Shown: positions 1-38,848 of the stretch, one piece after another
How positions within the stretch are numbered: the first letter of the stretch is position 1
Layout of the letters: the number at the start of each line of letters is the position of its first letter
DNA from: a bacterium
GTDB taxonomy: Bacteria > Patescibacteriota > Minisyncoccia > Minisyncoccales > JAGGXC01
Assembly (NCBI GenBank): GCA_021157625.1
Contig: JAGGWD010000001.1
Coordinates: 1-38,848 of the forward strand
Reading direction: 5' to 3'
Length of the DNA stretch: 38,848 nt
Notes under the pieces: generated by a model
Databases searched by the model: none
Told to the model about the DNA's origin: nothing
The model's input: only the letters and a program-made list of their open reading frames with translations
Program-made: the position numbers and the translations under genes

Positions 1-28
1 CTATAATAGATTTGGTGGTTTTTGGCAT
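1..28 (-). CDS. 5' end of an unidentified CDS running off the window (MPKTTKSII...)
   Basis: Minus-strand ATG at 28 with an open frame to the edge; TATAAT on the minus strand at 52-57. Only 9 codons visible. Confidence 0.35.
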
Positions 29-359
29 AAGTATTATTGAGTGTAAGGGATATTATACTCAATTTCTATTATTAAGAATATTCCACTAAAAAGTGTATGT
101 CAAGTGGAAAACTGCTTCTCCCCCAAAAAGTCCACCTTAATTATATTCAGATTCCACAAATAGATTTATTAACAAAAAAAGAAACCAAAAATAGAGATCA
201 AAGAAAAGTAGATATTCAGAGAGGGTAATCCAATATCTAAAATTATCTAAAATTAACTAAAAAAATAGCTTTTGTAACTCTCAGATAAGCATATTCTTTG
301 AAACAAAATACCCCCATCCCCTACTTTCCTTGTAATTCAATCTTAAATGTCGCACAATA

Positions 360-1232
360 TTATTCTCCTGCAACACAGTTATTGAAGATTTTTACTTGGT
401 TATTATACTCATTCACTAAAATTTTTGTTTCTTCAAGAAGAGTATTGTATTTTTCTACAAGATTATTATATTCAGCAACTTTCTGTTTATATGCTGTACT
501 CCATTTAGGCCGAATAGATTTCAGCTCTTCTTGAAGATTTTCTATAAGGATTTGTAATTTACGAAGTTTTTCCTGATTGGCTTCAATTTTTTCTTTTAGC
601 CCTTCTTCTGGTTGAGGACAAGCAGATAAAGGCAATCCAAAATGTTGAACTGCAATCCAAGTAGGTTTTCCTTCAAAAATTCCTCTTCCCACTGCCACTC
701 CAATATCTTGATATCTTGAATTGAGAATATTTCTTCTATGAGGAGGGCTAGCCATCCATTCCTGAACCAGATCTTGATCATCCTTAAAGTTCCCTAAAGC
801 TAAATTTTCTCCTACTGCAATAAACTCATATCCGTATCGCTGAGCTAACTCCCCTACTCCTACACCTGAAGTTGAATAATGAGCAAAATATTGATTCTCA
901 AACATATCTTTGAGTTTTGCTTTGGCAGAAGCATCAAGATAAAAATTCTCTCGAAGCAAAGGAAGACCATTCTTTTCTCTCTCTACATTAGTCCATAGAA
1001 TCACTCCTGTGGGAGTAAGGTTCCCTTCCAAGGAATCTTTATAGGATAAAAGAGCAGGAGGTGCTGAAATTTGCTTTTTTGCTTCTCTGACTATAAATTC
1101 ATTTATTCTCTCTTCAATTCTTTTTTGAAGCTGGTAAGAAAAATTAAAAATTCTTTCTTCCTTGACTCGAAAAAGAAAGAAAAATAATAAGACAAGTAAA
1201 ATAGTAATAAATATCTTGAATCCTCTACTCAT
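360..1232 (-). CDS. CAP (SCP/YkwD-like) domain protein with N-terminal membrane anchor and C-terminal coiled coil
   Basis: Motifs TNVER..GL, YFAH, GENLA, WMASPPHRRNIL, IGVAV; hydrophobic N-terminus; helical C-terminus. Confidence 0.9.
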   Translation of the reverse strand: MSRGFKIFITILLVLLFFFLFRVKEERIFNFSYQLQKRIEERINEFIVREAKKQISAPPALLSYKDSLEGNLTPTGVILWTNVEREKNGLPLLRENFYLDASAKAKLKDMFENQYFAHYSTSGVGVGELAQRYGYEFIAVGENLALGNFKDDQDLVQEWMASPPHRRNILNSRYQDIGVAVGRGIFEGKPTWIAVQHFGLPLSACPQPEEGLKEKIEANQEKLRKLQILIENLQEELKSIRPKWSTAYKQKVAEYNNLVEKYNTLLEETKILVNEYNNQVKIFNNCVAGE

Positions 1233-1341
1233 TTTATTTCTTTTTATTTTACCAAAAAATAAAATTTCACGCGATTCTTCATCTTACTCTTTTTTTTATC
1301 TCAATAACTTATTATAATGAAATATAAGAACAATAATAAAT

Positions 1342-2277
1342 ATGATCAAGAATTTAAGAAATTTTCCTATTTTTTTAAAGAAAGAATTAGAAAAACCCAA
1401 AATTCTATTGCCATCTAAATACAAAAAAATTCAGAATATTGTAGTTGCAGGCATGGGAGGTTCTGCAATTGCTGCTGAGGTCCTAAAAGAAGTTATCCCT
1501 CTCAAGATCCCTTTAGAAATATCGAAGGGATATTTTCTTCCGTATTGGACAAGTAAAGATACTCTTCTTATCTGTGTAAGTTATTCGGGAAATACTAAAG
1601 AAACATTGACTCAATTCCATCAAGGAATAAAGAAAAAATCAAGCATTATCGTTATTACCTCTGATGGAAAACTAATGAAAGAAGCAAAAAAGAAAGCCAT
1701 CCCATTTATAGAACTTCCTAAAGGATTTCTTCCTCGAGAAAGCTTTCCTTTTATCTTCTCAAGTCTAATTAGAATATTTAAAACATTGGGTTTAACTAAA
1801 GAAGTTTTTTCATTTGAGCTTCTAGAAAGAGAGATAACAAAAATAGAGAAAGAAGCAAAACTGGTCGCCAGAAAAATTAAAAATAGCTTCCCCATAATCT
1901 CAAGTCAATATTTTTCTGTAAGTACACGGTGGGAAGATCAACTTAGCGAGAATGCAAAGCATTTAGCCGAAAGCAAAACCCTTCCTGAATTAGCACATAA
2001 CGAAATAGAAAGCTGGAGGAAATTGGATAAGAATTACTCTCTGATCCTCTTAAGAGATTGTAAAGAGACAAAGGAAATAAAATGTCTTTTTGAAGGAATT
2101 AAAAAAATCATAAAGAAAACCCCGATATTGGAAATAAAAGCAAAAGGAAAAACAAAACCAGAAAGAGTACTCTATCTAATTCTCTTTGGAGATTTTGTAT
2201 CTTATTTTCTGGCAAAGGAAAAAAAGATAAATCCAAAAACAACGGATTATATAAAAAGACTAAAAAAAGTAATTTAA
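1342..2277 (+). CDS. Bifunctional phosphoglucose/phosphomannose isomerase (SIS-type PGI/PMI)
   Basis: GMGGSA, SYSGNTKET, ENAK and PELAHNEI motifs. Confidence 0.9.
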   Translation: MIKNLRNFPIFLKKELEKPKILLPSKYKKIQNIVVAGMGGSAIAAEVLKEVIPLKIPLEISKGYFLPYWTSKDTLLICVSYSGNTKETLTQFHQGIKKKSSIIVITSDGKLMKEAKKKAIPFIELPKGFLPRESFPFIFSSLIRIFKTLGLTKEVFSFELLEREITKIEKEAKLVARKIKNSFPIISSQYFSVSTRWEDQLSENAKHLAESKTLPELAHNEIESWRKLDKNYSLILLRDCKETKEIKCLFEGIKKIIKKTPILEIKAKGKTKPERVLYLILFGDFVSYFLAKEKKINPKTTDYIKRLKKVI

Positions 2278-2282
2278 ATAAA

Positions 2283-3962
2283 CTATTGCTTTCGTAAGAG
2301 TTTTATAAATACATCGTTTGGAATATTAACTTTGGTACGAGCAGCAAGTTTCTTTTTTCCTTTTCTTTGTTTCTGAAGCAATTTTTTCTTGCGGGTATAA
2401 TCTCCACCATAAAGAGGTGCAAGCACATCTTTTCTTAAAGCAGGAATTGTCTCTCGAGCAATAATTCTACTTTTGCTTGGCTTGTGAGTTTTTTGTTCTT
2501 GGAATATATCACCCAAAGCTATTTGAATAGGGACTGCAAAATTTTGTCTGGGAATTAATTCTTTCAGTGAAACTGCTAATTTTCTAGCTTTCTTTTGGGC
2601 ATATTCTCTTGGCACAATCTGAGAAAGTGCGGAGACTTGTTGGCCAGCTACGAAAACTTCCAACTTTACTAAATCTGCCTTCCTTGACTCAATAGGTGTA
2701 TATATCATAGAAGCATATCCCGAACTAACACTTTTTAACCTATCATAGAAATTAATCAGAATATCTGCTAAAGCAACATTATACTCTATAATAAGACGAT
2801 CCTTGCTTAAGTAGTCTGTTTTTTTATACTCACCCCTTAGTTGTTTTAAAAGTTCCATCACTTTACCAAGATAATTTTGAGGAGTAATGATTTTTAACTC
2901 AACCCACGGTTCTTTTGCTATTCTATCTTTTCTATTTATCTGGTAATTTACTTGAGGAGTAGTAACCAACAAATCCAACTGATATTCTCTTTTCAATCTC
3001 TCAACCACTATTTCTAAATGAAGAGTTCCCAAAAAACCACATCTAAATCCCCGTCCTAGAGCAGGTAAAGACTCCTCTTCAAAATAAAGCGCCGGATCGT
3101 TCAATTTTAATCTATTGAGGGCTTCTTTTAGAAGGGAGAAATCTGCTTCATTGGTAGGATATAGACTAGCAAACACCATTGATTGAGGTATTTTCCATCC
3201 CACGCTCTTTAGATATTCCTCTAAATTCTTTTGTCCCGTTGCAAGATAACCAACCTCACCCACTCCTAACTCAGATACGGGCACCATCTGAGGTTTAAAC
3301 ACCCCAATCTCATTCTTTTCTTTTCTTAAAGTTCCTTCTAATACTCTTATGTAGGCAATAACCCCTTTAAAAGGATCGTAAAATGAATCAAAAATAAGAA
3401 TTTTTAAGGGAGCTTTGGGATTACCTTTGGGAGGAGGCACAGATTTTATAATTTCTTCCAAAAGCTTTTCCACATTTTGACCTGTCTTAGCAGAAATCTT
3501 AATTATTCTATTTTTTTCTATTTTCAAAAGATTTATTAACTCTTCTTCTACCTTCTCAATACAAGCATTTGGTAAATCAATTTTATTAATTACTGGAATA
3601 ACAACTAAATTTTGTTTTTGAGCAAGATAAAGATTAGTGAGAGTTTGGGCTTGAATTCCTTTGGTAGCATCAACAAGTAAAACAACCCCCTCCACTGCTT
3701 TTAATGATCTTTCTACCTCTGAACAGAAATCTATATGGCCAGGTGTGTCAATAAGATTCAGAACGTAACCTTTGTATTCCATTCTTACGGGTTGCAGCTT
3801 AATTGTAATCCCCTTTTCTCTTTCCAAATCCATCTGATCTAGCAATTGATCTCGCATTTTTTCTTTTGGAACAGTATTGGTTATTTCTAACAATCTGTCA
3901 GCTAAGGTTGACTTACCGTGATCAATATGACTGATGATAGCGAAGTTACGAATATTTTTCAT
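2283..3962 (-). CDS. lepA: Elongation factor 4 (LepA), internally shortened
   Basis: NIRNFAIISHIDHGKSTLADR, ERGITIK-like motif, DTPGH, NKID, GFRCGFLG, YGGD..RKKKLL C-terminal domain. Confidence 0.97.
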   Translation of the reverse strand: MKNIRNFAIISHIDHGKSTLADRLLEITNTVPKEKMRDQLLDQMDLEREKGITIKLQPVRMEYKGYVLNLIDTPGHIDFCSEVERSLKAVEGVVLLVDATKGIQAQTLTNLYLAQKQNLVVIPVINKIDLPNACIEKVEEELINLLKIEKNRIIKISAKTGQNVEKLLEEIIKSVPPPKGNPKAPLKILIFDSFYDPFKGVIAYIRVLEGTLRKEKNEIGVFKPQMVPVSELGVGEVGYLATGQKNLEEYLKSVGWKIPQSMVFASLYPTNEADFSLLKEALNRLKLNDPALYFEEESLPALGRGFRCGFLGTLHLEIVVERLKREYQLDLLVTTPQVNYQINRKDRIAKEPWVELKIITPQNYLGKVMELLKQLRGEYKKTDYLSKDRLIIEYNVALADILINFYDRLKSVSSGYASMIYTPIESRKADLVKLEVFVAGQQVSALSQIVPREYAQKKARKLAVSLKELIPRQNFAVPIQIALGDIFQEQKTHKPSKSRIIARETIPALRKDVLAPLYGGDYTRKKKLLQKQRKGKKKLAARTKVNIPNDVFIKLLRKQ

Positions 3963-4034
3963 AAAAACAGAATAATTCTAAAAATTCCAGGTATTCTTCC
4001 TGGAACAAAAAATAAACATATTTATATCTCTTAC

Positions 4035-4583
4035 TTATATTCCTAAATCGATATAACGTGGACGTTTTTGACGGAGAGAGACAGTAACTTTCAGCCCTGA
4101 AGAAATTTTTGCTACCTCATATATTTTAGTACAGCTTTTTGGAGCAAAACCCGGCTTAAGAACTGCTCCACATTCACTTCCTTCAGGAATCCATCTATCA
4201 AATTTTCGTTCATAATGAAATCTTCTTCCTTCACTGTCCACTAAATCACCAATATTCCACCATCCTTCTTTAATATCGTCTGTTCCTATATTTTGAGCTT
4301 GTATTGTAACCTCAATAAATCTTTCGGTAGTAGTAAGATCTTGAGGATATCCAAATTTGCTTTCTGAGGCAAGAAGAATATTGCCTCTATCCTTCACTTC
4401 TTTTAATGAGAACTTAACATTTCCAATCTCAACTTCATATACAGGTTCTTTATTTTTTTCTGTCTCTTCGGGAGGAGGTGGAGGCGTCAACATCAAAGAT
4501 TTCACAGCAATAAAAATAACTACTATCACAATGATAATAATCACTCCCACAATAATTTGTTCTCGGGAGAGATTTTCAATCAT
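4035..4583 (-). CDS. Membrane-anchored Ig-like protein (DUF4352-like)
   Basis: N-terminal TM helix, poly-Pro linker, then F.EVTI.A.N.G / LVDSEGRRF / LKPG / IYEV pattern. Confidence 0.6.
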   Translation of the reverse strand: MIENLSREQIIVGVIIIIVIVVIFIAVKSLMLTPPPPPEETEKNKEPVYEVEIGNVKFSLKEVKDRGNILLASESKFGYPQDLTTTERFIEVTIQAQNIGTDDIKEGWWNIGDLVDSEGRRFHYERKFDRWIPEGSECGAVLKPGFAPKSCTKIYEVAKISSGLKVTVSLRQKRPRYIDLGI

Positions 4584-4601
4584 AAATGTTTTTAATTAAA
4601 T

Positions 4602-5339
4602 TTATCTTCCAAATCTTCTCTGGCGTCTTGCATATTCCTCAAGCGCTCTATCAAAATCCTCCTCCTTAAAGTCTGGCCAATATTTATCACAGAAATAAAG
4701 TTCAGAATATGCAGACTGCCATAGCAAGAAGTTAGAGAAGCGTTTTTCTCCACTTGTCCTAATTACCAAATCAGGAGCAGGCAAACCGGCAGTAGATAGA
4801 TATTTCTCAAATAATTTTTCAGTTATTTTGCTAGCAGGAATCTTTTCTTTGATAATTTTCTTGGTAGCCTCCAAAATATCCCAACGGCCACTATAACTTA
4901 CAGCAAGATTAAGAAAATATTCCTTATTGTTTTTTGTTAAATCCTCGATTTTCTTTATTACTTCCCTAAGGCTTTTTGGTAATCTTTCTTTCTGGCCAAT
5001 TACTCTTACTCGTACTTTCTTGGTCAACATCATATTCTTGCCTGCCTGCTTGTCGAGATACTTCTTGAGTTCTTCTCTAAAACCTCTTTCCAAAAGTTCA
5101 AGAAGATATTTAACCTCTTCTTTTGGTCGATTCCAGTTTTCAGTAGAAAAACCAAAAGCTGTCAGAACTTTTATTCCCTTTTTTTGACACCACCGACAAA
5201 ATCGTTTTATGTTCTCAAAACCTGCTAAATGACCCTGAATGGTAGGCAGACCCCTCTCTCTTGCCCATCGACGATTTCCATCAGGAAGCAAAACAACATG
5301 GGTGGGTATTTGCTTTTTATCTAATGTTTTCTTTTTCAT
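4602..5339 (-). CDS. uppS: Undecaprenyl/polyprenyl diphosphate synthase
   Basis: HVVLLPDGNRRWA, FSTENWNRP, PDLVIRTSGEKRFSNFLLWQ, RRFG motifs. Confidence 0.97.
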   Translation of the reverse strand: MKKKTLDKKQIPTHVVLLPDGNRRWARERGLPTIQGHLAGFENIKRFCRWCQKKGIKVLTAFGFSTENWNRPKEEVKYLLELLERGFREELKKYLDKQAGKNMMLTKKVRVRVIGQKERLPKSLREVIKKIEDLTKNNKEYFLNLAVSYSGRWDILEATKKIIKEKIPASKITEKLFEKYLSTAGLPAPDLVIRTSGEKRFSNFLLWQSAYSELYFCDKYWPDFKEEDFDRALEEYARRQRRFGR

Positions 5340-5496
5340 ATTGATAAGGATTATAAATTTCTAACGGCTTTTTTTCTGATAATTTGGCTGTTATATATCC
5401 TAACCCAAAAGAAGCCAGTGAAATCAAAATAATGACTATTATCAGCACTATATCGATTTTATAATTTTTGACAATTCTTTTCAAGTCTGCTAACAT
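5317..5496 (-). CDS. Small single-pass membrane protein, 59 aa (MLADLKRIVKNYKIDIVLIIVIILISLASFGLGYITAKLSEKKPLEIYNPYQYEKENIR); not in the ORF track
   Basis: Manually translated open frame from ATG 5496 to TAA 5317 with a clean TM helix; overlaps the uppS start. Confidence 0.6.
   Translation of the reverse strand: MLADLKRIVKNYKIDIVLIIVIILISLASFGLGYITAKLSEKKPLEIYNPYQYEKENIR
5468..5496 (+). promoter_or_regulatory. Sigma70 promoter for rpmA (near-leaderless)
   Basis: TTGACA (5468-5473), 17 bp, TG-n-TAACAT (5491-5496), 9 nt before the ATG. Confidence 0.7.
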
Positions 5497-5505
5497 AACT
5501 GATAT

Positions 5506-5778
5506 ATGGCAAAGACAAAATCATCAGGAACAACAAAATTAGGAAGAGATTCAAAACCCAAATATCTGGGAGTAAAGGTTTTTGATGGCCAACCTGTTAA
5601 ACCAGGAATGGTAATCGTAAGACAGCGAGGAACAAAGTTTTTGGCAGGTAAAAATGTAAAAAAAGGAGCCGATGATACTTTGTATGCTCTCAAAGAGGGA
5701 AAAGTTAAATTTACTACTACTCGAAAAAAAAGATTTGATGGTTCGAGAAGAAAAGTCAAAGTAGTTAATGTAGAATAA
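5506..5778 (+). CDS. rpmA: 50S ribosomal protein L27
   Basis: [33 protein letters not shown]. Confidence 0.97.
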
Positions 5779-5797
5779 TTAAAGGATTTTTTAAAAG

Positions 5798-7432
5798 TTA
5801 AGATCTTTTTCTGGTGCAGGCTCTTATAAACTCTCTAAATAAAGGATGAGGGCGAAGAGGTCGGGATTTATATTCAGGATGGAACTGCGTTGCCACAAAA
5901 AACGGATGGTTTTTATATTCAATGATTTCGACTAAATCTCTTTCTGGATTAACTCCTGCTATTACTAATCCTTTCTTTTCTAAGAGTTCTCGAAATGAAT
6001 TATTAACTTCGTATCTGTGCCTGTGACGTTCCACAACAAGCTGTTTTTTATATGCTTTAAAGGAAATGGTTCCTTTTTTTATTCTGCACAGATAATCGCC
6101 TAATCTCATTGTTGCTCCATACCTTTTCTCCCGAAGCAAAACTTTTTGTTCAGGCATTATATCTATCACATTATTTTTACCTCCGGGATTAAACTCTGCA
6201 GAATTAGCATCTTTGATACCTGCCACATTACGTGCAAACTCTATTACTGCCAATTGCATGCCGAAACATAAACCAAGATATGGAATCTTATGGGTTCTAC
6301 AGAATTCAATAGCCTTGATCTTACCTTCCACTCCTCTACTTCCAAAACCTCCAGGCACAATAACTCCATCAAATTTCTCAAGTTCTCGAACTGCTCTTGG
6401 TTTTTTCTCATAGTTTTCTGCAGATAGCCATTGAATTTCTGGTTTTCTTCTAAAATACCAGCTGGCATGTTTTATTGCTTCTATAACAGAAATATAGGAA
6501 TCCATTAAGGTAAATTTACCTGTCTCAAAATACTTTCCTACCATAGCAACCTTCACTGGTTTTTTTGCTGTTTTAATAATCTTTACAAGTTTTTCCCAAT
6601 CTTGGAGATTTTTTTTGCAAGAACGCCTTGAGTGCAGACCAAATTTATGAAGTATTCTATCCCCTAACCTTTCTTTTGCGAAATTAACAGGTATCTCATA
6701 TACAGATTCCACATCTGGAGAGGATATAACATCTTTAATATCTACATTACAGAAAATAGAAATTTTACGTTTTCTGGGCTGGTCTAAAGGAAATTTACTT
6801 CTTGCTATAATAAGAGAAGGTTGAATTCCTGCCATATTTAGCCACTTTACTGCCTGCTGAGTAGGTTTGGTTTTCATTTCACCTATAGTCTCTGGAACAG
6901 GAAGATAAGATATCAAGATAAAAAGAACTTTCTTGGGATTATGAAGTTTCATCATTCTGGCTGCTTCAAGAAACAACATATTTTGGTATTCACCTACTGT
7001 TCCCCCTATCTCTATTAAAACAAAATCGGCTTTAGTTTTTTTGGCCGCTTTTTTTATACGAGAAATTGTTTCATTGGGAATATCAGGTACTACTTCCACG
7101 CACCGTCCTCCATACTCTAAATTTCTTTCTCTTTGAATTACTGCCTGATAAACACGTCCTGTAGTAATATAGTTGTCAGTAGTCAGTTCTTCGTCTAAGA
7201 ATCTTTCATAATTGCCAATATCTTGGTCGCATTCTACCCCATCTTTGGTCACGAAAATTTCACCATGCTCGATGGGATTCATTGTTCCGGCATCGACATT
7301 AACGTAAGGATCTATTTTGATCGCTGTAACTTTATATCCTTTAGCTTGCAGAATCTTACCGATAGAGGCAGTTGCAATCCCCTTGCCGATGCCTGACATT
7401 ACGCCACCGATAATGAAAATATACCGGGTCAT
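5798..7432 (-). CDS. pyrG: CTP synthase
   Basis: GGVMSGIGKG, DPYVNVDAGTM, EIGGTVG, KTKPTQ, GLCFGMQ, ERHRHRYE, QFHPE. Confidence 0.98.
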   Translation of the reverse strand: MTRYIFIIGGVMSGIGKGIATASIGKILQAKGYKVTAIKIDPYVNVDAGTMNPIEHGEIFVTKDGVECDQDIGNYERFLDEELTTDNYITTGRVYQAVIQRERNLEYGGRCVEVVPDIPNETISRIKKAAKKTKADFVLIEIGGTVGEYQNMLFLEAARMMKLHNPKKVLFILISYLPVPETIGEMKTKPTQQAVKWLNMAGIQPSLIIARSKFPLDQPRKRKISIFCNVDIKDVISSPDVESVYEIPVNFAKERLGDRILHKFGLHSRRSCKKNLQDWEKLVKIIKTAKKPVKVAMVGKYFETGKFTLMDSYISVIEAIKHASWYFRRKPEIQWLSAENYEKKPRAVRELEKFDGVIVPGGFGSRGVEGKIKAIEFCRTHKIPYLGLCFGMQLAVIEFARNVAGIKDANSAEFNPGGKNNVIDIMPEQKVLLREKRYGATMRLGDYLCRIKKGTISFKAYKKQLVVERHRHRYEVNNSFRELLEKKGLVIAGVNPERDLVEIIEYKNHPFFVATQFHPEYKSRPLRPHPLFREFIRACTRKRS

Positions 7433-7439
7433 ACAATTA

Positions 7440-7889
7440 CTACTCTTGTTCAGGAGTGATTATCAGTTTTATTTCCGCCTCCAAGTTATGTTTGAAAGTT
7501 ACCTTTATTGGAAATTCTCCTATTTCTTTAATAGGTTCTTTTATATCGATTTGATTCTTACTAATATTGAAACCCAATTCTTTCAATTTTTCAGAAATCT
7601 TCTGTGCTGTTATTGATTCATACAACTGGCCACTTTCTCCTACTTTTACAGGAAAAACAATTTCCTGCCCATCTATTGCTGCTGCTTCTTCCTGCACTTT
7701 CTTTAACTCTTCCTCTGCTTTCTTCTCTTCTTTCTCTTTCTGTTTTTCAAGCCACTCAAGATTTCTTTTGGTCGCTGGTTTTGCTAAACCTCTCGGAATT
7801 AAAAAGTTGCGTGCATAGCCATCTTTCACCTCTTTAACTTCGTATTTTTCTCCTAACTTTTCTATATCTTTGAGAAGTATCACTTTCAT
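7440..7889 (-). CDS. rplI: 50S ribosomal protein L9
   Basis: [11 protein letters not shown]....[17 protein letters not shown]. Confidence 0.97.
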
Positions 7890-7937
7890 AGAGCACTAAT
7901 TATATTATTTTATTATAAAACAACTCAAAAAAGTTCA

Positions 7938-9125
7938 TCAATCATTTTCCAGTCCTTTTACTACTTCTATAGCTTTTTGAAGTTGAGGGTCTTTTTTCTC
8001 TTCATAATCCTGTTCTGTCATTTTTATCTCTATATCCGGTTTAAGACCAGATTCTGTAATTGATTGACCCTTTGGAGTTAACCACTTAGCTACTGTAATT
8101 TTCATACTAGAACCATCACTAAGACGAGATAATTCCTGCACCGACCCCTTTCCAAAAGATCTTTCACCTATAAGGGTCACATTCCGATCATCTCTTAATG
8201 CTGCTGCTAAAATTTCCGCTCCAGAAGCAGTGCCTTTATTAATTAAACATACCATAGGATAATCAGAAAATGAACCAGGCCCTTTTGCTCTGTATTCCTG
8301 AGAAGGTTGTCTTCCACCAAAATCTTCTATTGCTACTAATTCTCCTTTTTCTAAAAACCAACCCGCAATGATGCGCGCTACCTCTAAATAACCACCTGGG
8401 TTATTTCTTAAATCCAAAATTATTCTTTTGGCAGGACTTTTTAGAATTTCTTTGGAAGCTTTATTGAAATCATAACTAGCCAATTGAGTAAAATGATAAA
8501 GTTTAATATAAGCAATATCTCCTTCTTTTATTTCCCACTTCAAGGAAGGAATTTCTACTATATCTCTTTTTATTTTGAAATCTCGAGGCTCCTCCCATCC
8601 TTCTCTAAGAATGGTTAAAGTTACTTCTGTTCCTCTTGGTCCTCTTATTAATTTAACCGCTTCATCTAAAGAAATGTGTAAAGAAGGTTTTCCGTCTATC
8701 TTAACTATTTTGTCTCCTGGACGTAAACCAGCCTTTTGAGCAGGAGTACCTTCCAATGGAGTAATGACTTGAAGTTCTCCTTTAACTATTCCAATTTCCA
8801 TTCCTACCCCTTCAAATTTACCTGAGATATCTTCTGAAAATACTTTTGATTCTCGGGGTTCAAGGAATACAGTATAAGGATCTTCTAAACTCTCAAGCAT
8901 TCCCGAAATAGCACCGTAAATCATCTTTTTTGTGTCTAATTTTTGAGGATCTACGAATTTTTTATGTACTTCTCTCCATGCTTCCCAAAACAAAGAAAAA
9001 TCCACATCTTCGGGTGGACAAACTTTACAATGCACAGAAGATTTTCCTAATAAAAATCCGCTCCCGAAACTTGCAATTCCAAATAGAACAACAATAAAGA
9101 AAAGAAAAACTTTATATTTTTTCAT
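7938..9125 (-). CDS. S41 family C-terminal processing protease (PDZ + peptidase), CtpA-like
   Basis: DPYT, FEGVG, ILDLRNNPGG, TASGAEI, SFGKGSVQ. Start moved to ATG 9125 because the longer ORF overlaps tRNA-Lys. Confidence 0.93.
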   Translation of the reverse strand: MKKYKVFLFFIVVLFGIASFGSGFLLGKSSVHCKVCPPEDVDFSLFWEAWREVHKKFVDPQKLDTKKMIYGAISGMLESLEDPYTVFLEPRESKVFSEDISGKFEGVGMEIGIVKGELQVITPLEGTPAQKAGLRPGDKIVKIDGKPSLHISLDEAVKLIRGPRGTEVTLTILREGWEEPRDFKIKRDIVEIPSLKWEIKEGDIAYIKLYHFTQLASYDFNKASKEILKSPAKRIILDLRNNPGGYLEVARIIAGWFLEKGELVAIEDFGGRQPSQEYRAKGPGSFSDYPMVCLINKGTASGAEILAAALRDDRNVTLIGERSFGKGSVQELSRLSDGSSMKITVAKWLTPKGQSITESGLKPDIEIKMTEQDYEEKKDPQLQKAIEVVKGLEND

Positions 9126-9176
9126 GTTAATTTTATATAACAGATTTCCCAAAAATAGTCCAGACAAAAATAAAAG

Positions 9177-9249
9177 TGCCTCCGGGAGGACTCGAACCTC
9201 CAACCATCGGCTTAAAAGGCCGCTACTCTACCAATTGAGTTACGGAGGC
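9177..9249 (-). tRNA. tRNA-Lys(UUU), CCA not encoded
   Basis: Cloverleaf GCCTCCG...CGGAGGCA; anticodon loop CTTTTAA; GTTCGAGT T-loop. Confidence 0.96.
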
Positions 9250-9315
9250 GAATCATTTTTTATCTTACCATTTTCAGAAAACAAAATCAACTCCTCGAAT
9301 TATAACTATCTGAAC

Positions 9316-10020
9316 TCAACGTTCTAAGGGAAACAAACATTGGCTACAAAATATATTTTTCTCCCATCTATCTCTAAACTCTTTGATTGTCAAAGCATCT
9401 TTTTTCTCAAACTCCCCTACCCTAACTCTCTCTAAATCAAAAAGGTAGCCTCCTGTAGCAAGTTTTTCTCCTATATCCCGTGCCAATGATCTGATATATA
9501 CACCCTTACCACAAACCACCTTTATCTTAAGATATGGCCAGTGATAATCAATCAATTCAATTTTTTTAATGTAAACCTTTCTTTTTGGTAATATAACTTT
9601 TTTTCCCTGACGTGCCAACTTATAGGCTGGCACTCCAGAAACCTTAATGGCTGAAAAATCGGGCGGTCGCTGATATATAAATCCCTCAAAAGAAGACAAA
9701 ATTTTTAGGATATCCTCTTTTGAAGGTTTTTGAGAAACCTTTATTTTCTCTTTTTTGCCTTCTTCATCATCTGTGTTACTTCTCCATCCTAATTTAATTG
9801 TAGCTATATACTCTTTTTCCTTTTTGACAATTTCAGAAAGTTTCTTTGTTGATTTTCTTCCAATTCCCACTACCAACACTCCTTCTGCCAAAGGATCTAA
9901 GGTACCCGCATGACCTACTCTTTTCTCTTTTGTAATTTTTCGGATTTCTTCAATCACATCATGGGAAGTACATCCTTTCTCTTTATATATAGGCACGATA
10001 ATACTCCCACAATTTGCCAT
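9316..10020 (-). CDS. truB: tRNA pseudouridine(55) synthase
   Basis: TSHD, VGHAGTLDPLAEGVL, PP.FSAIKV.G..AYKLAR, GVYIRSLARD. Confidence 0.96.
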   Translation of the reverse strand: MANCGSIIVPIYKEKGCTSHDVIEEIRKITKEKRVGHAGTLDPLAEGVLVVGIGRKSTKKLSEIVKKEKEYIATIKLGWRSNTDDEEGKKEKIKVSQKPSKEDILKILSSFEGFIYQRPPDFSAIKVSGVPAYKLARQGKKVILPKRKVYIKKIELIDYHWPYLKIKVVCGKGVYIRSLARDIGEKLATGGYLFDLERVRVGEFEKKDALTIKEFRDRWEKNIFCSQCLFPLER

Positions 10021-10067
10021 ATATTTAGTTCTTATCTGAATTATGATAAAATTTTTAAATAGGGTTT

Positions 10068-10286
10068 ATGAGTCAAAAAATTCTCTCAAATATCTTATTT
10101 GTAATAATCCTCTCTATTTATTTGTGGTATACCTTTGCGATTGTCTATCATCTGATCAGATTTGGCGTTGGAACCAAACCCAAAAGAATGGCCTTAATTT
10201 TCTTTGTGGGTTCATTTATACTCTTCTCTGCAACAGTTATTTTTTACCTCAAGATAAATTGGCAAGATATATTAATAGCTAAATGA
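10068..10286 (+). CDS. Small two-TM membrane protein
   Basis: Two hydrophobic helices with a YHLIRFG loop; ATGA overlap with the next gene; TG-n-TAAAAT upstream. Confidence 0.75.
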   Translation: MSQKILSNILFVIILSIYLWYTFAIVYHLIRFGVGTKPKRMALIFFVGSFILFSATVIFYLKINWQDILIAK

Positions 10287-10810
10287 TGTCTATTTTTACT
10301 TTCTCAAAAAACACTTTTGAAGGACAACTTCCTGGAGAAGAAACTATTCTTGTGACAAGGAAACATTGGATTTTCTTAGTACTGCCTCTTTTCTTGATTT
10401 TTTTCCTAGGAGCAATAATATTAGCTTTCACTTTCTGGATAAGTTCTTTTTCTTGGTATGAGAGATTCTCTCCAATATGGCAATTTATTCTCAGTCTAAT
10501 CTTTTTAATTCTCTGGAATCTTGGATTTTGGTGGATTATGATTTATTCTCTTAATACCATCATAATAACCAACAAAAGAATAATCGAAAACAAGCAACTA
10601 GGTCTTTTCAAGCATATAGTTAATGAATTACAACTAAAGGATATACAAGATATTTCGGTAAAAATTATAGGACCCTTTGCTCATCTTATGAACTATGGAG
10701 ATATAGAAGTCCAGAGCGCCGGAACAGTAGCAAAGTTCTTTTTCAATCAGCTTCCTTGGCCAGAGAAAATAAAAAATGTCATTATGGAACAAAAAATCAA
10801 AGAATCATAG
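10283..10810 (+). CDS. Membrane protein with bacterial PH domain (bPH_2-like)
   Basis: RKHW, two TM helices, IITNKRII, IQDISV, NYGDIEVQSAG. Confidence 0.85.
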   Translation: MMSIFTFSKNTFEGQLPGEETILVTRKHWIFLVLPLFLIFFLGAIILAFTFWISSFSWYERFSPIWQFILSLIFLILWNLGFWWIMIYSLNTIIITNKRIIENKQLGLFKHIVNELQLKDIQDISVKIIGPFAHLMNYGDIEVQSAGTVAKFFFNQLPWPEKIKNVIMEQKIKES

Positions 10811-10871
10811 AACAGAAGCACTCCAGCGTAATTTGATCTTTTACCAATAAATAAATGTTTGATGAAATCAA

Positions 10872-11951
10872 CTAAATACCTTCTTGCCTTAATTTTTCTA
10901 AGAGTTCTCTTTGTTTCTTAGTTAGCCTTCGAGGTGTTTTTATTTTAAGTTTTACATAAAGATTTCCTCTCCCGAAACCACTAAAATGTGGGATACCTTT
11001 TTTTGAAATTCTAAATAATTTACCTGATTGAGTGCCAGGAGGAACTTTCAGAAGGAGAGTCTTGCCTTCAAGAGTCGGAACTTCTACTTCATCTCCCAGG
11101 GCAGCTTGTGAAAAAGAAATGGGTATTTCTACATAAAGATCATCTCCTCTCCTTTCAAAAATAGGATGTTTTCTTACTGAAATTCGTAAATATAGATCGC
11201 CTGGTTTTCCTTTCTTTCTTCCTGCATCACCCTTTCCTTTGATCTTAATCATCTGTCCTGAATCAACTCCTGCAGGAATAGTGACATCTATTTTTTCTTC
11301 CCCTATAATTCTTCCTTCACCTTTACAAACATTGCATGGCTTCTCGGGACGAAATCCTTCGCCTCCACATTCGGGGCATACTACGTATCGTGTTACGGTG
11401 CCAAAAAATGTTCTCTTTATCTCCTGAACCTGTCCTGTACCTCTGCAAGAAAAACATTCATTTAAACGGGTGCCGGGTTCAGCCCCGCTACCTTGACAGC
11501 GAGGACAAACAATATACTTTCTCAAAATAATTTCTTTGTGTTGATCTTTTAAAGTTTCGGCAAGAGACAATTCAATTTCAACCTCTATATCTTTTCCTCT
11601 CTTTAAATCCTTTTTAGGAGGCCAGAAACCTCCGCCAAAGAACTCCTCAAAAATATCACCTAAATCTTCAAATTCAAAATCAAAACCAGGTTTTTTCTTC
11701 CATTCTGAAAAATCAAAACCAAAACCTCCCTCGCCTGGAGTCGCTCCTTCAAATACTCGTCCAAATCTATCATATTGAGCCCTTTTCTCTTTATCAGAAA
11801 GAACCTGATATGCCTCGTTTATTTCTTTAAACTTTTTTTCGTCTCCTCCTTTATCAGGATGATATTTATGAGCCAAGCGACGATATGCTTTTTTGATCTC
11901 TTCCTGAGAAGCATTCCGAGGAACACCTAAAATTTTGTAATAATCTTTCAT
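10872..11951 (-). CDS. dnaJ: Chaperone DnaJ
   Basis: J-domain HPD, G/F region, four CxxCxGxG repeats. Confidence 0.98.
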
Positions 11952-11969
11952 ACTTCTTTAAAATGAATA

Positions 11970-13841
11970 TTACTTTTCTTTATATTCTCCTTCTTGAGCA
12001 TCAGAATCAGAGTCTTTCTTATTGTTACCTTTTTCCTGAGCTCTTCTATAAAGCTCGGTTCCTACTTTCTGAAGAGCCTGAGAAAGCTGAGAAGTTTTGG
12101 TATCTATTTCTTCCTTGTTCTCTCCTTCTTTTGCTTTCTTTAACTCCTCTATCTTTTGCTCAATTTCTTTCTTAAGATCATCTGGAATTTTATCAGCATT
12201 ATCTCTCAGGCTTTTCTCAGCTGCATAGATTAAACTATCAGCTTTGTTTTTTGATTCAATCAATTCTTGTTTCTTTCTATCCTCTTCGGCATGTAATTCC
12301 GCTTCTCTTTTCATTCTCTCAATTTCTTCTTTAGAAATACCACATGATCCCTCAATACGGATTGATTGTTCTCTTCCTGTAGCTTTATCTCTTGCTGATA
12401 CATTCAGAATACCATTTGCATCAATATCAAAGGTAACTTCAATCTGAGGGACCCCACGTGGAGCAGGAGGAATTCCATCTAAAATAAACCTTCCTAAAGT
12501 TTTATTATCTGCTGCCATTGGTCTTTCTCCTTGAAGGACATGGATTTCTACAGATGTCTGATTATCAGCTGCGGTAGAAAAAATCTGGGTTTTGGAAGTA
12601 GGAATAGTGGTATTCTTGGGAATCAAAATAGTATTAACACCACCCAATGTTTCAATTCCTAAAGATAAAGGAGTAACATCCAAAAGAAGCACATCTCTAA
12701 CCTCGCCCTGAAGAATACCACCCTCCACTGCCGCTCCAATGGCTACTACCTCATCCGGATTAATTCCCTGACATGGCTCCTTACCAAATAATTTTTTAAT
12801 TTCTTCTTTTATTTTGGGCATTCTTGTCTGGCCTCCTACCAAAACTATCTCTTCAATATCCTTGGGCTCCAGTTTGGCTTCCTTTAATGTTTGCTTAACT
12901 AGCTCAATTGATCTATCAATGTATTCTTTTACTAAATTCTCAAACTGCGCTCTGGTTAACTTATAGTAAAGATGCTTTGGTCCAGAGGCATCAGAAGTGA
13001 TAAAGGGAAGATTAATCTCTGTCTCCAAAGTGGTAGAAAGCTCAATTTTTGCTTTCTCAGCAGCCTCTTTTAATCTTTGAAGCGCCAACTTATCTTTAGA
13101 TAAATCAATTCCTTGATCTTTTTTGAACTGCTCTACCAACCAGTCCATTATCTTTTGATCAAAATCATCACCTCCCAAATGAGTATCTCCTCCTGTCGCT
13201 TTCACCTCTACTGTATCTTCTCCTACGTCTAATATAGAAATATCAAAAGTACCTCCTCCAAAATCATAGACTACAATTTGCTGATTTTTCTTTTTAGTTA
13301 ATCCATAAGCAAGAGCAGCAGCTGTTGGTTCATTAATTACTCTTCTTACCTTAAATCCAGCAATCTCTCCTGCCACTTTTGTAGCCTTTCTTTGAGAATC
13401 ATCAAAATAAGCAGGACAGGTTATAATTGCTTCCTCGATTTTCTCTCCTAATTTTTCTTCCGCATCTCTTTTTAACTTCTGAAGGATCATTGCAGAGATC
13501 TCTACTGGTTTATACCATTTATCTCCCATTTTCACCTCTACTCCTCCTTCTGATGACTCTCTGATATCATAAGGAAGAAGTTTCTTATCACGCTGAACTT
13601 CGGGATCACTAAATCTTCGTCCTATGAGTCTTTTAATAGAGAAAATAGTATTCTTGGGATTAGTAATCTGTTGACGTCTCGCTGTTACACCCACTAATAT
13701 CTCTCCACTTTTTGACAATGCAACAACAGAAGGGGTAGTTCTTGCTCCTTCTTTGTTTTCTATAATCCGTGGTTCTCCTCCTTCAACCACGGCCATTGCT
13801 GAGAAAGTTGTACCTAAATCTATGCCTAATATTTTTCCCAT
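11970..13841 (-). CDS. dnaK: Chaperone DnaK
   Basis: [43 protein letters not shown]. Confidence 0.99.
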
Positions 13842-13877
13842 AGTTTTTAAAAATTATTTATTAATAAAGACCACATC

Positions 13878-13913
13878 CTGCCGACTATCTCTAAAATTTA
13901 AGACAGTCGGCAG
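13878..13913 (-). other. Intergenic 13-bp stem-loop between hsp20 and dnaK
   Basis: Minus-strand CTGCCGACTGTCT / AGATAGTCGGCAG with a 10-nt loop and no U-tract. Confidence 0.7.
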
Positions 13914-13926
13914 AACCCAGTCTTTA

Positions 13927-14337
13927 TTATTTCTTAACTTTAATTTTTATCTTCTTTGCCTTTTCTTTTTTCTCGGGCTTTGCTTTAGGAATAGTAATAG
14001 TCAATATTCCATCGGCATATTCAGCCTCCGCTTTCTCGTCAATCACATCTACAGGCAATGGTACAGCTCTCTGATAATACCCTCGAGAAAGTTCTCTTCG
14101 ATAATATCCTTTCTTTTTCTCCTCTTTAGAAGTCTCACTCTTAGCCTCTACCTTAAGAATGTTGTTTTTAACCTCTACCTCTATATTCTTTGGATCTACA
14201 CCAGGCAGTTCCACCTCCGCTATTACTTTTCCATCTTTTTCATAAATATCCATCTTAGGAGTCTTCATTGAAGGCCATTCTTCTTCAAACCATCTCTCAA
14301 GTTCCCAGAAAGGATTACGATAAGGAATTAGAGACAT
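13927..14337 (-). CDS. Hsp20/alpha-crystallin small heat-shock protein
   Basis: P.MDIYE, ELPGV, YYRRE..G.Y.R...LP, Y.DGILTITIPK, C-terminal I-K-I motif. Confidence 0.95.
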   Translation of the reverse strand: MSLIPYRNPFWELERWFEEEWPSMKTPKMDIYEKDGKVIAEVELPGVDPKNIEVEVKNNILKVEAKSETSKEEKKKGYYRRELSRGYYQRAVPLPVDVIDEKAEAEYADGILTITIPKAKPEKKEKAKKIKIKVKK

Positions 14338-14380
14338 ATTAATTATTTTTTTTAATTTTTAAATACTTAGCGACCTTTGT

Positions 14381-14923
14381 TTATTTTGAAACTTTAACTT
14401 TAGCAGGTCTTAGTACTTTGTCTTCTAATATGTAACCTTTCTGCACTTCTTCTATTACTATTCCTGATTCTTTATCTTTTACTTCTACTTCTTCAACAAC
14501 TTCATGAAAATTGGGGTCAAATTTCTTTCCTAATGACTGAATTTCTTTTAAGCCTTGATTTTTTAAAAAATCCAGAAGTTGAATTTTGATCTGAAGCAAT
14601 CCTTTTAAATATTGATTTTCCTTCATGTCTTCTGGGATCTCTTTCTCTGCTTTCTCAAAGTTATCCAAGACAGGCAAAATCTTCAAAATGAATTCCTCAT
14701 TGGCATATTTTATAATATCTTTAAATCTTTCTGTCTCTTCTTTTTTGTAATTAAGAAAATTAGCTCTTTCACGTTGCCATCCTGCTAAAAACTCTTCTTT
14801 TTCTTTCTGGCATTTCTCTAATGCTTTCTTTAAATCAGAGACAGACAATTCTTTCTCTGCGCTAGCCTTCTGTGTTTTGGATTCTCTATCTATTTCTTTG
14901 GTGGTATCTTCTTTTTTCTCCAT
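14381..14923 (-). CDS. grpE: Nucleotide exchange factor GrpE
   Basis: RANFLNYKK, LPVLDNFE, FDPNFHE, GY....VLRPAKVKV. Confidence 0.97.
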   Translation of the reverse strand: MEKKEDTTKEIDRESKTQKASAEKELSVSDLKKALEKCQKEKEEFLAGWQRERANFLNYKKEETERFKDIIKYANEEFILKILPVLDNFEKAEKEIPEDMKENQYLKGLLQIKIQLLDFLKNQGLKEIQSLGKKFDPNFHEVVEEVEVKDKESGIVIEEVQKGYILEDKVLRPAKVKVSK

Positions 14924-14935
14924 CTTAATTTACTC

Positions 14936-15661
14936 TTAATTTTCTTGTAATGAATGAGTTAAGAGGTTTATAAGAGATATATTTTTATTATAATTCATTC
15001 TCTTCGGTCCTAAAATAGCAAACATTCCTTCACAACCCAATTCAGTACATGTAAATCGCGCTGTGATGATACTAAAATCACTGCTTTTGAAAACTGGATT
15101 TTCTTTTCCTATATATACCTTGGGCTCTCCAGAAGCTTGAGCAACGATCTCCTTAATATGCTTCTCAAATCTTTCTATCATTTTAATAAATTCAAGAGTA
15201 ATTTCTTTGCCTTGAAATTCTGGTTCAGAGAGCACCCTTCTCCATCCTTCTTTCCAAAGAAGATCTTCTTCTACTAAATAAGTTAAACCCAAATTAGAAG
15301 AATAATCCGCAATCACTCTACTTGCCACCTGAATCAACTTGACTGCATTTTCCATCTCTCTCTCTATTTCTTTTAAAATTTTGCTTTGTTTTTCTTCAGT
15401 GAAAAAACTACACTCTTTCTTGCAGAGAGAATCCACAAAGAACCGATAACCCTTATCAGTAGGTACCCTCCCTGCTGATGTATGGGGCTGATAAAGAAAT
15501 CCTTGATCAGTAAGCTTCTGCATTTCTATTCTAAGAGTTGCAGGAGATACACCAAAATTATACTTCTCCCAAAGAAGCTTAGAACTCACCGGTAAAGCAG
15601 AATGTATATATTCTTTTACTATTTTTTCTAATATCTTTTCTTGTCGCGCAGTAATAGCCAT
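14936..15661 (-). CDS. hrcA: Heat-inducible transcription repressor HrcA (short form)
   Basis: PVSS, SPATLR.EM, QPHTSAGRVPTDKGYR, ILGPKRMNY. Start set at ATG 15661, downstream of the promoter. Confidence 0.93.
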   Translation of the reverse strand: MAITARQEKILEKIVKEYIHSALPVSSKLLWEKYNFGVSPATLRIEMQKLTDQGFLYQPHTSAGRVPTDKGYRFFVDSLCKKECSFFTEEKQSKILKEIEREMENAVKLIQVASRVIADYSSNLGLTYLVEEDLLWKEGWRRVLSEPEFQGKEITLEFIKMIERFEKHIKEIVAQASGEPKVYIGKENPVFKSSDFSIITARFTCTELGCEGMFAILGPKRMNYNKNISLINLLTHSLQEN

Positions 15662-15678
15662 TAACTCTATTTTAAAAA

Positions 15679-15705
15679 TTATCACTCTCTTGTCAAGAGT
15701 GCTAA
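15679..15705 (-). promoter_or_regulatory. CIRCE operator overlapping the hrcA-operon promoter
   Basis: Minus strand TTAGCACTC-N9-GAGTGATAA (one mismatch to CIRCE). TTGACA lies in the spacer (15691-15696) and TAAAAT at 15669-15674. Confidence 0.93.
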
Positions 15706-15718
15706 TTCAAAAGTTAAT

Positions 15719-15741
15719 CAAAAAGCTCTCTTCGAGAGCTT
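15719..15741 (-). terminator. Intrinsic terminator of the 406-aa nucleotidyltransferase-like gene
   Basis: AAGCTCTC-GAA-GAGAGCTT followed by a U-run on the minus strand. Confidence 0.75.
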
Positions 15742-15782
15742 ATTAAAAATATAAAAAAGAGGGAGAGGTTATTTAAAGATCT

Positions 15783-17003
15783 CTAAGAAGTGATTTGTAG
15801 TGTTGTGTTGCTTTTTATCTGTCTCCAAGATGGAAATGCAATAAGAGAACTAACATCTCTCTTCCAATCCCCTGTCTGGAAAATCAAATTACATAGAAAT
15901 TCTTTGTCATTTTCTACATAGTTACAAAACACACATTTCTTGATCTTGCAGCGCTGAGGACAACCATTACAATTTATTTCTATAAATTTATGCTCACAGG
16001 ACATCATTTTGGACTTTCTCTCTCTTCTATCTTTCTCCTTTTGTCTTCTTTCCTCTAGTATCTTATCAATCACTTCCGATAAAGAAACTTCTTCCTTGAA
16101 ACTAAATTCCTGATATTTAAAAGTATCCAGAAGTTCTTGCTCTTTAGCAAAAAGTTCAAACGAAGGCAGATCTGTAAATCCAAGATAGTTGAGCGCTCTT
16201 ATCCACCTTTGTCTTAATTGCGGCTCTGCATCTCTATATTCCTCTGCTATTATACGACCATATCTGCCAAGATTTGCTCCTTCAGGAAGGAGTCCTTTTT
16301 TTTGCAATCGATTCATTTCTTCTAGATGCACTTTAATCATCCAAGAAGGTAACCAAATCTTTGTTACTCTGCCCTCAACCCAAAATCTAAGCAATCTGAA
16401 AAACCCGTAGTTTGAAGGAACCATCCTGCCTGCATCATAGCGAATGGTCTTCCAACCGCCACTTGTTAGCATACCAATCCCGTTAATGAGATCACGCCAG
16501 CACCGAGGAGTATAATATGCTATCCATTTTTCATTTTCAGGAACAAGAACCACCTCATTGAAAGTAAGATCCCGACTCCGAAGAATTTTTGCAAGCGTCT
16601 TTGTCTTTTTGCATTCATCCTTAAAACTTCCTCTTACGGGCTCAATATCTCTTCCATCAAAACGAATTTCTTTTTCTGAAATTACAGAAGAAAGCATTCC
16701 TTTCAAAGCAGTTTCTTTCTCCAGAAGATAATCTCTACTTTTTGCTAATGGCTGGGAATGCAACACAATGATATCAATATCATGTATTTTGTCTTCTATT
16801 TCCATTCTTTTTCTCTCTATATACTTTCCTACATTGATCATATTATGAAGCAATACCAATCGTGCCAACCCTCCTTTTATTGCTAAGTTTCTTTCTTGTC
16901 CAAGCCTCTTAAGAACCTCTCTCGCTATCTCAGGCACTATACTCAAATCCATCTCTGCTTTATATATTTTCATTTCTCTCCCCCTTTTTTCTATTTTTTT
17001 CAA
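15783..17003 (-). CDS. Divergent class II nucleotidyltransferase (CCA-adding/poly(A) polymerase head-like) with Cys-rich C-terminal tail
   Basis: AIKGGLAR...DIDI, RSRDLTFNE (cf. RRDFTINA), RDL..G, FRLLRF; C-terminal CEH..CNGC..C..CVFC..C. TTG start 5 nt after GGAGGTG. Confidence 0.6.
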   Translation of the reverse strand: MKKIEKRGREMKIYKAEMDLSIVPEIAREVLKRLGQERNLAIKGGLARLVLLHNMINVGKYIERKRMEIEDKIHDIDIIVLHSQPLAKSRDYLLEKETALKGMLSSVISEKEIRFDGRDIEPVRGSFKDECKKTKTLAKILRSRDLTFNEVVLVPENEKWIAYYTPRCWRDLINGIGMLTSGGWKTIRYDAGRMVPSNYGFFRLLRFWVEGRVTKIWLPSWMIKVHLEEMNRLQKKGLLPEGANLGRYGRIIAEEYRDAEPQLRQRWIRALNYLGFTDLPSFELFAKEQELLDTFKYQEFSFKEEVSLSEVIDKILEERRQKEKDRRERKSKMMSCEHKFIEINCNGCPQRCKIKKCVFCNYVENDKEFLCNLIFQTGDWKRDVSSLIAFPSWRQIKSNTTLQITS

Positions 17004-17035
17004 GGTACCACCTCCTATAACAATTTTGTATTTTA

Positions 17036-17063
17036 ATTATAACAGAAATAATTTATTTGTCAA
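17036..17063 (-). promoter_or_regulatory. Consensus sigma70 promoter of the nucleotidyltransferase-like gene
   Basis: TTGACA, 16 bp including TG, TATAAT. Confidence 0.75.
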
Positions 17064-17132
17064 CCCAGCTAATTTCAGGCTTCCAATTAAACAATTAAAT
17101 TTTGGAGCGATCTAATCTCTTAGTTTCCAATC

Positions 17133-17165
17133 AAAAAAGGCTCACTATTTCTATTTAAGTGAGCC
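17133..17165 (-). terminator. Intrinsic terminator of the Zn-ribbon ORF
   Basis: GGCTCACT...AGTGAGCC followed by TTTTTT. Confidence 0.75.
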
Positions 17166-17168
17166 AGA

Positions 17169-17438
17169 TTATTTAACCCTTTCTTGCTTTTTGAGTCTTT
17201 GCCCTTTCTGTTTCATTTTCTGGATTCGAGGAATTTTAAAAAGCATCTTGTCTCCTATATATTTCCAGTATTTTCCGCATTTTCTACATTTATGAAAACC
17301 GGTTTCTCTATCAAGATAAAGAAATCCATGGCACTCAGGACAGAACAGCGTCTTTGTTTTGCCGGCCACTTCTACTTTGCCTTCTTTTTCTTGCTCTTTT
17401 TTCTTTTTCTTTGGGTCTATTATTATACATATTTTCAT
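17169..17438 (-). CDS. Small basic Zn-ribbon protein (CPEC...CRKC)
   Basis: Two CxxC pairs; GGAGTG 6 nt before ATG 17438; own terminator. Confidence 0.6.
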   Translation of the reverse strand: MKICIIIDPKKKKKEQEKEGKVEVAGKTKTLFCPECHGFLYLDRETGFHKCRKCGKYWKYIGDKMLFKIPRIQKMKQKGQRLKKQERVK

Positions 17439-17456
17439 CCACATCACTCCATATTT

Positions 17457-17484
17457 TGAAAAAAAGGAGCTATGATTACTCCTC
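17457..17484 (-). terminator. Probable terminator after tRNA-Trp
   Basis: AGGAG...CTCCT hairpin followed by a T-run. Confidence 0.55.
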
Positions 17485-17490
17485 TCATGT

Positions 17491-17565
17491 TGGCGGGGGT
17501 GGCAGGACTCGAACCTGCAGGACCGGTTTTGGAGACCGACCGTTTACCAGTTAACGGACACCCCC
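17491..17565 (-). tRNA. tRNA-Trp(CCA), 3' CCA encoded
   Basis: GGGGGTG/CACCCCC acceptor stem, loop CTCCAAA, ends GCCA. Confidence 0.96.
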
Positions 17566-17661
17566 AAAAAAATCTTTAATTTTTCTTTTTTCTTTGTTTT
17601 ATATTACAGAAATTACAAAAATAATGCAAATATAAATCCAGTTTTTCTTTGTTCAAAGAAA

Positions 17662-17691
17662 TTGACAAATCTAATCTAAATATGTTATAAT
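17662..17691 (+). promoter_or_regulatory. Consensus sigma70 promoter of the inserted ORF
   Basis: TTGACA, 18 bp including TG, TATAAT. Confidence 0.75.
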
Positions 17692-17717
17692 AAATCTAAA
17701 AGGAGGTGAAAAGTATA

Positions 17718-17966
17718 TTGAGAAAATTATTGACTCTCTGTCCTCCACGAGATCTCGGACTAATAATAGTAACCCAAGGAGATCAATCCTGTTCTCATGA
17801 ATTCGAAGAAGTAAAATGGGATAGAGAACGATTTGGCCCTGATGTGGTAGATATGGATCCTGATCCTGGAGGAGCGATAGCTTTCCCAAAAGCCACTTAT
17901 AAATATCTTTTTCGTTGCAAGAAATGTGGAGCAGAAGTAATCAAAAGCGTTAGGGCACTAATCTAA
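17718..17966 (+). CDS. Small hypothetical protein with CxH...CxxC putative Zn-binding motif
   Basis: CSHEF...CKKCG; AAGGAGGTG 9 nt before in-frame TTG 17718; own promoter and terminator. Confidence 0.7.
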   Translation: MRKLLTLCPPRDLGLIIVTQGDQSCSHEFEEVKWDRERFGPDVVDMDPDPGGAIAFPKATYKYLFRCKKCGAEVIKSVRALI

Positions 17967-17992
17967 TCCTTTATTCTATTAAAATAAAATAA

Positions 17993-18020
17993 ATCTGCTC
18001 AAAAGAGCAGATCTTTTTTT
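17993..18020. terminator. Bidirectional terminator between the inserted ORF and rpmG
   Basis: ATCTGCTC-AAAAA-GAGCAGAT hairpin with a T-run on the + side and an A-rich left flank. Confidence 0.75.
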
Positions 18021-18064
18021 TAGAAGCATCCCAAATCCAACTCGACCCAAAATGTTCTTTTTTA

Positions 18065-18232
18065 TTATCTCTTTACTTCTTTATGAACCGTATGCTTTCT
18101 GCAAAACTTACAGAATTTCTTCAATTCTAACTTCTGCTCATGCAACTTCTTTGATTTATGAGTAAAATAATTAATTCTTTTACACTCCTGACACTGGAGT
18201 TTTACAAATGGTTTTTTCTTTTTCTTTGCCAT
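18065..18232 (-). CDS. rpmG: 50S ribosomal protein L33 (Zn-binding C+ type)
   Basis: LQCQECKRINY...LELKKFCKFCRKHTVHKE; start ATG 18232. Confidence 0.96.
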   Translation of the reverse strand: MAKKKKKPFVKLQCQECKRINYFTHKSKKLHEQKLELKKFCKFCRKHTVHKEVKR

Positions 18233-18247
18233 AATCTTATTTGCGTG

Positions 18248-18321
18248 AGCCTGGGAGGAGAATCGAACTCCTGACCTCCGCATTACCAGAGCGGTGCTCT
18301 AACCAACTGAGCTACCCAGGC
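18248..18321 (-). tRNA. tRNA-Thr(GGU)
   Basis: GCCTGGG/CCCAGGC stem, loop CTGGTAA, GTTCGATT. Confidence 0.95.
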
Positions 18322-18328
18322 AATCTAG

Positions 18329-18412
18329 TGGGCAGGGAGGGATTCGAACCCCCGAAGGCATGAAGCCACGTGGTTTACAGCCACGCCCGTTTGACCACTC
18401 CGGAACCTACCC
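18329..18412 (-). tRNA. tRNA-Tyr(GUA)
   Basis: GGGTAGG/CCTGCCC stem, loop CTGTAAA, long variable arm. Confidence 0.96.
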
Positions 18413-18500
18413 ATTTATCTCTGCTTATTTTACTATAGTAAATTTTATTTTTCAACAATCTCTTGAAAGAAAATCAACTTTCAATCCATAAAAACGTTAT

Positions 18501-18920
18501 TTATTTCTTATCTTTTTCATCACTCAAAACACCTCTTTTTATCTCTTTAATTTCAACTTTTTTGGGCTTAATTTCCTTTTCCAAATATTCTAATGCTTTC
18601 TCGGGTTGGGAGTGATCACCGCAAGTAAAAATGTCTACGGCTAAATAATTATATTCTGGCCAATAATGCAAAGCAATATGACTTTCTGCTAGCAATACAA
18701 CTCCCATTATTCCTTGAGGCCAAAACTTATGAACAGCAACCTTTAATGGAGTATTGTTGGCTTCTTTTGAGGCTTCAACCAAAAGCTTTTCCATCTCTTC
18801 CTTATCATCAATATTTTTCCCATCCCAAAATTCGGCAATCAAATGAACCCCAGCATATTTTACTGTTTTATGAGAAAATTGATTGTTCCACAAAATAGAA
18901 CTCTTTGTTTTTTTGATCAT
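18501..18920 (-). CDS. speD: S-adenosylmethionine decarboxylase proenzyme (short SpeD/SpeH type)
   Basis: G.HLIAE, HKFWPQG, LAESH cleavage site, WPE, DIFTCG. Start ATG 18920. Confidence 0.93.
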   Translation of the reverse strand: MIKKTKSSILWNNQFSHKTVKYAGVHLIAEFWDGKNIDDKEEMEKLLVEASKEANNTPLKVAVHKFWPQGIMGVVLLAESHIALHYWPEYNYLAVDIFTCGDHSQPEKALEYLEKEIKPKKVEIKEIKRGVLSDEKDKK

Positions 18921-19034
18921 ATTGATTGAAGCCAATTGCTTAGTCTCTATTTTTGAAAAAATAGAGACCTCTTATTTCTCTTTCAAGAAATAAGAAAAAA
19001 CAAAGAGCGAAACAAAAAGCAATTGGCAGTTAAT
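18921..19034 (-). ncRNA. Candidate structured cis-regulatory RNA in the speD leader (three-way junction)
   Basis: An 11-bp closing stem (19017-19027 / 18931-18941) encloses two hairpins (18970-18995 and 18942-18969). Confidence 0.55.
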
Positions 19035-19110
19035 TTCTTTAAATACTCAACCTTTTTTTATCACAAAAATAAATATGGGTCAACAAAAAATTTTAGCTTT
19101 TGTTTTCACT

Positions 19111-19791
19111 TTATTCAATAATCTTTTGATGTTTCTTTCGCCACTCTTGAATTCTTTTGTGATCTCCGGAAAGTAACACTTTAGGGACTTTCCATTCTAC
19201 TCCTTTTTTGGGAGAAAACACGGCTGGTCTTGTATACTGAGGATATTCAATAAACCCTTTTTCTTTTTTGCCTTTCGTTAAAGCTGTTCTTTCTCTAAGG
19301 AACTCTTTTTTTCCTAATACTCCAGGAATTAATCGGGCCACTACTTCAATCACTACCATAGCTGGCAGTTCTCCTCCCATTAAATCATAATCTCCTATAG
19401 ATAATTCCATGTCTGCAAGATATTTGGCTACACGCTCGTCTACTCCTTCATACCGGCCACAGATAAAGATAATCTGATTTAACTTCGACAACTGATATGC
19501 AATTTTTTGAGTAAATTTTTTTCCACGGGGAGTAAAAAGAATAACTTTTCTTTTCTTCCTTTTAGGAATACTCTTTATCGCTTTATATATAGGTTCAATC
19601 TTCATCACCATCCCAAACCCTCCTCCAAAAGGCCGATCATCAACTGTCTTTCTTCTATCAGAAGTAAAATCTCTTAAGTTATGAATTTCTACTTTAATCA
19701 ATTTCTTTTTTATAGCTTTGTTTATAAGCGACTCTTTAAAGTAAGAGTCAAAAATTTTAGGAAATATAGTTATTATATCGAATCTTATCAT
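19111..19791 (-). CDS. trmD: tRNA (guanine-N1)-methyltransferase
   Basis: VDDRPFGGG, CGRYEGVDER, SIGDY.L.GGE, EYPQYTRP, VLLSGDH. Confidence 0.97.
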   Translation of the reverse strand: MIRFDIITIFPKIFDSYFKESLINKAIKKKLIKVEIHNLRDFTSDRRKTVDDRPFGGGFGMVMKIEPIYKAIKSIPKRKKRKVILFTPRGKKFTQKIAYQLSKLNQIIFICGRYEGVDERVAKYLADMELSIGDYDLMGGELPAMVVIEVVARLIPGVLGKKEFLRERTALTKGKKEKGFIEYPQYTRPAVFSPKKGVEWKVPKVLLSGDHKRIQEWRKKHQKIIE

Positions 19792-19808
19792 AAGTTAAAA
19801 ACCAGAAA

Positions 19809-19838
19809 ACCGTGCTTTCTTTACTATAATAGCACGGT
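19809..19838 (-). other. Stem-loop between khpA and trmD
   Basis: ACCGTGCT...AGCACGGT inverted repeat followed on the minus strand by TTTCT. Confidence 0.5.
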
Positions 19839-19867
19839 CTTCCGGAGCCTGTAAACTTTATTAAAGC

Positions 19868-20197
19868 TTACAGTTTAAGATCTTCTAGTCCCTTATCTGC
19901 GTCTTTGGACTCTTCTGTCTTTTCTTGAGTGCTTTTAGCAGCACCAGTCGGCTCTGCAATCTTGAGATTCACACGAGCCCTAGATTTAAGTCCAACAATC
20001 CTAACTAGATTTCTAATAGCTCTTACAGTTGCACCCTGACGACCAATCACCTGTCCCATATCTTCGGGGTTTACTTTCAAAGTAAGTAAAACACCCATTT
20101 CATCTACTGTTCTTTCAATCTTTACATCCTCAGGGTGATCAACTAAAGATTTGACAATGTATTCAAGAAATTCCTTGTCTTTTGCTTCTTTTGCCAT
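19868..20197 (-). CDS. khpA: KH-domain RNA-binding protein KhpA (YlqC/UPF0109)
   Basis: EFLEYIVKSLVDHPEDV, DMGQVIGRQG, AIR; next to trmD. Confidence 0.92.
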   Translation of the reverse strand: MAKEAKDKEFLEYIVKSLVDHPEDVKIERTVDEMGVLLTLKVNPEDMGQVIGRQGATVRAIRNLVRIVGLKSRARVNLKIAEPTGAAKSTQEKTEESKDADKGLEDLKL

Positions 20198-20339
20198 ATT
20201 TCTTATTAGAGCTAATTTCTTTCAGTTTTGTCTTTTCTAGTAGCTCGACCTTTTTCTTCCGACCCTAGAAATCAAGGAATCGGGATATTAAGTTGATAGT
20301 AGCTACTATTTTCCTATCTTACTTATCTAAAATAATTTG

Positions 20340-21824
20340 TCAATACTTTTGCAAAAGTTTTTTAAATACTTCTTCTGCCTTTTGAGGATCTACTTTGCCA
20401 CTTGTCTCTCTCATCAACTGACCGATAAGAAACTGGAGTGCATTCGTTTTCCCACTTTGATAATCCTGGACAGCTTTTTGATTAACGGAGAGAATTTTCT
20501 GCGCTAGTTTTTGAATTTCATCTAAATCTCGAATTTGGATCAACTTTTTCTCTTCAATAATGTGAGAAGGATCAGCACCCGTTTTAAACATTTCAGCTAA
20601 TACAACTTTGGCTATTCTTGAAGAGATTCTATCCTCATAAATCATAGTAATGAATTCCGCAAAATTTTCTGGAGTAATCAAAAAATCCTCCCCTGTTATT
20701 TCTGCTTTCTTTAATAACCCTTGAAGATCACAAAGAATATAATTAGCACAAAGTTTAATCAACTTTTTCTCTTCTAGACTCGAAAGTTTTCTCTTAAACT
20801 CTACTGACTTTGTCCAATTTTTCAACTCTGAGACGACTTTCTCAAAATACTCTCCCAGATCTTTATTTTTTATAAATACTTCTACTTCTTTTTCTTCTAG
20901 ACCATATTCTTTTTTAAACCTTTCTCTCCTCTGAGAAGGGAGTTCTGGAATTTCAGCTTTGAGTTCTTGAAGATATTCCTGAGTAATCAAAAGAGGAGGT
21001 AAATCAGGCTCGGGAAAATATCGGTAGTCATGAGAATATTCTTTTTCTCTTTGACTTTCTGTCACTTCTTTATCTTCGTACCATCCTCGAGTCTCTTGAA
21101 TAACTTCACGACCCGATTTTAAGACATTGATTTGTCTTTGAATTTCGTATTCTATTCCTTTTTCTAACGATCTAAAGGAATTAAGATTTTTAATCTCTAC
21201 TTTGGTACCTAGTTTATCTCCTTTGCTTACCGAAACATTAGCCTCCACTCTCATTTGTCCTTTCTCCATATCAGCGCCTGAGACATTCAAATATCTTAAA
21301 ATCAACTGAAGCTCTTGCGCAAACTTACGTGCCTCTTTTGCTGATTTCAAATCAGGCTCAGTGACCAACTCCATTAACGGAATACCTGCTCTATTGAAAT
21401 CCACAAGCGAATATCTTCCCTTCTCATCATGGATAAGTTTTCCTGTATCCTCTTCAAGATGAATTTCTCTTATTCTGATTTTCTTTCCATTTATTTCTAA
21501 ATATCCATTCTTGCATAAAGGAATATAAAACTGACTAATTTGATAACCCTTAGGAAGATCAGGATAAAAATAACTCTTTCTATCAAATTTTGAATATGAA
21601 GAAATATGACAATTAAGAGCAAGACCTACTTTTATTGTCTTTTTAACTGCTTCCTCGTTAATAACTGGAAGCACGCCCGGATGACCCATACAAACAGGAC
21701 AAATATTGATGTTTGGATGACGTTCATTTGGGTCATTCGGGCAAGAACAAAACATCTTGGATTTTGTATCCAACTCCACATGAATCTCAAGACCTATTGT
21801 TGGTTGAAATCCATCTTTTATCAT
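20340..21824 (-). CDS. gatB: Asp/Glu-tRNA amidotransferase subunit B
   Basis: IGLEIH, FDRKSYFYPDLPKGYQISQ, HLEEDTGK, EIKNLNS, DYRYFPEPD. Confidence 0.98.
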   Translation of the reverse strand: MIKDGFQPTIGLEIHVELDTKSKMFCSCPNDPNERHPNINICPVCMGHPGVLPVINEEAVKKTIKVGLALNCHISSYSKFDRKSYFYPDLPKGYQISQFYIPLCKNGYLEINGKKIRIREIHLEEDTGKLIHDEKGRYSLVDFNRAGIPLMELVTEPDLKSAKEARKFAQELQLILRYLNVSGADMEKGQMRVEANVSVSKGDKLGTKVEIKNLNSFRSLEKGIEYEIQRQINVLKSGREVIQETRGWYEDKEVTESQREKEYSHDYRYFPEPDLPPLLITQEYLQELKAEIPELPSQRRERFKKEYGLEEKEVEVFIKNKDLGEYFEKVVSELKNWTKSVEFKRKLSSLEEKKLIKLCANYILCDLQGLLKKAEITGEDFLITPENFAEFITMIYEDRISSRIAKVVLAEMFKTGADPSHIIEEKKLIQIRDLDEIQKLAQKILSVNQKAVQDYQSGKTNALQFLIGQLMRETSGKVDPQKAEEVFKKLLQKY

Positions 21825-22492
21825 CTTTGTTTCTTAATTGCTTCTCTCATTATCTGAACTCCTGAGCTTGTTCCTACAATATCAGCCCCTGCTTGTACCA
21901 TCTTTCTTAAATCTTTTAGAGTTCTTATCTTTCCAGCAGCCTTAATCAAAAGACCAGGTGCTCCTTCTATCATCAATTTTAGATGTCTGGCTTTCTCCTC
22001 AAGTTCTCTATGTTCTAAAGGATCCTTTTGTGTGGCAGTCTTAACACATATTGCTCCTGCTTTTTTCACTAACCAAGAAGCTTTTTTGATCTCTTCATCT
22101 GTAAGATAACCAGAGCCAATAATTACTTTGGTAGGAAGGATCTTACAAATTTCTTTCAAATCTTTTAATATCTTGTCGTATCTTTCATATTTTAAGTCAA
22201 CTATATTCATTACTATATCAATTTCATCAGCTCCATCCTTTTTTGCTTTTCGACATATCTTCATTCTTTCTGAATGAGAGCTCTGACCCATAGGAGGATC
22301 AACAAGAACAACAACTTTAATATCTGTATCTTTAAGCTCTTGTTTTGCCAATCTGACCCATTGTGGATTTACACATACTCCTCGAAAAGCGTATTTTATT
22401 GCCTCTTTGCAAGTCTTTTTAATATCTTTGGCTTTAGCTTTGGGATCAATGTTGGTATGATCTATGATTTTTGCTATTTGGCTCAGTTTCAT
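21821..22492 (-). CDS. deoC: Deoxyribose-phosphate aldolase (divergent)
   Basis: IDHT, GVCVNP, GADEIDIVMN, KVII, VKTAT, IKAAG.IR, GTSSG. Confidence 0.85.
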   Translation of the reverse strand: MKLSQIAKIIDHTNIDPKAKAKDIKKTCKEAIKYAFRGVCVNPQWVRLAKQELKDTDIKVVVLVDPPMGQSSHSERMKICRKAKKDGADEIDIVMNIVDLKYERYDKILKDLKEICKILPTKVIIGSGYLTDEEIKKASWLVKKAGAICVKTATQKDPLEHRELEEKARHLKLMIEGAPGLLIKAAGKIRTLKDLRKMVQAGADIVGTSSGVQIMREAIKKQR

Positions 22493-22524
22493 ATTTTTGT
22501 AATTTAATTATTTTTAATTTATTT

Positions 22525-23163
22525 TCATAATTTTAGTTTTAATTCTTTATTGATTATTCCGAGACACTGCTCTGAAACTTCTTTTATTGAATTCTCTCCA
22601 TCAACCACTCTCCATCGAGAATAAATTTGTTTCTTAGCCAGATTATCATAAAAATTACACAACTCTCCCAAAAGCTTTCTATCTCTCTCGTTTCTATCTA
22701 GACTTTTCTTCTCTTTTAATTTTCTCTTAATCGAAGTAGAAGGAGAAATTTTCAGATATAAAACAAGATCAGGTTTGGGTAGTCCAAATATCTTGGCCAA
22801 ACTCAAAGCTTTTCTTTGAGAAAATCCTCTCAATCCTTGATAAGCAAGTGTAGAGGTAAAATAGCGATCTGATATCACAATCTTTCCTTCATTTAGCCAT
22901 TGATTGATTTTTTCTTTATCTTTTACAAAATCAATAAAATACAAGAGAAATTGCACAGACACAGAAAAATCATATTGACAGTGGAGATAACGATGAATCA
23001 ATCTGCCAATAGGGCCTTTGTAGTCGGGATAACATATTCTTATAACTGGTTTTTTATTTTTCTTTAAATACTCAAAGAGCCAACGACTTATACTCTCGGT
23101 ACCTGCTCCATCTATGCCTTCAAAAACAATAAATTTACCCCTTTTTTTCTTCTTCATTTTCAT
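22525..23163 (-). CDS. tmk: Thymidylate kinase-like protein with degenerate P-loop
   Basis: FIVFEGIDGAG, SDRYFTSTLAYQ, PKPDLVLYL. Walker A Lys is absent (GAGTES). Confidence 0.8.
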   Translation of the reverse strand: MKMKKKKRGKFIVFEGIDGAGTESISRWLFEYLKKNKKPVIRICYPDYKGPIGRLIHRYLHCQYDFSVSVQFLLYFIDFVKDKEKINQWLNEGKIVISDRYFTSTLAYQGLRGFSQRKALSLAKIFGLPKPDLVLYLKISPSTSIKRKLKEKKSLDRNERDRKLLGELCNFYDNLAKKQIYSRWRVVDGENSIKEVSEQCLGIINKELKLKL

Positions 23164-23256
23164 TTTTCTTATTTTAGCACATTCCCAAAAATAAAAAAGT
23201 GAACTCTCTTAACATAGTACATTGTATTGAAAATATAATTTTGATAAAATTAATTA

Positions 23257-24861
23257 ATGACGAAGAAAACCATACTTCTTCTGATCATTGTTTTATTGAT
23301 AGCTTCCTTTTTTCGGCTATGGCAACTTAATTCAATACCGCCGGGCCTTTATCCAGATGAAGCAATTAACGCAAATGACGCGCTCCACACACTAAGAACT
23401 AACTCTCCAAGAGTTTTTTACCCAGAAAACAATGGAAGAGAGGGTTTGTTTATAAATCTCGTTGCCCTTTCTTTTTTAATTTTTGGAGCGAGTATATGGT
23501 CACTGAGAATCGTGTCAGCAATAGCTGGAATCCTTACAGTTTTTGGACTTTATCTTTTCACAAAAGAGCTTTTTAGCTCTTCTAAAATTTTTAAAAAATC
23601 CGCCGAATCTCTAGCTCTTCTTTCCTCCTTTTTTCTTGCTGTCTCTTTCTGGCATGTCAATTTTTCTCGTATAGGCTTTAGAGGAATACTTGTTCCTCTC
23701 ATTTTGGTTTTCTCTTCTTATTTCCTTACAAAGGGGTTTAGAACAAAAAAACCGCTATTTTTTATAATCTCGGGAATAATTTTTGGATTAGGATTTTATA
23801 CATACATTGCTTTTAGGCTAGCCGTTTTTTTAATTGCAGCGGTTTTCTTCCTTGAGTTCTTCCGGAACAAAGAAAAAAAACAATTAAAACAGCTGTTTGG
23901 GCTATCACTTTTGTTTCTTTTGTTTATCTTTATAACAGCTCTTCCAATAGGTATTTATTTTATAAACAATCCTGAGTATTTTGTAAGTCGGGCCGCTGGT
24001 GTTTCAATTTTTTCTCAACCAAATCTAATTAAGGCTTTTGGAGAAAGCTTGTTAAAGCATTTAGCAATGTTTAATATCCGAGGCGATGGAAATTGGCGTC
24101 ACAATATTGCTTCTCAACCAGTTCTTTTCTGGCCCGTGGGAATTTTGTTTTTAATTGGCTTATTATACTCAATGGGAGCAGCCATAAAATCAATCAAAAA
24201 CAAAGACTATCAAGAGCTTTTTCCTTACTGCTATCTGCTTAATTGGTGGTTCATAATGCTTTTGCCCGGAATTTTAACACATGAAGGAATTCCTCATTCT
24301 CTCCGATGCATCGGAGCAATTCCTCCTGTATTTGTCTTCAGCGCTTTGGGTTTGTTTTTCATCTACAATAAAACAAAACTTCTTGTTAAAATAAATTCTT
24401 GGATCCGTTTGATTCCTGTATTTGCTCTTGCATTGCTCATTCTCTCATTTGTTTTTGCTCAATACAGTAGATATTTCCTCATATGGGGCACAAGCCAAGA
24501 GGTAAAGGGAGCATTTTGCGAAAGATTTGTAGAAATTGGTAATTATCTAAATTCTCTTGACAATGATATAAAGATATATGTGATTGTGAACGAACCAGGA
24601 GTACCTGTCCCTTATCCGAATGGTATCCCTATGCCCGCTCAAACCCCTATGTTCATCGAGAGTATAAAATTTGGGAGTCCACGGGCAAGCTATCTTATAC
24701 CAGAAAATATAGACAAAATAAATCCAAACAGCAAAAAGACAATAATAGTTCCTATGAAATATGACAAAGAACTTTTTGAAGTTCTTATTAAAAAATTCCC
24801 AGAAGGAGAAATAGGAATTCAGATCCAAGAAAATATCTGGTCATATCTAATTAATTTTTAA
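23257..24861 (+). CDS. Integral-membrane GT-C glycosyltransferase (ArnT/PMT-like)
   Basis: PPGLYPDEA acidic motif after TM1, many TM helices, WHVNFSR. Confidence 0.85.
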   Translation: MTKKTILLLIIVLLIASFFRLWQLNSIPPGLYPDEAINANDALHTLRTNSPRVFYPENNGREGLFINLVALSFLIFGASIWSLRIVSAIAGILTVFGLYLFTKELFSSSKIFKKSAESLALLSSFFLAVSFWHVNFSRIGFRGILVPLILVFSSYFLTKGFRTKKPLFFIISGIIFGLGFYTYIAFRLAVFLIAAVFFLEFFRNKEKKQLKQLFGLSLLFLLFIFITALPIGIYFINNPEYFVSRAAGVSIFSQPNLIKAFGESLLKHLAMFNIRGDGNWRHNIASQPVLFWPVGILFLIGLLYSMGAAIKSIKNKDYQELFPYCYLLNWWFIMLLPGILTHEGIPHSLRCIGAIPPVFVFSALGLFFIYNKTKLLVKINSWIRLIPVFALALLILSFVFAQYSRYFLIWGTSQEVKGAFCERFVEIGNYLNSLDNDIKIYVIVNEPGVPVPYPNGIPMPAQTPMFIESIKFGSPRASYLIPENIDKINPNSKKTIIVPMKYDKELFEVLIKKFPEGEIGIQIQENIWSYLINF

Positions 24862-24868
24862 CAAAAAT

Positions 24869-26647
24869 ATGAGCAATAAACTAACCTATTTAATTGCATT
24901 TATACTGCTTTCTGTGTTATTCATTACAGCTTTTACAAGTTCCTTGGATGATTCCACCACAATGGATGAATTAGCTCACATTCCTGCAGGATATTCTTAT
25001 CTAATCAAAAAAGATTTCAGAATAAATCCTGAACATCCTCCATTGATTAAAGATCTGGCTGCTCTTCCGCTTTTGAGATTAAATTTAAATTTCCCTCCAG
25101 AAAACCATCCTGCCTGGCAAGGTATTAATGAACAATGGTGGCTTGGTTCTGAATTTCTTTATCATTCAGGAAATGATATTGAAAAAATTCTTTTCTGGTC
25201 ACGACTGCCAATGATTCTAATTTTGGTATTTTTAGGACTATTCCTTTTTTTGTGGACAAAACAACTGCGGGGAAACAAAGCAGCTCTCTTGGTTTTGACT
25301 ATCTTTTCCTTCTCACCTACTTTTTTGGCACATGGAAGATTGGTAACCACTGATGTGGCAGCTGCTCTTGGAGTAGTAATGGGTACTTATTTTTGGATAA
25401 AATTCCTCAAAAAACCAGACGCAAAAAACATCATATTAGCAGGTTTAATATTTGGATTAGTAATGCTTTTCAAATTCTCCGTTATTCTGCTGGTTCCTTT
25501 CTTTGCAGTGATTACCATTGTCTGGGCTATCCTAAATTCAGAAGAAAAAAAACTGAAAGAAATAATTATAGAACTGATAAGGTATGGCATCCTTGCACTG
25601 ATTGTGATGGCAATCGGAGTAGCATTTTTAATCTGGCCTGTGTATAAATTTCATACCCTCCATTATCCCTCCCAAAAACAAATATCAGATACGGAATATC
25701 TTCTTAGTTCTTCACCTATGCCAACGATAAAAAATATTTGCATTTGGATGACAAAGAATCCAATCCTGCGCCCTCTAGCACATTATCTCTTGGGACTTTT
25801 GATGGCAACTCAAAGAACAGCTGCCGGAAACACTGTCTACTTTATGGGCATGATATCTGCCAGCGGATGGTGGTATTATTTCCCTATTGTTTATTTGCTT
25901 AAGGTGCCTCTTGCTTTTCATGTTCTTAGCTTAATTGCCCTCTTCTGGGCAGTATGTGCAATAAAAGCTCCATTTTTCAAAAACCCTCTCCCGAGAATAA
26001 ACAGCTGGATAAAAAGCCATTTTACTGAGTTCTCATTGATGGTTTTTATTGCGATTTACTGGACCACTTCTTTACTGGGACATCTCAATATTGGAGTTAG
26101 ACATGTTCTTCCCACTTTTCCCTTTATCTATATGCTTGTAGTTTTGGGAATCACAGGATTACTAGATAGCGTCAGCAAAGAAAAAAGAAAATATATAACT
26201 GCCATACTTATAATTCTCGTTGGCTGGTATATAATCTCCTCTATAACTACTTGGCCCTATTATCTGTCTTATTTCAATGAAATTGGAGGCGGTAAAGAGA
26301 ACGGATATAGATTCGTAGTTGATTCAAACTATGATTGGGGACAGGATATGAAAAGATTAAAGAAATGGGTAGATGAAAACAAAATTGACAAAATCTATGT
26401 TGACTATTTTGGGGGTAGTGATGCTAAATATTATTTGCAAGAAAAGTATCGTCCTTGGCAGGGTACAAATAAACCAACAGATTTTCCAAAAGGAAATTAT
26501 TTAGCAGTCTCAGCAACTTTTCTGCAAGGAGGAAGAGGAAATCCTGTACCTGGTTTTGACCAACCTACAGGATATTATCGATGGCTTGATAAATACAAGC
26601 CAATAGCCAGAGCAGGTACTTCTATCTTTATCTACTATATAAAATAG
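24869..26647 (+). CDS. Integral-membrane GT-C glycosyltransferase (ArnT/PMT-like)
   Basis: TMDE..HI, NPEHPPL.K, LAHGRLVTTD, NIGVRH, DSNYDWGQD. Confidence 0.85.
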   Translation: MSNKLTYLIAFILLSVLFITAFTSSLDDSTTMDELAHIPAGYSYLIKKDFRINPEHPPLIKDLAALPLLRLNLNFPPENHPAWQGINEQWWLGSEFLYHSGNDIEKILFWSRLPMILILVFLGLFLFLWTKQLRGNKAALLVLTIFSFSPTFLAHGRLVTTDVAAALGVVMGTYFWIKFLKKPDAKNIILAGLIFGLVMLFKFSVILLVPFFAVITIVWAILNSEEKKLKEIIIELIRYGILALIVMAIGVAFLIWPVYKFHTLHYPSQKQISDTEYLLSSSPMPTIKNICIWMTKNPILRPLAHYLLGLLMATQRTAAGNTVYFMGMISASGWWYYFPIVYLLKVPLAFHVLSLIALFWAVCAIKAPFFKNPLPRINSWIKSHFTEFSLMVFIAIYWTTSLLGHLNIGVRHVLPTFPFIYMLVVLGITGLLDSVSKEKRKYITAILIILVGWYIISSITTWPYYLSYFNEIGGGKENGYRFVVDSNYDWGQDMKRLKKWVDENKIDKIYVDYFGGSDAKYYLQEKYRPWQGTNKPTDFPKGNYLAVSATFLQGGRGNPVPGFDQPTGYYRWLDKYKPIARAGTSIFIYYIK

Positions 26648-26688
26648 GGCCAAAAAACGCCCTAAAGATAAAATAATAATTTCAAAAT

Positions 26689-27492
26689 TTACTTATAAAA
26701 GATTTGATTTCCAAATCTTAAATCAATATATTCCAGATTCTTTCTCTCTTGAGGAGAAATTTTTTCTTTCAGTACTAGATCAAGGTTAAAGACCTGTCTT
26801 GAAATATCATCATCTAAATTAAAGTAAATTTCCCAACCTTCTTGAGTTAGCACATTTGCTCTTTTGCTACTGACAATTTTAATGGAACGAAGCAAAATCT
26901 CTTTTTTTTCCAATTCTTCTTCTATTTCTGCAATAAGTGAGCCTAATCCTTTTTGGATTATCGTTCTTCCTATCTTTAAATCTTTATCTCTCTCTGGAGG
27001 AACAATTTCAGGCCATTGATTTCTTTGATTTTTTACTTTTTCAAATACTACTCCTTCCTTGTCTATAAAAAAATAATTATTGTCTTTTTTAACAACTCCT
27101 ATAGGTTTTCTTTCTCGAACAGAAATGATTAACTTATCTGGAAATTGTCTTTGAATAGAAACTTCGCCGATTTGAGGAAAATAATTTAGTATTTCTTCAT
27201 CTAAACGCTCCAAATTGGCAAGAAAAATACTTCTTGAATCCCAGAATATAATTTTTTGGGGAAGATAGAGCTCTACTAAGTTTTTAATATTTTCCGTCTT
27301 TACTTTTTGGTTTCCTTTAACCTGGATTTCTTTAATTTGGAAAAGGCAATAAAAACAGACTAAGTAAAAAATTATCAAAAACGCTATCAAAAAAAGTCCA
27401 ACAGCCCAAAAGAATCGATTTTTCACAATTTGAATTTTTCTTTTTTGCCTCCATCGTTTCCTAAATTTTTTAACACTTTGACTTTTTTTCAT
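26689..27492 (-). CDS. ftsQ: Cell division protein FtsQ/DivIB
   Basis: Basic N-terminus, TM helix, POTRA domain (I.VKGN, FPDKLII.V.ERKP), YIDLRF. Confidence 0.88.
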   Translation of the reverse strand: MKKSQSVKKFRKRWRQKRKIQIVKNRFFWAVGLFLIAFLIIFYLVCFYCLFQIKEIQVKGNQKVKTENIKNLVELYLPQKIIFWDSRSIFLANLERLDEEILNYFPQIGEVSIQRQFPDKLIISVRERKPIGVVKKDNNYFFIDKEGVVFEKVKNQRNQWPEIVPPERDKDLKIGRTIIQKGLGSLIAEIEEELEKKEILLRSIKIVSSKRANVLTQEGWEIYFNLDDDISRQVFNLDLVLKEKISPQERKNLEYIDLRFGNQIFYK

Positions 27493-27525
27493 AAATCCTT
27501 ATAACTTATTAAAGGAGGTGGTTCT

Positions 27526-27951
27526 TTGAAATGGGAATATCCCTCAGAAGAAATAATACATATAAAGCAAGTCAAAATTGGAAAAATCAATGCAATTGTA
27601 GCTCTCTCAGGGGACTCTCAAGATTCTGAACCAGAACTAAACAATCAAGAAATTGCTAATTTTGTCAAAAGACTTTATCAAGCAACTAGTGTGCCTCTTA
27701 TTCTTCAATGGGAGATTGAAGAGTACCTAAAAGATATTCCGAAGGCCATGGTTATCCATCCGTATTCTATCAAGGAAAAAGATCTTGATACCTATGAAGT
27801 ATTATATCAAGCAAAGCAGTTCTGCAACAAATTCAAATGGAAGAATATATTACTGGTAGCCCATCCTGCTCATTTACCAAAAGCTCGACTGGCTGCCAAG
27901 CAATTGGGCTTTAGAGTTTACATCCCATACGAACTTCTCACTTATAGATAA
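27526..27951 (+). CDS. DUF218/YdcF-like protein (compact)
   Basis: LDTYE, ILLVAHPAHLPKA....K.LG; AAAGGAGGTG 5 nt before TTG. Confidence 0.6.
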   Translation: MKWEYPSEEIIHIKQVKIGKINAIVALSGDSQDSEPELNNQEIANFVKRLYQATSVPLILQWEIEEYLKDIPKAMVIHPYSIKEKDLDTYEVLYQAKQFCNKFKWKNILLVAHPAHLPKARLAAKQLGFRVYIPYELLTYR

Positions 27952-27958
27952 GAGGTTA

Positions 27959-28987
27959 TCAAAAACCTCTTTTCTTTTTTCTTAACTTCTCAATGATCCA
28001 GTTAAACCAATATCTTGAATCCAGCACCAAATCCTGGGTTTTTACATATTCCTTTCTCCAGCCACCAAAACCTTTCTTAAACAAAGTCAATCCCCACCAT
28101 GGATGCTTCCTTGAAGCGTTATCAGGCGCAATCCCCCAAAAATTATATAGCCTACAACCTCTCCTTTTTGCTTCTTTTATTACCTCCCATTGTAAAAGAT
28201 AGGAAACAGGAATTTTTGGATATTTCAAAGAACTGGCCCCATGATGATAAAAACCAATTCCTTGCCAATAAACTATAATTGCTGAAGCAAGAATCTCGTC
28301 TCTGTATTTTCCAAAAAAGATAGAGATCTGATTGTCAGAACTAAAACACAAGAATTCTTTCTTGAAATAATTCAAAGAAAAAGGAACAAATTTGTGACGC
28401 TTCACTACCTCTTGATGAATTTCATTAAACACTTCTATGTCTTGTAATTTCTGGCTTTGATATATCTGAATATCTTTGTTTTTTAATCCCTGCCTAATTA
28501 AATAGCGAGTCGTCTTTCGCATTCCTGCTAAAAGTTCTTCTTCTGAGGATGAGATATCTAATTCCCAAGTCACTTCTGGATGCATATGAATAGGAGCTTC
28601 TCTAAATCCAATCTTCTCAAAGATTCTTATATTTTCATCATTCCTCTCGCAAATAGGACTTATTCTTATGAAACTGCATTTTTGGCTCCTGGCAAGTTTC
28701 TTCAATTCGGTCATCAAAGATACCAATACAGATTCAAGATCTTTTTTATTCAAAACAACAGGTCCGTGTGGCACAAATAAAAAAGTACCTCGTTTTGCTT
28801 TAATTCTTATCACTAAAGATTCTGCAACTAGATCATTATCTTTATACAAACCAAAACGCCATATTTTATGGCCCATTGCTTTTTGGAACTCTCCCCAATT
28901 CCAACTCTGAAGAAATGTTTTCTCCTCAACATTAAAAAGAAATCTCTCCCATTCATCTTTATTTTCTATTTCCTTTATTTCAAACAT
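27959..28987 (-). CDS. FemAB/FemX-family peptidoglycan peptidyltransferase
   Basis: FLQSWNWGEF, PHGPV, MRKTTRYLIR, YHHGAS, LLQWE, YNFWG, GLTLFKKGFGG. Confidence 0.93.
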   Translation of the reverse strand: MFEIKEIENKDEWERFLFNVEEKTFLQSWNWGEFQKAMGHKIWRFGLYKDNDLVAESLVIRIKAKRGTFLFVPHGPVVLNKKDLESVLVSLMTELKKLARSQKCSFIRISPICERNDENIRIFEKIGFREAPIHMHPEVTWELDISSSEEELLAGMRKTTRYLIRQGLKNKDIQIYQSQKLQDIEVFNEIHQEVVKRHKFVPFSLNYFKKEFLCFSSDNQISIFFGKYRDEILASAIIVYWQGIGFYHHGASSLKYPKIPVSYLLQWEVIKEAKRRGCRLYNFWGIAPDNASRKHPWWGLTLFKKGFGGWRKEYVKTQDLVLDSRYWFNWIIEKLRKKKRGF

Positions 28988-29058
28988 TTTCTATAGCTCC
29001 AGAAAATAAATGAAGGTTGATTTAAGCATTAAGCTTTCCAAAGAAGCATTTTAATATT

Positions 29059-30324
29059 CTACATCTTTTTGAGCAGCTTTGCTATTCGTCTCGCATCTTC
29101 TTCAGAAATATTTATGTGGGTAGGTAAATTAATTATTCTTTTTGCTATATCCTCTGCGTTTTTGCACTCTCCCACCCTATATCTCATTTTCTCCAAATCA
29201 GTATCAGGAGGTACAATAGGAGTTTTTCGCCAACCATCGTCTAGTAGAATTTTTTTCTTTCTGGCTTCTCTCAAGATCTTATCTGTATCTTGGCCTTTCT
29301 TTATTAAGATTGGAAATCTCATAAAAATCCTTTTCGTGCCTTTCAGGCCTTCTTGAAATTCAAATCTATCCCTAAGTTCCTCTATATATATCTTAGCAAT
29401 TTTCTCTCTGTGATTGTTAAACTTCTCTAATTTCCTAAATTGATTAAGTGCCAAAATAGCTAAGGCATTAGGAAATTTCTTAGGAAAGTAAGAGGTAAGT
29501 TTCCCTCTTTTCTCTTCTTTGGAAACTGCCTTTGATAAAACCATTGTTAACTGAAGCGTATTTAAGATAATTTTACCAAAAGAAGGAAAGCGATAGGCGG
29601 GCAAGACCAAGTAATTTACCAAAACGGGATGGAGCAGTTGCTGAAGAATCCAAGATGACAGAGGAAAACTACATTTTTTCTGAAAATCCCTCACCTTTTT
29701 TCCTATTTCTGGATCATTGCTCACCACCATCCCTCCATAAACCGAAGAAATTATTTTATCTCTGCCAAAGCTAAAGAAAGCAGCTTTTCCAAACGTTCCT
29801 ACTTTTTTTCCTTTATACTCTGCGCCCAAGGAGTGAGCACAATCTTCGATTAAAATTAATTTATTTTTGTCGCATATTTTCAGAACCTCATCCATCCGTG
29901 CTGGCTGTCCAAAAGTATGCTGAACTACCACTACTTTGCTTCTCTCTGTAATTTTGTTTGCTAGATCTTCTGGATCTAAATTGAAACTCCTATCACAATC
30001 TACAAAAACAGGCCTTAGACCAAAATAAAGAATTGGGTTTACAGCAGCATTGCAAGTAAAAGCCTGAAGCAAAACTTCATCTCCTTCTTTTAGATCTAAA
30101 GACTTCAAAATAGCCAAAAAAGCTGACCTTCCACTATTAAAAGATACTGCTTCTTTTGCTTCAAAATAATTTTTAAATTCCTGCTCCAGAACAGAAATCT
30201 CTCCTCCTTTTCTCCACTTTCCCGGAGAAAAGATTAACTTCAATGCCAACTTTATATCATCTTCTTCGGTATTAGGAGAAAGAGAGATTGAAATAGGATA
30301 GGTGTTGAAAATTTTAAATTTCAT
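29059..30324 (-). CDS. DegT/DnrJ/EryC1/StrS PLP-dependent aminotransferase
   Basis: FNSGRSA, QHTFG, IEDCAHSLG, FSFGRDK, INLPTH. Confidence 0.92.
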   Translation of the reverse strand: MKFKIFNTYPISISLSPNTEEDDIKLALKLIFSPGKWRKGGEISVLEQEFKNYFEAKEAVSFNSGRSAFLAILKSLDLKEGDEVLLQAFTCNAAVNPILYFGLRPVFVDCDRSFNLDPEDLANKITERSKVVVVQHTFGQPARMDEVLKICDKNKLILIEDCAHSLGAEYKGKKVGTFGKAAFFSFGRDKIISSVYGGMVVSNDPEIGKKVRDFQKKCSFPLSSWILQQLLHPVLVNYLVLPAYRFPSFGKIILNTLQLTMVLSKAVSKEEKRGKLTSYFPKKFPNALAILALNQFRKLEKFNNHREKIAKIYIEELRDRFEFQEGLKGTKRIFMRFPILIKKGQDTDKILREARKKKILLDDGWRKTPIVPPDTDLEKMRYRVGECKNAEDIAKRIINLPTHINISEEDARRIAKLLKKM

Positions 30325-30351
30325 GATATACTCAACAAATGAGGTGGTAAT

Positions 30352-30654
30352 TTGACAAATAAATACATCCAGAAAACGAAGGATTTATTAAGAATAGGTA
30401 TCAAAAGACTATTGGATCTAGTCGCAATAATGGTAGGAGCAATATTTTTCTTTATTGGATGCATGGCTCTTTATGTATGGAATCCACTTATATTCTCGGC
30501 CATCACAAGAGGAATAATCGGAGCAATACTAACTGGCATAATAGCAGGTCTTTGTTTTGTGAGCTTAGGGGTCTGTTATGAGACAGCAATAACAGTAAGC
30601 TTTTTGCTAGCTCTTATCGTTTTCTTATTCTACCAGTTCTCCAGGATGAAGTAG
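30352..30654 (+). CDS. Small three-TM membrane protein
   Basis: Three hydrophobic segments; GAGGTG 5 nt before TTG; TTGAAA-16-TATACT promoter (30305-30332); own terminator. Confidence 0.7.
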   Translation: MTNKYIQKTKDLLRIGIKRLLDLVAIMVGAIFFFIGCMALYVWNPLIFSAITRGIIGAILTGIIAGLCFVSLGVCYETAITVSFLLALIVFLFYQFSRMK

Positions 30655-30677
30655 AACTTCAAAAATAATCTTTTTGA

Positions 30678-30705
30678 GAGAGGCTTTGAATAAGCCTCTT
30701 TTTTA
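30678..30705 (+). terminator. Intrinsic terminator of the three-TM ORF
   Basis: AGAGGCTT...AAGCCTCT followed by TTTTT. Confidence 0.7.
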
Positions 30706-32274
30706 TTAGAGCAATTCAAAAGCTCTATATAACTCTTTGGGAACTCTACTCTCAAGAAGGATTACATCCTCCCTTCCATTGAAACTCTTGAGTTTTTTAA
30801 AGATATCTTGAGATCTTTCCAAGAACAAAATTCTTTTTTCTTGCATCCCCTTTTCTATTGCTCCCCTTTTAATTGAATCAAAATAATCTTTGGTAGTAAT
30901 GATTGCAAGATCACAGACATTAGCTATCTCCTCCCCTATTCTTTTATGAACTGCATCAGCTTCTGGTCCTAATTCTATCAAACATGGCATAACGATTGCT
31001 TTCTTTCCCTTCCACACTTTGAGATAATCAAGATGAGCAAGCACTCCATCAGGATTTGCAGAGTAAGTAGCATCAACAATATTAAATCCTTTTATTTTAA
31101 TCAATTCCATTCCTCGCTTAAGTGGTTTAATCTTTCTACATGCCATGGATATTTCCTCCAAACTCATTCCCATTTCTTGAGCAACCAGAATTGCCATCAA
31201 AATATTATCTATCCAGTGTTTTCCTAATAGGTTAATTTTGAATTTTGATTGAGAGCTTTTTGTTAAAACTTTAAAAGAAATAAAATCTTTACCTACTTCA
31301 ATATCTTCTGCCCAAATATCTCTATTAGTCATTTTTTTGGAAATCTTTGTTTTCTCAAAAAGATCTCGACAATATTGATTATTTCCATTAAAAACTGCTA
31401 GCCCATCAGGGGGAAGACTTTCAATCAGTTCATATTTTGTCTTTATGATACTCTCAAGCGAACCAAAAGTGGCCAAATGCTGTTGATTTATACCTGTTAA
31501 AATCCCAATTTTTGGTTTTGCAATATCGGTCAAAAGTTTAATGCCCCCTTGATTATAAGCCCCCATTTCACAAACAAAAATTTGGTGACTCTTTGATAAA
31601 TCATTAAGTATGCACTGAGAAATACCTACTTCAGAATTTTGATGCTCTTTAGTTCTCAGTACTCTAAATTTCTCCGATAAAATATCAGCAAGAAACTCCT
31701 TGGTAGATGTTTTACCGTAACTTCCAGTTATTCCAACCACTATCAGATCCTTGAATTTATTTCTTTTATCTGTGGCTTTTGCAATAATTTTTTTTCTCCA
31801 AGAAATAGCAATAGGTTCTACACTCAATACTAATCCAGAAACAAATAAAGGAGCTAGAAGATCTAGAGTTATTAGGCAATGATAGAAGAATCTTTGAGCA
31901 ATTGGTGAAAGGACTAGTAAACTTCCAAAAACAATCTCAAAAATAATTCCTACACACAATATCAAGAAGGTTTTTTTGGTAATCACAGGCATCAGGAGTT
32001 TTTTTCTGAATAAGGCAAAAAAAACAAAAAGGGCTTCTCCAAAAAATACAATTACAGTTAAATAAGAAAATAAAATAGTTCTGAAAAAAAGCCCAATTAA
32101 AACAAACAATTTAAGAAAAACAATTTTTGTTCTAATCAATTTTTTACCCTTCTCTGTATGAAAATGTGCCTTAAATCTTCCTATATGATATTCTTTTAAT
32201 TGCCAAAGCCAAACCCACAAAAATAACTTTTTTGTAAAAACAATCATCCATAAAATAAGAGCTACGATTTGCAT
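30706..32274 (-). CDS. murF: MurF-like Mur ligase with N-terminal multi-TM extension
   Basis: GITGSYGKTSTKE, CEMGAY, QHLATFGS, DATYSANP, IELG; N-terminal WQLKEY plus TM helices. Confidence 0.8.
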   Translation of the reverse strand: MQIVALILWMIVFTKKLFLWVWLWQLKEYHIGRFKAHFHTEKGKKLIRTKIVFLKLFVLIGLFFRTILFSYLTVIVFFGEALFVFFALFRKKLLMPVITKKTFLILCVGIIFEIVFGSLLVLSPIAQRFFYHCLITLDLLAPLFVSGLVLSVEPIAISWRKKIIAKATDKRNKFKDLIVVGITGSYGKTSTKEFLADILSEKFRVLRTKEHQNSEVGISQCILNDLSKSHQIFVCEMGAYNQGGIKLLTDIAKPKIGILTGINQQHLATFGSLESIIKTKYELIESLPPDGLAVFNGNNQYCRDLFEKTKISKKMTNRDIWAEDIEVGKDFISFKVLTKSSQSKFKINLLGKHWIDNILMAILVAQEMGMSLEEISMACRKIKPLKRGMELIKIKGFNIVDATYSANPDGVLAHLDYLKVWKGKKAIVMPCLIELGPEADAVHKRIGEEIANVCDLAIITTKDYFDSIKRGAIEKGMQEKRILFLERSQDIFKKLKSFNGREDVILLESRVPKELYRAFELL

Positions 32275-32279
32275 ATTTT

Positions 32280-32975
32280 TTATTCCTCAATAAAATTTAT
32301 AATCTTTTGAGACAGGAGATCGGGACATTCCAGGTAGGGAGCATGTCCGATATTCTTCAAAACTTCCAGCCTAGAGTTTTTTATTTTTTCATTTATCAAA
32401 TAAGCATCAAAAATAGGAGTAATCTTGTCTTTGTCTCCCCATATGATTAAAGTTTTGGTCTTTATCTGAGAAAGACAAGGTCTAAGATCTTCTTTAACGA
32501 CTTCTTTTAGGGTTTCTTTCATAACTCCTTTTGCTTGAAGATAGTCTGGGTTTCTTACAACAAATTTATAAAAAAATCTACGCAGGGTATTATAGTATGG
32601 TAAAAAAGAAAATTTTTTAAAAAAGGGGACAAAGCAAGAAAGAAGCTTCTTTTTTGGTTTTATACCTGCCGCAGAAACCAATATCAATCCTTTTAACCTT
32701 TCTGGAAATTTTTGAGCAAATTTTATAGAAATCCTTCCTCCAAACGAATGTCCTAGCAAAAAAAATTTTTCTTTATCTTTAGAAAACTCCCAGAACCAAT
32801 CAACATAATCTTTAAGAGACCATGGCTTTTTGAGTTTCTTTCCTTCTCCCAAACCAGGAATTGCAGGAATAATTACTTCTATTCCTTTGTCTTCGAGTTT
32901 CTCTTTTACTTGCTTCCATTTCTCTCTTGAACTTCCCCACCCATGGAGAATAATAATCGTTTGACAATCTTGCAT
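32280..32975 (-). CDS. Alpha/beta hydrolase
   Basis: LHGWG, GHSFGG, IWGDKD, GH catalytic-triad motifs. Confidence 0.93.
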   Translation of the reverse strand: MQDCQTIIILHGWGSSREKWKQVKEKLEDKGIEVIIPAIPGLGEGKKLKKPWSLKDYVDWFWEFSKDKEKFFLLGHSFGGRISIKFAQKFPERLKGLILVSAAGIKPKKKLLSCFVPFFKKFSFLPYYNTLRRFFYKFVVRNPDYLQAKGVMKETLKEVVKEDLRPCLSQIKTKTLIIWGDKDKITPIFDAYLINEKIKNSRLEVLKNIGHAPYLECPDLLSQKIINFIEE

Positions 32976-32989
32976 AATTGTTTTATAAT
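32961..32989 (+). promoter_or_regulatory. Perfect sigma70 promoter of the inserted membrane ORF
   Basis: TTGACA-17-TATAAT, overlapping the hydrolase start codon region on the other strand. Confidence 0.75.
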
Positions 32990-33007
32990 CTAAAATGGAG
33001 GGATAAA

Positions 33008-33334
33008 TTGAAAAGAAAAAAATATTTGGAGAGAAAAATCGAAATTTTTATAGAGTTGCTGAGGCCCGATCTAGATCCAGAAGTTGTGGAAAGATGTGCG
33101 CATGAGTGTGCTAGATTAACTCGCTTCATTCTTCTGATTGGTTTATTGTTCTCAATAGGATCTATAGCATATGGAACGTTTATAATGAAATTCTTTTTCC
33201 CAAACAACATTCCGTTCCAAAGCATAATGCTATTGAATCTTCCTTGGTTGATAGGCTTTATCCTCGGCCCAGCAATCTATAAAATTTTCCTGCCCAAGTA
33301 TAAAGAAATATATAACAAATATTTTATGCGCTGA
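33008..33334 (+). CDS. Small two-TM membrane protein
   Basis: GGAGG 6 nt before in-frame TTG 33008; two hydrophobic helices. Confidence 0.7.
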   Translation: MKRKKYLERKIEIFIELLRPDLDPEVVERCAHECARLTRFILLIGLLFSIGSIAYGTFIMKFFFPNNIPFQSIMLLNLPWLIGFILGPAIYKIFLPKYKEIYNKYFMR

Positions 33335-33342
33335 GAGTATTA

Positions 33343-34617
33343 TCAGCGCTTTCTTTTTTTAATTACACTAAAGTTCAAATATTTTCTAAGAACAGATGGT
33401 ACTTTAATACTTCCATCTTTTTGCTGATAATTCTCAATGATAGCAATAAGCGTTCTTCCAATAGCAAATGCCGTTCCGTTGAGAGTATGAACAAATTTAA
33501 GTTTATTGGATTTTTTGTCTTTATAACGGATATTTAAACGGCGCGCCTGAAAATCAGTACAGTTAGAAGTCGAATGAGTTTCTCTCCAACGGCCCTGTGA
33601 TGGCATCCAGGCCTCGATATCGTATTTTGCTGCTGCAGGATCACCTAGATCTCCGGTACAAATCTCAACCACTCTATAGGGAATCTTCAAAAGTTTCATC
33701 AATCTTTCTTCCAAACTCAGAAAGAATTGATGTTCGTAAACAGATTTCTCAGGATGAGCAAAACTAAACATCTCTACTCCATCAAATTGATGAACCCTAA
33801 AAATACCCCACGTCTCCCTTCCATAAGACCCTGCTTCTCTTCTAAACCATGTAGAGAAACCTACATATCTTATAGGTAACTGTTTTTCTTCAAAAATCTC
33901 TCCTGCGTGCATAGCGCCTATAATTTGCTCTGTTGTTCCTGCTAAATACAAATTATCTTTCTCAATATAATAAATCTCATCCCTACCTCTTTCTACATAT
34001 CCCATTCCTCTCATCATTTCAGGTTTTATCATTACAGGAGTAACAAGAGGTATGAAACCTTCTTGGATCAATTGATCAAAAGCAAAATTAATTAATGCGA
34101 ATTCTAAAAGAACTGCCTCTTTTTTAAGAAAACCAAACCGGGTCCCCGCTACCTTTGCTGCTCTTTTTATATCTATCAAATCAAGTTCTTGCGCTAACTC
34201 CAAATAATCACGGGGAGGAAAATTGAATTCGGGTTTTTTCCCAACCTCTCTCAATACAACGTTCTCTGATTCATCTTTCCCTACAGGAACACTTTCCAGC
34301 GGCAAATTAGGAACCTGTAATAATAACTCATTTAGTTCTTTATCAATTTTATTAAATTTTTCTTTAAGAGCATCTTCTTTTTTATCGATCTTTTTCATTT
34401 CAGAAATAATTTTCTTTTTTTCTTGCTGAGATTTAACGGAAGCAATGATTTTGCTTGCTTTATTCTTTTCTGCACGGAGTTTTTCTAATTCTGTGAGCAT
34501 TTCTCTTCGTTTCTTGTCTAACTCAATAATTCGATCAATATCAACTTCCACACCTTTATTACGACACCCTTTTTTAACTAATTCTTTATTTTCTCGAATA
34601 AATTTAATGTCAAGCAT
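33343..34617 (-). CDS. serS: Seryl-tRNA synthetase
   Basis: MLDIKFIREN coiled coil, FRREAG, RVHQF, SNCTDFQARR, HTLNGT. Confidence 0.97.
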   Translation of the reverse strand: MLDIKFIRENKELVKKGCRNKGVEVDIDRIIELDKKRREMLTELEKLRAEKNKASKIIASVKSQQEKKKIISEMKKIDKKEDALKEKFNKIDKELNELLLQVPNLPLESVPVGKDESENVVLREVGKKPEFNFPPRDYLELAQELDLIDIKRAAKVAGTRFGFLKKEAVLLEFALINFAFDQLIQEGFIPLVTPVMIKPEMMRGMGYVERGRDEIYYIEKDNLYLAGTTEQIIGAMHAGEIFEEKQLPIRYVGFSTWFRREAGSYGRETWGIFRVHQFDGVEMFSFAHPEKSVYEHQFFLSLEERLMKLLKIPYRVVEICTGDLGDPAAAKYDIEAWMPSQGRWRETHSTSNCTDFQARRLNIRYKDKKSNKLKFVHTLNGTAFAIGRTLIAIIENYQQKDGSIKVPSVLRKYLNFSVIKKRKR

Positions 34618-34618
34618 A

Positions 34619-36082
34619 TTATTTTTTGGGACGCATTGTAGGAAACAAAATTATTTCTCGCAAGCTATAAGCATCTGTCAACAAAGCTACTAATCTATCG
34701 ATTCCCATTCCAAAACCAGCACATGGAGGCATTCCGTACTCTAATGCCTCAATGAAATCTTCATCCATTCTCTGAGCTTCTTTAAATCCTTGCTTATACA
34801 TCTTTTCTTGTTCTTCAAAGCGTTTTCTCTGTTCAATAGGATCATTTAACTCTGAAAATGCATTAACAAGTTCCCATCCTCCTACAATTACTTGGAAATT
34901 AGCTAATTTTTTAGGATTGCTCTCTAGTTGCTTGGCTAAAGGAAATGCTCCTATTGGATGATGAATCACAAAGGTGGGATTTATAATATCATTTCTGCAG
35001 ACTTTTTTGTAAATTTTATCAGCAATCTCTGCTTTTCCTTCTCCTTTTTCAATCTTTATTCCTAATTTCTCTGCTTCCTTTTTTAGAGCCTCAATATGAA
35101 TCTCATCAATGTTTATCTTGGTTTTCTTTCTCAAAAGATGAGAAAACTCTATTCTTGGCCAAGGAGGAGTAAAGTCAATAACTTTGTTCTGATATTTAAT
35201 CTTGAGGGACTTCTTCACCTTCTTGACTATTGTCTTGAACATCTCTTCTGTAAACTTCATCAATTCTTTGTAATCAATGTAGGCCCAATAAAACTCGAGC
35301 ATAGTAAAGTCAGGATTATGAAACCTATCAATTCCTTCATTTCTAAAACATTTTCCAATCTCATAAATCTTTCCAAATCCTCCCACTATTAATCTTTTCA
35401 AATAGAGCTCCAATGAAATCCTCAAATATAAATCAATATCTAAAGCGTTGAGATGAGTCTTAAATGGCTGTGCTTTTGCTCCCCCATAGATTGGCTGCAG
35501 GATAGGAGTTTCTACTTCCAAAAATCCATTTTTCTCAAGAAATCTTCTAATCTCTCTTATAATCTGGGACCGTTTCTCAAACCTCTTTTTAACTTCAGGA
35601 TTGAATATCAAATCGAGGTATCTTTTTCTATATCTTTCTTCCACATCTTTTAATCCGTGCCATTTTTCTGGCAAAGGCAAGAGACTCTTTGTAAGCATTC
35701 TAAAATCGGATACCTGAATTGTCTTTTCTCCTCTCTTTGTCTTGAAAAGAAATCCTTTTACTTCAATAAAATCTCCTATATCAAAATTATTAAGAAAAAA
35801 CTTATATGCTTTTTGGCCTAATACATCCTTTCTAAAATAAGCCTGAATTTTTCCTGTCTCATCTCCAAAATGAATAAAAGTAGATCCTCCATGTTCTCGG
35901 ATAGAGTATATTCTTCCTGCCAGGATTATTTCTTCTTTCTTTCTAGCTAACTTCTTAAAATCTCGACACGCCTTCTTTATCAAATGAGTTCTCTTACTTT
36001 TAGAAGGATATGGATTTATCCTCAAATCTTTAAGCCTCTTTAGCTTTTTTAATCTATTTTCTCTGATATTTGAAAGTGACAT
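34619..36082 (-). CDS. lysS: Lysyl-tRNA synthetase class II
   Basis: PLPEKWHGL, EVETP, FRNEG, HNPDFTMLEFY, YGMPP, GIDRL. Confidence 0.98.
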   Translation of the reverse strand: MSLSNIRENRLKKLKRLKDLRINPYPSKSKRTHLIKKACRDFKKLARKKEEIILAGRIYSIREHGGSTFIHFGDETGKIQAYFRKDVLGQKAYKFFLNNFDIGDFIEVKGFLFKTKRGEKTIQVSDFRMLTKSLLPLPEKWHGLKDVEERYRKRYLDLIFNPEVKKRFEKRSQIIREIRRFLEKNGFLEVETPILQPIYGGAKAQPFKTHLNALDIDLYLRISLELYLKRLIVGGFGKIYEIGKCFRNEGIDRFHNPDFTMLEFYWAYIDYKELMKFTEEMFKTIVKKVKKSLKIKYQNKVIDFTPPWPRIEFSHLLRKKTKINIDEIHIEALKKEAEKLGIKIEKGEGKAEIADKIYKKVCRNDIINPTFVIHHPIGAFPLAKQLESNPKKLANFQVIVGGWELVNAFSELNDPIEQRKRFEEQEKMYKQGFKEAQRMDEDFIEALEYGMPPCAGFGMGIDRLVALLTDAYSLREIILFPTMRPKK

Positions 36083-36114
36083 ATTCTTTTATTTTACTTT
36101 ATTTAAAAGAAGAG

Positions 36115-36144
36115 TTCAACACAGCCAATATTGGCTGTGTTGAA
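36115..36144. repeat. Perfect 30-bp palindrome (terminator or operator) overlapping the lysS -35
   Basis: TTCAACACAGCCAATATTGGCTGTGTTGAA equals its own reverse complement. Confidence 0.85.
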
Positions 36145-36202
36145 GAATTCAAAACCCAACGACTTAAAGTAAAGGGGAGTCTTGTCTTGTTTTCTCTTTT
36201 TT

Positions 36203-36883
36203 CTATTCCTTCATCTTATTCTTTAAATCCTGTAATATCTCAGCAGCTACATCTTTTCCTCCCAAACCAAATGCAAGACCTCCAGCGATAACAAGAAAAG
36301 CAACAAATCCTGTAAAGAGAGTCATGATTATCTCTTCGGCTACTTTTAGCTGGACAAGAATGGCCACAATTGCCATTATCCAAATCGCCCATCTGACTAT
36401 CTTCTCTATAAAGTTAGAATATTTTATCTGCATTCCTTCAACGGCTGCTCTGATCACTTTTGGAAGATATTCAGCAACAATTACTGCAACTACAAAAATT
36501 GCTGCTGCTGCTACTACATTCGGAAGCCAACCAACGAAATCAGAGAAAAATTCAGGATAATATGGTCCTAATAAAATCTTGGCTGCAGCAGTCAAGAAAA
36601 CGATAAATAATACCCATTTAACAAGCGCTCCTATAAAACCTGAAGGGCTTACCTTCCATTTAGCCTTTGCCAAAGCTTCTTTCCATGCTCCACCTTCAAA
36701 CAATTTATCAAATTTTACTCGCTTGAGAATCTCGGCAACCAGCTTTCCAATAGCAAGCGCCACAAACCATCCAACAATAATTACTATAATTGATCCAATC
36801 AATTCAGGAACAAAATTTCGGAAACTCACCCATAACCCCTTTAAACTATTCAAAATAATTGTAGCCCAGTTTTCTACTGTCAT
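36203..36883 (-). CDS. CmpX-like membrane protein (conserved TM-helix repeats, MscS-related)
   Basis: FVPELIGSIIVIIVGW.VA, WLPNVVAA, LAFGLGGKD.A. Confidence 0.85.
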   Translation of the reverse strand: MTVENWATIILNSLKGLWVSFRNFVPELIGSIIVIIVGWFVALAIGKLVAEILKRVKFDKLFEGGAWKEALAKAKWKVSPSGFIGALVKWVLFIVFLTAAAKILLGPYYPEFFSDFVGWLPNVVAAAAIFVVAVIVAEYLPKVIRAAVEGMQIKYSNFIEKIVRWAIWIMAIVAILVQLKVAEEIIMTLFTGFVAFLVIAGGLAFGLGGKDVAAEILQDLKNKMKE

Positions 36884-36997
36884 TTTTAATACTCTGAATT
36901 TAAATTAATTTTCGACCTTTAGTTTGATTGATTAAATATATTATAACACTTATTAAATTTCAATTTAATAAGGTAAATAATTTTTCTGTGGATAATT

Positions 36998-37648
36998 TTA
37001 CTCCACCAACATTATTGAATAATCAAACTCTTGAGACCAATCTCGGCATTGTCCATTCTGATATTCTGCCACTGTACATATACCATCAGGTCCTGGATCA
37101 CCACACACTGCTCGAGAAAGCTTGATAGTAGAAGGAAGGGGCATTCCTTCTTCCGGCAAATCTGCAGGAACATATGCTTCAAGATTGCTAACAGCGATTA
37201 CTGCAAAAGGTCTATCAACATTCCTACACGTGGGAGAAGATTCATCGCATATACAATAACCAGCTGTCTCATAGCGATAGTAAGCGTAAAAATAATTACC
37301 AGGACGAGGACCAAAAAAACTAAAACCTTCAACTCTTCTATTGATAGGATCTACAGGAACCTTTGGTAGATATTGAGAAAGATACTCCATAAATTCTTCA
37401 GGATCTTGATCACTTGTCTCCCATCCCCCATGACCGCAAGGACAAGTTCTTGTTGGATAATGTTGATTTTCTATCCAATAAAGCTGAAGCGCTTTGATAA
37501 TTTGATTTATTTCTTGAAGCCTTTTTGTATCACGCGCTTTTTCTCTTACCGATCTCATTGTTGTTAAAGTAAGAATGATAATTAAAACAGCAATAGTAAT
37601 TGCAACCAAAAGTTCAATAACAGTAAATGCTCTTTTTCGCGCACTCAT
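36998..37648 (-). CDS. Type IV pilin / pseudopilin-like protein with Cys-rich domain
   Basis: Prepilin site KRA/FTVIELL, hydrophobic helix, AR(D)..R....I..AL.LY.....YP. Confidence 0.85.
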   Translation of the reverse strand: MSARKRAFTVIELLVAITIAVLIIILTLTTMRSVREKARDTKRLQEINQIIKALQLYWIENQHYPTRTCPCGHGGWETSDQDPEEFMEYLSQYLPKVPVDPINRRVEGFSFFGPRPGNYFYAYYRYETAGYCICDESSPTCRNVDRPFAVIAVSNLEAYVPADLPEEGMPLPSTIKLSRAVCGDPGPDGICTVAEYQNGQCRDWSQEFDYSIMLVE

Positions 37649-37745
37649 TATGTTAATCTTAATTACTTAATTATAACAGAAAAAGAATTAACAAATAAGA
37701 CTACATAAGTAAAATTCTTATTTTTGAGGCTCATTTTCACCAAAC

Positions 37746-37771
37746 AAAAAAACTCTGCTTTAAGCAGAGTT
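37746..37771 (-). terminator. Intrinsic terminator directly after tRNA-Ala
   Basis: AACTCTGCTT/AAGCAGAGTT hairpin followed by a U-run on the minus strand. Confidence 0.8.
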
Positions 37772-37779
37772 GTTATTTG

Positions 37780-37853
37780 TGGACCCGAGCGGACTCGAAC
37801 CGCTGACCTCCTCATTGCAAATGAGGCGTTCTAGCCAACTGAACTACGGGCCC
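37780..37853 (-). tRNA. tRNA-Ala(UGC)
   Basis: GGGCCCG/CGGGTCC with G3:U70; loop TTTGCAA. Confidence 0.97.
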
Positions 37854-37863
37854 GACTTATAAG

Positions 37864-37936
37864 TGGGCGTGGGAGGAATCGAACCTCCGACCTCTTCTTT
37901 ATCAGAGAAGCGCTCTAACCACTGAGCCACACGCCC
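37864..37936 (-). tRNA. tRNA-Ile(GAU)
   Basis: GGGCGTG/CACGCCC stem; loop CTGATAA. Confidence 0.97.
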
Positions 37937-38139
37937 AAGTTCTAATAACTTTATTTTAATAAAAAATAAAAAACTCGTAAAGAGTTTTTATTTTTGTGGA
38001 TATTTTTGAGTTGCTCCAAACCTATTATCCTGAAGAAGGCTTACGCCCTCCTCAAGAGATCGATCTTTTGGGTGCTCGATCAATACCCTACAATTAAAGT
38101 TCGAATTCAAAACTTTAATTGTAGTCGACCAAAAAACTA

Positions 38140-38848
38140 AAATAAATTGATCCATCCCCAGGTTCCCCTAGGGATGCCTTGTTACGACTTCGTCCTAATC
38201 ACTAGCCCTACCTTGGGCCCCGGCAAAGCGGGGACTTCGGGTATTGCTAGCTCTTCTGACGTGACGGGCGGTGAGTACAAGACCCAGGAACGTATTCATC
38301 GCCACATGGCTGATTGGCGATTACTAGCGATTCCGGCTTCATGGGGTCGAGTTGCAGACCCCAATCCGAACTGGGACCGGCTTTTAGGGATTAGCTCCGC
38401 CTTACGGCTTCGCAACCCGCTGTACCGGCCATTGTACCACGTGTGCAGCCCAGGGCATCAAAGGGCCATGCTGATTTGGCGTCATCCCCACCTTCCTCCC
38501 GATTGTCTCGGGCAGTCCTCTATGACACGTGAAACATAGAGTAGGGGTTGCGCAGGTTTCCCCATTTAAGGGAGCACCTCACGGCACCTGCTGACGACAA
38601 CCATGCAGCACCTGTGCTAGTGTCCGTGTGGAATCTCTACCTTTCAGTAGAGTTTCACTAGCATGTCAAGCCCTGGTAAGGTTCTTCGGTTATTATCGAA
38701 TTAAGCCACATGATCCACCGCTTGTGTGAGCCCCCGTCTATTCCTTTGAGTTTCACCGTTGCCGGCGTACTTCCCAGGCGGGGCACTTAACGCGTTAGCT
38801 TCGCCACTGCAAGGGTCGACACTTGCAATAGCTAGTGCCCATCGTTTA
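38140..38848 (-). rRNA. rrs: 16S rRNA, 3' about 700 nt (partial; 3' end approximate), lacking the anti-SD
   Basis: Universal motifs AAACTCAAAGGAATAGACGG, TGTACTCACCGCCCGTC, AAGTCGTAACAAGG and h45 with GGAA loop, then GGATCA-ATTTATTT. Confidence 0.98.

What the first reader, a model, noticed from the sequence alone, without database searches (positions are those of the whole stretch)
15783..33334. Six accessory cassettes carry classical SDs that this ribosome apparently cannot pair with
Seen: AGGAGGTG-5nt-TTG (17003, minus), GGAGTG-6nt-ATG (17438, minus), AAGGAGGTG-9nt-TTG (17718), AAAGGAGGTG-5nt-TTG (27526), GAGGTG-5nt-TTG (30352) and GGAGG-6nt-TTG (33008). Five of six start with TTG, four have near-consensus sigma70 promoters, four have their own terminators, and four are inserted against the direction of the core operons. 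All are ORFans or divergent proteins, while core genes have no SD. Established: GGAGGUGA is the complement of the GAUCACCUCC tail of other bacteria and archaea, and many CPR are epibionts. Inference: either these are acquisitions from SD-using donors, or they are a second mRNA class addressed to a different ribosome, such as a host's (mRNA effectors), with UUG starts keeping them quiet in this cell. The native-looking promoters and AT/Lys-rich composition fit long residence, but I have not computed this.
Basis: partly seen in the sequence, partly recalled or inferred. Interest (0 to 1): 0.85.

Follow-up and report, generated by a model that had tools for sequence, protein, structure and literature searches.

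The report
Leftover ribosome-binding sites matched by a small RNA
In a tiny bacterium whose ribosome has lost its mRNA-docking sequence, about twenty genes still keep perfect docking sites, and the only matching partner encoded in the genome is a conserved small RNA that displays the lost sequence in a hairpin loop.

Summary
All six sites read as described. The only 16S gene in the assembly ends GGAUCA-AUUUAUUUUAG, without CCUCC. All 19 relatives with a readable tail also lack it. This loss is already published (Tsurumaki 2022).

New here:
- About 20 of 623 genes carry 7-11-nt canonical SDs, while more than 90% have none.
- These SDs go with consensus promoters, short leaders and non-ATG starts.
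- They persist in orthologs: 24 of 34 against 2 of 29 controls.
- The 16S tail cannot pair with them: -3.9 kcal/mol, no better than shuffled tails.
- The genome encodes one strongly promoted, roughly 150-nt structured RNA whose hairpin loop reads GAUCCCUCCUUA. It pairs with the SD class at -11.0 kcal/mol.
- This RNA matches in 43 of 151 genomes of the order. The loop is near-invariant on freely covarying stems.

Best reading: these are relic SDs kept as pairing sites for this RNA. The host-ribosome idea is not supported. Transfer from archaea is shown for two non-window SD genes.

The scan had already noted anti-SD-loop RNAs on other Patescibacteria genomes. I found no paper describing one.

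The parts
38136..38848 (-). 3' part of the only 16S rRNA gene (model positions 803-1533). The tail after GGAUCA reads AUUUAUUUUAG and has no CCUCC.
   Evidence: contigs of three studies bridge it
15723..17063 (-). Cassette 1. Promoter TTGACA-16-TATAAT (17063-17036), SD AGGAGGTG (17016-17009), TTG start at 17003, 406-aa ORF (15783-17003), terminator-like hairpin (15741-15723). The protein has a CCA-adding/poly(A)-polymerase-like nucleotidyltransferase fold with a C-terminal Cys cluster.
   Evidence: SD kept in G001 and G002; 11 homologs only; fold
17169..17450 (-). Cassette 2, the weakest. GGAGTG (17450-17445), ATG at 17438, 89-aa Cys-rich ORF. It lies just downstream of a tRNA gene and its hairpin.
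   Evidence: weak TFIIB zinc-ribbon hit, E 2.5e-4, below cut-off; no ortholog in L108/L109
17662..18012 (+). Cassette 3. Promoter TTGACA-18-TATAAT (17662-17691), SD AAGGAGGTGA (17700-17709), TTG at 17718, 82-aa ORF (17718-17966), terminator-like hairpin (17993-18012).
   Evidence: no Pfam family; no ortholog in L108/L109
27477..27971 (+). Cassette 4. Promoter TTGACT-17-TATAAC (27477-27505), SD AAAGGAGGTGG (27511-27521), TTG at 27526, 141-aa ORF (27526-27951), terminator-like hairpin (27950-27971). It is a true accessory insert.
   Evidence: present in G002 (74% id, AAGGAGG-TTG) and absent at the syntenic spot in G001, G004, G005 and G006
30305..30654 (+). Cassette 5. Extended -10 promoter (30305-30332), SD GAGGTG (30341-30346), TTG at 30352, 100-aa membrane ORF with three hydrophobic segments.
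   Evidence: positionally conserved in G002, G004, G005 and G006 with GGAGGTGA / AGAGGTGAT / AGAGGTGA / GGAGGTGGT although the protein is only 27-32% identical
32961..33349 (+). Cassette 6. Promoter TTGACA-17-TATAAT (32961-32989), SD GGAGGGAT (32997-33004), TTG at 33008, 108-aa membrane ORF (33008-33334), terminator-like hairpin (33328-33349). Its SD is an exact complement of the RNA loop AUCCCUCC.
   Evidence: orthologs in G001, G002 and G006 keep GGAGG(G/T); duplex with the loop -15.6 kcal/mol against -11.8 for a canonical tail

Best explanation
The classical SDs are relics of the lost SD/anti-SD system. They have been kept, under selection, on a small regulon of self-contained, mostly monocistronic accessory genes.

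They no longer serve as docking sites for the 16S tail. They serve as pairing sites for a conserved, strongly promoted structured RNA of about 150 nt. In this genome it lies at G000:C20, about 21460-21611, minus strand, outside the window. One of its hairpin loops displays GAUCCCUCCUUA, almost the canonical 16S tail.

Pairing of this loop with the 7-11-nt motif, which sits about 7 nt upstream of the start codon, would cover the initiation region and set the translation or stability of these mRNAs. Repression is the most likely outcome, as with known anti-SD-motif sRNAs. The RNA is also often followed directly by an SD-led ORF, so it probably acts in cis as well as in trans.

Shown:
- the motif class and its conservation;
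- the absence of any partner in the rRNA;
- the existence, structure and conservation of the RNA;
- the computed complementarity.

Inferred:
- that the two pair in the cell;
- the direction of the effect.
For: 1. The distribution is bimodal. 570 of 619 first starts have no SD, yet about 20 genes have 7-11-nt matches. That length suits an sRNA seed better than a ribosomal SD.
2. Selection is visible. 24 of 34 orthologs of SD-class genes keep an SD of 5 nt or more, against 2 of 29 flanking control genes (p = 1.6e-7). Outside the genus the figure is 13 of 23. The leaders around the motif are not alignable.
3. Canonical geometry. In my hand tabulation of 24 printed sites, GAGG-to-start is 5-12 nt with a mode of 7 (12 of 24). 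The distance from the -10 box to the SD ranges from 6 to 61 nt.
4. No rRNA partner. The 16S tail gives -3.9 kcal/mol against -3.49 +/- 0.96 for shuffled tails, and 58 of 200 shuffles are as low. There is no conserved internal or flanking anti-SD-like site in the 16S genes and flanks of 10 relatives, nor in G000's partial gene (positions 803-1533) and its flanks. Intergenic anti-SD-like words are only the antisense of SD sites, tRNAs or 23S.
5. The RNA.
   - Its fold has z = -9.8 with the loop unpaired.
   - It is present with a TTGACA-17-TATAAT promoter in all 7 family genomes.
   - 96.5% of cells are paired, and 17 pairs change on both sides, a count that 0 of 500 shuffles reach and that is 3-5 in slid controls.
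   - It matches in 43 of 151 genomes of the order, including both closed genomes.
   - 30 of 35 hits carry a CCCUCCU-type loop, on 22 different stems.
   - It has no Rfam family.
6. Pairing with the loop. The SD class averages -11.0 kcal/mol against -2.3 for the 599 other genes. All six window cassettes fall between -7.8 and -15.6.
7. In 16 of 35 hits an SD-led ORF follows within 150 nt.
8. A published analogue exists. NfeR1/alpha-r14 sRNAs carry an ultraconserved anti-SD motif in loops on variable stems and silence mRNAs by occluding the RBS (passages seen).
Against: - Most SDs here (GGAGGUGAU) fit a canonical 16S tail better than the loop: -15.1 against -11.0 kcal/mol. The U has to bulge.
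- 30 of 599 other genes also reach -8 kcal/mol or lower with the loop.
- The model found no such RNA in G021, G027 or G010, although G021 and G027 carry SD-led TFB genes. Only loose candidate hairpins were seen in G021 and G010, and none in G027.
- Simple repression does not explain how UUG, AUC or AUA starts behind these motifs are recognised at all.
- No expression or interaction data exist.
- The gene calls are my own simple ones.
- Relatives are kin, so the tests across them overstate significance.
Confidence: 0.5

Rival explanations
1. The RNA is a detachable anti-SD. It binds the 30S subunit, or docks there as a preformed SD/anti-SD helix, and so lets anti-SD-less ribosomes select starts by SD spacing on this mRNA class. 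It would be an activator or adaptor rather than a repressor.
For: - SD-to-start spacing is strictly canonical (hand tabulation).
- Non-ATG starts are enriched: 11 of 20 against 101 of 603, p = 1.6e-4.
- ATC or ATA sits exactly 7 nt after GAGG and is conserved between G000 and G002. Such codons need positive help, and IF3 is present.
- The loop copies the 16S tail beyond the CCUCC core, as AUC...CCUCCUUA.
Against: - No evidence of ribosome association.
- No precedent.
- The RNA was not detected in 108 of 151 genomes of the order, under Infernal's stricter filters.
- It is often followed by its own SD-led ORF, which fits a cis leader.
Confidence: 0.12
2. The SDs are functionless leftovers of horizontally acquired genes that arrived with their donors' expression signals.
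For: - The TFB gene is 57-60% identical to archaeal TFBs.
- The AIPS-like gene's best family is the archaeal equivalog, and the hits that carry an organism name are archaeal.
- SD-class genes have slightly higher GC (0.378 against 0.350) and GC3 (0.312 against 0.265), p about 0.001.
- Cassette 27526 is an insert shared only with G002.
- SDs are shorter in other genera.
Against: - The motif is kept at syntenic genes whose proteins are only 27-57% identical and whose leaders are unalignable.
- Coding statistics match the rest of the genome.
- The 406-aa family is lineage-restricted.
- Four TFB-bearing lineages all keep an SD.
Confidence: 0.12
3. The organism's own translation machinery still recognises the motif through a receptor other than the 16S tail or this RNA, such as a protein or another rRNA site.
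For: The spacing is canonical and the motif is conserved, including in G021 and G027 where the RNA was not detected.
Against: - No complementary rRNA site was found.
- An 11-nt match to the exact canonical tail is hard to explain by a protein.
- GGAGG is not avoided inside genes: 1266 against a median of 606 for its permutations.
Confidence: 0.1
4. A second, anti-SD-bearing 16S copy exists but is missing from the assemblies.
For: - The contig breaks inside the 16S.
- Genus mates G001 and G002 have no 16S in their assemblies.
- The assembly is 95% complete.
Against: - No GATCACCTCC occurs in 610 kb.
- Of the 11 ATCACCTCC sites examined in 10 loci from five family genomes, none is a 16S tail. 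Most are the reverse of promoter-linked SD sites, one lies in 23S and one looks coding.
- The closed relatives G036 and G037 have one tail-less 16S each and still show SD-type sites.
- Contigs of three studies carry the same tail.
Confidence: 0.05
5. One reading: the transcripts are meant for a host's SD-competent ribosomes.
For: - The SDs match a canonical tail best.
- One SD gene is an archaeal TFB, and no TBP was found in the genome.
- Archaeal gene traffic is evident.
Against: - The promoters are bacterial.
- Several products are polytopic membrane enzymes of the cell's own lipid pathway.
- No transfer route for mRNA is known.
- A genome-encoded partner exists.
Confidence: 0.03

Closest known systems
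Anti-SD-less 16S rRNA of a Parcubacteria subgroup (Tsurumaki, Saito, Tomita & Kanai 2022, RNA 28:1041; PMC9297842, passages seen)
   Same: The 16S lacks CCUCCU after helix 45. The trait is lineage-wide: all 19 relatives with a readable tail lack it. Most genes lack SDs.
   Different: In the passages I saw, that paper says SD helices are thought not to form. It does not mention a conserved minority of strong SDs or any anti-SD-bearing RNA. Its supplements were not seen.
Alpha-r14 / NfeR1 'anti-SD motif' sRNAs of rhizobia (PMC10746234, passages seen). RsaE/RoxS and the RNAIII C-rich loops are similar (recalled, and named in the scan notes).
   Same: An ultraconserved C/U-rich anti-SD motif sits in unpaired hairpin loops on stems that differ freely. 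The RNA has its own sigma70 promoter. It is predicted to pair with the translation-initiation regions of several mRNAs.
   Different: - No homology: no Rfam match.
- One loop instead of three.
- The host ribosome has no anti-SD, so the RNA does not compete with 16S for the site and the sites themselves are relics.
- The RNA is often fused upstream of an SD-led ORF.
- No experimental data.
Bacteroidetes-type SD-independent initiation with a few SD-led genes (PMC7797042, listing and abstract seen; the bS21 autoregulation is recalled)
   Same: Most genes lack SDs and have A-rich upstream regions, while a few special genes keep strong SDs.
   Different: In Bacteroidetes the anti-SD is present but sequestered. 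Here it is absent from the rRNA gene.
Survey of 128 organisms without CCUCCU (Amin et al. 2018, PMC6107228; abstract and section 10 read)
   Same: The general rule holds here too: no anti-SD goes with no genome-wide SD signal.
   Different: That survey looked for the most enriched motif per genome, so a 3% minority class would not show. It reports no such class.

Membership tests
Canonical SD/anti-SD initiation | Purine-rich motif complementary to the 16S tail, 5-10 nt upstream of the start | tested here: met
   GAGG-to-start mode of 7 nt (hand tabulation)
Canonical SD/anti-SD initiation | CCUCC in the 3' tail of the organism's own 16S rRNA | tested here: not met
Canonical SD/anti-SD initiation | Genome-wide enrichment of SD motifs at starts | tested here: not met
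   SD of 4 nt or more at 49 of 619 starts against 923 of 6172 internal sites
Anti-SD-less Parcubacteria subgroup (Tsurumaki 2022) | 16S lacks CCUCCU, and relatives share the loss | tested here: met
   G000 plus all 19 relatives with a readable tail
Anti-SD-less Parcubacteria subgroup (Tsurumaki 2022) | Overlap with the uL1-lacking group | not tested
   uL1 was not searched for
Anti-SD-motif base-pairing sRNAs (NfeR1/alpha-r14, RsaE/RoxS type) | Invariant C/U-rich motif in an unpaired loop on covarying stems | tested here: met
   (30 of 35 hits, 22 stems)
Anti-SD-motif base-pairing sRNAs (NfeR1/alpha-r14, RsaE/RoxS type) | Independent transcription unit with its own promoter and terminator | tested here: inconclusive
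   Promoter by regex in 27 of 35 hits. About half end in a U-run, and many run straight into an SD-led ORF. No transcript data.
Anti-SD-motif base-pairing sRNAs (NfeR1/alpha-r14, RsaE/RoxS type) | Complementarity to the initiation regions of several mRNAs | tested here: met
   SD class mean -11.0 kcal/mol against -2.3 for other genes; computed only
Anti-SD-motif base-pairing sRNAs (NfeR1/alpha-r14, RsaE/RoxS type) | Demonstrated regulation of targets | not testable with these tools
   No RNA run was listed, and there is no culture
Anti-SD-motif base-pairing sRNAs (NfeR1/alpha-r14, RsaE/RoxS type) | Homology to a described family | tested here: not met
   No Rfam match at gathering score; only miRNA-like chance hits at E of 0.05 or more
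Recently transferred foreign cassettes | Close homologs in SD-using taxa | tested here: inconclusive
   Met for TFB and the AIPS-like gene. Not met for the window's 406-aa gene. The other window ORFs were not searched beyond relatives.
Recently transferred foreign cassettes | Absent from the syntenic site in close relatives | tested here: inconclusive
   Met for 27526. Not met for 30352 and 33008, which are conserved in position across genera.
Bacteroidetes-type sequestered anti-SD | Anti-SD present in 16S but occluded | tested here: not met
   The anti-SD is absent from the gene

The most novel reading that the evidence does not exclude
The loop RNA is a trans-acting, detachable anti-Shine-Dalgarno. 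After the 16S tail lost CCUCC, a separate RNA carries it and delivers a chosen set of short-leader mRNAs to the ribosome. Many of these have UUG, AUC or AUA starts placed exactly 7 nt after the motif. Start selection on this gene class would then depend on an RNA that the cell can switch on and off.
Probability: 0.12. Interest if true: 0.95.

Novelty: new variant of a known kind. Interest (0 to 1): 0.72.

Why it matters
Loss of the anti-SD in part of the candidate phyla radiation is published. It has been read as 'these organisms do not use SDs'. This work shows a conserved exception and offers a concrete, testable partner for it.

If the RNA represses, it defines a compact post-transcriptional regulon of accessory genes in organisms with very few regulators. 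These genes encode membrane proteins, lipid enzymes of archaeal origin, zinc-ribbon proteins and an archaeal-type TFB.

If it activates, it would be the first case of an anti-SD supplied in trans.

Either way it explains why relic SDs survive. It gives gene callers a reason to expect non-ATG starts, including ATC and ATA, behind them. It also makes the evolutionary loss of SD-dependent initiation testable in one lineage.

Tried and rejected
- **Wobble pairing of the SDs with the degenerate 16S tail.** Rejected: no better than shuffled tails.
- **An internal or flanking anti-SD in or near the 16S, or in the spacer.** None found.
- **Other anti-SD-bearing intergenic RNAs.** My first regexes required the A of UCACCUCC and so missed the loop RNA. 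Three 'SD without start codon' sites were examined as possible sense-strand anti-SD RNAs. One is coding sequence, one is a real gene with an ATC start, and one is unresolved.
- **prfB frameshift as a probe of SD recognition.** No frameshifted RF2 gene was found, so no test was possible.
- **The motif as an operator or initially transcribed element.** Rejected, because its distance to the -10 box ranges 6-61 nt while its distance to the start is fixed.
- **Class-wide counts of AGGAGGTGA and of the loop 11-mer.** Only modest excess over reversed controls: G000 has 15 against 6, and the 11-mer occurs at 57 sites in 47 of 151 genomes against about 32 control sites by my count. Not informative without each genome's anti-SD status.
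- **Enrichment of tail-complementary A/U-rich 5-mers upstream of ordinary genes.** Cannot be separated from AT-richness.
- **RNA evidence.** No RNA holder was listed among 14 runs. The contigs laid cannot show a second rRNA copy or expression.
- **Supplements.** Supplementary files of the papers were not opened. Tsurumaki's supplementary tables may list which lineages lack the anti-SD.

Full report
**What is in the window.** The window is a whole 38.8-kb contig (C19) of a 610-kb, 22-contig, 35% GC assembly rated 95% complete. It ends inside a bacterial 16S rRNA gene on the minus strand. Earlier notes of this scan on the same genome place it in Patescibacteria/CPR. After the conserved GGAUCA the gene reads AUUUAUUUUAG and not CCUCCUUA. 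This is the only 16S in the assembly, and GATCACCTCC occurs nowhere in it.

In 26 relatives with a match to the 16S 3' probe, 19 had a readable tail. All 19 lack CCUCC and show different A/U-rich remnants. They include the two single-contig genomes G036 and G037. Independent contigs from runs of three studies carry the same tail joined to the same spacer. Loss of the anti-SD in a Parcubacteria subgroup is already published (Tsurumaki 2022, passages).

**The six sites.** All six read as described. Details are in the observation check. They are self-contained units. The only three perfect sigma70 matches in 18 kb are theirs, and four have terminator-like hairpins. Ordinary genes in the window have A/T-rich upstream regions and ATG starts.

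**Genome-wide picture.** With my own simple gene call (623 genes, 92% coding), 570 of 619 first starts have no SD at all. SD-like words are depleted at starts relative to internal in-frame start codons. Long matches are the exception:
- 9 nt or more at 5 of 619 starts against 0 of 6172 internal sites;
- 8 nt or more at 7 against 10.

About 20 genes on 11 contigs carry 7-11-nt matches, up to AAGGAGGTGAT. Compared with the rest, this class:
- uses non-ATG starts more often, 11 of 20 against 101 of 603 (p = 1.6e-4);
- has a consensus promoter within 90 nt more often, 7 of 20 against 28 of 603.

For ordinary genes with a promoter, the -10 box mostly ends 5-14 nt before the ATG (14 of 28), which implies leaderless mRNAs.

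From the printed sequences I tabulated 24 sites by hand. GAGG-to-start is 5-12 nt with a mode of 7 (12 of 24). The distance from the -10 box to the SD ranges from 6 to 61 nt, with a mode of 7-9.

Some motifs are followed at exactly this spacing by ATC or ATA and an open frame. One is a 69-aa Cys-rich ORF whose G002 ortholog also starts with ATC. IF3 is present, and its own gene seems to start with ATT.

**Who the genes are.** They are a mixed set:
- an SPFH protein, a GNAT, OMP decarboxylase, CdsA, a NosD-like protein, DUF488 and an HbpS-like protein;
- several small membrane and zinc-ribbon proteins;
- many with no family.

Two are of archaeal origin.
- A TFIIB/TFB is 57-60% identical to Thermoplasmata and other archaeal TFBs. 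It sits after infB-rbfA in two genera. No TBP was found in the genome.
- A CDP-alcohol phosphatidyltransferase has the archaetidylinositol-phosphate synthase equivalog as its best family, and the hits that carry an organism name are archaeal.

The window's 406-aa protein has only 11 homologs. It folds like a CCA-adding/poly(A)-polymerase-type nucleotidyltransferase with conserved GG..R and DxD and a Cys cluster. The model has pLDDT 81. Foldseek gives E = 4e-4 and TM of about 0.3-0.37, so this is a lead and not a firm assignment.

SD-class genes have slightly higher GC and GC3, but their codon statistics are normal.

**Conservation.** For nine gene families I looked at orthologs in relatives.
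- The motif is kept in the three species of the genus at 60-78% protein identity. One example is AGGAGGTGG / AGGAGGTGAT / AAGGAGGTGG before the 406-aa gene, with unalignable leaders.
- It is kept in shorter form (GAGGTGA, AGGTGA, GGAGG, AGGAG) in three other genera.
- The small ORF at 30352 is only 27-32% identical between genera. Even so, every copy keeps an extended -10 promoter, then GAGGTG, then 7 nt, then a start.
- All four TFB-bearing lineages keep an SD.
- By script, 24 of 34 orthologs have an SD of 5 nt or more, against 2 of 29 flanking control genes. Outside the genus the figure is 13 of 23.
- Misses: 7 of 8 order-level CDP-OH homologs at about 32% identity, G010 for the 406-aa gene, and two cases where the script could not place the start.
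- Two spots in G001 are masked with N.
- SPFH has no ortholog in the five family genomes searched.
- The window ORFs 17169, 17718 and 18501 found nothing in the two genus loci.

**Search for a partner.**
- The 16S tail pairs no better than shuffled tails.
- No conserved anti-SD-like word lies inside or beside the 16S genes of 10 relatives, or in G000's partial 16S and its flanks.
- Intergenic anti-SD-like words were all the antisense of SD sites, tRNAs or 23S.

While looking at the conserved leader of the AIPS-like gene I found that the 213-nt spacer folds into a rod (z = -9.8). One hairpin loop reads GAUCCCUCCUUA, the canonical tail minus one A. My earlier regexes had required that A.

The element lies behind a TTGACA-17-TATAAT promoter in all seven family genomes, and its loop is nearly unchanged. 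Its structure has a 30-bp closing stem and two hairpins. It is supported by 17 pairs with changes on both sides, a count that 0 of 500 shuffles reach and that is 3-5 in slid controls.

A covariance model finds it in 43 of 151 genomes of the order, including both closed genomes. Of 35 best-strand hits, 30 show a CCCUCCU-type loop on 22 different stems. It is single-copy in G000, absent from the window and absent from Rfam.

The loop pairs with the SD class at -11.0 kcal/mol on average, against -2.3 for other genes. It pairs with the six window cassettes at -7.8 to -15.6. Cassette 33008 (GGAGGGAU) fits the loop better than a canonical tail would. In 16 of 35 hits an SD-led ORF follows within 150 nt.

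**Reading.** The best-supported account has three steps.
1. After the 16S lost its anti-SD, SDs decayed everywhere except where they also served as the pairing site of this RNA.
2. That explains the all-or-nothing distribution, the unusual length of the motifs, their conservation, and their link with strongly promoted, separately regulated accessory genes.
3. Known anti-SD-motif sRNAs work this way, by occluding the RBS (NfeR1).

Four points remain open.
- Most motifs fit a canonical tail better than the loop.
- The RNA was not detected in G021, G027 and G010. Only loose hairpin candidates turned up in G021 and G010, and none in G027.
- Repression alone does not explain how UUG, AUC and AUA starts are used.
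- Nothing is known about expression.

The bolder reading, that the RNA supplies the anti-SD in trans, is not excluded. The host-ribosome idea has nothing specific in its favour beyond the TFB gene.

**Relation to earlier work.**
- I found no paper on a residual SD class or an anti-SD-loop RNA in CPR.
- Amin 2018 reports that organisms without CCUCCU generally lack SDs (abstract and section 10).
- This scan had already noted anti-SD-loop small RNAs on other Patescibacteria genomes. One of those notes supposed that they act on the few genes that still carry an RBS.
- I reached the RNA independently. I add the target class, its conservation in orthologs, its geometry and its start codons.

Noticed in passing
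G000:C1:3375-4316 (-), locus L040: Archaeal-type TFIIB/TFB gene (Pfam E 7.6e-47) embedded after infB-rbfA. It is syntenic in G003, found in 4 of 41 genomes of the order, and 57-60% identical to Thermoplasmata TFBs. No TBP was found in the genome. Its role in a bacterium is unexplained.
   Followed up: partly
G000:C20:20794-21432 (-), locus L036: CDP-alcohol phosphatidyltransferase. Its best NCBIfam match is archaetidylinositol phosphate synthase (152 bits, below the 180 cut-off). The homologs that carry an organism name are ANME-1/Alkanophagales/Methanosarcinales-type archaea at 44-50% identity. Together with the archaeal Tes gene noted earlier in this genome, this hints at use of archaeal lipids.
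   Followed up: partly
window 15783-17003 (-): The 406-aa ORFan family (11 homologs) models with pLDDT 81 as a CCA-adding/poly(A)-polymerase/TENT5-like nucleotidyltransferase. It has invariant GG..R and DxD and a C-terminal Cys/His cluster. Its substrate is unknown.
   Followed up: partly
G000:C16 ~9740-9950 (-); G000:C1 ~22340-22537 (-); loci L126, L128, L131, L132, L133: Open frames that begin with ATC or ATA exactly 7-8 nt after GGAGGTGAT, behind consensus promoters, with no ATG/GTG/TTG available. The ATC is conserved between G000 and G002. Standard gene callers would miss or misplace these starts.
   Followed up: partly
L107 (G006:C14), ortholog of window 30352: The position of the start codon reads TTA after GGAGGTGGT-ACT. 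This is a non-standard start, an error or a dead copy.
   Followed up: no
G000:C11 ~2320-2830 (-), locus L134: infC has no ATG/GTG upstream of the conserved N-terminus. An ATT start, the classical IF3 autoregulatory codon, is likely.
   Followed up: no
G000:C12 ~3021-3780 (+), locus L111: A short release-factor-like ORF right after rpmE. It begins in the middle of the PCRF domain and lacks the usual N-terminal part. No frameshifted prfB was found.
   Followed up: no
window 37950-38135 (-): The spacer after the 16S holds a family-conserved GUCGAC plus long hairpin, probably the processing stem. It also holds a second hairpin, CUUGAGGAGGGC-GUAA-GCCUUCUUCAGG.
   Followed up: no
window 17169-17438 (-): The 89-aa ORF has a weak TFIIB zinc-ribbon hit (E 2.5e-4, below cut-off). 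Several SD-class products are small CxxC proteins.
   Followed up: no
L139 (G338:C10), 662-790 and 1501-1640 (-): Two copies of the anti-SD-loop RNA lie about 700 nt apart in one genome.
   Followed up: no

Follow-up and report, generated by a model that had tools for sequence, protein, structure and literature searches.

A 16S rRNA gene without an anti-Shine-Dalgarno motif in a genome of the Patescibacteriota

Few short sequences are as conserved in bacteria as the anti-Shine-Dalgarno (anti-SD) sequence, and its loss therefore marks a ribosome that chooses its start codons in another way. The nearest described case is that of the Parcubacteria: Tsurumaki et al. (2022, RNA 28:1041, PMC9297842) detected CCTCCT in only 48% of them and report that anti-SD loss overlaps the uL1-lacking group of Parcubacteria, in which SD helices are probably not formed. 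Starts are also selected blind to SD in Flavobacterium johnsoniae, where starts are reported to have little structure and a Kozak-like context with A at -3, -6, -12, and -13 (Baez et al. 2019, PMC6847099; Naeem et al. 2024, PMC10798248); Bacteroidia keep the anti-SD, hidden under bS21, bS18, and bS6, and still use it for regulation of rpsU (PMC13000453, PMC9976891). The small-subunit rRNA of mammalian mitochondria has no anti-SD after helix 45 (PMC10582724), and the mRNAs of these organelles are likewise without SD. Another known use of SD pairing is at prfB: in E. coli prfB a duplex-forming element lies a few nucleotides upstream of the +1 frameshift site CUU UGA, and in an E. coli 70S lysate a hairpin engineered upstream of CUUUGA stimulated +1 shifting there (Huang, Cho, Chang 2018, PMC6321510).

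Here we describe a 16S rRNA gene without the anti-SD in a genome (G000; 609,920 bases in 22 contigs, 95.4% complete) of which the window, the whole stretch of 38,848 nucleotides that was analyzed, is one complete contig (C19). We consider it very probable that this is the genuine single 16S gene of one of the uL1-lacking Patescibacteria (Parcubacteria/Paceibacteria-type), that CCUCCUU has been replaced by A/U, that starts are chosen without SD pairing, and that the tail most likely decayed by drift. With the anti-SD-less Parcubacteria of Tsurumaki et al. the genome shares its place in the CPR, a small size, a 16S 3' end without CCTCCT, and a uL1 that was not found: PF00687 matched in none of five genomes searched (G000, G044, G138, G036, and G035) and in 14 of 14 controls. 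It is one more member of the published anti-SD-less group, with nothing essential different. The loss is real but already known for the lineage (PMC9297842), and since the trait is a published property of that lineage its novelty is low; what we add to Tsurumaki et al. are controlled genome-wide SD counts, a failed test of pairing between the new tail and mRNA leaders, the context of Era and prfB, and a minority of SD-like sites.

The 3' end of the 16S rRNA gene and its relatives

The 3' part of a 16S rRNA gene fills the last 709 bases of the window (38140..38848, minus strand), matching Rfam RF00177 over model positions 803-1533 at 689.7 bits (E 6.7e-217; cut-off 50); the contig end cuts the gene, and its 5' half is absent from the assembly. 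Helix 45 (h45), with its GGAA loop, is intact (38152..38176, minus strand; the Rfam alignment marks no non-standard pair), and the conserved GGAUCA, which in other bacteria stands before the anti-SD, is placed at 38148..38153 (minus strand) by the Rfam alignment together with a pattern match at 38148-38185. The gene reads GGAUCA-AUUUAUUUUAG where the usual bacterial form is GGAUCA-CCUCCUU, and the Rfam alignment sets AUUUAUUU opposite the family consensus CCUCCUUu. Read in the RNA sense, GGAUCA is followed by AUUUAUUUUAGUUUUUUGGUCGAC, and the alignment and this reading together delimit an A/U-only tail, AUUUAUUUUAGUUUUUU, at 38131..38147 (minus strand). Its first five bases, AUUUA (38147-38143), stand at the place of the expected CCUCC; all four C's are substituted, and the tail is of the same length as the consensus. 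By covariance score and by h45 the gene belongs to the bacterial 16S family, of whose features it lacks the CCUCC after GGAUCA. Reading by eye from 38147 down to tRNA-Ile revealed no CCUCC in the RNA sense, the sole CCTCC-like string in that interval being on the opposite strand.

Downstream on the minus strand lie tRNA-Ile (GAU; 37863..37936, ARAGORN and Rfam), tRNA-Ala (UGC; 37779..37853, ARAGORN), and, 3' of the latter, a terminator-like hairpin (about 37770-37746). Between the 16S gene and tRNA-Ile, RNAfold places a spacer hairpin (38076..38132, minus strand) whose base is a conserved GUCGAC box (38129-38124); the segment 38146..38040 folds at -28.1 kcal/mol, and on this model the hairpin would leave about 15-17 nt of the precursor's tail single-stranded. 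The box is probably a processing element. Exact GTCGA occurs at most 60 nt from GGAUCA in 29 of 45 distinct trailers of relatives, against about 1 in shuffles, and leader-trailer pairing of 16S in relatives gave duplexes that were long and messy. We also observed that the GUCGAC box lies 15-24 nt 3' of GGAUCA in most relatives. Beyond the 16S-tRNA-Ile-tRNA-Ala unit (its tRNA-Ala end and terminator-like hairpin at 37745-37853 of the window, minus strand) comes a pilin-like gene instead of the 23S gene, which was located on a different contig (C9:5-3323), where 2,849 bases span model positions 15-2044 and thus include roughly 800 extra bases.

The initial annotation, made from the letters alone, had read GGAUCA without CCUCC after an intact h45, and the Rfam alignment and three DNA data sets bear this reading out. 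Truncation of the gene at the contig end, with its 5' half missing, and the frequent loss of rRNA genes from metagenome-assembled genomes are what could be urged for an artefact, in which a misassembly, a misbinned contig, or a pseudogene was recovered and the true CCUCC-bearing 16S went unassembled. We regard this as scarcely credible, given a score of 689.7 bits with h45 intact, the same tail in three data sets, and the absence of CCUCC in relatives. Three DNA runs, each from a different study and one of them perhaps the source sample itself, gave Logan contigs that span 38130-38180 with the letters of the window, none with CCUCC (X1 record 2, 37894-38372; X2 record 9, 37711-38343; X3 record 18, 38060-38286), and no difference is listed from 38056 to 38291. 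The genome contains one 16S piece and one h45-like site, and no second rrn copy with CCUCC. The single RNA run compared (X9, as Logan contigs, which cannot reveal ends) has matches limited to conserved parts of the 16S.

Relatives show that loss of CCUCC is common to the order. The h45 pattern was found in 103 genomes of an even sample of 201 from the same order, and h45 followed by CCTCC in 2 of the 201 (G044 and G138), that is, in 2 of the 103 that are readable; the lack of CCUCC in the remaining 101 is hard to reconcile with an artefact, as are G036 and G037, two genomes assembled as single contigs, in each of which the one 16S match is accompanied by a CCUCC-less tail. A separate search of 61 genomes of the order gave, among the loci returned, 24 readable 16S 3' ends, with CCUCCUUA in G044 only. 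The case of G138 is less clear. Its CCUCC-bearing 16S may be misbinned, since the piece lies on a contig of only 1,664 nt and its h45 is unlike that of its congener G097, which has a CCUCC-less tail; the prfB hairpin of G138, discussed below, is the same as that of G097. Among the order tails listed, 43 are distinct, with nothing conserved beyond A/U richness and with variation even within a family. Many of them are of the form CUACAUUU, UUACAUUU, or CUUCAUUU, which look like point-mutated versions of CCUCCUUU, and fully A/U tails, as in G000, are also among them. A sample of 151 genomes from the wider class yielded the h45 pattern in 68 and h45 followed by CCTCC in 27, so that about 40% of class genomes with a readable h45 retain CCUCC, a share near the 48% reported by Tsurumaki et al. 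(PMC9297842). Loss of CCUCC is an inherited trait of the lineage.

Start regions and Shine-Dalgarno motifs

SD use was scored with crude gene calls (ORFs of at least 300 nt, first ATG, longest first), which in G000 gave 540 calls covering 87% of the genome, and with the SD-like 4-mers GGAG, GAGG, and AGGA at -20..-3. These 4-mers precede 9.7% of 534 calls in G000; the four control windows set upstream have them in 12.2-16.1%, and windows drawn at random from the genome in 13.8%. The same script applied to 50 kb of E. coli K-12 found them before 60% of 55 calls, against 4-13% in controls, and so the method is able to detect an SD signal. Similar results were obtained for three other CCUCC-less genomes of the order, G036 (11.6% of 329; controls 12.5-14.3%), G047 (6.2% of 291; controls 10.3-14.1%), and G035 (9.5% of 328; controls 14.6-18.3%), and G265, a CCUCC-less genome of 56% GC, has a mild excess (17.6% of 85, against 7-13%). 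The CCUCC-keeping genomes G044 (7.1% of 309; controls 10.7-12.6%), G277 (8.3% of 72; controls 9.7-15.3%), and G344 (5.1% of 79; controls 6.3-20.3%) lie below their controls as well, and G227 (9.7% of 93) slightly over its own (7.5-8.6%). Because these four genomes that keep CCUCC are also without an SD signal, it seems that genes stopped using SD before the tail disappeared.

These counts agree with the initial annotation, which had proposed SD-independent initiation from the start regions of core genes. Pfam confirmed the identities of those genes (lepA, pyrG, dnaK, dnaJ, grpE, hsp20, khpA, lysS, serS, and pgi/pmi), and the 35 nt upstream of the named genes are A/U-rich and have no SD-like 4-mer; nor are GGAG and the other SD-like 4-mers enriched before genes across G000. 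The frequency of G, about 0.18 far upstream, is down to 0.10-0.14 at -12..-3, that of A is 0.49-0.54 at -6..-2, with A at -3 and at -6 in 54% of genes each, and the mean folding energy of 40-nt segments is -2.4 kcal/mol at the start codon against about -4 to -4.4 kcal/mol at least 60 nt away. The genome has these marks of SD-independent, Bacteroidia-like initiation: no SD enrichment, low structure, and A-rich starts, with the difference that Bacteroidia keep the anti-SD sequence under proteins whereas G000 no longer has it. G000 encodes IF3 and a 360-aa bS1 with four S1 domains, and a 71-aa bS21-like ORF scores 25.4 bits, under the cut-off of 27. We would picture a 30S subunit that, aided by the four-domain bS1, loads on the unstructured, A-rich region around AUG, after which the start would be fixed by initiator tRNA and initiation factors. 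Apart from these, we noticed by eye a small rpmG (bL33)-like ORF, MAKKKKKPFVKLQCQECK..., between tRNA-Thr and tRNA-Trp (18065-18229 of the window, minus strand), which falls below the 90-aa ORF list used in the Pfam scan.

A minority of mRNAs may be leaderless. The motif TANAAT begins at -14..-12 before 35 of 534 genes, against a background of about 2 per position, which is the position expected of a -10 box if an mRNA is leaderless or nearly so; a similar peak was seen in G036 and G035. Mammalian mitochondrial mRNAs are mostly leaderless. Most genes of G000, unlike those of mitochondria, appear to be leadered or internal to operons.

Pairing might have been changed rather than lost, and the initial annotation had raised, as a weaker idea, base pairing of A-rich leaders (AAUAAAU, for example) with the new U-rich tail (AUUUAUUUU). 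The tail would then serve as a weak replacement for the SD system. The 6-mers complementary to the tail (AAATAA, AATAAA, and AAAATA) are indeed among the commonest at -22..-1, but other A/T 6-mers are equally enriched, and ratios to the intergenic background are 0.9-1.9. Duplex energies were compared in a 6x5 matrix of leader sets against tails, alongside this k-mer enrichment. Relative to control windows, the tail of G000 gains -0.34 kcal/mol on the leaders of its own genome, yet it gains -0.34 to -0.56 kcal/mol on the leaders of G044, G036, G047, and G035, and in no genome does the own tail stand out on the own leaders. A perfect 8-nt duplex is worth just -2.0 kcal/mol; the best tail-leader duplexes have a mean of about -2 kcal/mol, where the E. 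coli SD control has -6, and the 43 distinct tails listed for the order, none conserved beyond A/U richness, also speak against such pairing. The gain is an effect of composition and not of co-evolving pairing. With no genome-specific signal in the cross-genome energies, we reject tail-leader pairing, which we now consider very unlikely.

The picture of a fully SD-blind genome is contradicted by about 8 genes with a perfect GGAGGUGA at SD-like spacing. Counted over both strands, GGAGGTGA occurs 31 times in G000, 11 of them outside called ORFs, and 8 of these 11 are followed, after 4-8 nt, by an ATG or TTG with an open frame of 72-631 codons. Their carriers include an SPFH protein, a NosD-like protein, a 631-aa protein of no known function, and a CDP-alcohol phosphatidyltransferase; pyrF, yidC, and topA have only weaker 5-mer matches. 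One site is in the window: the perfect extended SD-like sequence AAGGAGGUGA / AAGGAGGTGA (17700..17709, plus strand) lies 8 nt upstream of a TTG (17718), the first codon of a Cys-containing ORF of 82 codons that ends at 17966 and is followed by a terminator hairpin, and it is downstream of TTGACA (17662-17667) and TATAAT (17686-17691), which are 18 nt apart. The stretch 17662-17966 (plus strand) looks like a small independent gene, one of the approximately eight with a textbook SD.

These sites could be served by a residual reader, either an RNA other than 16S that bears CCUCC or a protein that binds the motif, but we find this improbable and favor the reading that they are relics, tolerated once no anti-SD remains to bind them. 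The eight sites 4-8 nt before ORF starts do speak for a reader, as does the location of 11 of the 31 in non-ORF DNA, which makes up about 12% of the genome. Counts of matches of at least 7 nt to AAGGAGGTGATC at -20..-3 also exceed those of control windows in four of the five CCUCC-less genomes (G000, 8/534 against 2-4; G036, 7/329 against 0-1; G035, 6/328 against 0-2; and G265, 4/85 against 0-1), the fifth, G047, having 1/291, not above its controls, and in none of the four CCUCC-keeping genomes (G044, 0/309; G227, 1/93; G277, 0/72; G344, 0/79), although the numbers are small and the genomes related. The histories of single sites point both ways. The motif before the CDP-alcohol phosphatidyltransferase gene is retained in two congeners, which a reader would explain, but in G004 and G005, which belong to other genera of the family, only a decayed AGGAGA is left, which fits the slow loss of a relic or, with the anti-SD gone, relaxed avoidance of GGAGG, and the SPFH gene is absent from the four nearest relatives, as expected of an acquired gene. 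Nor was a free non-coding site bearing CCUCC found in G000, where all 11 non-ORF TCACCTCC sites are the same 11 motifs seen on the opposite strand. Textbook SDs on a handful of genes with no known reader in the cell are a small puzzle.

Era and the prfB frameshift site

Two further known users of the anti-SD are Era and the frameshift site of prfB. Era binds GAUCA plus CCUCC, and most CPR are reported to have lost era (PMC10582724). The Era model TIGR00436 reaches 40.1 bits in G000, below its cut-off of 116.25, and over the GTPase domain only, a difference from mammalian mitochondria, which have the Era homologue ERAL1. None of 28 CCUCC-keeping and none of 44 CCUCC-less genomes of the class scored over the cut-off for Era, and all of 10 bacterial controls did. 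Being missing from both groups, it was rejected as the factor that decides which genomes keep CCUCC. Eight class relatives (G300, G327, G208, G234, G266, G283, G250, and G207) have ORFs of about 190-220 aa that match only the GTPase half of Era; such ORFs score 45-64 bits, below the cut-off, and may be KH-less remnants of Era or another small GTPase.

The prfB +1 frameshift site, CUU UGA C, lies outside the window in the RF2 locus of G000 (C9:44674-44719, minus strand), and CUU UGA is present in all 30 RF2 loci of the order (G000 plus 29 relatives). Just upstream is a 6-bp hairpin, separated from CUU by 4 nt, which can be drawn as CCUCC/GGAGG in G000 and as CCAUC/GAUGG, CCAGU/ACUGG, or CCGUC/GACGG in relatives. 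An ungapped alignment has 93.9% of its cells paired; shuffles gave 78.7 +/- 1.9%, none of 500 being as high, and sliding the partner strand gave 35-62%. Three pairs change on both sides, giving 27 double-change cells. The hairpin is predicted to stimulate frameshifting. As in E. coli prfB and the engineered constructs (PMC6321510), a duplex-forming element stands a few nucleotides upstream of CUU UGA; the difference from the E. coli prfB SD is that the element here would be a natural mRNA hairpin with compensatory changes, acting on a ribosome without an anti-SD. The words hairpin and Patescibacteria are absent from the main texts of two surveys of prfB frameshift sites (PMC12421855, PMC10798248), and Parcubacteria go unmentioned in the literature matches listed on release factor 2 or programmed frameshifting.

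An association between this hairpin and the lack of CCUCC, seen in the first nine class genomes, vanished in a larger sample. Among 26 CCUCC-keeping genomes examined, 13 have a Y-UU-UGA site, with a stem of at least 5 bp in 11 of the 13, and among 33 CCUCC-less genomes of other orders 21 have a site, with such a stem in 19 of the 21, the non-detections of sites in these samples including at least one miss by the script (G281, where an earlier pass had found one). Since the hairpin is not confined to CCUCC-less genomes, it cannot alone explain which lineages lost the tail.

A second release factor is encoded elsewhere in G000 (C12:3063-3818; 251 aa), beginning right after rpmE. It is RF1-like by its PxT motif, PKT, and is without the N-terminal part of the PCRF domain, the profile match starting from position 76; short RF1-like forms of 243-297 aa were also seen in several relatives.

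A proposed order of events: loss of function before loss of sequence

The very probable reading set out at the start, of a genuine 16S without an anti-SD, would see the ancestral CCUCCUU tail replaced by A/U base for base, at the same length, and most likely by drift, after all known jobs of the anti-SD had gone in the wider class. Those jobs would be initiation led by SD, which is absent even in genomes with CCUCC; the binding of Era, which was not found; and the SD at prfB, where there is a small hairpin instead. The order of events, jobs lost and then the tail decayed, is one that we infer from the CCUCC-keeping relatives, which are without SD use or Era and mostly have the prfB hairpin, and which therefore suggest that decay came after the loss of function.

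A more specific account can be offered only tentatively, as one that we find nearly as plausible as not but lean slightly against. According to it, the covarying hairpin took over the role of SD:anti-SD pairing at prfB across the class; with no SD initiation and no Era, the anti-SD was then left without a job, its decay followed separately in many lineages, among them nearly all of this order, and the perfect GGAGGUGA sites are tolerated relics. If this is true, the hairpin would be a natural cis element standing in for pairing with rRNA, the loss of a sequence that the SD-blind Bacteroidia keep would be explained, and perfect GGAGGUGA sites would persist only once there is no anti-SD left to bind them. 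As a practical matter, gene finders that score SD motifs will set starts wrongly in these genomes. More generally, the context provided by the CCUCC-keeping relatives gives a testable account of how a conserved sequence becomes dispensable.

What the first reader, a model, noticed from the sequence alone, without database searches (positions are those of the whole stretch)
38803..38832. Candidate replacement 'SD' system: leader motif AAAGGUCG(A) complementary to the 16S helix-26 loop
Seen: h26 here is GCUAUUGCAAG-[UGUCGACC]-CUUGCAGUGGC. In otherwise almost G/C-free leaders the complementary motif recurs in the mRNA sense: AAAGGUCG 33 nt before hsp20 (14371-14378), AAAGGUCGA 29 nt before the cmpX-like gene (36912-36920), and AAAAAGGUCGA plus AGGGUCGG in the khpA leader (20245-20266). 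Partial GGUC sits 27 nt before dnaK (13869-13872) and 26 nt before the second GT-C gene (24839-24842). Established: h26 lies on the 30S platform beside the mRNA exit path where the SD duplex normally sits. Inference: mRNA could be recruited by a 5-6 bp duplex with the h26 loop at about -30, replacing the lost anti-SD. Caveats: few instances, similar h26 loops exist in phyla that keep the anti-SD, and the motif could bind a protein instead.
Basis: partly seen in the sequence, partly recalled or inferred. Interest (0 to 1): 0.9.

Follow-up and report, generated by a model that had tools for sequence, protein, structure and literature searches.

The report
Conserved leader motif and h26 loop
A short RNA word, AAAGGUCG, really does mark the untranslated leaders of the most highly expressed genes in a group of tiny bacteria whose ribosomes have lost the usual mRNA-docking sequence, but whether it docks on the ribosomal hairpin h26, as proposed, remains open.

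Summary
The window's own count is not significant (GGTCGA 7 vs 4.7 expected). Genome-wide, GGTCG lies upstream of starts 24 times in sense and once in antisense, and AAAGGTCG 17 vs 0. It is the only G/C-containing k-mer enriched in leaders.

The motif sits about 27-45 nt before the start codon, with a tail to about 65. It lies inside transcribed 5' UTRs of HU, GroES, Hsp20, L7/L12, pilin and similar genes. It recurs in all 3 order genomes scanned, and in 27 of 30 orthologous leaders.

- Complementarity to h26 is 5 nt (GGUCG:CGACC).
- The conserved AAA is unexplained.
- Variants do not follow wobble rules.
- Only about 5% of genes carry the motif.
- The loop core is the same in every class genome read, including a genome without the motif.
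- One relative keeps the anti-SD yet has the motif.

New here: the h26 loop covaries with a hexamer in the 16S 3' trailer across the phylum. So the loop is a genuine RNA-pairing receptor, and here the trailer reads GGUCGAC. This raises the h26 idea's plausibility to about one third. No RNA data were available.

The parts
38803..38832 (-). 16S rRNA helix 26 hairpin. The 8-nt loop UGUCGACC is + strand 38814-38821.
   Evidence: Sequence read, inside the Rfam SSU match. The stem covaries while the loop is constant in 28 of 29 order genomes.
38140..38153 (-). 16S 3' tail, GGATCAATTTATTT. The anti-SD CCUCC is absent.
   Evidence: No CCTCC in rRNA sense anywhere in the spacer down to tRNA-Ile.
38124..38130 (-). 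3'-trailer (ITS) element GGUCGAC, complementary to h26 loop nt 2-8 (7 bp). A hairpin follows at about 38088-38123.
   Evidence: It covaries with the loop across genomes.
37996..38023 (-). Distal ITS segment that pairs with the 16S 5' leader (on contig C12). This is the leader-trailer processing stem and is distinct from the GGUCGAC element.
   Evidence: by reading the complementary stretches.
14371..14378 (-). Leader motif AAAGGUCG, 33 nt before hsp20 (gene 13927-14337).
36912..36920 (-). Leader motif AAAGGUCGA, 28 nt before the MS-channel-like gene (36203-36883). An extended -10 (TGTTATAAT) lies about 21 nt upstream of the motif.
20245..20266 (-). khpA leader with AAAAAGGUCGA plus the variant AGGGUCGG (gene 19868-20197). 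In G037 a leader starting ATGGCAAAAG, as khpA does, carries the motif at the same distance.
   Evidence: I did not confirm orthology of the G037 gene with a protein search.

Best explanation
AAAGGUC(G) is a transcribed cis-element in the 5' UTR of highly expressed, leadered mRNAs in an anti-SD-less order of Parcubacteria (class Paceibacteria-like; uL1 was not found). It acts at the RNA level as an upstream docking site for the small ribosomal subunit, in the manner of a standby site or enhancer. It is not a general Shine-Dalgarno replacement.

The specific mechanism I commit to runs as follows. In the 16S precursor, the h26 loop is occupied by a complementary hexamer of the 3' trailer, which is GGUCGAC here. 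After trimming, the loop is free on the platform beside uS2 and bS1. There it can capture GGUCG of these leaders by about 5 bp, at -6.5 kcal/mol against -7.0 for GGAGG:CCUCC. The A/U-rich 20-35 nt that follow would then reach the decoding site.

Shown: the motif, its strand and position bias, its conservation, its location in transcribed leaders, and the loop-trailer covariation.
Inferred: that leaders use the same loop, and that the effect is on translation.
For: Motif statistics:
- GGTCG 24 sense / 1 antisense; AAAGGTCG 17 / 0.
- AAAGGTCG before 16 genes against 0.8 expected, and the only G/C-containing k-mer enriched.

Conservation:
- G037: AAAGGTC 13/3. G044: AAAGGTCG 6/0 against 0.3 expected.
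- 27 of 30 orthologous DUF5679 leaders carry AAGGTC, 26 of them followed by G, while the flanks are unconserved.

Transcribed:
- Sigma70-like promoters lie 0-40 nt upstream at variable distance, sometimes with hairpins inserted between promoter and motif.

Gene set:
- Pfam hits for HU, L7/L12, DUF5679, a T4SS pilin and an EncFtn-like protein, and for Hsp20 and KhpA.
- My labels for GroES, NusA, the ATP synthase c subunit and type IV pilins come from reading their N-terminal sequences only.

Not leaderless:
- Only 2 of the 19 motif-bearing genes also have a leaderless-type -10, against about 6 expected.

The loop is a pairing receptor:
- Loop nt 2 and trailer nt 6 occur as G-C (order), C-G (G044) and A-U (7 class outgroups).
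- Unrelated loops have matching trailers in G102, G143, G185, G088, G084, G133 and G158.
- The own-loop helix beats the reversed-loop control in 34 of 42 genomes, loses in 6 and ties in 2.
- At least 6 nt of Watson-Crick complement in 14 of 18 self pairs against 56 of 300 cross pairs (Fisher 3e-7).

Placement and alternatives:
- In E. coli h26 is surface-exposed next to uS2 and the bS1 site (PMC11800381, passages read). It contacts the SD helix (PMC9297842, passages read).
- No other conserved complementary rRNA site was found. Two 23S candidates fail in G037.
Against: - Only 5 nt are complementary. Among 77 instances the base 5' of GG is A in 68 but faces C9 of the stem. Positions +7 and +8 show no preference for the A-C that would extend pairing (purine 50 of 77, p=0.14).
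- G at +6 occurs in only 56 of 77 instances.
- Enriched single-base variants are AAGGTCA (11/2) and AAGGCCG (9/2), ahead of the wobble-compatible AAGGTTG (9/2 against 4.9 expected).
- Spacing to the start is broad, 27-67 nt.
- Only about 5% of genes carry the motif.
- G385 has the same loop core and 0 copies. G224 has only scattered copies.
- A perfect 9-nt complement in G000 23S turned out to be chance, so short rRNA complementarity alone carries little weight.
- Distances rest on my own gene caller.
- No transcript or ribosome data exist for this organism.
Confidence: 0.33

Rival explanations
1. The motif is the binding site of a sequence-specific single-strand RNA-binding protein that raises translation or stability of a regulon of abundant proteins. 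Candidates would be a KH, S1 or similar domain protein such as KhpA/KhpB or bS1. On this reading the match to h26 is coincidental.
For: - The profile has sharp edges. AAAGGUC is nearly invariant and no information lies beyond G+6.
- The conserved AAA is unexplained by pairing.
- Variant tolerance is not wobble-like.
- Spacing to both promoter and start is flexible.
- Distribution is lineage-restricted despite an invariant loop.
- khpA's own leader carries two copies, and a G037 leader at the same distance also has the motif.
- bS1 with four S1 domains is encoded.
Against: No candidate protein was identified or tested. A khpA leader copy is expected by chance at about 5%. Nothing positive distinguishes this reading from the docking model.
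Confidence: 0.33
2. The motif is an mRNA processing or stability determinant. It could be an endoribonuclease site that defines a stable 5' end, or a 5'-proximal block to exonucleolytic decay, comparable to a STAB-SD element (recalled from memory, not checked here).
For: - The motif lies near predicted 5' ends. A -10 element ends 4-8 nt upstream in several cases, such as C1 18408, C21 16407 and C1 24458.
- A G/C-rich hairpin often sits directly upstream.
- It associates with abundant mRNAs.
Against: The distance to the promoter is variable. There are no RNA-end data. A stabiliser of the STAB-SD kind would itself need 30S binding, which collapses this reading into the docking model.
Confidence: 0.15
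3. The motif is a DNA-level element. It could be a promoter-proximal or initially transcribed signal, the operator of a transcription factor, or a -35-like box for leaderless genes.
For: It is strand-specific and close to strong sigma70-like promoters in some genes. In one case (C1 2778) AAGGTC abuts a TTGACA of a leaderless-type promoter.
Against: - -10-like hexamers show no peak at any fixed offset from the motif in 37 instances.
- No conserved -10 lies downstream at fixed spacing.
- In DUF5679 leaders the promoter-to-motif distance varies by 0-40 nt while the motif is kept.
- The motif is not a tandem or palindromic operator.
Confidence: 0.1
4. Chance recurrence in A/T-rich leaders.
For: Within the window alone the count is not significant.
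Against: The 24:1 strand bias gives p of about 1.5e-6. Enrichment is about 20-fold. The motif is conserved in 27 of 30 orthologous leaders whose flanks are otherwise unconserved.
Confidence: 0.01

Closest known systems
Shine-Dalgarno / anti-Shine-Dalgarno pairing
   Same: A purine-rich leader word shared by many genes, with a proposed short duplex with 16S rRNA of similar energy (-6.5 vs -7.0 kcal/mol for the 5-nt cores). The proposed duplex would sit on the 30S platform.
   Different: The partner would be an internal hairpin loop, not the 3' tail. Spacing is 21-60 nt instead of about 5-10. The motif occurs in about 5% of genes, and the conserved AAA has no complement.
SD-independent initiation in Bacteroidia (anti-SD present but sequestered; A-rich leaders)
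   Same: G044 keeps CCUCC without SD enrichment. Leaders are A-rich next to the start. Source: PMC7797042, search listing and start of the abstract seen only.
   Different: Most of this order has lost the anti-SD altogether, and it carries an extra G/C-containing upstream word that I do not know to be described for Bacteroidia.
Upstream translational enhancers or standby sites said to pair with internal 16S helices (such as the phage T7 gene 10 'epsilon' with h17; recalled from memory, not checked here)
   Same: A short leader element upstream of the start, complementary to an exposed 16S hairpin.
   Different: This one is a natural, lineage-wide word on dozens of host genes. No functional data exist for it.
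Conserved h26 and anti-SD loss in Parcubacteria (Tsurumaki et al. 2022, PMC9297842; passages read)
   Same: [quoted passage not shown]
   Different: In the passages I read, that paper reports neither a leader motif nor a trailer partner for the loop. Its supplements could not be opened.
Leader-trailer helix of pre-16S rRNA (PMC10250234; search listing and start of the abstract seen only)
   Same: Pairing that involves the 16S 3' trailer during biogenesis.
   Different: The h26-complementary hexamer is a separate, proximal trailer element. The classical stem uses a distal segment.

Membership tests
Shine-Dalgarno system | The leader motif is complementary to the 3' tail of 16S rRNA. | tested here: not met
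   The tail is GGAUCAAUUUAUUUUAG, which contains no CGACC.
Shine-Dalgarno system | The motif lies about 5-10 nt upstream of the start codon. | tested here: not met
   The first A of AAGGTC lies 27-67 nt from ATG, with a mode of about 35-41.
Shine-Dalgarno system | The motif is used by a large share of genes. | tested here: not met
   19 of 253 genes with an upstream gap of at least 45 nt carry it.
rRNA-pairing upstream enhancer / standby site | Complementarity to an exposed rRNA segment that pairs with RNA. | tested here: met
   GGUCG:CGACC gives 5 bp. The loop pairs with the trailer, as shown by covariation.
rRNA-pairing upstream enhancer / standby site | The leader motif covaries with its rRNA partner. 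| tested here: inconclusive
   The loop core is invariant where the motif occurs. Genomes with variant loops use SD and have no such leader word.
rRNA-pairing upstream enhancer / standby site | The motif raises translation of the downstream gene. | not testable with these tools
   No RNA runs hold the locus, and the organism is uncultured.
sigma70 promoter element (-35, -10, discriminator or initially transcribed region) | A fixed distance to the -10 hexamer. | tested here: not met
   No offset peak in 37 instances. The promoter-to-motif distance varies in 30 orthologous leaders.
CtsR-type operator (tandem GGTCAAA heptads; recalled from memory) | A direct repeat of the heptad with 3-nt spacing. 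| tested here: not met
   By inspection, the aligned instances show no second heptad.
Known Rfam cis-regulatory RNA | A match above the gathering score. | tested here: not met
   Only SSU rRNA and six tRNAs were found in the window.

The most novel reading that the evidence does not exclude
In Patescibacteria the h26 loop is a dedicated RNA-docking receptor. In the precursor it is plugged in cis by a complementary hexamer of the 16S 3' trailer. In mature ribosomes of Parcubacteria lineages without a working anti-SD, it captures GGUCG-bearing leaders of the most abundant mRNAs. That would be a second, natural rRNA-mRNA pairing system operating about 30-40 nt upstream of the start codon.
Probability: 0.3. 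Interest if true: 0.9.

Novelty: new variant of a known kind. Interest (0 to 1): 0.7.

Why it matters
How bacteria without a working anti-SD select and rank mRNAs is an open question. So is the reason why h26 is so conserved in Parcubacteria, which PMC9297842 states as unknown (passages read).

This work supplies three things:
- A concrete, conserved leader word on the most abundant mRNAs.
- A covariation-backed partner for the h26 loop, namely the 16S 3' trailer, which by itself can explain the loop's conservation.
- A sharply testable hypothesis that links the two.

If leaders do dock on h26, it would be the first natural lineage-wide alternative to SD pairing. If they do not, the motif still defines a new post-transcriptional regulon in uncultured CPR bacteria. 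It is also useful for finding starts and 5' UTRs in their genomes.

Tried and rejected
- **23S pairing.** G000 23S carries a perfect 9-nt complement (CGACCUUUA) and a 7-nt one (CGACCUU). Both are absent from the homologous G037 segments, so I rejected them as chance or as intrahelical sequence.
- **A new A/U-rich anti-SD (tail AUUUAUUUU with AAAUAAA).** A-rich k-mers do peak just before ATG. AAATAAA is no more peaked than AAAAAA, TAAAAA and similar words, and the duplex is only -3.9 kcal/mol. Not supported.
- **Motif as a -35 box of leaderless genes, or as a start-site element.** No fixed -10 offset was found.
- **Raw counts of AAAGGTCG in 61 relatives.** These are uninformative, since the reversed-pattern control gives similar or higher counts.
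- **Mimicry model (one protein binds identical h26 and ITS words).** Rejected, because the ITS change is complementary to the loop change, not identical to it.
- **RNA evidence.** No RNA holder is listed for window:11900-21800.
- **Hidden anti-SD.** A search for CACCTCC-type words outside genes in five genomes found mainly reverse complements of SD sequences, plus rRNA and tRNA stretches. The only 16S 3' tail among them is G044's own.
- **Literature.**
  - 'anti-Shine-Dalgarno' + 'Patescibacteria': 0 papers.
  - 'h26' / 'pre-16S rRNA' / 'trailer': 28 papers hold at least two of the terms and 12 were listed. Judged by title and start of abstract, none of the 12 listed concerns an h26-trailer pairing.
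  - I therefore found no such pairing in print by these searches only. Supplements of PMC9297842 could not be opened and may show the h26 alignment.

Full report
**What is in the window.**
The minus strand of 38140-38848 is the 3' part of a bacterial 16S rRNA, covering Rfam model positions 803-1533. Its helix 26 reads GCUAUUGCAAG-UGUCGACC-CUUGCAGUGGC at 38803-38832. Its 3' tail reads GGAUCAAUUUAUUUUAG where E. coli-type tails carry CCUCC.

No CCTCC in rRNA sense occurs in the spacer down to tRNA-Ile and tRNA-Ala. The window is contig C19 of a 610-kb, 35% G+C genome in 22 contigs. uL1 was not found, bS1 is present and a weak bS21-like hit exists. This fits the uL1-lacking, anti-SD-lacking Parcubacteria subgroup described by Tsurumaki et al. 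(PMC9297842, passages read).

**Is the leader motif real?**
In the window alone it is not. GGTCGA occurs 7 times against 4.7 expected.

I therefore called genes on the whole genome with a simple codon-usage caller. It gave 611 genes with starts chosen without any upstream motif. In the 80 nt before 600 starts:
- GGTCG occurs 24 times in sense and once in antisense.
- AAAGGTCG occurs 17 times in sense and never in antisense, out of only 29 copies on both strands of the genome.

An unbiased k-mer scan of -60..-1 returns A-rich words plus a single G/C-containing family. That family is AGGTCG, AAGGTCG and AAAGGTCG, the last before 16 genes against 0.8 expected.

Of 37 AAGGTC rows listed, I dropped 8 as contig-edge artefacts of my script. 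The remaining 29 lie 27-41 nt (21 cases) or 46-61 nt (8 cases) before ATG.

His two 'partial GGUC' cases are not motif copies.

**What kind of genes carry it, and where in the transcript.**
Pfam identifies HU, L7/L12, a DUF5679 zinc ribbon, a T4SS pilin and an EncFtn-like protein. It also identifies Hsp20, KhpA and an MS-channel-like protein. My labels for GroES, the nusA operon, the ATP synthase c subunit and type IV pilins rest on reading their N-terminal sequences only. This is a typical high-abundance set.

Sigma70-like promoters lie upstream at variable distance. -10-like hexamers show no preferred offset from the motif in 37 instances from two genomes.

In the 30 orthologous DUF5679 leaders, a conserved -10 and a following TGTGGAAAA lie 0-40 nt upstream of the motif. 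Hairpins are sometimes inserted in between. So the motif lies inside the transcribed leader.

It is rarely combined with a leaderless-type -10. That signature occurs in 2 of the 19 motif-bearing genes against about 6 expected, and in 83 of all 253 genes with an upstream gap of at least 45 nt. This genome therefore seems to use mostly leaderless or A-rich leaders. The motif marks a minority class of 19 of 253 genes, not a general SD replacement.

**Conservation.**
I scanned leaders of fetched genome portions with the same pipeline.

| Genome | Relation; 16S tail | Leader result |
|---|---|---|
| G037 | same order; no CCTCC | AAAGGTC 13/3; AAAGGTCG 7/1 against 0.7 expected |
| G044 | same order; the only one of 25 readable tails with CCTCC | AAAGGTCG 6/0 against 0.3 expected, the top G/C k-mer; no SD enrichment |
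| G385 | another order of the class | 0 AAAGGTC |
| G224 | another order of the class; no CCTCC | only scattered copies |
| G316 | another order of the class; no CCTCC; 120 kb only | AAAGGTC 4/0 against 0.3 expected |
| G102, G158 | other classes | ordinary SD, no upstream word |

Across orthologous DUF5679 leaders:
- 27 of 30 order genomes have AAGGTC, 26 of them followed by G, in otherwise unconserved sequence.
- 4 of 22 readable class outgroups have it.
- 1 of the 50 lowest-ranked of the 80 named loci (L264-L313) has it, and that record is labelled Wildermuthbacteria. Most of those 50 are titled as other phyla. Several titles among the 80 loci look unreliable.

**Does it pair with h26?**
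In favour, GGUCG is complementary to loop nt 4-8 (CGACC). The computed duplex energy is -6.5 kcal/mol, against -7.0 for GGAGG:CCUCC. In E. coli, h26 is surface-exposed next to uS2 and the bS1 site (PMC11800381, passages read).

Five points count against it, or cannot be tested:
- **Invariant loop.** The order reads GUGUCGACC in 28 of 29 genomes. TCGACC is present in all 79 class genomes that matched the anchor pattern, out of 201 searched. Most of the 54 phylum matches, out of 151 searched, share it. Leader-loop covariation therefore cannot be tested, and loop conservation cannot be due to the order-restricted leader word.
- **Profile of 77 instances.** The base before AAGGTC is A in 68 of 77, and G follows in 56 of 77. 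Nothing is conserved beyond that. The motif does not extend to pair with loop nt 3 and 2, and the adjacent conserved A faces C9.
- **Variants.** AAGGTCA and AAGGCCG are at least as enriched as the wobble-compatible AAGGTTG.
- **Spacing.** It spans 27-67 nt.
- **Chance complements occur.** A perfect 9-nt complement in G000 23S is absent from G037. Short rRNA complementarity therefore arises by chance.

**A new fact that bears on the question.**
The 16S 3' trailer carries a hexamer complementary to the h26 loop. In the order it lies about 18-48 nt beyond GGAUCA, and further out in other lineages. In G000 it is GGUCGAC at 38124-38130, which gives 7 bp.

It covaries with the loop:

| Lineage | h26 loop | Trailer element |
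|---|---|---|
| the order | U-G-UCGACC | GUCGA-C, or the G·U variants GUUGAC, GUCGGC and GUCGAU |
| G044 | U-C-UCGACC | GUCGA-G |
| seven class outgroups | U-A-UCGACC | GUCGA-U |
| G102 | AUAGAUC | GAUCUAU |
| G143 | UAUCAAUC | GAUUGAUA |
| G185 | UCAAAUC | GAUUUGA |
| G088 | UUGACC | GGUCAA |
| G084 | UUCGACC | GGUCGAA |
| G133 | UCGACU | AGUCGA |
| G158 | AUCGGUC | GACCGAU |

Controls:
- The own-loop helix beats a reversed-loop control in 34 of 42 genomes, loses in 6 and ties in 2.
- A Watson-Crick complement of at least 6 nt occurs in 14 of 18 distinct loop classes with their own trailer, against 56 of 300 cross pairs (Fisher 3e-7).
- Four genomes with small tetraloop-type h26 show nothing.
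- Exceptions exist. G056 and G039 each have one mismatch, and G134 and G110 reach only 5 bp.
- The per-genome shuffle p-values are modest, 0.006 to 0.6. The combined values are rough, at about 1e-4 to 2e-5.

The classical leader-trailer processing stem uses a different, distal trailer segment. A mimicry model fails because the trailer change is complementary to the loop change, not identical.

The two literature searches reported under Tried and rejected turned up no description of this pairing. It offers an answer to the 'role unknown' of the conserved h26. It also shows that the loop does pair with single-stranded GGUCGA-like RNA.

**Reading.**
The leader word overlaps what the loop binds in cis, and the loop is vacated after trimming. 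The leader word differs in register, however. It uses AAAGGUCG against the trailer's GUCGAC. It also has features that pairing does not explain. A sequence-specific RNA-binding protein is therefore about as likely.

My weights are:
- h26 docking: about 0.33
- protein reader: about 0.33
- processing or stability element: about 0.15
- DNA-level element: about 0.1

**Verdict.**
The finding is a new variant of upstream leader signals. A separate, better-supported discovery, the h26 loop to 3'-trailer pairing, came out of the same work.

Noticed in passing
window 38124-38130(-) with 38814-38821; loci L001-L030, L187-L198, L208-L223; G158 contig C3: The h26 loop and a hexamer in the 16S 3' trailer are complementary and covary across Patescibacteria. 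One position shows G-C, C-G and A-U pairs, and unrelated loops have matching trailers. This is a likely precursor-stage long-range pairing, and my two literature searches turned up no description of it.
   Followed up: yes
G037 (L031-L050), about 301-316 kb, 33-37 kb, 88 kb and 126 kb; G224 (L131-L150); window about 17700-17710(+) and about 27512-27521(+): Canonical SD words (AAGGAGG) sit at normal spacing before clusters of small unknown genes in genomes whose 16S lacks CCUCC. The counts are 33 sense / 0 antisense in G037 and 16/3 in G224. A handful occur in G000, two of them in the window. G044, which keeps CCUCC, shows none. Possibly mobile or recently acquired DNA; unexplained.
   Followed up: partly
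G000 genome-wide; window included: TATAAT peaks at -15..-11 from ATG (18 in that 5-nt bin). Of 253 genes with an upstream gap of at least 45 nt, 83 have a -10-like hexamer starting at -16..-10. This suggests that many mRNAs are leaderless.
   Followed up: partly
G000 contig C9, minus strand near 2572 (23S domain II region): A perfect 9-nt complement (CGACCUUUA) to the leader word occurs in 23S rRNA. It is not conserved in G037. This is a cautionary example of chance rRNA complementarity.
   Followed up: yes
G000 contig C1, about 24440-24470(-), nusA-operon leader: Here the motif forms the 5' arm of a hairpin, AAAAGGUC...GACCUUUUUU, followed by a U run. This is a terminator- or attenuator-like structure that would sequester the motif.
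   Followed up: no
G000 contig C3, about 19360-19400(+), upstream of groES: A CIRCE-like inverted repeat (TTAGCACTC-N9-...GCTAA; the consensus is recalled from memory) lies directly upstream of the leader motif of groES-groEL.
   Followed up: no
window 38088-38123(-) and about 38060-38087(-): After the trailer hexamer come a long A/U hairpin and a conserved GGGUAUUGAYCGAG-like stretch. G037 shows the same arrangement. The role is unknown.
   Followed up: no
loci L187, L189, L191, L196-L198, L202: In several other orders of the class, the DUF5679 zinc-ribbon gene lies within about 2.5 kb of the 16S gene, immediately downstream of its 3' end in some (coordinates). In the order its leader has a conserved TGTGGAAAA just after the -10.
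   Followed up: no
G000 contigs C12 (5' part) and C19 (3' part): The 16S gene is split between two contigs of the assembly. uL1 (PF00687) was not found in the 95%-complete genome.
   Followed up: partly
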